DNA of 34,534 bases from contig JBGFSC010000001.1 in assembly GCA_041694815.1 (NCBI GenBank), forward strand, positions 1-34,534. The letters are read 5' to 3'. Source of the DNA: Elusimicrobiota bacterium (lineage in GTDB: Bacteria > Elusimicrobiota > Elusimicrobia > UBA1565 > JACRDR01). The stretch's first letter is position 1. Every line of letters starts with the position of its first letter. The translations under genes were made by a program, and so were the position numbers. A model generated the notes under the pieces. That model was not told the DNA's origin, searched no databases, and saw nothing but the letters and a program-made list of their open reading frames with translations. Shown here piece by piece: positions 1 through 34,534 of this stretch.

Positions 1-68
1 TCACAAAGAAAAAAGAAGCAAAAAAGAAAGGAACTGCCGACGACGATCTTCTCACTCACCCCAAACAT
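1..68 (-). CDS. Possible 5' end of a membrane/exported protein gene running off the left edge
   Basis: ATG at 68 gives MFGVSEKIVVGSSFLFCFFFLC, open to the window edge and hydrophobic. AAGGAG lies at 89-84, with a rather long 15-nt spacing. Confidence 0.4.
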   Translation of the reverse strand, partial: MFGVSEKIVVGSSFLFCFFFLC

Positions 69-70
69 CA

Positions 71-112
71 GGACGTTTCTATTCTCCTTAACTACCGGAC
101 ATTTCTATTCTC
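71..112. repeat. 16-bp imperfect direct repeat, 26-bp period
   Basis: GGACGTTTCTATTCTC (71-86) and GGACATTTCTATTCTC (97-112), one mismatch. Confidence 0.8.
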
Positions 113-147
113 GTTTGACAGACGAAAAAAGCCGCGCGGCCCGCGAG

Positions 148-1248
148 CTAAATGAAATTCGGGTGCTGCCTCGGCGAGTCGGAACCCTCGGCCGGGCGGC
201 CGTTTTCCTTAATGTCCCAAAGAATGGTGTTGAAGGAATCGCAGCGGCAGAGGGGAGGGCAGTCGCGGAAATCGACGCTGTCGGCCACCTTCTTGCGCTC
301 GGTGGAGTTCCACAGCTCGGGCAAGCTGCGCTTCGACAAATCACCGAGGCAGTACTTCTCGACGCCGCGCATATGGCAGCAGACGTACATCTTGCGATCC
401 GCCGAAACGACTGCGGCGAAATTCTGGCCGTAGCATCGCTTATAGTCCCGCTCCAGTTGCCCGGCCTGGATCAGTCGATATTTATGCTCGGAATGGAGGA
501 CCTTATACCCATCGGTGGATAACTGCGCGGCGCGGCGCATCTCCTCGAGAATCTCGCCGTCGCTGTAATCCACGTCGGGCCGGCCGTGGCGGCGAAGCAG
601 GGGACGGTACTGGGCGTAATCGACCCCCAGCTCCCGCCCCAGGAGGGCAAAGGCGACTATGTCGCGCTTGGTCTCGTTGGAAGTCAGGAAACCGATCCCG
701 ACCGTGCATGCGGAGCCCGTCTCCTTCTTGAGGCGGACGAGGTCGCGCACGTTGGCGAGGACCTGCCTAAAGAACGGCTCGTTCATGCCATGCGTAAGTT
801 TGAACACTTCCGGGGTGGCCGCGTCGATGCTGACGCGGATCCATTGGCAGTTTTCCAGCAAGACGCGGGCCTTCGCCTCCGTCAAGATTTGGCCGTTGGT
901 GATGAACCCAATGTCGAGACCCAGCGACCTCGCGTGCCGCACGGCATCCAGCACGATGGGGCTGACCAGCGGGTCGCCGCCGCCGGTGAAGGTCAGGCCG
1001 CGACCGCCGAACCCAGCGATCTCGCGGATGATGCGCTTGGCCTCCTCCAGGTGCATCCTGGCCTGGTCCCGCTCGGGAGCGTAGCCGAAGCAATGGGGAC
1101 AATCCTGGTTGCATAAATTGGTGAGATCCAGCTCATAGGTAACCGGGCGCGAATCGCCGGTCGCCAGCCACTCCTGGACCCGGTCCATGTGGCCATAAAT
1201 TTTGTCAGACGCGAAGGGCTGCGCGGCCTGCTCTTTTACGGCGGGCAT
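148..1248 (-). CDS. Radical SAM protein with C-terminal SPASM-type domain
   Basis: CNQDCPHC (CxxxCxxC), FTGGGDP, ITNG, VSIDAAT, and a Cys-rich C-terminus CYGQ...YVCC...LGDL...CPPLCRC. ATG 1248 is preferred over TTG 1269 because a promoter-like element overlaps the latter. Confidence 0.93.
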   Translation of the reverse strand: MPAVKEQAAQPFASDKIYGHMDRVQEWLATGDSRPVTYELDLTNLCNQDCPHCFGYAPERDQARMHLEEAKRIIREIAGFGGRGLTFTGGGDPLVSPIVLDAVRHARSLGLDIGFITNGQILTEAKARVLLENCQWIRVSIDAATPEVFKLTHGMNEPFFRQVLANVRDLVRLKKETGSACTVGIGFLTSNETKRDIVAFALLGRELGVDYAQYRPLLRRHGRPDVDYSDGEILEEMRRAAQLSTDGYKVLHSEHKYRLIQAGQLERDYKRCYGQNFAAVVSADRKMYVCCHMRGVEKYCLGDLSKRSLPELWNSTERKKVADSVDFRDCPPLCRCDSFNTILWDIKENGRPAEGSDSPRQHPNFI

Positions 1249-1259
1249 GACGAGCGGAC

Positions 1260-1289
1260 AGGGTATCAAGAAACGGCGCCATTTGGCAA
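1260..1289 (-). promoter_or_regulatory. Putative sigma70-type promoter for the SPASM radical SAM gene
   Basis: Minus strand TTGCCA-18 nt-TACCCT with an extended -10 TG, 11 nt upstream of ATG 1248. Confidence 0.4.
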
Positions 1290-1326
1290 CTGAATTACGG
1301 ACCGATCCGGCGCTTACGCCATCCCT

Positions 1327-2133
1327 TCAAATGGAGCTGCGGTGATCGATGAAGCGATCCAACTGGTCCAGGACGTCCATCGCGTACCCGCACCACTTCT
1401 GGACTAATATCTCGCGATTGCGGACGCGCATCCCGTCGTAATCCATTCCTACGTAGCCCTTCCCACCGAAATGATGGAGATAGACGTCCTGGGCAACCGC
1501 CAGGCGATAGCCCGCCTGCCGGACCCGAATGCAATAATCGTAGTCCTCGTACCCGCCCGGCCCGAATCGCTCGTCGAGCAGCCCGACCCGGTCTAGAACC
1601 TCCCGCTTGATCAACATGCAGAAACCGATCACCCGGTGCGCCTCCTTCCAGCGCCCGTCGCGCTCGCGGGCCCAGCGCCTGGCGAATGGCTCGAAGCGGC
1701 CGGGGGACCGGTAATCCGGATCGCGCACCAGCTGGTGCCCGACGGCTCCGTTCGTGCAGGGGGCCACGATGCCGATGCGGGGCTCTCGTTCGGCGCATCG
1801 GATCATGCGCTCGAGCCATTGAGGACCGACCAAGGTGTCGGCGTTGAGCAACACGATATATCTGCCCTGAGCCAGCCGCATCCCCTGGTTGTTGCCGCCG
1901 GCGAAGTAGCGATTGCGGTCGTTCTCTACCAGGCGGACTCCGGACCGCCTGGCTAGGCCGCGCAAGTATGGCCCCGAGCCGTCCTGGGAGTTGTTGTTTA
2001 CGAAGATCAGCTCATAGGGAGTCCGGCGCGCGTCGGTGTTGCGCCGCAGGCTGCGCACGCAGCCCCGGAGGTACTTGCCGTCGTTGTGGCAGAGCAGGAC
2101 AACGCTCACCATTGGCCTGCGAGACGGGCGCAT
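1327..2133 (-). CDS. Glycosyltransferase family 2 (GT-A fold)
   Basis: VSVVLLCHN, NNSQDGS, NRYFAGGNNQG, LLNADT, GFCMLIKREVLDRVGLLDERF...EDYDYCIR. Start may be ATG 2133 or 2112. Confidence 0.93.
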   Translation of the reverse strand: MRPSRRPMVSVVLLCHNDGKYLRGCVRSLRRNTDARRTPYELIFVNNNSQDGSGPYLRGLARRSGVRLVENDRNRYFAGGNNQGMRLAQGRYIVLLNADTLVGPQWLERMIRCAEREPRIGIVAPCTNGAVGHQLVRDPDYRSPGRFEPFARRWARERDGRWKEAHRVIGFCMLIKREVLDRVGLLDERFGPGGYEDYDYCIRVRQAGYRLAVAQDVYLHHFGGKGYVGMDYDGMRVRNREILVQKWCGYAMDVLDQLDRFIDHRSSI

Positions 2134-2143
2134 TCCGATTTCT

Positions 2144-2149
2144 TACAAT
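2144..2149 (+). promoter_or_regulatory. Putative -10 element in the short divergent spacer
   Basis: TACAAT about 30 nt upstream of ATG 2180. No convincing -35. Confidence 0.3.
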
Positions 2150-2179
2150 GTTTCCCGGAGCCAGCACAAGCGACCGCTC

Positions 2180-4240
2180 ATGGGATTGCGGGAAAAAATC
2201 GACCTCGACGTCCTGACGATCAACGGCCTGTTCCTGTCGTACCAGCTGGCGGCGCAAAGGGCCTTCTATTATCACGTCCCGAAATTTCCGCTAACATTCG
2301 ACCTCGAAAGGACATTCGTCGTACTCCTAGTCTTCAACTTGGCCTTCGCCGGCTTGTCAGCCGGCTTGTTGGCCGCCTCGAAGGGCCTGGCGCCGCGTCG
2401 GCCTGCACTACTCTTAGGCTTGACCATCCCCCTTTCCGCGCTGCTCATTCGAGAATGGACACCTTCCGCGGTCCGGTCCTACTGGGCGTTGACGGCCATG
2501 GCTTCGCTTTCACTCTTCCTGCCTTCCGTCGTCTTTGGGATGGCGCTTGCGCGCCGGGCGGGCGAGGATGCCCCCCGCTTCCTACTGAATGCGGGGCTCG
2601 GCGCGGCCTCGGGCGTGCTCGCCTATCACACCGTCCTGGGATTTCTACCGTTCGCACTCACCTTCGCAGCCATCGCGCTCACCTTGATCACGATCGAGCT
2701 CCGGACAGGCGGTATCGGCGCGCGCTTTGCCGCGGGAGTCGGATGTGCACTGATAGCATTCACGTTTTATGCCGGCCGCCTTCCGGAAAACGGCGTTTTG
2801 CATCGAGCCTTCACCCCGCTCGGGGTGACGGAGGCCTACTCAAGCGGCCTTCTCGCGACCGACCGCGCGAGTCCTAGCTACGTCGCAAGGCGCGGCGATC
2901 CGAGCTCCATACAGACCCACGCGGACCTACCCTACCGGCTCCGACTCGCGCGCTCGGTGCTCATCCTAGGAAGCGGCGGGGGGCAGGACGTGGCCGCGGC
3001 GCTGCGCCACGGTGCGGATAGAGTGGTCGCGATCGAGATGGACAAGACGCGCGCGCGCCTCATGAGGGGAAAGCTCGCGGCGGCCTCGGATGCCCTTTAC
3101 CTCGATCCCCGCGTCGAGCTGATCGAGGACGAGGCGAGGCACGCGCTCCGTTATATTAAAGAGACCTTTGATCTTATTGTCGTCCAGCGCCCATGGACCA
3201 CTTTCTTTTCGGCCGGCCTGCCGTACGACTATGCCTTCCGGCTGCTGACCTCGCAAGCCTTCCGCGAGTACTCGCGCCTGCTCAAGCCCGACGGCCGCCT
3301 GTTCATCGCCCTTCCCTACAAGCCGCGTCAGACAGCCGTTTGGCAACGGCTGGGCGCTGCATTTGCAGACGCGTGGCCGGAAAAGGCGAGCCCAGGCCAC
3401 GTCGCTCTGCTCAAATCGGACCAGCTCGAATTGCCGTTACTGATCGCCCTTTTCGCGCGATCGCCCTTCTCGCGGGAAGAATGTCGTGCGTTGGGCGGAG
3501 CCGGCCTCGAGCTTGTGCACGCACCCGGCGCTCGACCTGAGTCCCCTCTCCAGCGCGCTTTTTTCAAGGGCGGAGCGACGGCAGATGATCGCCTGCTGCC
3601 GTTGTCAGCCGAAATGCTGCCGCCGGAGCGACGGTTAGCGTGGCTGTTCTCGGCGGCGCTGCTGCTCGCGCTTCTGCATGTGGGATTTAAGCGCTTCCCC
3701 ACGCGGTGGCATCCGGCGGGCTACCTCGGGCTCGGGATCGCCTATCTATGCCTGCAATCCTTCTTGATGCTGCATGCCGTCTTCTTTCTGGGCGACACCC
3801 TGGCGGCGTATCAGATCGCCCTGACCTGCTTCATCCTGTTCGGCGGCATAGGCTACCTGCACGCGGCCTCGGCCCCGAAGCCGGCAGTGCCCACTGCTGG
3901 GGCGGGCTTGCTGCTCCTGATCGCGGCCATCGGCCACACCGGCCTGCTCTGGGACCTGCCCTCGCATCCGGTCGCCGAGAAGGCCCTTGCGGGAATGCTC
4001 TGCGGCGCCGCGGGCTACCTGTCCGCCTATCCTTTCGGATTCGCCGTATCGAGAGAGAGCGACGCGGTCCGCGCGTACGCATGGGACAGCCTGGGCACGC
4101 TGCTCGGCTTTCCGATTCTCTTGATCCTGCTCCGGCTTCCCTTTCCCGATATGGCATTGCTGCTCGGATCGTCCTACGCGGTCGCCGGGCTTTCAGTTTT
4201 CCTGTCCGTCGATCGGCAGGCCACTAACGGTCACACTTAG
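2180..4240 (+). CDS. Multi-pass membrane protein with central spermidine-synthase-like class I SAM-binding domain
   Basis: Hydrophobic helices at both ends around VLILGSGGGQDV, VAIEMD, EDEARHAL, FDLIVV, LTSQAFREYSRLLKPDG. Start moved to ATG 2180 to remove overlap with the divergent GT2. Confidence 0.85.
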   Translation: MGLREKIDLDVLTINGLFLSYQLAAQRAFYYHVPKFPLTFDLERTFVVLLVFNLAFAGLSAGLLAASKGLAPRRPALLLGLTIPLSALLIREWTPSAVRSYWALTAMASLSLFLPSVVFGMALARRAGEDAPRFLLNAGLGAASGVLAYHTVLGFLPFALTFAAIALTLITIELRTGGIGARFAAGVGCALIAFTFYAGRLPENGVLHRAFTPLGVTEAYSSGLLATDRASPSYVARRGDPSSIQTHADLPYRLRLARSVLILGSGGGQDVAAALRHGADRVVAIEMDKTRARLMRGKLAAASDALYLDPRVELIEDEARHALRYIKETFDLIVVQRPWTTFFSAGLPYDYAFRLLTSQAFREYSRLLKPDGRLFIALPYKPRQTAVWQRLGAAFADAWPEKASPGHVALLKSDQLELPLLIALFARSPFSREECRALGGAGLELVHAPGARPESPLQRAFFKGGATADDRLLPLSAEMLPPERRLAWLFSAALLLALLHVGFKRFPTRWHPAGYLGLGIAYLCLQSFLMLHAVFFLGDTLAAYQIALTCFILFGGIGYLHAASAPKPAVPTAGAGLLLLIAAIGHTGLLWDLPSHPVAEKALAGMLCGAAGYLSAYPFGFAVSRESDAVRAYAWDSLGTLLGFPILLILLRLPFPDMALLLGSSYAVAGLSVFLSVDRQATNGHT

Positions 4241-4260
4241 AACAGATGGTGGCTCGAGAC

Positions 4261-4277
4261 TAAAATAAATATAGTGT
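4261..4277 (+). promoter_or_regulatory. AT-rich putative promoter for the TPR/SGNH operon
   Basis: TAAAATAAATATAGTGT with TATAGT at 4270-4275, upstream of ATG 4289 in an otherwise GC-rich context. Confidence 0.35.
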
Positions 4278-4288
4278 AGCCCGACACG

Positions 4289-5821
4289 ATGAAAAACATC
4301 TTCTATCTGCTCTGCCTCCTCACGCACTCGCCTTCGGCCGCCGCGGTTGATCTCCCTTGGAGCCGTGCGATGAGCGCGGGCCAAGCGGCCTACGAAGCGG
4401 GAGACTACCGGCGGGCGGAGACGTCTTTCAAGAAAGCGATCCGTCGCGCTGAAGCGGCCGGCCTTCCAGAGCTACAATTGGCCGTCAGCTGCAACAATCT
4501 GGCCCAGGTCTACCGGATGCTGATGCGCTATCGAGAGGGAGAGACCCTGCTTAAGCGATCGTTAGCCATCCGGGAAAGGCTGCTGGGCCCCGGAGACCCA
4601 GAGACGGCCGCGAGTGTCTACGCCCTCGGAACTCTCTACCAGGCAAATGAAAATTATGCCGCCGCAGGCCCCTTATTCCACAGGGCCTGGGCGATATGGG
4701 AAGATATCTTCGGTCCCGATTTCCCTCCCGTCGCGATGACCCTCAACAATCTGGCCACGAAATACCGCTACGAAGGCCGTTTGGCGGAGGCGGAGGCCGG
4801 CTATCGACGTTCCATAGAGCTCTTCGAGGCGACCGATCCATCTCATCCCGAACTGGCCTCGGCCCTGAATAACCTCGCTGAACTTTATCGTTCGGAAGGG
4901 CGATGTGATCAGGCCGAGGGGCTTTACCTTCGGGCCATCGCGATCGATGAAAAGACCCTGCACTCGGGACATCCCGATCTCGCGGCCCTGCTCACTAATC
5001 TAGGGCTGTTGCACCGCCAATGCGGGAAGCCAGAGCAAGCGAAGCCTCCACTGGAGCGCGCCCTGGACATACGCCGCCGGATCCTCGGAATCGATCATCG
5101 GACGGCTGAAAGCGCGTATCATCTCGGCGACTATCACCGCGACCGCGGAGCCCTTCCGGAAGCCGAAGCGCTCTACATGGAATCGTTGCGCATCATGCGG
5201 AAGGTATGGCCGAAGGGAAGCGAGCACTTCACGGTGCTCGTGCGGCTCGGTGAGCTCGAACGATCGAGGGGAAACTTCAGGAAAGCGGAGGGTTATCTTA
5301 CCCGGTGCAAGGATCTTCTCGAGAGGGTCCTGGGGCCCAAACATCCGGATTTTGCCGATTCCCTCGCCTCCTTAGCAAACCTCTATGAGCAACGGGGGCT
5401 CCAAGAGAAAGCCCAGCCCTTATACCAACGCGCGCTGCGGCTGCTCGAAGATGCGCTGGGACCGGAGGACCCTCGCGCACTCCGCTGCGCGTTCCGCCTA
5501 GCGCGAAGCTACGCGCTCACTGGCGATGACGGGCGGTCCGTGCTCGAGTACGAGAGGGCCCTACGATCCGAGAGAATGACATTCGACTCGACGGCCGAGC
5601 GCGCGATCGCGGATATCCAAGCCCGCGCGGGAGCCCTCTCCATCGATTCCGAGACGCTCTATCGCCAAGCCCTGGGCGCTCGACAGAAACACCGGGCCAA
5701 CAGGGCCGCTCGCCTGGCCGCTCATCTGAGGGAGTACGCCGAGGTCTTGGAGCGGCTCAAACGTGTTTCCGAAGCCCGACGGTCGAGGATGGAGGCGGAT
5801 CATCTCCTGCCCTTGGATTAA
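4289..5821 (+). CDS. Exported tetratricopeptide repeat protein (42-aa, kinesin-light-chain-like repeats)
   Basis: Signal-peptide-like MKNIFYLLCLLTHSPSAAA and repeated LNNLAxLY...AE.LY.RA..I....LG..HP units. Confidence 0.92.
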   Translation: MKNIFYLLCLLTHSPSAAAVDLPWSRAMSAGQAAYEAGDYRRAETSFKKAIRRAEAAGLPELQLAVSCNNLAQVYRMLMRYREGETLLKRSLAIRERLLGPGDPETAASVYALGTLYQANENYAAAGPLFHRAWAIWEDIFGPDFPPVAMTLNNLATKYRYEGRLAEAEAGYRRSIELFEATDPSHPELASALNNLAELYRSEGRCDQAEGLYLRAIAIDEKTLHSGHPDLAALLTNLGLLHRQCGKPEQAKPPLERALDIRRRILGIDHRTAESAYHLGDYHRDRGALPEAEALYMESLRIMRKVWPKGSEHFTVLVRLGELERSRGNFRKAEGYLTRCKDLLERVLGPKHPDFADSLASLANLYEQRGLQEKAQPLYQRALRLLEDALGPEDPRALRCAFRLARSYALTGDDGRSVLEYERALRSERMTFDSTAERAIADIQARAGALSIDSETLYRQALGARQKHRANRAARLAAHLREYAEVLERLKRVSEARRSRMEADHLLPLD

Positions 5822-5828
5822 GCCGATC

Positions 5829-6371
5829 GTGCTGGCCGCCCTCGCCGGTGCCATGCCCGCGTTCGCCGAGCCACCCGCCTTCGAGCAAGCGCTCTCGAGC
5901 GTGGGGATGGTCTACCGTGGCTCGAGCGCCTACCGCGTTGAGCGCGCCTATCGTCACGCCGAAGTTCCCGATCGAGGCCGCGCCGTTTACGAGACATGGC
6001 TGGGCTCCTCCGATCTTTTCCGTTTGAGGTTGCGGACCGTATCGCCGATAGCTCCGGAGAACGTCCGGCTCAGAATCGCCGTCCGGCTGAAGCATAAGGG
6101 CATCGACGCCGGTGGCAAAGGCGAGGGGTCATGGCTCATCTCGGGCGGCTCGCGCACCGCGGCGGGCGTCTTTCGCTATTGTCCCGCCGGCCGTTCGCTG
6201 GCAGAGATCGAATTGACTGCCGCCGGTTCCGCCTTCGAACCGACCCGCCTAATGGAGGAGGCGGACGCATTCCGCTGCGGCCAGGCGCACGGATTGCCAG
6301 AGCCTCCATCGGCCGATGATCCGCCATCGGATATTTTGCGTGGCCTCCGGGAGATGGGCTACGTCTATTGA
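5829..6371 (+). CDS. Hypothetical exported protein
   Basis: Fills the gap between two TPR genes. Signal-like VLAALAGAMPAFA-EPP, two Cys, C-terminal LRGLREMGYVY. Start uncertain (GTG 5829; track start 5763). Confidence 0.7.
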   Translation: MLAALAGAMPAFAEPPAFEQALSSVGMVYRGSSAYRVERAYRHAEVPDRGRAVYETWLGSSDLFRLRLRTVSPIAPENVRLRIAVRLKHKGIDAGGKGEGSWLISGGSRTAAGVFRYCPAGRSLAEIELTAAGSAFEPTRLMEEADAFRCGQAHGLPEPPSADDPPSDILRGLREMGYVY

Positions 6372-6375
6372 CAGC

Positions 6376-7578
6376 ATGCGGGTCCGAATCTCTTCTTTCC
6401 TTCTCGCCCTCTTTTTTCCGTTCTTCGGCTGTCGCGCCCACACGTCGGTCCAAGCCGATCGGCAAGCGGCCGCACGCTTGAGAGCGCGTCTGGAAGCCGA
6501 TCTCGCGGCCGGTAGCCTCACCGATGCAGAACGCTCCTGGAGGCAGGCGCAGACCGCGTGCCCTGGCTGCACGGAACTCTACGACTCTCTCGTCGCGTTG
6601 GGCTATCTCCAACTGGAGAGCGGACGCGACGAGCAGGCCCGCAACGCCTTCCAACAGGTCCGCGGGGCGACCGATTACCTCGGCTTGCACCACCTGGGCG
6701 GATATTACAATCTCATCGGCCGCTTCGATGAGGCGGAGAGGCATTACCTCAAGGCGCTCAAGGCCGAGGAGCAGGCGATGCTCTCGGCCGGAGATCAGAA
6801 CGTTCTGCCAACCATGATCCACACACTCCACGACTTGGCCTATATCTACTCGGTCCAGAAAAAGACCCACCTGGTCGAAGCTATACGGCCGCGGCTCGAT
6901 GCGTTGGTGCAGCGCATGTCGCCTCCTCGCGCGACCGAGCTAATCCGGTTGGCGCATGTGCAGCTCTTCCTCGGCAGGAATGCCGAGGCCAAGGCGCTTT
7001 TCATCCGGGCCCTTTCCTTGCCGAACGCCCATCGCAACGACGTCCTCGAGGCCCATCTCCGCCTTGCGGAGCTCGAGGCCGTACAGGGCCGCTTTCGCGA
7101 GGCGCACGAGATCTACCGCCTCCTGCTCGCCGATCCCGGATTAACGCCGATCGATCGGGCCGGCGTGCGCCGCGCATCGGGGCAACTCCACGCCTCGCAA
7201 GGATCGTTCGACGAGGCGGAAGCCGCGTTTAGGAGCGTTCTCGACGACACGGCTTCCATGCCCGCGCACCCCGAGAGGATGAGCGCGCTTTCCGGGCTCG
7301 CTCGGCTCTACGTTCGGATGGAACGCCTCGATGAGGCCGAAAGGCGCTACGACGAGCTCTGCCGAGCCTTGGAGCACCGAAAGGCGAGCCCGGCCCTCTT
7401 GGGCGCCCTCAGGGATTGGGCGGAGGTGAAGTCGGGCCGCGGGAGATACGAGGAAGCCGAGCTTCTCCTGAAACGGCGCCTCCAAGGGGCGAAAGGCTCG
7501 GGCAACCCATCGGAGATCGAACAAGCCGAGCAAGACTTGGCCCGCCTCCATGACCGAGCCCGCAGCGTCGTCCGCTAA
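6376..7578 (+). CDS. TPR protein, possible lipoprotein
   Basis: ATG 6376 follows the previous stop by 4 nt. MRVRISSFLLALFFPFFGC is lipobox-like. Several TPR helix pairs and a CPGC motif. Confidence 0.88.
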   Translation: MRVRISSFLLALFFPFFGCRAHTSVQADRQAAARLRARLEADLAAGSLTDAERSWRQAQTACPGCTELYDSLVALGYLQLESGRDEQARNAFQQVRGATDYLGLHHLGGYYNLIGRFDEAERHYLKALKAEEQAMLSAGDQNVLPTMIHTLHDLAYIYSVQKKTHLVEAIRPRLDALVQRMSPPRATELIRLAHVQLFLGRNAEAKALFIRALSLPNAHRNDVLEAHLRLAELEAVQGRFREAHEIYRLLLADPGLTPIDRAGVRRASGQLHASQGSFDEAEAAFRSVLDDTASMPAHPERMSALSGLARLYVRMERLDEAERRYDELCRALEHRKASPALLGALRDWAEVKSGRGRYEEAELLLKRRLQGAKGSGNPSEIEQAEQDLARLHDRARSVVR

Positions 7579-8887
7579 GGTGTTCCGTCGCGCCGCGCTG
7601 ATCCTCCTGGGCGCGGCGCTGGGATTCGTCGCGGGAGCGCGGCTCCAACGGATATGGAAGTCGCCTCCCGTGCCGCCCAAGCCCGCGCATGGGGTCCGTG
7701 TGATCGTGATCGGCGGTTCGGCCGCGAAAGTCTACATGAACGGCAACCGCTTAGCCGAATTTCTCGAACTGGCGCTGCCGCCGGGCACGCCGGTAGAACT
7801 CATCGGGCACGGCCAGGGCGGCATCGACAGCGAGGAGGAGAAGCGCGTCCTGGCGGCGAACCTGCGCCTCGGCCCGGACGTGCTCGTCCTCTTCTCGGGA
7901 AACAACGAAAGCGCTCCGGAAGGGTCGACCCTTGAACGGCGACACGCCCGGTTCGAGTCCAATCTGCGCGAAATGGTCCGCATGGGCCGTCGCGCCGGGG
8001 CCGCCGTCGTCGTCTGCACGCTTCCCGTCAATCCGGACAGCCCGCCGAAGCGAGACCCGCCATGGGATTCCGGCGAGTACCGCAAAGCCTTCGCGGCGTA
8101 CGACGCTGGCCGTTGGGAGCCCGCGGCGGTGCTCTTCGGCGCTTTCGCCAGCGCCCGACCTGATGAGCCCTTCGGGCTCTATTGGCGGGCGATGTCGAGC
8201 AAGGCTCGAGGCGATTACCGCGCGGCGCGGCGCGACTTCCTGCGCCTCCTCGAGCTCCGCAGCCCGGGCGCCACGCCGGCGATAAACCAGACGATCCGGC
8301 GCGTGGCCGCCGAGGAAGGAGCCGCGCTCGCGGACATCGAGAAAGCCTTCCTGGATTCCGATCCACGTTGGCAGCCGGACGGGCGGTATTTCGTCGACGG
8401 CACGCACTGGTATCCGGAATACAACCCGCTCGTCTCGTTAACCATTATCGACGCGCTGAGGCGCCGCCAAGCCGAGAGCCCGATCGCCGCGCTGCCGAAG
8501 GCGGACCTTTGGGACCTCTCCCGGCTCGGCCCCCGCCGGCGCGCGGCATCGCGCCCGAGGGTGCCGTATCCCGAGCATCTAGAGCGGATCGTGAACGTCG
8601 GAATCATGCTGGCCCTTACGACGAGGCTTTCCGACGGGCTCTCCGAATCAGCGCTCTACCAGTTCCAGCTCGCCCTCGGAATAGACCCGGGGGCTCTAGC
8701 GCGCCTGCTAGTCTACGACCGCGCGAAGGCCGCCTTCGCGGCCAATCCTTGGGGCAACCGGCTGCAGTCTCGACTGCGGGCCGAGTGGCCCCGCGTCTTG
8801 GCCCATGCCAAGGAAGCCGAACGGCGCATGAGCGGCGCGGCCGGCCGGCATCCATCTTATCGCATCCTACAACATGGCTCGCGTTAA
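7550..8887 (+). CDS. Membrane-anchored SGNH/GDSL-fold protein with inserted TPR
   Basis: N-terminal TM helix, VIVIGGSA (block I), GQGGIDS (II), LFSGNNE (III), TPR-like segment, FVDGTHW (V). Confidence 0.82.
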   Translation: MTEPAASSAKVFRRAALILLGAALGFVAGARLQRIWKSPPVPPKPAHGVRVIVIGGSAAKVYMNGNRLAEFLELALPPGTPVELIGHGQGGIDSEEEKRVLAANLRLGPDVLVLFSGNNESAPEGSTLERRHARFESNLREMVRMGRRAGAAVVVCTLPVNPDSPPKRDPPWDSGEYRKAFAAYDAGRWEPAAVLFGAFASARPDEPFGLYWRAMSSKARGDYRAARRDFLRLLELRSPGATPAINQTIRRVAAEEGAALADIEKAFLDSDPRWQPDGRYFVDGTHWYPEYNPLVSLTIIDALRRRQAESPIAALPKADLWDLSRLGPRRRAASRPRVPYPEHLERIVNVGIMLALTTRLSDGLSESALYQFQLALGIDPGALARLLVYDRAKAAFAANPWGNRLQSRLRAEWPRVLAHAKEAERRMSGAAGRHPSYRILQHGSR

Positions 8888-10160
8888 CCCGAAACGGTCT
8901 GCCCTGGTTCTCGTTGGGATCGCCGCTGGCCTGGTACTGGCCGAGCTGTCGCTGCAGATCGCCTCGATCGGCGCTCAACGACTCCGAGAGGCGCGCGCCG
9001 GCGGGGCGAGGCTTCCGTCGGACGGTAGGTTCCGAATCCTCTGCCTCGGGGAGTCCACCACGGCCCCCCACATGGGCAGCGCTCAGCCCTGGCCGGAGCA
9101 ATTGGAGCGAATCTTAAACGAACGTTCGGGCCGTCCCGGCTTCGCGGTTTTCAATGAAGGTGTCGCCGGCACGAATTCCCTAGTGATCTTATCCCGATTG
9201 CCCGGCCAATTGAGGAAATACAGGCCGCATCTCGTCGTCTCGATGATCGGCGTCAACGACGGCCGTTGGTTCGGAGTCCGAACGGCGAAGCCGGCGGAAG
9301 GACTTTTAGCGCACGCGGCATCCGGGCTCCGCCTGCCCAGGCTACTGCGCACCATCCAGGAGTATCTCGCCTCGGGCGGCCGCTCCGCGCCTGCGCCCGG
9401 ATGGGCCGATCTTTCGGCTTTAAGGGCACGAATCTCGGCGCTGGAACGGCGCGGCCGGATTTCGGAGGCCGAGAAACTCGTGGCTCGGGCGCGAGACGAG
9501 TTTCCCGAACATCCGTGGCCGCACGTGAAGCTCTCCGATATCCGCGAGCGGCAGGGCCGTCTTCGCGATGCGGAAGATTCTCTGCTCCGGGCCGTTTGCC
9601 TGCGGCCGGAAAACGCCTGGGTCCATCGCCGCATGGCCGAGTTCCTGGAGCGGCGGGGCCGTCTGGAGGAGGCGGCAGAACCGCTCGAGAGGGCGATGCG
9701 GCTAGAGCCGGAAGACCCCCAGCCCAGCCTGCGCCTCGCCGAATGGCTCGCCCGGCAGGGCAAGATGGAGGAAGCCCGGGCCCGCCTGGGCCGCTACCTC
9801 GGCAACGGACGGCTCCGCATCGGCTACTCCGGTGGCTCCACCCGCGCCGTCACGGCGGCCCATTACGACCAGATTCGCTCGCTGGTCCAGGGTTCCGGCG
9901 CTAAGCTCGCGTGCGTGCAGTACCCGACCCTCGACCCGGAGGAGCTCCGTCGTCTGTTCACCCGGCCCTGCGATCTGCTCGTCTCCAACCGCGAGAACTT
10001 TCGGGAAGCCTTGCGCAACAGCCGCTACGAGGAGTATTTCGTCGACGTGATCTCCGGTCAACGCGGCTGGGGCCACTGCACGGAAAAGGGGGACCGCCTG
10101 ATCGCCGAGCGGCTCGCCGGACTCATTCTGGAGGGAGGCGTTCTGCCCGCATCGCCATGA
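8874..10160 (+). CDS. Membrane-anchored SGNH/GDSL-fold protein with inserted TPRs
   Basis: TM anchor, ILCLGESTT, NEGVAGTNS, MIGVND, three to four TPRs, WGHCTEKGDRLIAE. Confidence 0.88.
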   Translation: MARVNPKRSALVLVGIAAGLVLAELSLQIASIGAQRLREARAGGARLPSDGRFRILCLGESTTAPHMGSAQPWPEQLERILNERSGRPGFAVFNEGVAGTNSLVILSRLPGQLRKYRPHLVVSMIGVNDGRWFGVRTAKPAEGLLAHAASGLRLPRLLRTIQEYLASGGRSAPAPGWADLSALRARISALERRGRISEAEKLVARARDEFPEHPWPHVKLSDIRERQGRLRDAEDSLLRAVCLRPENAWVHRRMAEFLERRGRLEEAAEPLERAMRLEPEDPQPSLRLAEWLARQGKMEEARARLGRYLGNGRLRIGYSGGSTRAVTAAHYDQIRSLVQGSGAKLACVQYPTLDPEELRRLFTRPCDLLVSNRENFREALRNSRYEEYFVDVISGQRGWGHCTEKGDRLIAERLAGLILEGGVLPASP

Positions 10161-10170
10161 AGCCCTCAGA

Positions 10171-11742
10171 CTATAAGACGCGGAAGACCAGGATGCCGTT
10201 TCGCCCGTCGCCTTGGGCGAAGCGCCGGATGACCTCGACGCGTTTGCGCATGCGCGCCAGCTCGGAAAAGAACCTCTGGCGGGACTCCGCCGAATTAAAA
10301 TTAGGCTCCTCGCGCTCATAGCCGAGATATACGTTCCCGCGATCGAGCAGATGTTTTTTAAAATCGGCGATCGCGCCGTAGGAGTCGGGCCACAGCGGGA
10401 CGATGCCTATTTCGCGCCTCATCAAGAACTGAAGGTTCGAATGCATCCCCCAATCCAATATATGCACCCGCTCGACGTCGGACTCGTCGAGCCACTTCGC
10501 GACGTCGTAAATGCGCTCGGTATAATCGGCGCTGACCCCAGACATGTCCCGCAAATAGGTTTGAATTCTGGGGAAATCCAAGGCCAGCCCCGCCGAGAGG
10601 AGCGCGGAGAGGAAAACCCGGCTCGCCCAAGGCGCCATCTTGTCCGCCAGGGTCAGTGCCGCGAAGGCCATGATCAGGACCCCCAGGGGAACGATCGAAT
10701 AAACGTGCTGCGGCAAGAATTTCGTCGTTGTAAAGGGGCTTACGGCCAGGATCAAGGCGAGGGCCGCCAAAAGATACCTGGCCCGAACGGAGCGCACGGC
10801 GTAAAACGAAGTCAGGGCGAGCGAAAGCAGGAAGAAGGGCCAATGGAAGCGAAAACGCGGACGCTCGCGATAAGGGAACTGCCAGCCGAGAAAGTAGTCC
10901 TCTTGCATGAGCTGCCTCACGTTCTCCAGGCGCCCGCCCAGATTCTTGAGATAAGCCCGGTTATCGATCATGGGCTTGGAGTGGATCATCTCGGTCAGCG
11001 GCCGCCCTAGCTGCGAGAGCAGATAAAGGTTCAAGGGAAGGGATCCTAGCAGGAACATGCCGAAGGCCGCCAGGAGGGTCCGAAGCGTCCGCCCCCGGGC
11101 CTCCCGAAGGCGGCCGGACCAATAGGAACGTTCCCCCCATAGGCCCAAAACGAGAAGCGGCGGCAGCACGAAAACGAAATAGGCGTAAGAGGCCAAGCCG
11201 CACCCCGCCAGGAAACAGCTCCCATAAAGATCCCGGGCCCGCCGCGCGCGGCGCCATACCAGAAGACGATGGGCGGAGGCGACCAAAAAAAGGACGATCA
11301 ACGAGCTGCTCGCGAGCCCGAAGCGGCTTCCGCTGATGAACGCCGGATGCGCGGCCAACAAGGCGGCCGCAAATAGAGCGCGGCCGGGAGTTTCAAATAT
11401 CTCCTGGGCGAAAAAAAAGAAAGCAATCAAGATGGCGACCCCTACCGTGACGCAGTAGGCGCGCACCGCGCGAGCGGTATTCCCCATGAGAGCGATAAAA
11501 GGCGCTATCAAGTATGATTCCACCGCTCCATGGTAGTTCTGCCGGCCCAACGGCAGAAGGAACCCGCCCACGGAGAGGTAGCTCGCGCCGCCGACCGCCG
11601 GACTGCGGATGCCCAGCATCGCGCAGGCGGGCAGAGGAGCGCTGGCCTCGTCCGCGTACAGCCCCGGAAGCCCGAGCCGGGGCGCGACGAAGCATACGTA
11701 TAGAGCCGCGGGAACGGCGCAAAGCCACAACGACTTTCTCAC
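10171..11742 (-). CDS. GT-C fold membrane glycosyltransferase (ArnT/PMT-like, GT39/GT83 type)
   Basis: PGLYADEA acidic loop after TM1, many TM helices, soluble C-terminal domain. GTGA overlap with the upstream radical SAM stop. Confidence 0.85.
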   Translation of the reverse strand: MRKSLWLCAVPAALYVCFVAPRLGLPGLYADEASAPLPACAMLGIRSPAVGGASYLSVGGFLLPLGRQNYHGAVESYLIAPFIALMGNTARAVRAYCVTVGVAILIAFFFFAQEIFETPGRALFAAALLAAHPAFISGSRFGLASSSLIVLFLVASAHRLLVWRRARRARDLYGSCFLAGCGLASYAYFVFVLPPLLVLGLWGERSYWSGRLREARGRTLRTLLAAFGMFLLGSLPLNLYLLSQLGRPLTEMIHSKPMIDNRAYLKNLGGRLENVRQLMQEDYFLGWQFPYRERPRFRFHWPFFLLSLALTSFYAVRSVRARYLLAALALILAVSPFTTTKFLPQHVYSIVPLGVLIMAFAALTLADKMAPWASRVFLSALLSAGLALDFPRIQTYLRDMSGVSADYTERIYDVAKWLDESDVERVHILDWGMHSNLQFLMRREIGIVPLWPDSYGAIADFKKHLLDRGNVYLGYEREEPNFNSAESRQRFFSELARMRKRVEVIRRFAQGDGRNGILVFRVL

Positions 11743-13322
11743 GAAAAGCCCTTTTCCAAGGCCATGCGGCCTCTCATGCGGAGCAAGAGCGACTTGGCGG
11801 AAAGATAGGCGATCCTCTCTAGAAACCCCTCTTGCCGGCCGCGGACAAGGTTAAACGCCGATTTCAGAATCCTCCATGGGCGCGTTAGATAAGCCGTCGA
11901 GTAAAACAGGAAAAACCCGCCGTAGACGTAAAACCAAAGCATGGCGCTGGAAATGTGCCGACTGTAGGACCTGACTCCGAAGGGGTTATTGCAGAGATTC
12001 TCCTCGATGCGGCGGATAAAGTCAGGCGAGTGGGGCGGCGGGAAGCGGCCCTCGCCCGTCAGGCGCCTGAAATCCTCGCTGCCGGGATAGGGGGTCATGG
12101 GCAGGACGCCGACCTCTTTGAGTCCCATTACGGCGCATCGAACCGCGAGCAGGAGGGTCTTCAGGACGTCCCGATGCGTCTCCTCGGGGCTTCCGACGAT
12201 GAAGTTGGCGCGAGTCTCGAATCCGATGCGCACGGCCGATCTCATGGAAGCGAGCAGGTTCTCGAGGCGTATCTTCTTCCTCATGCGCTCGAGCGTATGT
12301 TCGCTGCCGCTCTCGGGAGCGTAGGTCAAGTGCTCGCAGCCCGCCGAGTAAAGGGCCCTAAGGGTCTCCTCGTCGAGGGCCTCGGAGCGGGTTCCGGTCG
12401 GAAGCCGGAGCCGGACGTCGAGCCTCCGCTCCGCCAGGATCTCGCAAAAACGGAGCGTCCAGCGCTTATTGATGACGGCCGTGAGATCATAAAACTCGAT
12501 CGTGTCCACCCGGAAGCGGCGCACGCATTCCTCGATCTCGTCGACAACGAGCTCCGGCTTTCGCGCGCGCCAAAGGTTCCCCCACATATTGTCATTGGAA
12601 CAAAAGGAGCAACGATACGGGCAGCCACGCGAGGCGACGATCGGGATGGTCCTGCGGCCGCTGGAGGCCTGGCCGGTGGCATTGCCGAGATAGTTCTCGA
12701 TAGGGATCATGCTCCAGTCGGGCCTCGGGATCTTATCGACGTCGCGGACGCGGCCCCGGCGCGTCTCGAAATACCCCCCCTCCTCGAGCCCGGCGATCCC
12801 CTCGAGGCCCCGGACCGAACCGCGCCCCGACCGCTCGAGGGCCTCGAGGAGCTCGAGGGTCGTCTCCTCGCCCTCCCCGAGAACGGCGAAATCGAGCGCC
12901 CCGTCGGCGTCGACCAGGGTAAATTCGGGAAGGGCCGTAACGTGCTCTCCCCCGACGACGATGACCGCTCGGGGGTAGGCGCGGCGGATCTTTAGGATCA
13001 AGTCCTTATGGAAACGCCAGTTATTGGAGAACATCAGGCTGAGCCCGATCACATCGGAGTAACTACCGATACGGCGCAGGATATCGTCGTGGGAAAGGCC
13101 CACCGAAACCATGCGCCGCTCGGCGGGACGAATCCCGTGGATGTCCTCGGCGATCGCATCGATGACCTGAACGGGCCAACCGGCCGACCTTAAGGAAGCG
13201 GCGACGGAGACGACTCCTATCGGAGGTGGAAACCAGTAATGACGGACGGCGCCGCCCGACAAGAAATAGGTGGGATTGATGAGGCTGACTTTGAGCCGGC
13301 GCGCGCGCTTGCCGTCCGTCAT
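11739..13322 (-). CDS. Cobalamin-binding radical SAM protein (class B methyltransferase/BchE-like superfamily)
   Basis: N-terminal B12-binding domain (LINP, PPIG, VVGGEHVT, VLGEGE), SRGCPYRCSFC, APESGS, FIVGSPEET. Confidence 0.94.
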   Translation of the reverse strand: MTDGKRARRLKVSLINPTYFLSGGAVRHYWFPPPIGVVSVAASLRSAGWPVQVIDAIAEDIHGIRPAERRMVSVGLSHDDILRRIGSYSDVIGLSLMFSNNWRFHKDLILKIRRAYPRAVIVVGGEHVTALPEFTLVDADGALDFAVLGEGEETTLELLEALERSGRGSVRGLEGIAGLEEGGYFETRRGRVRDVDKIPRPDWSMIPIENYLGNATGQASSGRRTIPIVASRGCPYRCSFCSNDNMWGNLWRARKPELVVDEIEECVRRFRVDTIEFYDLTAVINKRWTLRFCEILAERRLDVRLRLPTGTRSEALDEETLRALYSAGCEHLTYAPESGSEHTLERMRKKIRLENLLASMRSAVRIGFETRANFIVGSPEETHRDVLKTLLLAVRCAVMGLKEVGVLPMTPYPGSEDFRRLTGEGRFPPPHSPDFIRRIEENLCNNPFGVRSYSRHISSAMLWFYVYGGFFLFYSTAYLTRPWRILKSAFNLVRGRQEGFLERIAYLSAKSLLLRMRGRMALEKGFS

Positions 13323-14248
13323 CTCTTTTTCAAGCCTCGGAGCCGACCTCGAACCTCCCGGCCCCTAGACGAGAGCTTCTCCACCTCGCGATCGCGCCCT
13401 TGCCGCAAGCAGAGCGCCGCCAGGGCCTCGAGGGTCTCGGCCAATATTGCGCTGTCTCCGCCAGCTCCGACCACCGTCAATGCACGCCGGTAGTACGACT
13501 CGGCCGTCGCGTCTCTCCCGCGTTGGGCCGCCAGGGATGCCAGATCCTGCAAGGCCTTGCCATGCTGCAGCGCCGGCATGTTCCGGGCGAACGCCAGGAT
13601 GCGCCGATACAGCGCCTCGGCTTCGTCATAGCGGCCCTGGGTCCGGTAGAGCCCGGCTAGGTCCTCCAAGGTCTTGCGCGTCGCCGCCGGATGATCCTTC
13701 GACGTCTTCTCAGCCATCGCCAGCGCCTTTTTGTAGAATGCCTCCGCTTGGCGGTGATTCTTTCGCGCCAGGTACAGGGACGCGAGGTGATGGTAGGGCC
13801 GATGACTTTCTGGATGCAGCCTCCTGGCTTCCTCGAAGCGCTTGGCGGCTTCCTGATCCCTTCCCTGCTCTAATTCCGTATAGCCCAGATTGATATAGCT
13901 TTCCATGCAGCGCGGACAGGCCTCCCGGGCCAGGCGATTCATCCTGGCGCTTTCCTCGAAGCGTCCCGTCCATCGGTAAAGCTCCCCCAGCGCGATGTAG
14001 GTATCGTAGCTTCCTTGCCCCAGCTCCAGCGCGGCCTCCAGCATGGCGGCCGCCGCGTTATGCTTGCCCAACTCGCGGTAGACGAAACCCAGTGCCGGAT
14101 AGACCTTCGGATCCCCTCCCGGCAGCGCGCGCTCGAGCGCACGCTCGGCCTCGAGGTACTTACCCTGGCCGGCTAGGGAACGCCCAATCTCCAGGCAGGC
14201 CTGCGGGGTGGCGCATACGGCGACGGCTAGGATCGGCGCGAAAATCAC
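13319..14248 (-). CDS. Exported TPR protein
   Basis: Short signal MIFAPILAVAVC, 34-aa TPRs, CPRC motif. ATGA overlap with the downstream radical SAM. Confidence 0.88.
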   Translation of the reverse strand: MIFAPILAVAVCATPQACLEIGRSLAGQGKYLEAERALERALPGGDPKVYPALGFVYRELGKHNAAAAMLEAALELGQGSYDTYIALGELYRWTGRFEESARMNRLAREACPRCMESYINLGYTELEQGRDQEAAKRFEEARRLHPESHRPYHHLASLYLARKNHRQAEAFYKKALAMAEKTSKDHPAATRKTLEDLAGLYRTQGRYDEAEALYRRILAFARNMPALQHGKALQDLASLAAQRGRDATAESYYRRALTVVGAGGDSAILAETLEALAALCLRQGRDREVEKLSSRGREVRGRLRGLKKR

Positions 14249-14290
14249 GGGAGTCCCGTTGGAAGAATCCTATAAAATAATATACTAGAT
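14247..14290. promoter_or_regulatory. Divergent promoter region with 13-bp palindrome
   Basis: AT-rich TATAAAATAATATACT (14271-14286) contains -10-like hexamers. ACGGGA-G-TCCCGT at 14247-14259. Confidence 0.45.
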
Positions 14291-14311
14291 AAGGCGCGCT
14301 TTAACCCCTCC

Positions 14312-16267
14312 ATGTGCGGAATAGCCGGAGTCCTCTGCCTCGAAGCCCCCTCTTCCCAGCCGGACCGGCGGCTCGTTGAGCGCATGATCGACCGCCTGCG
14401 GCATCGCGGGCCCGACGCGCGCGGCCTCTACCAGGACCCCCGATGCGTGCTCGGCAACGCGCGGCTGAAGATCATCGATCCCTCCGACAACGCCGCCATG
14501 CCGATGTCCAACGACGACGGTTCGGTGTGGCTGACCTATAACGGGGAGATATCGAACTTCCGGGAGCTGAAGGCCGAATTCAAGCTCGACGGGAAATACC
14601 GGTTCCGTTCCTCCTCCGACACGGAGGTGCTGCTTCGGCTCTACGAAGAGCATGGCATCGACTGCCTCCGGCGCCTTTCCGGCATGTTCTCCTTCTGCCT
14701 CTACGATCGGCGCAGGCAAAAGGCGTTCGTGGTCCGCGACTTCTTCGGCATCACACCCCTCTTCTACATGCAAAAGGGCCGCCGTCTCTACTTCGCCTCA
14801 GAGATTAAAGCGTTTCTGCACTTGCCGGAGTTCCGTCCCGAGATGGATTTTGAGGCATTTCACCACTACTTCTCCCTTGCCTATATCCCGCTGGAGCGCA
14901 CTCCGTTCGCCGACGTCCGGGAAATGCGCGCCGGCGAATTGATCGAAATCGACTTCGCCGCCGGGTCCGTCGACCGCCGGCCGTACTACTCGCTCCAATA
15001 CCGCCAAGACCTAGCGATGGACGAGCGCGAGGGAGCGGCCCGGCTCCACGAGTTGTTGCTCGACTCGGTGCGCCGCCACCTCATCGCCGACGTCCCGCTG
15101 GGCATGACCTTGTCGGGAGGCATGGACACGAGCACCATCCTCGGCCTGGCGAAGGAATTGGGCGCGAGCGAGCGCATGCACACCTTCTCGCTCAAGATGG
15201 GCGAGGAGAGTTTCGACGAGTCGCGCTACCAGCGCTTAATGGCCGGTTTCGCGCGTTCCATCCACCATGAGATTCCCGTAGGCCCGCGCCAGGTCCAGGA
15301 GGCGCTAGTCGAGCACATGGCGTTCATGGACGAGCCGATCGGAGATGGCTCGGCCATCCCGTCTTTCATCCTCGCCCGCGAGGCCAAACGGCACGTGTCG
15401 GTGCTGCTTTCCGGAGAGGGCGGAGACGAGGTCTTCAGCGCCTACGAGACCCACGGCGCGTACCGGTGGCGGAAGCTCTATCGCAGCCTCCTGCCGGCGC
15501 CGCTGCGCTCGCTGCTGCGCCGCGCCGCGCCCCTCTTGCCCGTCTCCTACAAGAAGCTGAGCTTCGACTTCAAGTTCAAGCGCTTCGTGGAGGGCGCCGA
15601 GCTCGAAGCGCCCCGGGCGCACCTCTACTGGAGGCACGTGTTCACCGAAGGCGAGAAACGGCGCCTGCTCGGCGGCGCCGACTTCCAGCCGACGGACGAG
15701 CTCTTTTCGGAGCTCTATCACGGCGCCGACTTCGACGACGATTTCAACCGCATCTCGCTGCTCGACATCGTATTCTTCTTCCACGGCGACCTCATGCTCA
15801 AGAACGACCGCATGATACTCGCGCATTCGATCGAGGCGCGTTTCCCCCTGATGGACCGGATGGTCGTCGAGTTCGCCAGCCGAATTCCCGTCTCCCTGCG
15901 CCTGAAGGGACTGCAGCGCCGCTACCTGCAGAAGCGCGCGATGGAAGGGCGGCTGCCGCCCGCCATCCTGCGCCGCGATAATTTCGGCCTGGAGATGCCC
16001 CATTCCCTGTGGTTCCTCAAGGAGCTCCGCCCCCTGGGCGAGCGCTATTTCAGGCGCGAGCAGGTCGGCAAAAGCGGGATACTAGACCCAGGCTTCGTGG
16101 CCGAGCTCTGGGAGCAGCACCTCTCGGGACGCCGGGACAACGGGCGCCCGCTATGGTGCATCCTGCTATTCCTGATCTGGTTCGATCTGTTCATCGATCG
16201 GAGGGATTCCGAACCCCTGCACGCCGTTTACCCGGGCCGCAGCACGGTTCCCGCGCGCACCATCTGA
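14312..16267 (+). CDS. asnB: Asparagine synthase (glutamine-hydrolysing)-family amidotransferase
   Basis: MCGIAG Ntn N-terminus, HRGPD, YNGEI, SDTEV, LSGGMDTS, LSGEGGDE, EARFPLMD. Context favours a tailoring amidotransferase over Asn supply. Confidence 0.95.
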   Translation: MCGIAGVLCLEAPSSQPDRRLVERMIDRLRHRGPDARGLYQDPRCVLGNARLKIIDPSDNAAMPMSNDDGSVWLTYNGEISNFRELKAEFKLDGKYRFRSSSDTEVLLRLYEEHGIDCLRRLSGMFSFCLYDRRRQKAFVVRDFFGITPLFYMQKGRRLYFASEIKAFLHLPEFRPEMDFEAFHHYFSLAYIPLERTPFADVREMRAGELIEIDFAAGSVDRRPYYSLQYRQDLAMDEREGAARLHELLLDSVRRHLIADVPLGMTLSGGMDTSTILGLAKELGASERMHTFSLKMGEESFDESRYQRLMAGFARSIHHEIPVGPRQVQEALVEHMAFMDEPIGDGSAIPSFILAREAKRHVSVLLSGEGGDEVFSAYETHGAYRWRKLYRSLLPAPLRSLLRRAAPLLPVSYKKLSFDFKFKRFVEGAELEAPRAHLYWRHVFTEGEKRRLLGGADFQPTDELFSELYHGADFDDDFNRISLLDIVFFFHGDLMLKNDRMILAHSIEARFPLMDRMVVEFASRIPVSLRLKGLQRRYLQKRAMEGRLPPAILRRDNFGLEMPHSLWFLKELRPLGERYFRREQVGKSGILDPGFVAELWEQHLSGRRDNGRPLWCILLFLIWFDLFIDRRDSEPLHAVYPGRSTVPARTI

Positions 16268-17766
16268 TACGGAAAATCCCGGCATCCATAGGCCTTGAAA
16301 TCAAAGCAGGGCCAACGTTCGCGCGCATAATACTCGCACGCCGTCTCCCCTCGGCTCGCCGCCGACAGCAGGAATTTCGCGAAGTAGAGAGCATCCCGGA
16401 ATATTTCTCCCGTCGCGATCCCGCGCCTAAGGCGCCGGATGAAAAAGCTCGGATTGAGGAACACTGTCTTAAGGTATGCCTGGCGCATCAAGCGAGCCAC
16501 CGCGCCCGGTTCCAGTCGTGGATGAAAGAAGGGGGGATCGGAGGTGTACACGTAATACCGGTCCCAATCGAAGGTGCGAAGGAGCCCCTCCTGGAGATAA
16601 CGGCGGAACATGGGCGTGCCGGGGAAGGCGATCGTCATTCCGAAACGGAGCGTATCGAGCCTTAGGGAGAGGGCGTAGTCGATTGTCTCCCTCATCGTCT
16701 CGATCGTATCGGGGCTTAAGCCCAGCAAGAAGTACCCGTTGACTTCCATGCCGGCCCGGCGCGCCGTCTCGACCGCCTTCCGGCCCAGCTCGACGCTGGC
16801 CCGGCCGCCCTTGCCGAAACGCTTGAGAACCACGTCGTTGCCCGACTCGAAGCCGAAATAAACCCGGTAGCAGCCGGCCCTGCGCATCAGGCGAAAGAGC
16901 CCCTCGTCGGCCGACTCGACGCGGATATCGCATTGCCACGCTAAGGGAGACCCGGCCCGTATGATCTCCTCGCAGACGGACGTCGCCCAGGCCTTGTCCG
17001 AGGTGAAGATATCGTCGGCCAGCATGCATTCGCGCCACCCCAGCCGGCGGAGGAGCCGCAGCTCCTCGGCGCAGCGCCTCGGGCTTTTCTTCCGGTATCC
17101 CAGCCCCATCGAGTTCTTCGACGCGCAGAAATCGCATTGGAAAACGCAGCCGCGGGAGAATTCCGCCATCGTCAACGGCGGGGCGCTGCAGAGCAGACGG
17201 CTGACCTTATCGCGGTAGGCCGCCGGGGAATAGAGCCGCCATGCGGGCATGGGCAAGGAGTCGAGGTTTTGGAGCAGCGGGGTGGGGGCAAGCTGACGCG
17301 AGCCGGAACCGCTGCGTGTAAACGCCCCGGGTACCGCGTCGAGGCTTCGCCCGTCGCAGACCTCGGCGAAAGCCAGGTCCGCCTCTCCCGGAAGGACGGC
17401 ATCCAATCGCGATTCCATCAGGCTCTCGTGGGGAAGCGCCGACGCGTGGGCCCCCCCGCCCACGACGCGCATGTCCTCGGAGATATCCTTGCATAGCAGC
17501 GAGATATCCCGGAGCTGGTTCATAAGCGGCGTCGTCGCGGTGATGCCGACGACATCGGGCTTCAGGCCGAGGATCTCCTGCCGTATGGAACGCCAATCAT
17601 AGCGTCGATGGCTCAAGTCGAGGATAGTAACCCGGTGCCCGCGGCGCACGGCCTCGGCCGCAATCGTCGCCAAGCCGAGCGTCGGCATGATGGGGTTGAT
17701 GAGTCTACCCTGCGACGAGGCGTAGCTGCCGAAGTAGGAGGGGTTGATCAGAAGGATTCGCGACAT
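16228..17766 (-). CDS. Cobalamin-binding radical SAM protein
   Basis: ILLINPS, PTLGLATIAA, VVGGGAHAS, GEAD, SRGCVFQCDFC, ADDIFT, FGFESGN, YFLLGL. Confidence 0.94.
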   Translation of the reverse strand: MSRILLINPSYFGSYASSQGRLINPIMPTLGLATIAAEAVRRGHRVTILDLSHRRYDWRSIRQEILGLKPDVVGITATTPLMNQLRDISLLCKDISEDMRVVGGGAHASALPHESLMESRLDAVLPGEADLAFAEVCDGRSLDAVPGAFTRSGSGSRQLAPTPLLQNLDSLPMPAWRLYSPAAYRDKVSRLLCSAPPLTMAEFSRGCVFQCDFCASKNSMGLGYRKKSPRRCAEELRLLRRLGWRECMLADDIFTSDKAWATSVCEEIIRAGSPLAWQCDIRVESADEGLFRLMRRAGCYRVYFGFESGNDVVLKRFGKGGRASVELGRKAVETARRAGMEVNGYFLLGLSPDTIETMRETIDYALSLRLDTLRFGMTIAFPGTPMFRRYLQEGLLRTFDWDRYYVYTSDPPFFHPRLEPGAVARLMRQAYLKTVFLNPSFFIRRLRRGIATGEIFRDALYFAKFLLSAASRGETACEYYARERWPCFDFKAYGCRDFPYQMVRAGTVLRPG

Positions 17767-17783
17767 GTCCCGCCCGCCAAGGG

Positions 17784-17807
17784 CATGATAACGGTTTTGC
17801 TATCATG
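17784..17807. promoter_or_regulatory. Inverted repeat forming back-to-back -10 elements (putative bidirectional promoter or operator)
   Basis: CATGATA-N10-TATCATG in the 40-bp divergent spacer. Each arm reads TATCAT outward. Confidence 0.55.
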
Positions 17808-20341
17808 TGTCCACGTCGATAAACGCGATCGCCGTCCCGCTTTGTGGCCTCCTGTTCGCCGCGCGTCTTACGGCCGCGGCTTTGCCGCCGGGCTGGCGCG
17901 CCGAGCAAGAACTCGGTATGGCCGCCTACGCCGCGGGCGACTATGCCGAGGCCGAGTCGAGGCTCCGCAGGGCGCTGGACGCCGCCGAGGGCCCATCCGG
18001 GCTGGAGCTGGCGGCCGCGCAGAGCCTGCTCGCTCACGCCCTCCATGCCCAAACCAAGGACGAGGGAGCGGAGGCACTGTTCCAGAGTTCCCTGGAATTG
18101 CGCGAGCGCCTGCTCGCTCCGGAGGACCCGCTCGTCGCGGAAAGCCTTAATAACCTGGCGGCCTTCTATGTCGCGAACAGCCATCACCATAAGGCCCAGC
18201 CCCTTTTCGAGCGCAGCCTTAGGATCTTTGAACGACATCCAGGCCTTCCGATCGCGGGGATACTCAATAACCTCGCCTTGAACCTGAAGTTCCTAAACCG
18301 CTTCCGCGAGTCCGAGGAAGCCTACCGCAGAGCCATCCGCATTGCCGAAAGCTCCTCCTACAGCGAGGCCAAGACGGACCTCGCGGTCGCTCTCTCCAAT
18401 CTCGCGGAACTCTACCGGCATGAGAACCGCTACGCCGAGGCCGAGCCGCTGTTCCAACGCGCTATTCGGCTCGACCGTGCCATTTTGGGCGGCGAACATC
18501 CCGATCTCGCGACCCCCCTCGCTAATCTAGGGTTGCTCTACTCGAATTGGGGGCGGTACCCCCAGGCCAAGGGCGCGCTCGAGGAGGCCGTGCGCATCCG
18601 CCGGAGGAAGCTGGGCAACCACCATCGGACGGCCGAGAGCCTCTACCATCTGGCCGATCTCTACGTCCTCACCGGCGATCCGACGGGCGCCGAAGCCCTG
18701 TATTTGGAGGCGATCGAGAGGAAGAAAGCGGCCGGCCCCTGGCGGGCCCACGACGTCTACACGCCGATCAACAAGCTGGCCGCTCTATACGCCTCGCAAG
18801 GGCGGCGTGATCGCGCCGAAGCGCTCTTCCAGGAGGCCCTGTCGGTCCTTGAGCAGGCCCTGGGCCAGGAACACCCCAAGCTCATCGAGAACCTGGCGCC
18901 ACTGGCTGGATTTTATAGGGACTCGGGCCGTCCGCGCGAAGCCGAACTCCTCTACCGTAGGGCGGTGCGCATCGCGGAGAAGCGGCGCGTCGACCAGGCG
19001 CTGACGGGCGGCGCCTATTCCCGCCTCGCCGATTTTTATTTCGACGAACGGCGGCTCTCGGACGCCGAGCGGCAGTACGAGAAGGCCGTCGCGAGCTACG
19101 CGAAGGCTGCGGCGGACGCTTCGCGCCTCCCTTACGGCAGGCCCGACACAGCCGCGAAAGAGTCCGTGCACGCGGCCGGGCGCTACGGCGCATTGACGAG
19201 GAAGAGCCTGCTCGAGCTGGGACGGGCGCGCCGCGCCCGGGGCCTCGTCTCAGAGGCGCTCATCTTCTTCGACGCCGCCGCGCGCTCGCCCCGAGACGAG
19301 CTAGCGCGCGCCGAGGCGCTCAACGAGCTCGGCGGAATATTCTTTGATGACGAGCGCTACGCGGAGGCCATCGATTGCTTCGAGCGCTCGCTTTCGATAT
19401 TCGAGAAGCGCCTGGGCCCGGGCCGCATCGAGCCCGCCGTCGCCCGCAACAATCTAGCCCTGAGCTACCGGGCCGTCGGCGGGCCCTACGCAGGCCGGCA
19501 GGGAGCCCGCCGGCTCCATCGAGCGATGTCCGCCGGGAAATGGGCGGCGGCCGAGCGCCTCTATCAGGAGGCGATCGTGGCGGCCGACCGTTCGGGGGGT
19601 CCTAAAAGCCCGGACGCGGGGGTGTTCCGGGTAAACCTGGCCGAGCTCTACCGCGCGCAAGGCCGCCACCGCGAGGCCGAACCGCTCTATCTGCGGGGGA
19701 TCGCCATCGAGGAAGACGCGCTCGGCAAGAACCATCCCGACGTCGCCTTCAGCCTCGCCAATCTGGCCGCGCTCTATGTCGAATCTTCCCGCCCCCAACG
19801 CGCCATCCCCCTGCTGGAGCGGGTCTTGTCGATGCGTGAGAAGGCCTTGGGCGCGCATCATTGGACCGCGGTCGCCGCCCATATGCTTGCCGACGCCTAC
19901 GCCGCCGTGGGCGACAGCGAACGCGCCGAGCGCCTCTACCGGCGCTCCCTCCGGCTGGAACGTTCGGCGCGGCCCGGGCACAAATACGCCTTCTCGATCC
20001 TCAACCGCCTGGGATCGCTCTATCGCTCGGCCAAACGCTACGGCGACTCGGAGCGGACCTTCAAGGAATCCCTTTCCTTCCTGGAGAGCACCGTCGGTCC
20101 GGAGAACCCGAATATAGCCGACACCCTGATCCTGCTGAGCGCGGTCTATAGCGAACAGGGGCTGCACGCCGAGGCACGTCGGCACCGGGAGCGGGCCGCG
20201 GCCATTTACCAAGAGCGGTTAGGCCCGGACGAGCGCACGGCGGCGGCCTACCAACTCATGGCCGAGAGCTGCCAGGCCCTGGGGGACGGCGCGGCCGCGG
20301 AGTCGGCACGCCGGCGCGCGGCGGCCCTCAAGCCTCAATAG
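17807..20341 (+). CDS. Large exported TPR protein (42-aa repeats, internally duplicated block)
   Basis: Signal-like AIAVPLCGLLFAARLTAAA and many LNNLA/HPD repeats. Paralogous to 4289-5821. Start codon uncertain. Confidence 0.92.
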   Translation: MSTSINAIAVPLCGLLFAARLTAAALPPGWRAEQELGMAAYAAGDYAEAESRLRRALDAAEGPSGLELAAAQSLLAHALHAQTKDEGAEALFQSSLELRERLLAPEDPLVAESLNNLAAFYVANSHHHKAQPLFERSLRIFERHPGLPIAGILNNLALNLKFLNRFRESEEAYRRAIRIAESSSYSEAKTDLAVALSNLAELYRHENRYAEAEPLFQRAIRLDRAILGGEHPDLATPLANLGLLYSNWGRYPQAKGALEEAVRIRRRKLGNHHRTAESLYHLADLYVLTGDPTGAEALYLEAIERKKAAGPWRAHDVYTPINKLAALYASQGRRDRAEALFQEALSVLEQALGQEHPKLIENLAPLAGFYRDSGRPREAELLYRRAVRIAEKRRVDQALTGGAYSRLADFYFDERRLSDAERQYEKAVASYAKAAADASRLPYGRPDTAAKESVHAAGRYGALTRKSLLELGRARRARGLVSEALIFFDAAARSPRDELARAEALNELGGIFFDDERYAEAIDCFERSLSIFEKRLGPGRIEPAVARNNLALSYRAVGGPYAGRQGARRLHRAMSAGKWAAAERLYQEAIVAADRSGGPKSPDAGVFRVNLAELYRAQGRHREAEPLYLRGIAIEEDALGKNHPDVAFSLANLAALYVESSRPQRAIPLLERVLSMREKALGAHHWTAVAAHMLADAYAAVGDSERAERLYRRSLRLERSARPGHKYAFSILNRLGSLYRSAKRYGDSERTFKESLSFLESTVGPENPNIADTLILLSAVYSEQGLHAEARRHRERAAAIYQERLGPDERTAAAYQLMAESCQALGDGAAAESARRRAAALKPQ

Positions 20342-21921
20342 AGGCGGTAGAGCCAATAGACCGCGTCGCCCGCGCGGTTGTAGAAGACCTTCTCCACCGA
20401 CTCCTTCCGGCCGTCCCGGCGGGCGACTACGATCAAGCGCTTCATGCGCTCGCGGCTCTCGTACTCCGAGCCGGCGTAGATCAGGTGGACCGGCCCCTTC
20501 GCCGCTTGAAGGCGGTATGCCTCCGCCAACGACTGCTCCGATTCCGCCTCGCAGACGATCGGCACCACGGCCCTCCGCGTGAGGAAGGCCACGTTCTCCC
20601 GAAGCGCGAAACCGAAAGTCACCGGCGCTGGTATCCGGCGCTCGGCCAGGTACCCCGCCAGCTCCTCGACGGCGACGGACCAGCGCCCATAGCCCCCCGT
20701 GCGGACCATCTCCGACCGGAAATGGAGGTTGGTGTGCGCGTTGACTAGGATCAGGAAGGCCGGCGCCAGCGCCCCGGCACGCGGAAGGAGTCGATCGACG
20801 ATCAGGCCGAGCGCCAGGTGCGGAAGCGGGTAGATCATCAGCAGATGGATGGGATCGAGGCTGCTGATCGTAAAAGGCGTCTGCAGGAACACCAGCAGAT
20901 AAAATAGATAGATGGACAGGACCTTCCGGCGATAGGGCTCGAGATGCCCTCGCAGGGCAAGAATCGGCGCGGCGGCCAAGGCCAGCGCCAACAGGAACCC
21001 CGTCGCAGGCGCCAGCGGCTCCAGCAGGCCGCTCTCGAGCACGCCCCATTCGCGGCGCTCGCCGGCGTATCCTCCCAACAGGTCCATCAGCTGGCCGGCG
21101 CGCGCGGCCAAGTTCGGCAGGTATCGCAGATTGTCGACGCCGGTCTTGGTCGCCCGGGGATCCAACAGGCAGTCGAGCAGCAGCCGTACGGTCGGCAAGC
21201 CGTTGCGCAGGTTGTAGAGGATCAGAGAGCCGCTTCCCGCGCAGAAGGACAAGAAAGCCAAAGCGACGTTCCTGCGACCCATGAGAGAACGCAGGCGCCG
21301 GGAAAGAACGGCCGCGGCGAAAAGGGCGCCGGCATGCCACCAAAAGGTGAGCTTGAGGCTGGCTCCCAGCCCCAAGGCGAAGCTTCCGGCGCACAAAAAC
21401 GCCGGCCGCCCGCTGGCGAGGAAGCGCTGCGACAAGAACGCGGCCAAGATGAGAAAAAAGAGGCAGAGAATCTCCTCGCGGTGATAAAGGCGGCCCTGCT
21501 GCACGAAGGAGACGTCGCAAGCGAGCAGAAGGGAAGTCCAGAACGCCGTCCGCGCGTTGAACACCGCCTCCAACAGCTTGAACAAAAGCAAGAGCGTGAG
21601 CGCCGAGAGCAGGACCACCGGCAGCCTCATCGCCAGCGGGCCGGGCCCGAGGAGCCGGATGAAAGGCGCCAGCACGTACTGCATGACCGCGCCTACGATG
21701 AACTCGGACTGTATCGGCCATACGCGGCCGAAGAGTATGGCGAAATCATCCGGAGGAAGGGTCCGATCGACCGGGGGTTCAGCCAATACGTAGCTGGCCG
21801 AGATCCCGTTGGCCCCCTCGTCGATATGCAATCCTGGGTATTGGAGCTTCGGCAAGGCCAGGGACAAGAATAAGAGCGCCGGCGCCAGAGGGGCCAACCT
21901 CCGGAATATGCCGCCTTTCAT
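20335..21921 (-). CDS. GT-C fold membrane glycosyltransferase (ArnT/PMT-like)
   Basis: PGLHIDEGANG loop, RLPVVLLS, HREE, LKLTF, many TM helices. ATGA overlap with the methyltransferase. Confidence 0.88.
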   Translation of the reverse strand: MKGGIFRRLAPLAPALLFLSLALPKLQYPGLHIDEGANGISASYVLAEPPVDRTLPPDDFAILFGRVWPIQSEFIVGAVMQYVLAPFIRLLGPGPLAMRLPVVLLSALTLLLLFKLLEAVFNARTAFWTSLLLACDVSFVQQGRLYHREEILCLFFLILAAFLSQRFLASGRPAFLCAGSFALGLGASLKLTFWWHAGALFAAAVLSRRLRSLMGRRNVALAFLSFCAGSGSLILYNLRNGLPTVRLLLDCLLDPRATKTGVDNLRYLPNLAARAGQLMDLLGGYAGERREWGVLESGLLEPLAPATGFLLALALAAAPILALRGHLEPYRRKVLSIYLFYLLVFLQTPFTISSLDPIHLLMIYPLPHLALGLIVDRLLPRAGALAPAFLILVNAHTNLHFRSEMVRTGGYGRWSVAVEELAGYLAERRIPAPVTFGFALRENVAFLTRRAVVPIVCEAESEQSLAEAYRLQAAKGPVHLIYAGSEYESRERMKRLIVVARRDGRKESVEKVFYNRAGDAVYWLYRLY

Positions 21922-22577
21922 GCCGCCTCCAGAACGTAGGTCGTGTGGCGGGAGCCGAAAGCCGAGAAACCGATCCGCTGCGAGACCTTAAACCCGCAGC
22001 CCGCGAACAGCGCCCCTAACCGATGTGGGCCGGCGTACGGCGGACCCTCCCCGTACAGCAGCCAATCGATGGCCAGCTCCATGACGCGTTGAGGGGCCGA
22101 CCCGGGGTCGACCTCAACGACCAGCACCTTGCCGCCCGGCTGGACCTTCCGCCGCAGGATGCCGAGCACGCAGGCCTGCCGCGCGGCCGGGATATGATGC
22201 AGGACGTCGAGCATCAGAGCGTACCGAAAGGGCGGCACGCCGGGATCTTCCGCGAGCATGGCCAACGCCTTAAGGTTGGGCAGATGCGAACCGCAGCGCC
22301 GGAGCGCGCCGATCCGGTCGGCTCGGGCGTCGACGCCGATGCATTCCTGCCCCGGGCGAAGTTCGGCGAAGAAATGCGCGAGGTACCCGTAGCCGCAGCC
22401 TAGGTCCGCGAATGGACCGTCGTCGCCGACGTACCGCAGAATGCCGCTCCTCTCTAGCACCCTCCTCTTGTACCCAAGCAGAAATCGGTGCACCAGGCCT
22501 TCCTGCTTGTATCGCGTCTCCGTGCGACGCCACGCCGCGACGGCGTCGGCCTCGGCGAGAGCCGCCGGCGGCGTCAC
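21918..22577 (-). CDS. Class I SAM-dependent methyltransferase
   Basis: ADLGCGYG, IGVD, LDVLHHIP, VQPGGKVLVVE. GTG 22577 has an AGAGGAG SD and a GTGA overlap. Confidence 0.9.
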   Translation of the reverse strand: MTPPAALAEADAVAAWRRTETRYKQEGLVHRFLLGYKRRVLERSGILRYVGDDGPFADLGCGYGYLAHFFAELRPGQECIGVDARADRIGALRRCGSHLPNLKALAMLAEDPGVPPFRYALMLDVLHHIPAARQACVLGILRRKVQPGGKVLVVEVDPGSAPQRVMELAIDWLLYGEGPPYAGPHRLGALFAGCGFKVSQRIGFSAFGSRHTTYVLEAA

Positions 22578-23746
22578 GGCCTCTCCTCGAGAAGCGCGCG
22601 GCCCACAGCTGCGGCGATCACGCCGTAGCCCGCCTCGTTCGGGTGGCCTTCCTCGGGAGGATCGCGGTCGCCGATGAACCACCTATAGGGAGCGCCGCCT
22701 CGCAGCAGAGGCTCGAAGGCGGCATGGGTGTCGATGAATCCACAGCCCTCCATCGCGCAGATAGCAGACAGAGACGCCTGCTCGATCCGCGGATAATTGG
22801 CCATATAAACGCGAACACCGGATTTGCTCGCCAGGCGGACGGCCTTGACGACATTAGACTGAAACAGCCTCTCGATGGCGGCCTGCTCGGGCGGGAGTGT
22901 TTCGCCCAGCTCGACCAAGATGTTCGATCGCAGCTGCAGCCCATGCTTGATCCACGGCTGTCGGGGATCGGATCGAGACACGCGGAGAAACGCCTCGACG
23001 CTCGCTCGGGCCTGCTCTAGCTTCGCGCGACTCTTCAGCCTGAGGCCCAGGCGCTCCTGAACCTCCGCCAGGTAATAGAAACCATCGGGAACGCCGGGAT
23101 AGGTCTTCACGACTTGATGAAGCATCCTCTCGGCTTCCCGCAGGCGCCCGGCTTCCGCCAGCGCCTTATAGCGGCCGACTGGGTCTCCGGCGTCGGGAGG
23201 ATAGGAGACTCTTCTGGACCGACGCCCATAGCGCAAAACAGGCCATGCCGTACGAACGATTTTATAGAGCCGCCATGTCCGGATGTTTCTTAGAAACGAC
23301 GCCCCGGCGGCTCTGGCTCCCGACGCCGGCGCGAAAAGAAAATAATCGCTGCCGACGAGCTGGCTGGATTCGTTATTCCCAATCATTGTGACCAGGATTT
23401 CAGGGCGATACTTTCTCAACAAAAATGGAAGGCGCTCGAGAAGCTGCGAGCTGTTGAGTCCCGATTCCCCTTCGTTGTATACCCTGTAAGCGTTTGGAAG
23501 ACGCCGATCTAAAAAGATCTGTAACTGAGCAGGGTAACTTAGGTATGAGGATACTCCGTGTCCGAACGTGAACGAGTCCCCGATACACAATACGACCCGC
23601 TGGCCTGGCGATACGGCAACAGTGTTGGCGCGCAGGCGAATGCGGGCGTAAGCCGCGCCGCAAAGCCTTAGCGCGCCTTCGAGGGCTAAGATGGCAAGGA
23701 TCGCCGCCAAGACAACCATCGCCGCGCGTGCCGCTGCTCGGCTCAC
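22574..23746 (-). CDS. Membrane-anchored SGNH/GDSL-fold protein with inserted TPR
   Basis: TM anchor, LCIGDSFTFG, NEGESGLNS, MIGNNE, TPR, EEGHPNEAGY. GTG 23746 overlaps the upstream stop. Confidence 0.9.
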   Translation of the reverse strand: MSRAAARAAMVVLAAILAILALEGALRLCGAAYARIRLRANTVAVSPGQRVVLCIGDSFTFGHGVSSYLSYPAQLQIFLDRRLPNAYRVYNEGESGLNSSQLLERLPFLLRKYRPEILVTMIGNNESSQLVGSDYFLFAPASGARAAGASFLRNIRTWRLYKIVRTAWPVLRYGRRSRRVSYPPDAGDPVGRYKALAEAGRLREAERMLHQVVKTYPGVPDGFYYLAEVQERLGLRLKSRAKLEQARASVEAFLRVSRSDPRQPWIKHGLQLRSNILVELGETLPPEQAAIERLFQSNVVKAVRLASKSGVRVYMANYPRIEQASLSAICAMEGCGFIDTHAAFEPLLRGGAPYRWFIGDRDPPEEGHPNEAGYGVIAAAVGRALLEERP

Positions 23747-25362
23747 GGCGCCTTCCGGGCCAGCTCGAAGACCCAATAGACCGGCCGGCCGGCCCCGTTG
23801 ACGAAGGTCTTGACAAGCCGGCTGCGCCTTCCCCGCCTCTCGCCGAACTCTAGGAATTGCCTCCAACGCGAAGCGCTCTCATCGTCGGAGGCGGCCCACA
23901 GCACGAATAGACGGCCATGCGTGGCGGAGCGCTCGAACGCCTCGGCGATCCTCGCGGGGGCGTCTTCCCGGCAGATAACCGGGACGACCCGGCCACCGGT
24001 CAAATAGGCGAGGTTCTCCCGCAAGGCGAAGCCGAACATCACCGGCGCGTCGATGCGCGACTCCGAAAGGAAGCGCGCCAGCTCATAGACGCCCGCCGAC
24101 CAGCGTCCGCGTCCGCCGTCGGCCCGCATCCCGCTTAAGAAATGCGCGTTCGTCCAGGCGTTGAACGCCAGCACGGCCGCGAACGCGGCGCCCGCCAGGG
24201 CCTTCGCCGCGGGCTTGGCGCCGGCCCGGTCCAGGCACAGCCCCAGCGCCAGCTGCGGCAGCGGCAGCAGCACCAGCAGATGCCCGGGATCCAGCGTGCT
24301 GACGGTAAACGGCGTCTGCAAAAAGACGACCACATAGAACGCCAGCAGGAAACGCAGCCGACGGCCGGCCTTCGATTCCCGGTCACGCCACGCCTGGTAG
24401 GCGACGCATGACAACGCCGCAGACGCCGCGATCGCCAGACAATAGCCACCCGCCCGAAGCCCCCAGCTTTCCACGACCCCCCAATCCCTCGCCGGCCCTA
24501 TCGCCCCGGCAAGCAGACCGATCGACTGCCTTGTCCTTTCCACCAAATGGGGCAGATAGCGGAGATTGACCACCCCGCCCTTGGGAACGCCATCCACGGC
24601 GGTCGGCGCCGCTAGCGAATTGAGCAAAAGGGCCAGACTGGGCCAGCCGTGGCGCAGGTTGTAGATTAAAAAGAAAGCGGATCCCAGCGCGAAAAAACCG
24701 ATCCCCTCGCGCAAGAGCAGCGGATTGCGGAGCAGGCCCGACAATCGCCGCGTGGCCGCCAACGCGGCCGCCAACGCGACGAGATACCAAAGGAAGGTTA
24801 TCTTGGCCGCGAATCCAAGGCCGAGCGACAAGCAGCCGAGCCTGATGGAAGCCGCGCGCTTGTTCTCCGCGTAATCCGAGAAGCAGGCCAACGCCGCCCA
24901 CAGGAAGCAGATGGAGAAAATCTCCTCGCGATGAAAGGCGATCCGGCTATATTGCACGAAGGCCGGGCTCGTCGCTAATGCCGAGGCCGCCAGGAGGGCG
25001 GCTCTCTTCCCAAAGGAATCCCGCGCGAAGCGATAGAAGCAGAGAAGCCCCGCCGCCGACAACAGCACGCACGGAAGCCGGACGGCGTAGGGCGTGGGTC
25101 CCAGCCACCGGACGAACGGCATCACAAAATAATGCAGAACGGCGCCGACATAGTGCTCGGATTGCAGTGGGAATACCCGCCCGCCCAGCTCCAGCCAATC
25201 GTTCATCATGAGGGGACGGAAAGCTCCGGCCGCGGCCATCACGTACCCGGCGGTCAGCCCATTGGCGCCCTCGTCCATGTGCAGGCCGGGAAGATCGAGG
25301 TTCGGGAGAGAGAGCGCCAGGAAGAGCGCGGCAGCCGACAGCGCGGGAAGGGCTCGCCTCAC
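23743..25362 (-). CDS. GT-C fold membrane glycosyltransferase (ArnT/PMT-like)
   Basis: PGLHMDEGANG, RLPCVLLS, HREE, AKITF. Close paralog of 20335-21921. GTG 25362 overlaps the radical SAM stop. Confidence 0.88.
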   Translation of the reverse strand: MRRALPALSAAALFLALSLPNLDLPGLHMDEGANGLTAGYVMAAAGAFRPLMMNDWLELGGRVFPLQSEHYVGAVLHYFVMPFVRWLGPTPYAVRLPCVLLSAAGLLCFYRFARDSFGKRAALLAASALATSPAFVQYSRIAFHREEIFSICFLWAALACFSDYAENKRAASIRLGCLSLGLGFAAKITFLWYLVALAAALAATRRLSGLLRNPLLLREGIGFFALGSAFFLIYNLRHGWPSLALLLNSLAAPTAVDGVPKGGVVNLRYLPHLVERTRQSIGLLAGAIGPARDWGVVESWGLRAGGYCLAIAASAALSCVAYQAWRDRESKAGRRLRFLLAFYVVVFLQTPFTVSTLDPGHLLVLLPLPQLALGLCLDRAGAKPAAKALAGAAFAAVLAFNAWTNAHFLSGMRADGGRGRWSAGVYELARFLSESRIDAPVMFGFALRENLAYLTGGRVVPVICREDAPARIAEAFERSATHGRLFVLWAASDDESASRWRQFLEFGERRGRRSRLVKTFVNGAGRPVYWVFELARKAP

Positions 25363-26741
25363 AGGCAATGGGACAGGACGCTCCAAGTAGCCCGCACGGT
25401 CTCGTAGAACTGGCGAAGGCTGCGCACGCGCAGCAGCGTCTTGAGCATATACGACGGCCGTCCGTAAAAGCCGGCCGTGGCCCTGCGCAATAGGCGCTGC
25501 AGCTCCCGCTCCCCGAGCTCGGGTGTGAGGCTGAGGGAAGCACGGCTCCGATTGAAATGGCGGTAGCCACCGTCGATGCGCCCCGCGGCGATGCTCTCGT
25601 GGCGCAGCCGGGTGCCATAGTCCGGCGAGGCGACCGCGAAGGAGGCGTAGTCGATCCCTGACCTTCGCGAGAACTCTATGGTCCGCGCCATTGACTCCCT
25701 GCTTTCGCCGGGCAGGCCCAAGATGAAATAGCCGGCCACCTGGATCCCCTTTTTCCGGCACAGCCCGATCGCCCGCAGGGCCTGCTCCCGCGTCACTTCC
25801 TTCTCGTAATGGCTAAGGACCTCCTCGTTGGCGGACTCCAGACCGAAGGCCACGCAGGTGCAGCCCGAGGCGCGCATCCGCTCTGCCAAATCCTCGTCGA
25901 TAACGTCGACCCGACTGTTGCAGGACCACGCGAAGCCGCGCCGCGCGACGGCGCCGCAGAAGGCCCGCGCGTGCGCCGGAGCCGCCCCGAAGAGCGGGTC
26001 GCGGAGATAAAGCTCACGGACGCCCAAGGCCTTAAGATAGTCGAGCTCCTCCTCGATCGAGGCGAGGGGCCTGAGCCGATAGCCCATGACCGTGCGGTTC
26101 TGAATACAGTAGGAGCAGGTGAAGGGGCAGCCCAGGCTGGTCAGCACGGTCGCGACCGGGTATCGCCTCACGTAGGGGATCCTATACGAGCGCAGCGGGA
26201 AAAGCTCGTGGCGGGGAAGGGGGAAATCCAAGGACGGGGACCGGCGCTCATCGCGGCAGTCGATGATGCGCTCGCCCTCCCGGTACGCAACGGCGCCCAA
26301 GCGCCCCGCCGCTCCTTGAAAATACTCGGCCAACGACGGCGAGGTGAAATCGGCCGCCAAGGCCCCCAGCCACGGATGAAGCGAGAGGAGCCACGGCTCC
26401 GTGTCGAGGCAGAGGTCTCCGCTAACGGCGATGCGGCAGCCGCGCACACGGTTGATCTCGCGCAGAAATTCCATGTCCTTGGGCCAAGACGCGGAGCCGC
26501 TCAACGACAGGACGGCGTCGGGCCTGGCCTCCAGGACCTTGCGCAGGGCGGCCCGCCGGGAGAGGCCGCAAGCCGCCGCGTCGACGACGGTCAGCTGGAA
26601 GCTCTCCGCCAGCCGCCCGCTGGCGGCCAAGAGGTCGATCGGCGCCCAGCAATAATTGCCTTTCGAGCTGATGCTGCAATAGAGGTCGCGGATGTGGACC
26701 CCGTCGGAGGGAGGGTTCAGCAGGACGAGGGAAGGCTTCAC
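25359..26741 (-). CDS. Radical SAM protein with divergent cobalamin-binding-like N-terminal domain
   Basis: VLLNPP, WAPIDL, SLGCPFTCSYC, RDPLFG, SRVD, FGLESAN, YFILGLPGES. The usual GGxH and GEGE motifs are not evident. Confidence 0.9.
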   Translation of the reverse strand: MKPSLVLLNPPSDGVHIRDLYCSISSKGNYCWAPIDLLAASGRLAESFQLTVVDAAACGLSRRAALRKVLEARPDAVLSLSGSASWPKDMEFLREINRVRGCRIAVSGDLCLDTEPWLLSLHPWLGALAADFTSPSLAEYFQGAAGRLGAVAYREGERIIDCRDERRSPSLDFPLPRHELFPLRSYRIPYVRRYPVATVLTSLGCPFTCSYCIQNRTVMGYRLRPLASIEEELDYLKALGVRELYLRDPLFGAAPAHARAFCGAVARRGFAWSCNSRVDVIDEDLAERMRASGCTCVAFGLESANEEVLSHYEKEVTREQALRAIGLCRKKGIQVAGYFILGLPGESRESMARTIEFSRRSGIDYASFAVASPDYGTRLRHESIAAGRIDGGYRHFNRSRASLSLTPELGERELQRLLRRATAGFYGRPSYMLKTLLRVRSLRQFYETVRATWSVLSHCL

Positions 26742-26774
26742 GGTATCAACGTATCATAATGCGAAAAGGACGCG

Positions 26775-28016
26775 CTACCGACGCGCTTTCCCCAACGCGC
26801 ACCCTCGGAGCAGCGCCGTCACCGGCCCCAGGAGGTTCTCGGCCATCAACCGGTAGCCCATGCGGTTGGGATGGCTGTTGAACCGCTCGGGCTCGTCGCC
26901 GGAAAAGTAGGCCCACGGATTTTTCAGCCGCCTGAAGCCCGATTCGTGGTCGACGATCGCGATGCCGCCGCGCCCCGAGAGCTTCCGGAACACTCGCTCG
27001 AGCTTCCGATTGGTGTAATGCCCCGGCGAGGGATAGTTCTGGAGCAACACCGGCACTCCGGCACGGCGGCAAACCTCCAACACGCGGCTCAAATTATAAA
27101 AGATCAGCGGTTCCATCCATTGCTCGGGCCTGAAGCCTTCCCGTTCGGCCTCGTAGTCCCCGATGATCAGGCGCGCGACCGCATGGGCAGGATCCAAGTT
27201 GAGGGCGCGGCGAAGGGCCCGTTGGGCGCCGGCTCGGTCCCGTGTCAGGTGCAGCATGTAGCCCAACCGGAAATGAGCCTCCGGGTTGCCCGGCTCGGCC
27301 TCGGCTGCGAGGCGATAGGCCTCCAAGGCCTCGGGGAAACGCTTCGCCTGATGCCGCAGCACCCCGAGCGCAAGCCAGCGGTCAAATCGCCCGGGATCCG
27401 AAGCGCGCTCGACCTCCAGCCGCCTTAAAGCCTCTTGAGCCTCGGCGCCGCTCAAGCCGGCGTACGCCTGCCAGCCCTCGCCGTAGGCGCTCGGATCGGC
27501 CCTCCTCCAGGACAGCCACGCCGAGCGCGACACCTTATATAACCTGCATTCCCTAAGTCCGTACGCTACGGCGAGCTTCGTCCTCCTCCACGGCGAAAGC
27601 GCTGGAAGCAGCACTCGCCAGTAATCGCTCTCGTTTAGGTTGGCGTCGTTCCAGCCTGTCATCAGGATGAGGAGATGCGGTCGGTGCAGCCGCAAGGATT
27701 CCTCGAGGCCCTTGTACAGCCGCGAAGAATTGATGCCGGGTACGCCCGCGTTGATGACGCGGGCCTTCACGCTCCGCGCGTCCAACAGGGCCTGAAGTTG
27801 CTCGGGATAGCCGAATCCCTTGGGCGCTCCGACGCCGAATGTGAAAGAATCGCCCAGGCACAGCACGCGGCGCCTATCGCCTTCATCCGGCGGGCGGACC
27901 AGCCGCCAGCGCGCGTAGGCGTACCCCCATGCGCGGAGCAGCAGCTCGGTGGAAAGGAGGCCCACGATGATGCCTAACGTCAGGAAACCGGTCTTCCGAG
28001 CCAAACCGGCCCTCAT
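26775..28016 (-). CDS. Membrane-anchored SGNH/GDSL-fold protein with inserted TPRs
   Basis: TM anchor, LCLGDSFTFG, NAGVPGINS, MTGWND, TPRs, FNSHPNRMGY. ATG 28016 overlaps the upstream stop. Confidence 0.92.
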   Translation of the reverse strand: MRAGLARKTGFLTLGIIVGLLSTELLLRAWGYAYARWRLVRPPDEGDRRRVLCLGDSFTFGVGAPKGFGYPEQLQALLDARSVKARVINAGVPGINSSRLYKGLEESLRLHRPHLLILMTGWNDANLNESDYWRVLLPALSPWRRTKLAVAYGLRECRLYKVSRSAWLSWRRADPSAYGEGWQAYAGLSGAEAQEALRRLEVERASDPGRFDRWLALGVLRHQAKRFPEALEAYRLAAEAEPGNPEAHFRLGYMLHLTRDRAGAQRALRRALNLDPAHAVARLIIGDYEAEREGFRPEQWMEPLIFYNLSRVLEVCRRAGVPVLLQNYPSPGHYTNRKLERVFRKLSGRGGIAIVDHESGFRRLKNPWAYFSGDEPERFNSHPNRMGYRLMAENLLGPVTALLRGCALGKARR

Positions 28017-29212
28017 TTCAAAGCCTCCAGGACGGCCTTGGCCGCGTTTTGGGCGATTAACCGGTTGCCTCGCTCCGTGCAGTGACCCCAATTTCCCCCG
28101 AATCGATCGATAAAATAATCGTCGTAGCTGCCGCCGTTGAGCGCCTTGCGAAACGAGTCCTTATTATCGATGAAGATGACGTCCGGAAGGCCCTCCAGCA
28201 TGCGCCGAAGCTCCGCGGCATCGCGGAGCGGATACTGCATCGCAAAAAAAAGCGCGCCCCCAGCCTGCGCCATCCGGACGATTTTACGATAGTTCACCGT
28301 GGTCGGGCCGCCGGCGATATCCAGCAAGGATCTTTTCTCCACGACAGGCTTCCCGTGGGCAGCCCTGCTGCGCGACGCGGCCAGCGCCTCCAGTCCGTGC
28401 CGGAAGTTTTCGTTCTCTGGATGGAGACGGATGGCTCTTCGATAAGCCGCCTCCGCCGCGTCGAAACGACCCTGAGTCTCATAGAGCTCTGCGAGCTTGG
28501 CGTACAGAGCCGTGTTTCCCAATTGCGTCGCCTTGAGCAGCACGGCCTCGGCTTGCGCCCACCGCCCCTCGAGCCGGTAAAGGTAGGCTAGGTCCGAGGC
28601 CCACTCTATTGCGGATGGATCCTCGGCCAGGGCGCGCTCATACATGATGCGCGCCTCCTCCTTCATCCCACGCCCCAAATAACGCGCGCCAAGCTCGGCA
28701 AAATGAGACGGCATTTTGTCCGCCAACGGGCGAGGCCGGAAAAATGCCGCCGCGAGGGCTTGGCGAGCCGATCGCGCGAGCTTAAACACCCGCCATGACC
28801 GCAGTCGAGCGCTTAGTGGCGCCCGCGCTTGGATTCCATGCCAGCCATGGTCATTGACGCCGATCATCGCAATCACGATATGCGGCCTGCATGCATAAAT
28901 ATCTTGTGGAAAACGATTCGCGAGAATCTCGGTGTTCGAGGCAATACCGCCGCGGTTGATCACTCGATACCTCCGCGAGCCGCGCCGCTGCAAGATCCGC
29001 TGAAGTTGCGCCGGCCAAGAGTGATCGTAGTACGGCGTCGGAGCCGTCGTCGACTCGCCCAGACAGAGAATGCGGATCACGTCTTTCTCCGTAGAGCTCG
29101 TCCCAGGCACCGGTGGCCGCGCGGACAGCCAAAGGCCGGCGGAGCGCATTCCCGATTCAACGAGCAGAAGCCCTATGGCTATCCCGAATATGATTAAAAA
29201 TGCCCTCTTCAT
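28013..29212 (-). CDS. Membrane-anchored SGNH/GDSL-fold protein with inserted TPRs
   Basis: MKRAFLIIFG anchor, ILCLGESTTAP, NRGGIASNT, MIGVND, TPRs, WGHCTERGNRLIA. Paralog of 8874-10160. Confidence 0.9.
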   Translation of the reverse strand: MKRAFLIIFGIAIGLLLVESGMRSAGLWLSARPPVPGTSSTEKDVIRILCLGESTTAPTPYYDHSWPAQLQRILQRRGSRRYRVINRGGIASNTEILANRFPQDIYACRPHIVIAMIGVNDHGWHGIQARAPLSARLRSWRVFKLARSARQALAAAFFRPRPLADKMPSHFAELGARYLGRGMKEEARIMYERALAEDPSAIEWASDLAYLYRLEGRWAQAEAVLLKATQLGNTALYAKLAELYETQGRFDAAEAAYRRAIRLHPENENFRHGLEALAASRSRAAHGKPVVEKRSLLDIAGGPTTVNYRKIVRMAQAGGALFFAMQYPLRDAAELRRMLEGLPDVIFIDNKDSFRKALNGGSYDDYFIDRFGGNWGHCTERGNRLIAQNAAKAVLEALK

Positions 29213-29290
29213 GCACTTTAGAAAACGCCTCTGTCGCTTCAACGGACAGACATTGCTTGACCTGTCTAATGCAGAGTCCGACGAAGTAGA

Positions 29291-30193
29291 TTACGCTGCT
29301 CCGCGACGGCGCCCATAAAGATCCCACTGGTACAGGAACTCCCTACAACTGCAGCGCTCGAAACTGCACGGTTCTGGACGATCGCCGAGACGGAAACCCG
29401 GTTCGAGCAGATTACCCATTGGCTCGGCCTCAGCGGCGGCGGAACAACGGAACACGTCGCCGTTGGCTTTGACGGTCACGTACACATGGCCGGCCCCGCA
29501 GAGTCTGCCTTTTGGCGAAGGCCGGCTCAAACGCTGCCGCTTCTCGTCCTTGGTAATAAACGCGCCGATCAACTCTCGCTCCTGAGGCGTGTACGCCTCG
29601 GGATAGATTCTGCCGGCCCAAGGACCCTGGAAAACCTGCACCACCATCGCGTGGCCCCGCGCCTCGAACATGGATTTCCACGCCTTCAGCCGCGGCAGGA
29701 AGGGAGGCCACGCGACGATCGTAGCCCACGATACCCTTGCGCGGGACTCGATCAAACTCAGCCTCTCGAGGAAGGCCTCTGGCTCCGCGAATTGAGGATG
29801 AAAGCTAGCCGAAATCCGCAAACGGTCTAGGGGGACCGATTGGAGCAGGACGGTGAGGCGCTCAATCGATAAGGAAAGGTTCGTCGCAAGCAGCACATAA
29901 TGTTTTTTAAGCAGCCCGCTCAATAATTTATCGAAGTCTGGATAATTCGTCGGTTCGCCCCCGAGCAAATCTATACGCGCGGTCCCATGCGAATCGAATA
30001 TACGATCCCACGCATTGATCCATTCCTCCGCTGACAACAACTTGTGCTCTAATGCCAGTTTATCCCATAATTGCCGGGATTCCCACCAGCGATATGAACA
30101 CCGGTAGTTACAGGCGTACCATAAGTCCCAACAAAATGTCAGTCCATCCCATTCTTCCGCCAACCACCAACGCTTTGTTAGCTCGATCCCCAT
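29291..30193 (-). CDS. Radical SAM/twitch-domain protein with degenerate cluster motif (CxxxCxxR)
   Basis: CNYRCSYR, LGGEPT, ATNLS, ASFHPQF, and C-terminal CGAG...GDVFRC...CSFERCSC. Confidence 0.88.
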   Translation of the reverse strand: MGIELTKRWWLAEEWDGLTFCWDLWYACNYRCSYRWWESRQLWDKLALEHKLLSAEEWINAWDRIFDSHGTARIDLLGGEPTNYPDFDKLLSGLLKKHYVLLATNLSLSIERLTVLLQSVPLDRLRISASFHPQFAEPEAFLERLSLIESRARVSWATIVAWPPFLPRLKAWKSMFEARGHAMVVQVFQGPWAGRIYPEAYTPQERELIGAFITKDEKRQRLSRPSPKGRLCGAGHVYVTVKANGDVFRCSAAAEAEPMGNLLEPGFRLGDRPEPCSFERCSCREFLYQWDLYGRRRGAA

Positions 30194-30238
30194 CTTTTTA
30201 TAGACTCCTGATCTCGCAACAGGTCCGTAAAATAGGGA

Positions 30239-31114
30239 CTAACCTTCCCGCCGATTTTCGAGGAGCCACCGACTCTCACAAAGGCAATGCCCGGAAGGGC
30301 AGGGCAGCGGTTGATCATAGAGCGCGAAGTTATCACGGATGTTACCGATCCTCGTCTCAAGGCCCATCGCCATATTACAACGATAAATATCCCCGCTTTG
30401 GCTGATATGGCAGTACAGTTGGCCGGCCGTACAAGGCTTTCCCTTGGGGCTCTGATTCCCGATTGCGACGTCAAGCATATTTCGATAATCGTCCACGCTG
30501 TTGTGACCCCTCCCCGGCCGGTTGGCGTTATAAATGGTTTCTCTCTCTTCATGAGAATAGCCGTGCGGATATTCATGGAGCTGATAAACTCCATGAAAAG
30601 GCTGAACGTATACGCTTAGACCACTGGCCCTGATCTCGTTGCACCACGACTCTAATGAGGGAATGTGCGGCGGATAAGCCACGATAACGATATAGAGATT
30701 GTACCCAATAGAGGCCATCCAGCGGACTTTCTCGATAAAGGGCGCCAGCTCGATCTGAGAAGGATGGAAACTCGCTTGAATTTCGACGCGCTGCAGGTCC
30801 ACTGAACGAGCCATGTTTTGCCACCAAGCCGAGGGCATGGAAATATTTGATGGAAATTTAAGGGTATGCCAGCTGGTTAGCCCATGTGCCAACTCAATGA
30901 AACGCGGATATATCGTGGGTTCTCCTCCGCTGAGGATGATATGGCTGGGACCGTATCGTTCATAAACAAATTTCCAAAACGAAAGAGGTGCATCTAACGG
31001 AGGGTATACGTTATGTTTATTTAAATCCTCCCATCGACCGTCAAAAAAACAATAAGCGCATCTATAGTTGCAGGCGATATGCAAGGTCCAGTCGAACTCG
31101 ATTGAATGACGCAT
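30239..31114 (-). CDS. Radical SAM/twitch-domain protein
   Basis: CNYRCAYC, SGGEPT, SNIS, ASFHPSQ, CTAG...GDIYRC...CPSGHCLC. Start ATG 31114 or 31156. Confidence 0.92.
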   Translation of the reverse strand: MRHSIEFDWTLHIACNYRCAYCFFDGRWEDLNKHNVYPPLDAPLSFWKFVYERYGPSHIILSGGEPTIYPRFIELAHGLTSWHTLKFPSNISMPSAWWQNMARSVDLQRVEIQASFHPSQIELAPFIEKVRWMASIGYNLYIVIVAYPPHIPSLESWCNEIRASGLSVYVQPFHGVYQLHEYPHGYSHEERETIYNANRPGRGHNSVDDYRNMLDVAIGNQSPKGKPCTAGQLYCHISQSGDIYRCNMAMGLETRIGNIRDNFALYDQPLPCPSGHCLCESRWLLENRREG

Positions 31115-31174
31115 GATTGCGTAAATAATAAAATATTCACGGTTCACTAGTCTCATGCAGAGAGTTATTCTTTC

Positions 31175-31960
31175 ATGCGAAAACTAAAAGTCCTCTCCCA
31201 GCACGAAGTCAATCAGTTCGAAGAAAAAGGATACGTTATGCTGCGAGGTGTTTTCTCCTCGCAGTTGGCGGCGCATGTCCGCGCAGAGATCTGGCGTGAG
31301 ATGAGGCTTTCCCCCGACGATCCTGCGGGTTGGACACAGGCGATGATCCACGTCAAAAAATACTTCACCGGACATCCCTACGACCAGGCCTTTCCTCCTC
31401 GCTTTCACCATGCACTCGACGAACTGATGGGCGAGGGGCGCTGGTGGAAAACCGAAGACCGGCTGGGCATGTGGTTTATCGCATTTCCGGGACATGACCC
31501 TCCTCAATGGGTCGAGCCCAACCAGGGATGGCACATAGAGGGCAGCTTCCACCACTTCGTCGATTCGCCGATGCAGGGCATTCTGCCGATTTTCCTTTTC
31601 TCGGATATCGGTCCCAAGGATGGCGGGACTCTCCTCTCACTGGGTTCGCATAAAATCGCCGCCCGAGTCCTCGCGGAGGCCGGTGAAACCGGACTCGAGG
31701 AAGCCGAACTTAACCGCCGCGTTACGGCGCTCCATCAGTTGGAAAACGTCATAGAGGTTACCGGGAAGGCCGGTGATGTCGCCCTGATCCATCCATTTAT
31801 GCTTCATACGCGCGGCGTCAATAGGGGCAATTCGGTGCGATTCATCTGCAACCCGTACTACACCCTAAAGGAACCGATGAACTTGAATCGTTCCGCTGTA
31901 TCCGAATATTCACCGGTCGAGCTCGCCATCGTTGAAGCCCTCGCTGAACGCGCCAGATGA
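31175..31960 (+). CDS. Phytanoyl-CoA dioxygenase (PhyH)-family Fe(II)/2-oxoglutarate dioxygenase
   Basis: FEEKGYVMLRGVF, GWHIEG, FSDIGPKDGGT...GSH, GKAGDVALIHPFMLH, RFICN. Confidence 0.9.
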   Translation: MRKLKVLSQHEVNQFEEKGYVMLRGVFSSQLAAHVRAEIWREMRLSPDDPAGWTQAMIHVKKYFTGHPYDQAFPPRFHHALDELMGEGRWWKTEDRLGMWFIAFPGHDPPQWVEPNQGWHIEGSFHHFVDSPMQGILPIFLFSDIGPKDGGTLLSLGSHKIAARVLAEAGETGLEEAELNRRVTALHQLENVIEVTGKAGDVALIHPFMLHTRGVNRGNSVRFICNPYYTLKEPMNLNRSAVSEYSPVELAIVEALAERAR

Positions 31961-31984
31961 CGCGCTGGCCGAGCAAGGCATGCA

Positions 31985-32265
31985 TCAAACGTTTTCCGCG
32001 CCCGCGCTCCTCCTCCAACACCTCAACGACTCGAGCAGCCTTTTGAAAGTGGTCCCCTTGCGGATAAGGTCGCAGGTGGCGGGCGCGGCGCTATCGATCG
32101 GCAAGGTCAAGGAGGTATGCGTCTTGAGGAGTCGCCGGTAATGATACTATGGCGGATCTGGGAAAATTCGGCGACTGCTTGAAAAAGCGGCTTAAGATAA
32201 TCCGCGACGAACACTTCACACCCCTGCCACTGTAAATCCCTCAGGTACGACCACAGGCCTCGCGC
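31985..32265 (-). pseudogene. Decayed radical SAM gene fragment (absent from the ORF track)
   Basis: Manual translation gives LWSYLRDLQWQGCEVFVADYLKPLFQAVAEFSQIRHSIITG, then a frameshift to RRLLKTHTSLTLPIDSAAPATCDLIRKGTTFKRLLESLR...stop. These match the GGE, TNG and SID-A-Y--IR core motifs in order. Confidence 0.72.
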
Positions 32266-32326
32266 TTATATAATGCAATGTTTTCTGCAAAAATCTGATC
32301 GTTCATCGCATATTAATCTTAGCTCA

Positions 32327-32355
32327 TTGCCACGACAATGGAATTCTGTTAAGAT
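32327..32355 (+). promoter_or_regulatory. Near-consensus sigma70-type promoter, predicted leaderless transcript
   Basis: TTGCCA (32327-32332)-17 nt-TAAGAT (32350-32355) with an extended -10 TG. ATG at 32362 sits at the expected start site. Confidence 0.65.
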
Positions 32356-32361
32356 GTGCCC

Positions 32362-32602
32362 ATGACAGCGGCCCTCTTGAGTGCGGGGCTTTTTTCTTTG
32401 GCACTCGCCGGGTTGTCGCCTGAGACCCTTCAGACTCTAGAACAGCTTGCCAAGCGTTACCATCGCACGCACGGATAATCTTAAGGACTTAGCCGAAGTC
32501 TTCCGAAGGGTTGAGTCTTTTTCGGCAAAGAGCGCGGCCCGCTGGATACTTCTCTCCAAGGTGGCTAAATATAAGCGCGATTTTGCTCTACTTCAGCCAT
32601 AA
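32362..32602 (+). pseudogene. Small exported-protein ORF (38 aa, 32362-32478), probably frameshifted by a 4-bp duplication
   Basis: MTAALLSAGLFSLALAGLSPETLQTLEQLAKRYHRTHG*. Removing one GCAC from GCACGCAC (32465-32472) extends it through DNLKDLAEVFRRVESF...ALLQP* to 32602. Confidence 0.5.
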
Positions 32603-32665
32603 AACCTTTTGCGCCAAATGCAAAGAAGCATTGGGGAAGGATTTAGACTACGCTTTCGTCTGTCA

Positions 32666-34441
32666 ATGATAGGCGCGCTCCTGTTGGGCTGGTTGTGGTC
32701 GCCGGCTATCGTAGTGGGAGCCGATCTATGCGGTTCCACCGAAGCCCCCCATATCGTCTTGATTCTTTTGGATGCGGCGCGGGCCGATCATTTTTCCTCA
32801 TGGGGTTATTCAAGGCCGACGACGCCTCAGATCGACAAAATCGCCAAGCGCGGCGCCAAATTCTTAAGGTATTTTTCTAACGCGTCGGGAACATGGGAAG
32901 CGGTCCCGCGCCTATTGTCTTCCCGTTATTTTTCTCGACGGGTCTTTCATATCAATCAAGAATTCGGCGTTCCCGAAGCACGCCCGGAGGACCTGCTTGA
33001 TAATTTTGACCCCGAACAGAAGCTCCTCCCTGAAATCCTATCACGCTGCGGTTATCGGACCGCGCTTTTCACTCAGCATCTAGGCATGCTGCCGCCCAAT
33101 GAGCTGACTCGATGGATAGATTTCGTACGGGTCGCTCAACGCCATGGCCCATCTGACCAGTCGTTTATTCAGGAGGCGGCCAGATGGTTTCTTCAAGCGA
33201 CTCAAGGCGGTCCGAGCTTTCTTTACGTGCATTTGATGCTGCCGCATGAACCTTATGAGCGCTATCCATGTGAATTGAACGGAAGCCTGAGTTATACAAT
33301 CGGACCAGCGACTTTGGCGCGCGTATTCGATAAGCTCGAAGCAGACCAACCAAAAACCAAATCAGCCGATGGCTGGACCTCCGACGAACTTAAGGCACTC
33401 ACTGCGCTATATGATGACAATCTTCTTTGCGGAGACAAACTCGTTGGGGAGCTAGAAGCATCGATCAGACGCGGCGGCCGCGCAGACAAAACCATCATGG
33501 TAGTAACGTCCGATCATGGAGAAAACCTAGGACAGCACGGGAACCTTGGCCACGGGGGTCCACCGTACGCATCGATTACCCATGTACCACTCATCCTAGT
33601 GTATCCGCCTAAGGTACCCACCGGTGTCGCTGTTCATGGCCTAAGCGAAGGGGTCGACATGGTGCCGACGCTATTAGATCTCGCCGGTATACGCCCCCAC
33701 AGCGTAAGTTTCGATGGAATCAGCCTCAGGCCGTTCCTTAAAGATCCAAACGCAAGCAAAGATGCTGTATTGACGCAATTCAACCTGCGCAATTCTTCGT
33801 ATAGTTTTTTTATGGAGGGCAGGGAGCTCTTTGATTTGCGGGTTGATCCCAACGAAACAACCACTATAGCGGACCAACTCCCTGTGCTTGAAAATCTACA
33901 CCGACTGTACACCACTCGTATCCGTCCGCATGAGGATCGATTTACTCGAAGCAAAAGCACCACACCACTTGCAATCCAAATACCGATACTGGCGAAAGAT
34001 GTGCGCAACCCCGGAATGTTGCATTATGAGAATTCGACCTCGTCAATGGCGAAAAGATCATCGCAGCCCTGGGTCCTTCGTCCAGATATGGTCGCGTCAA
34101 CGGCGAATGGTCTTCGCCGATGCGCAGAGATCGGTGCGGAAGCACCGCTGGGAATAAGCATCGATCAGATCCCCAACGGGCGTTACCAAGTCGCTTTATT
34201 TGCCCAGGCTTGGCAAGGCCCGCTTCCGAATTGGCGGGCGATGCGGCTGCAGTTTCGCTTCGATCAGAATGGACCGTTTCAAGGAATTCAAGGCGTTGAA
34301 ACTGTCTATCGCTTTGGCAAAGCGATTCCGATGAAGGATGCGCAGTACCTAAAATTAGGCGAGACGACGATTAGGGATTGGAAGATCAATTTTGAGTTAA
34401 AGGACAGTCAAGGTCACTCCTGTCCGGTTAAAATAGCGTAG
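32666..34441 (+). CDS. Exported sulfatase-like (alkaline phosphatase superfamily) hydrolase/transferase with extra C-terminal domain
   Basis: Signal MIGALLLGWLWSPAIVVGA, LILLDAARADH, GYSRPTTPQID, YVHLMLPHEPY, TSDHGE, HVPLI, DMVPTLLDL, ELFDL..DPNE. No C/SxPxR motif. Start could be as early as 32609. Confidence 0.9.
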   Translation: MIGALLLGWLWSPAIVVGADLCGSTEAPHIVLILLDAARADHFSSWGYSRPTTPQIDKIAKRGAKFLRYFSNASGTWEAVPRLLSSRYFSRRVFHINQEFGVPEARPEDLLDNFDPEQKLLPEILSRCGYRTALFTQHLGMLPPNELTRWIDFVRVAQRHGPSDQSFIQEAARWFLQATQGGPSFLYVHLMLPHEPYERYPCELNGSLSYTIGPATLARVFDKLEADQPKTKSADGWTSDELKALTALYDDNLLCGDKLVGELEASIRRGGRADKTIMVVTSDHGENLGQHGNLGHGGPPYASITHVPLILVYPPKVPTGVAVHGLSEGVDMVPTLLDLAGIRPHSVSFDGISLRPFLKDPNASKDAVLTQFNLRNSSYSFFMEGRELFDLRVDPNETTTIADQLPVLENLHRLYTTRIRPHEDRFTRSKSTTPLAIQIPILAKDVRNPGMLHYENSTSSMAKRSSQPWVLRPDMVASTANGLRRCAEIGAEAPLGISIDQIPNGRYQVALFAQAWQGPLPNWRAMRLQFRFDQNGPFQGIQGVETVYRFGKAIPMKDAQYLKLGETTIRDWKINFELKDSQGHSCPVKIA

Positions 34442-34534
34442 GCGCCCTTCGTCATTGGTAGAATGTTTCTGCGAGGAAGCAATCTACCGACGGAGGACGC
34501 CTATGCCTCATTATAACACAGTCCTGCATCAACT

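Follow-up and report, generated by a model that had tools for sequence, protein, structure and literature searches.

Gene Content of the Contig

The window analysed here is a whole contig of 34.5 kb from an uncultured groundwater bacterium. It holds six radical SAM genes and one remnant, three PMT_2-type GT-C glycosyltransferase genes, five SGNH genes and four genes for exported TPR proteins, together with single AsnB, GT2, methyltransferase, PhyH, sulfatase-fold and membrane-methyltransferase genes. A first-pass annotation had listed the same families, and the HMM annotation that it called for was run (29 window ORFs by Pfam, 26 by NCBIfam) and confirmed this inventory, including the radical SAM remnant. 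It had also reported no Wzx/Wzy, ABC exporter, NDP-sugar, NRPS/PKS or regulator gene. The Pfam scan of the 29 ORFs agreed, with no match to Wzx, Wzy, ABC, exporter, NDP-sugar, NRPS/PKS or regulator families, nor to a flippase or an initiating transferase. Since flippase, Wzx/Wzy, initiating transferase and NDP-sugar enzyme are all missing from the window, a pathway cannot be closed from it. A tRNA scan and an Rfam search of the window gave no match. The contig breaks at a dispersed repeat:

1..121, no strand: left contig-end repeat; contigs C16, C51 and C32 have ends that match the first 121 bases or so at 99-100% identity
34414..34534, no strand: right contig-end repeat; at least 11 other contigs end in sequence that matches the last 120 bases or so at 99-100% identity

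The same ORF caller and profile set were used for the genome and the window. Of the 2504 ORFs in the whole genome, 40 were radical SAM genes and 18 were GT-C genes. Against these rates the window was enriched in both families, with radical SAM genes in 6 of 25 ORFs (binomial tail 2e-6) and GT-C genes in 3 of 25 (8e-4). In a profile search, the only five genes of the genome with both SGNH halves all lay inside the window.

Radical SAM Genes

148..1269, minus: radical SAM/SPASM enzyme, downstream of the GT2 gene (Pfam Radical_SAM 2e-18, SPASM 2e-7; motif CNQDCPHC)
11739..13322, minus: cobalamin-type (class B) radical SAM enzyme (B12-binding 2e-19, Radical_SAM 8e-20; CPYRCSFC)
16228..17766, minus: cobalamin-type radical SAM enzyme (B12-binding 1e-15, Radical_SAM 9e-17)
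25359..26741, minus: class-B-like radical SAM enzyme (Radical_SAM 1e-22; CPFTCSYC)
29291..30193, minus: small STM4011-like radical SAM paralogue (Pfam, NCBIfam; CNYRCSYR)
30239..31156, minus: small STM4011-like radical SAM enzyme (Pfam, NCBIfam; CNYRCAYC)
31988..32146, minus: radical SAM gene remnant, a 53-codon open frame (positions 102-138 of the custom radical SAM core profile, E=3.8e-5)

The nearest solved relatives of 148..1269 were the sugar-acting BlsE (7.7e-9) and DesII. Along its entire length this gene shared 46% identity with a radical SAM/SPASM gene that directly adjoins a GT2 gene in Omnitrophota locus L122. For 11739..13322 the nearest solved relatives were AprD4 (2e-13) and TokK (1.5e-9), and every NCBIfam equivalog was far under its cut-off. 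The top NCBIfam match of 16228..17766 was HpnJ, scoring 145 bits where the cut-off is 578. In 25359..26741 Pfam detected the radical SAM core and no B12 domain; the gene matched the custom B12 radical SAM profile over its full length (2.6e-129), and B12-type models in NCBIfam were also matched full length. The C...C..C motif was present in five of the six genes. The exception, 29291..30193, has 11 paralogues on contig C48 of the same genome; its motif, compared with the C...C..C of its 12 paralogues, has lost the third cluster cysteine, and from its sequence the enzyme looks inactive. The other small gene, 30239..31156, was 35% identical to a homologue adjoining a GT-C gene in L122. The nearest solved relatives AprD4, BlsE and DesII act on sugars.

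Glycosyltransferases and Other Enzymes

10171..11742, minus: GT-C glycosyltransferase (PMT_2 6.6e-10), last of the three-gene operon; seven hydrophobic segments; PGLYADE in the first loop
20335..21921, minus: GT-C glycosyltransferase (PMT_2 6.5e-12), last of the seven-gene operon; loop motif PGLHIDE
23743..25362 (ORF 23743-25761), minus: GT-C glycosyltransferase (PMT_2 1e-13), start taken at GTG 25362; PGLHMDE
1327..2133, minus: soluble GT2 glycosyltransferase (Pfam Glycos_transf_2 1e-26)
2036..4240, plus: polytopic membrane protein with a central class-I methyltransferase/spermidine-synthase-like domain (Methyltransf_11/25 at residues 308-424; PDB 7xif 6.8e-6)
21918..22577 (ORF 21918-22682), minus: class-I SAM methyltransferase (Methyltransf_23 6e-10), start taken at GTG 22577, with start/stop overlaps with its neighbours
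14312..16267, plus: AsnB-type glutamine amidotransferase (Asn_synthase 6e-78 and GATase_7)
31175..31960, plus: PhyH-type Fe(II)/2-oxoglutarate dioxygenase (PhyH 7e-9)
32609..34441, plus: exported sulfatase-fold protein (Sulfatase 1.5e-41)

All three GT-Cs scored above the Pfam cut-off for PMT_2 and carried the D-E motif in the first loop. The copies at 20335..21921 and 23743..25362 shared 43% identity. Close relatives of 10171..11742 were found in 6 of the 300 other Elusimicrobiota genomes searched and no more. The GT2 showed no hydrophobic or transmembrane segment, and its NCBIfam matches, all far under their cut-offs, included no ArnC/GtrB-type model. The membrane protein at 2036..4240 had about 12 hydrophobic segments and reached 34 bits with the NCBIfam aminopropyltransferase model (cut-off 472); its true start is probably downstream of position 2133. 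In NCBIfam the AsnB-type enzyme missed the threshold for the XrtA/PEP-CTERM amidotransferase model (431 against 817) and passed the one for generic asparagine synthase (411 against 267). It was 34-35% identical to AsnB genes of loci L124 and L085 that adjoin SGNH-TPR, B12 radical SAM and GT-C genes. The N-terminal/catalytic region of the sulfatase-fold protein held no C/S-x-P/A-x-R formylglycine motif.

Split SGNH-TPR Enzymes and TPR-Only Proteins

7550..8887, plus: divergent split SGNH enzyme with helical/TPR insert and N-terminal anchor (Lipase_GDSL_2 4e-11, TPR_2 6e-5; both halves; Ser, Gly, Asn and His kept)
8874..10160, plus: split SGNH-TPR enzyme, type CLGESTT ... GHCT (Pfam; two alignments; AlphaFold model)
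22574..23746 (ORF 22574-23866), minus: split SGNH enzyme, type CIGDSFT ... GHPN (Lipase_GDSL_2 6e-14; both halves; catalytic residues kept)
26775..28016 (ORF 26775-28091), minus: split SGNH-TPR enzyme (Lipase_GDSL_2 1e-16, TPR_2 1e-9; both halves; catalytic residues kept)
28013..29242, minus: split SGNH-TPR enzyme, first of the seven-gene operon (Pfam; both halves; catalytic residues kept)
4289..5821, plus: exported TPR protein (TPR_12 1e-68; signal-like N-terminus)
6316..7578, plus: exported TPR protein (TPR_12 5e-17; lipobox-like FFGC after an internal Met)
13319..14248, minus: exported TPR protein, first of the three-gene operon (TPR_12 3e-34)
17807..20341, plus: exported TPR protein of 844 residues (TPR_12 7e-115; hydrophobic N-terminus)
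5763..6371, plus: 202-codon ORF of uncertain gene status, with one hydrophobic N-terminal segment

The TPR domain had been described as appended to the SGNH domain. Alignments and the AlphaFold model of 8874..10160 place it instead within the SGNH fold, which is thereby split, with a membrane anchor at the N-terminus. In the model (pLDDT 83.9), helix 6-41 is followed by strands 53-59, 90-94 and 120-124, then by the TPR helices (144-340) and strands 344-348 and 368-370. The Ser/Gly/Asn/His catalytic residues were kept in all five genes; 28013..29242 and 8874..10160 were 33% identical. All four TPR-only proteins had hydrophobic N-termini, and 4289..5821 was 40% identical to 17807..20341. The ORF at 5763..6371 had no match in Pfam or NCBIfam.

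Operons and Gene Fusions

A seven-gene operon (28-20 kb) and a three-gene operon (14-10 kb) were recognised, their genes coupled by start/stop overlaps. In the first, 28013-29242 overlaps 26775-28016 (ATG at 28016 on the upstream stop), and 25359-26741, 23743-25362 (GTG at 25362 on the upstream stop), 22574-23746, 21918-22577 and 20335-21921 (ATG on the methyltransferase stop) form an overlapping series. In the second, 13319-14248, 11739-13322 and 10171-11742 overlap in this order. B12 radical SAM, GT-C, SGNH, TPR and methyltransferase genes are thus joined across the two operons, and these overlaps functionally link the families in this genome. Two fusions also tie families together. One ORF of 713 residues (L067:2867-5008) combines GT2, radical SAM and SPASM, matching the window, where the GT2 and radical SAM/SPASM genes are side by side. 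Another, of 904 residues on C48 of the same genome as the window, combines B12 radical SAM, SGNH and TPR; its SGNH-TPR part is dead.

Recurrence in Other Genomes

A pattern scan of species-representative genomes matched 597 stretches, of which 539 were confirmed as split SGNH-TPR relatives. The best 78 loci of the 539 were kept (judged by title, 29 Omnitrophota, 15 Planctomycetes, 12 Elusimicrobia and 22 others), all from uncultured lineages; those that share a genome, or come from near-identical genomes (L076/L078), do not count as independent. In other phyla the surroundings of these relatives repeatedly contain radical SAM, B12 radical SAM, GT-C, small GT2, AsnB and methyltransferase genes. 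An SGNH gene was recognised in 77 of the loci; of these, 32 had radical SAM (17 of B12 type), 18 GT-C, 14 both radical SAM and GT-C, and 3 AsnB. Within two genes of the SGNH gene, 11.9% of genes were radical SAM and 4.9% GT-C, compared with 1.6% and 0.72% for the whole-genome background in the same pipeline. This is about seven times the background per gene, the background being that of the window's own genome alone.

Eleven loci, picked since the custom profiles had flagged them, were checked with Pfam. PMT_2 was found in 8 and B12 with Radical_SAM in 8. Glyco_transf_9 (heptosyltransferase), carbamoyltransferase and AsnB were each found in 2, and Wzy_C with WecG in 1; GT1, DegT, epimerases and GHMP kinase were also among the families carried. 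The order in L124 was GT-C, two B12 radical SAM, SGNH-TPR, methyltransferase, AsnB, SGNH-TPR, radical SAM, GT2, GT-C, GT1 and GT2.

The neighbourhood search proposed in the first-pass annotation showed co-occurrence across phyla, but at 41 of the 77 loci in other genomes the SGNH-TPR gene had no radical SAM gene and no GT-C gene next to it. The same was true of 13 of the 20 Elusimicrobiota loci, where radical SAM was seen in only 6 and a clear GT-C in 2, and many of these loci lay among housekeeping genes (yidC, mnmE, argS, obg, dnaJ). The "system" suggested earlier does not stand as a fixed set: the toolkit for envelope-glycan tailoring is recurrent and real, yet optional. TPR-only "scaffold" genes are rare at these other loci, being present at 7 of the 77. 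GT-Cs near SGNH genes in other phyla lacked the PG..DE motif of the window and belonged to different subfamilies; by sequence, the GT-Cs are not orthologous between phyla.

Interpretation and Proposed Model

The setting is glycan biosynthesis, as seen from Glyco_transf_9, Wzy_C, WecG, GT1, DegT and epimerases at the other loci and likewise from contig C40 of this genome, which carries Wzx, Wzy_C, GT4, seven GT-C, AsnB, and B12 radical SAM with methyltransferase. On contig C29 a B12 radical SAM gene is followed by an SGNH gene, and LpxC is present in the genome. We propose, with a probability of roughly 0.55, that the window serves as an accessory island whose enzymes tailor an envelope glycan; acceptor, sugar and every single reaction are inferred. 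The target would most likely be an LPS/O-antigen-like or capsular glycan. Against a glycan, PMT-family enzymes can glycosylate proteins, and peptide maturation is a classic role of B12 and SPASM radical SAM enzymes too. Operon linkage, cross-phylum recurrence and the glycan setting partly support the earlier reading of cytoplasmic sugar tailoring followed by GT-C transfer, although not as a fixed system. A literature search found no description of this enzyme combination, in line with the earlier remark that it is not a characterised pathway. That several other uncultured phyla share this unusual combination suggests an unstudied mode of bacterial surface tailoring.

In our model of envelope-glycan tailoring, a sugar would be modified on the cytoplasmic side while bound to polyprenyl phosphate or a nucleotide, in a manner analogous to ArnD, which acts on undecaprenyl-phosphate-Ara4FN. 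The modifying enzymes would be the three cobalamin-type radical SAM enzymes, the SPASM-type enzyme paired with the GT2, the two small STM4011-like enzymes, the AsnB-type amidotransferase and the methyltransferases. Candidate reactions are C-methylation, deoxygenation, epimerisation or decarboxylation, carboxylate amidation and O/N-methylation. Once the sugar has been flipped, the three ArnT/PMT-like GT-Cs may attach it to the glycan at the periplasmic face. Rather than one linear pathway, the modules probably represent semi-independent decorations. In the periplasm, the five membrane-anchored split SGNH enzymes would then strip O-acyl groups from the product or shift them. The 97.8%-complete genome yielded no AT3 or MBOAT acyltransferase, so an O-acetyl-transfer role like that of AlgX/PatB would be without a known donor partner. 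The TPR insert of the SGNH enzymes may serve as a polymer- or partner-binding surface.

Gene Content and Boundaries of the Island

The window corresponded to the whole of contig C42 (34,534 bases) in an assembly of 2.77 Mb, made of 54 contigs and 97.8% complete. The gene content proposed by the first-pass annotation was confirmed with Pfam and NCBIfam: six radical SAM genes, three PMT_2 GT-C genes, five SGNH genes, and four genes for TPR-only proteins with hydrophobic N-termini. The single genes that it listed were also recovered (AsnB, GT2, class-I methyltransferase, PhyH, and sulfatase-fold), and its membrane SAM-fold enzyme corresponded to a polytopic ORF of 734 codons whose central domain is methyltransferase/spermidine-synthase-like. 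The suspected radical SAM remnant was real, a 53-codon frame matching our own core profile with an E-value of 3.8e-5. As claimed, no transporter, Wzx/Wzy, NDP-sugar, NRPS/PKS, or regulator family was matched in the window by Pfam or NCBIfam. Searches of the window for tRNA genes and Rfam families returned none. The main features are as follows (split SGNH-TPR designates a membrane-anchored SGNH fold interrupted by a TPR insert):

148-1269, radical SAM/SPASM
1327-2133, GT2
2036-4240, membrane methyltransferase
7550-8887 (+), split SGNH-TPR
8874-10160 (+), split SGNH-TPR
11739-13322, B12-type radical SAM
16228-17766, B12-type radical SAM
22574-23746 (-), split SGNH-TPR
23746-25362, GT-C
25359-26741, radical SAM, predicted B12 type
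26775-28016 (-), split SGNH-TPR
28013-29242 (-), split SGNH-TPR
29291-30193, small radical SAM
31988-32146 (-), radical SAM remnant
32609-34441, sulfatase-fold

Our own profiles detected 40 radical SAM and 18 GT-C genes among the 2504 ORFs of the genome (Pfam totals were 50 Radical_SAM and 20 PMT_2 matches). Against this background, the density in the window gave binomial tails of 2e-6 for radical SAM and 8e-4 for GT-C. The genome contained five genes with both SGNH halves, every one of them in the window. The window paralogues were 21-43% identical to each other; they are therefore old, and recent tandem duplication was not their origin.

The G+C content was 64.2% up to position 29242 and 52.8% in the last 5.3 kb (29243-34534), a fall that hints at a separate origin for this segment. 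The two small radical SAM genes, PhyH, the radical SAM remnant, and the sulfatase-fold gene were located there. The window ends (1-121 and 34414-34534) were repeats of about 120 bases, 99-100% identical to the ends of other contigs, with three copies at other contig ends for the left one and at least 11 for the right one. They probably represent a multi-copy mobile element breaking the assembly. As both ends are dispersed repeats, the island is repeat-bounded. A join of C42 with contig C48 was dropped for the same reason, the end repeat being common to too many contigs for a join to be inferred.

Transcription Units

A seven-gene unit ran from 29242 to 20335 in the order SGNH-TPR, SGNH-TPR, a 33-base gap, B12-type radical SAM, GT-C, SGNH, methyltransferase, and GT-C. 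At five junctions the candidate start overlapped the upstream stop codon. The three-gene unit from 14248 to 10171 (TPR, B12 radical SAM, and GT-C) showed start/stop overlap at both of its junctions. This operon coupling is the strongest within-genome evidence that the cytoplasmic, membrane, and periplasmic parts may serve one process.

The Split SGNH-TPR Proteins

In the protein encoded at 8874-10160, the N-terminus formed a long hydrophobic helix that includes a conserved Glu, ahead of block I (C-L-G-E-S-T-T), block II (Gly), and block III (G-x-N-D), at residues ~57-129. In the AlphaFold model (mean pLDDT 83.9), a helical TPR insert at residues ~144-340 interrupted the strand/helix core, and residues 340-420 held the core strands 344-348 and 368-370 together with block V (F-G-H-C-T). 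All five window proteins belong to the SGNH hydrolase superfamily, with the Ser, Gly, Asn, and His residues of blocks I, II, III, and V kept and Lipase_GDSL_2 scores above the cut-off. They were of two sequence types, GES..GHC and GDS..HPN. In an alignment of 38 relatives, G59, G96, and H401 were invariant, and S61 and N128 were conserved in at least 90% of the sequences. A Foldseek search of the model against the PDB returned TPR matches only, leaving the SGNH fold without structure-search confirmation, and a profile search of solved structures with the 38-sequence alignment also found TPR proteins only. A complex prediction for the GT-C 23746-25362 and the SGNH protein 22577-23719, with alignments as input and without controls, scored 0.00 and weighs neither way. 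In the ESM Atlas, GDSL plus TPR clusters of 56-103 members, chiefly from Omnitrophota, Acidobacteriota, and Zixiibacteriota, carried automatic names only.

No AT3 (PF01757) or MBOAT (PF03062) match was found in the 97.8% complete genome, despite its many periplasmic SGNH enzymes, and none was seen among the Pfam-scanned neighbours of 20 Elusimicrobiota loci and 11 flagged loci described below. Because the genome yielded neither, the split SGNH-TPR proteins are more probably esterases, or users of an unconventional acyl donor, than acetyltransferases of the AlgX/PatB type.

Radical SAM, GT-C, and Other Enzymes of the Window

The genes 11739-13322 and 16228-17766 encode class B radical SAM enzymes, with B12-binding and Radical_SAM domains above the Pfam cut-offs. 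For 25359-26741, Pfam found the core only; the N-terminal part aligned to B12-type families (NCBIfam and our own profile). Cobalamin binding is predicted for all three. The gene 29291-30193 reads CNYRCSYR, and the third cysteine was kept in its window paralogue and in 11 paralogues on C48; the enzyme looks inactive. Both small radical SAM genes of the window belong to this C48 family. The nearest solved relatives were AprD4 (2e-13) and TokK (1.5e-9) for 11739-13322, and BlsE (7.7e-9) and DesII (2.4e-4) for 148-1269. Of these, AprD4, BlsE, and DesII act on sugars, although the similarity is weak. An anaerobic sulfatase maturase identity for 148-1269 was dropped, since no such model was present among the best 25 of its 32 NCBIfam matches and the sulfatase-fold protein was without the target motif. 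This protein (32609-34441) has no C/S-x-P/A-x-R formylglycine motif in its N-terminal catalytic region and may therefore use another nucleophile.

The three GT-Cs are of the PMT_2/ArnT-like class, all above the PMT_2 cut-off and with 5-8 hydrophobic segments; their polyprenyl-phosphate donor is putative. The motif P-G-L-x-x-D-E followed the first membrane segment in all three. It was also found in one GT-C of C48, encoded head to head with a B12 radical SAM gene, and was absent from the other twelve aligned GT-Cs of the genome. No solved relative of the window GT-Cs was found by sequence. The membrane methyltransferase 2036-4240 was rejected as a conserved partner, with no BLAST match at 1e-10 across the 78 loci of the survey below. 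In one Elusimicrobiota locus (L031), a Spermine_synth membrane protein adjoined SGNH/GT-C genes.

Gene Fusions and Other Loci of the Genome

A single ORF of 713 residues in a related neighbourhood (L067:2867-5008) combined GT2, radical SAM, and SPASM domains; SGNH-TPR and B12 radical SAM genes adjoin it. Its window counterpart is the GT2 1327-2133 followed by the separate radical SAM/SPASM gene 148-1269. On contig C48 (19625-22339; L129:625-3339, minus strand), a 904-residue ORF joined B12-binding, radical SAM, SGNH, and TPR domains, with no hydrophobic segment. By eye, its SGNH nucleophile Ser was changed to Ala and the block V position was without His. It looks like a cytoplasmic, catalytically dead SGNH-TPR module on a radical enzyme. 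On contig C29 (11486-14306; L130), a B12 radical SAM gene was paired with an SGNH gene beginning 10 bases further on, among unrelated neighbours. The encoded SGNH protein is anchored and carries the same juxtamembrane A-E-L..L-R motif, but its insert is shorter. The fusions support substrates putatively shared by GT2 with radical SAM/SPASM, and by B12 radical SAM with SGNH.

Contig C48 (~4.9-57.2 kb; neighbourhoods L001-L003, L129, and L131) held 29 of the 50 Radical_SAM matches of the genome, 28 of them on one strand. This array comprised B12-type, SPASM-type, and 11 small STM4011-like paralogues, in the company of two O-methyltransferases, a metallo-beta-lactamase-fold gene, an ABC ATPase, a GT1, a gene for a 1768-residue beta-helix protein, a DegT, a GT2-PqqD fusion, and a GT-C. 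Contig C40 (38-110 kb) carried a large Wzx/Wzy_C/GT4 glycan locus with seven PMT_2 matches, GT2 genes, and sugar epimerases/dehydratases. It also held a radical SAM/SPASM gene with a carbamoyltransferase, a methyltransferase with a B12 radical SAM, AsnB, GT1, and YfhO. The genome has LpxC.

Distribution in Other Genomes

A search of 301 Elusimicrobiota genomes with 8874-10160 (threshold 1e-8) found relatives in 32, including the genome under study, often in tandem. Twenty neighbourhoods were fetched and their 198 neighbour ORFs scanned with Pfam (for 11 loci the threshold was 1e-10, at which a weak PMT_2 match could go undetected). Radical_SAM was found in six loci (L021, L030, L031, L032, L037, and L038) and a clear GT-C in two (L025 and L031). 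Many of the arrays lay amid housekeeping genes (yidC-jag-mnmE-argS, obg, bipA, dnaJ, and DEAD helicases), so the SGNH-TPR genes do not depend on the other families nearby. In two loci from small-genome Elusimicrobiota (L026 and L036), they were inserted in the conserved yidC-jag-mnmE-argS neighbourhood, near a Glyco_transf_9/GT2 pair and a membrane sulfatase-fold gene.

In species-representative genomes, a pattern scan derived from an 11-sequence alignment matched 597 stretches. Confirmation as relatives was obtained for 539 of them, and the 78 best loci were retained. The record labels were Omnitrophota (29), Planctomycetes (15), Elusimicrobia (12), archaeon (6), unclassified (5), "Patescibacteria group" (3, from one MAG), "Rickettsiales" (3), Thermodesulfobacteriota (2), and Spirochaetes, Margulisiibacteriota, and Sumerlaeota (1 each), all of them metagenome or single-cell assemblies. 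Neighbours were classified with profiles built on the paralogues of our genome. SGNH counts require profiles of the two SGNH halves, a single SGNH-TPR profile having also caught plain TPR proteins (36 matches in the genome); the two-half recount was barely different. Among the 77 loci with a recognised SGNH gene, radical SAM was present in 32 (B12 type in 17), GT-C in 18, both in 14, either in 36, and AsnB in 3. At least two SGNH genes were present in 38 of the 77, with tandem arrays of up to seven. Neither radical SAM nor GT-C was present in 41 of the 77, and likewise in 13 of the 20 Elusimicrobiota loci. The first-pass annotation had pointed to co-occurrence across genomes as the check on its proposal: the co-occurrence stands, in at least four phyla, and a constant association does not.

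The share of radical SAM genes decreased with the distance from the nearest SGNH gene, from 11.9% within two genes to 9.5% at three to five and 6.5% at six or more (1.6% genome-wide), and that of GT-C genes from 4.9% to 2.0% and 0.9% (0.72% genome-wide). The per-gene enrichment next to SGNH-TPR genes was about sevenfold, in several phyla, relative to a background of one genome, with single-genome profiles and with some loci near-duplicate or from the same MAG. A Pfam check of 96 ORFs from 11 loci already flagged by our profiles, L084 not among them, confirmed the calls, with PMT_2 in 8 of 11 and B12-binding plus Radical_SAM in 8 of 11. These loci also contained radical SAM/SPASM, small GT2, AsnB (two), methyltransferase, and carbamoyltransferase (two) genes, as well as the glycan genes Glyco_transf_9 (two), Wzy_C with WecG (one), GT1, DegT, epimerases/dehydratases, and GHMP kinase. 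An Omnitrophota locus, L124, showed the succession GT-C, two B12 radical SAM, SGNH-TPR, methyltransferase, AsnB, SGNH-TPR, radical SAM, GT2, GT-C, GT1, and GT2, a parts list close to that of the window. Along its entire length, the product of 148-1269 shared 46% identity with a radical SAM/SPASM protein encoded immediately next to a GT2 in locus L122, and the window AsnB was 34-35% identical to those of L124 and L085.

Comparison with Characterised Systems

In its working, the window may resemble Arn/Gtr-type extracytoplasmic glycosylation together with periplasmic SGNH/TPR polymer modification. Arn and Gtr-type three-component systems are described, in an excerpt of PMC11127046, as a GT2 polyprenyl-phosphate sugar synthase, a flippase, and a GT-C transferase. 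The window shares with them PMT_2/ArnT-like GT-Cs with an acidic first-loop motif, and in related loci a small GT2 adjoins a GT-C, as in L124 where radical SAM, GT2, and GT-C genes follow each other with overlaps. In contrast, hydrophobic segments are absent from the window GT2, its NCBIfam matches include none of the ArnC/GtrB type, and no GtrA or ArnE/F-like flippase was found in any of the 29 ORFs, so that the window is not a three-component system. Its editors would be radical SAM, AsnB, and methyltransferase enzymes, used by none of the known systems, and the split SGNH-TPR partners exist only on the window side.

AlgX, a periplasmic SGNH enzyme, works with the TPR protein AlgK in an exopolysaccharide machine (excerpt of PMC9734138). 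The window proteins have in common with AlgX/AlgK, PatB/Ape, and WssI the SGNH catalytic set (Ser, Gly, Asn, and His), the periplasmic location, and TPR surfaces tied to polymer modification. Unlike in AlgX/AlgK, the TPR sits within the SGNH fold of one membrane-anchored polypeptide, and unlike in the AlgX, PatB, and WssI systems, the genes form arrays of up to seven. The lack of an MBOAT or AT3 partner in the genome separates them from AlgI/AlgJ/AlgX and PatA/PatB. The radical SAM enzymes resemble those of sugar antibiotics (AprD4, GenK-type methylases, BtrN, BlsE, and DesII) in domain architecture and nearest solved relatives; they differ by low similarity, by reaching no NCBIfam equivalog, and by a setting of envelope glycan and GT-C genes instead of a secondary-metabolite cluster.

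Groundwater Elusimicrobia possess radical SAM suites beside group VI nitrogenase paralogues (bioRxiv 10.1101/765248, in part). The phylum and habitat type are the same, and many radical SAM genes are adjacent there, some with B12 domains; in contrast, the portion of that text at hand mentions no GT-C, SGNH, or TPR partners, with zero occurrences of "glycosyltransferase" and "TPR". A link to the nitrogenase paralogues (Meheust et al.) was dropped, as a search that did not extend to NifH gave no Oxidored_nitro (PF00148) match in the genome. The window is not a Wzx/Wzy-dependent cluster either, the initiating phosphoglycosyltransferase, Wzx, Wzy, and NDP-sugar genes all being on C40. The initial view that the combination is not a characterised pathway thus held against the Gtr/Arn, Wzx/Wzy, hopanoid, RiPP, AlgX/PatB, and nitrogenase-paralogue systems. 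In full-text searches of literature from largely outside the subscription journals, no description was found of the split SGNH-TPR family or of its association with radical SAM and GT-C genes.

A Model for the Island and Its Alternatives

We propose, as the best-supported reading, an accessory glycan-tailoring island drawn from a modular toolkit. Its basis is the family identities with their catalytic motifs, the operon coupling, the fusions, and the recurrence of the families side by side in at least four phyla, in a polysaccharide context. The radical SAM, AsnB, and methyltransferase enzymes would edit a carrier-bound sugar in the cytoplasm, for which ArnD offers a precedent as an enzyme editing a lipid-linked sugar before flipping. 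The GT-Cs would move the edited sugar to an LPS-like acceptor outside, and the split SGNH-TPR enzymes would de-acylate or re-acylate the product. It is possible, with a probability of roughly 0.3, that the radical SAM enzymes (cobalamin, SPASM, and small STM4011-like) act directly on polyprenyl-phosphate sugars supplied by a partner or fused GT2, giving C-methylated, deoxygenated, or otherwise rearranged sugars for extracytoplasmic transfer to LPS-type glycans by the ArnT-like GT-Cs. In this case the split SGNH-TPR proteins would represent a novel class of periplasmic O-acyl enzymes for glycans, independent of MBOAT/AT3, and the whole would amount to a modular toolkit for surface diversification, widespread in Omnitrophota, Planctomycetota, and Elusimicrobiota and displayed by no cultured model organism.

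The genes of the window could also have no common function, in a hypervariable patch where independent GT-C decorations, periplasmic esterases, and stray radical SAM paralogues of the C48 array have piled up, with the SGNH-TPR proteins serving a general task such as peptidoglycan or LPS de-O-acylation or lipid turnover. This would account for the many loci without radical SAM or GT-C, often amid housekeeping genes, for the old paralogues, the shift in G+C, and the dispersed repeats at both ends, for the remnant and the radical SAM gene without a cluster cysteine, and for the general richness of the genome in PMT_2 and Radical_SAM. We consider it rather doubtful: SGNH, B12 radical SAM, GT-C, and methyltransferase genes share what appear to be single transcription units, the sevenfold enrichment holds in several phyla, and a B12 radical SAM is fused to an SGNH-TPR domain on C48 and paired with an SGNH gene on its own on C29.

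An improbable alternative places a polypeptide at the receiving end, the radical SAM enzymes and AsnB modifying a secreted or surface protein or a ribosomal peptide, the PMT-like GT-Cs O-glycosylating it outside the membrane, and the TPR domains, whose usual ligands are peptides, binding it. PMT_2 is the protein O-mannosyltransferase family. In NCBIfam, the RiPP enzymes ApyD and rSAM_ocin_1 are among the best neighbours of the B12 radical SAM enzymes, and low-scoring matches link AsnB to lasso-peptide cyclases. On C48, the GT2 fused to a PqqD-like peptide-recognition domain lies beside radical SAM genes, with the beta-helix protein adjoining. In the window itself, however, there was no PqqD/RRE domain, no small intergenic ORF, and no gap long enough for a precursor, the sole long one (650 bases, 31960-32609) holding the radical SAM remnant; it is not a RiPP cluster. 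The polysaccharide genes of related loci (Glyco_transf_9, Wzy_C, WecG, DegT, and epimerases) and the sugar enzymes among the nearest solved relatives also speak against this alternative, and the fusion of GT2 with radical SAM and SPASM argues for a sugar substrate.

Directly downstream of a squalene-hopene cyclase gene (C44:92779-94396, 505 bits) lies a radical SAM gene, and production of extended hopanoids by the organism is therefore probable. Tailoring of a membrane lipid head group, as in composite bacteriohopanepolyols or another polar lipid, instead of a polysaccharide, is nevertheless very unlikely for the island: two of the B12 radical SAM genes had HpnJ as their best NCBIfam neighbour, with HpnR also listed, and GT2, PhyH, and the sulfatase-fold enzyme could have lipid substrates, but the scores were far under the cut-offs (145 and 134 against 578 bits for HpnJ, 93-97 against 650 for HpnR), the cyclase is on another contig, no GT-C is known in hopanoid pathways, and the related loci of other phyla lie in polysaccharide settings. 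The window is not a hopanoid side-chain locus.

Radical chemistry of this kind is so far known mainly from antibiotics, cofactors, and peptides. If the glycan-tailoring reading is true, such chemistry, including the cobalamin-dependent one, would be routine in the surface-glycan tailoring of several large uncultured phyla, with testable enzyme pairs in GT2 with radical SAM/SPASM and in B12 radical SAM with GT-C or SGNH. The SGNH fold split by a TPR insert would be an uncharacterised enzyme architecture with at least 539 members in species-representative genomes. Surface glycans shape attachment and recognition by phages and predators, hence a bearing on the ecology of groundwater and sediment nanobacteria. 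Should the reading be wrong, the island would still document well how gene families expand in a hypervariable envelope locus. As a lead into radical chemistry on surface glycans, the finding is made concrete and testable by the recurrence and the fusions, with putative substrate, product, and acceptor. Within the same genome, the radical SAM array of C48 may be more remarkable than the window.
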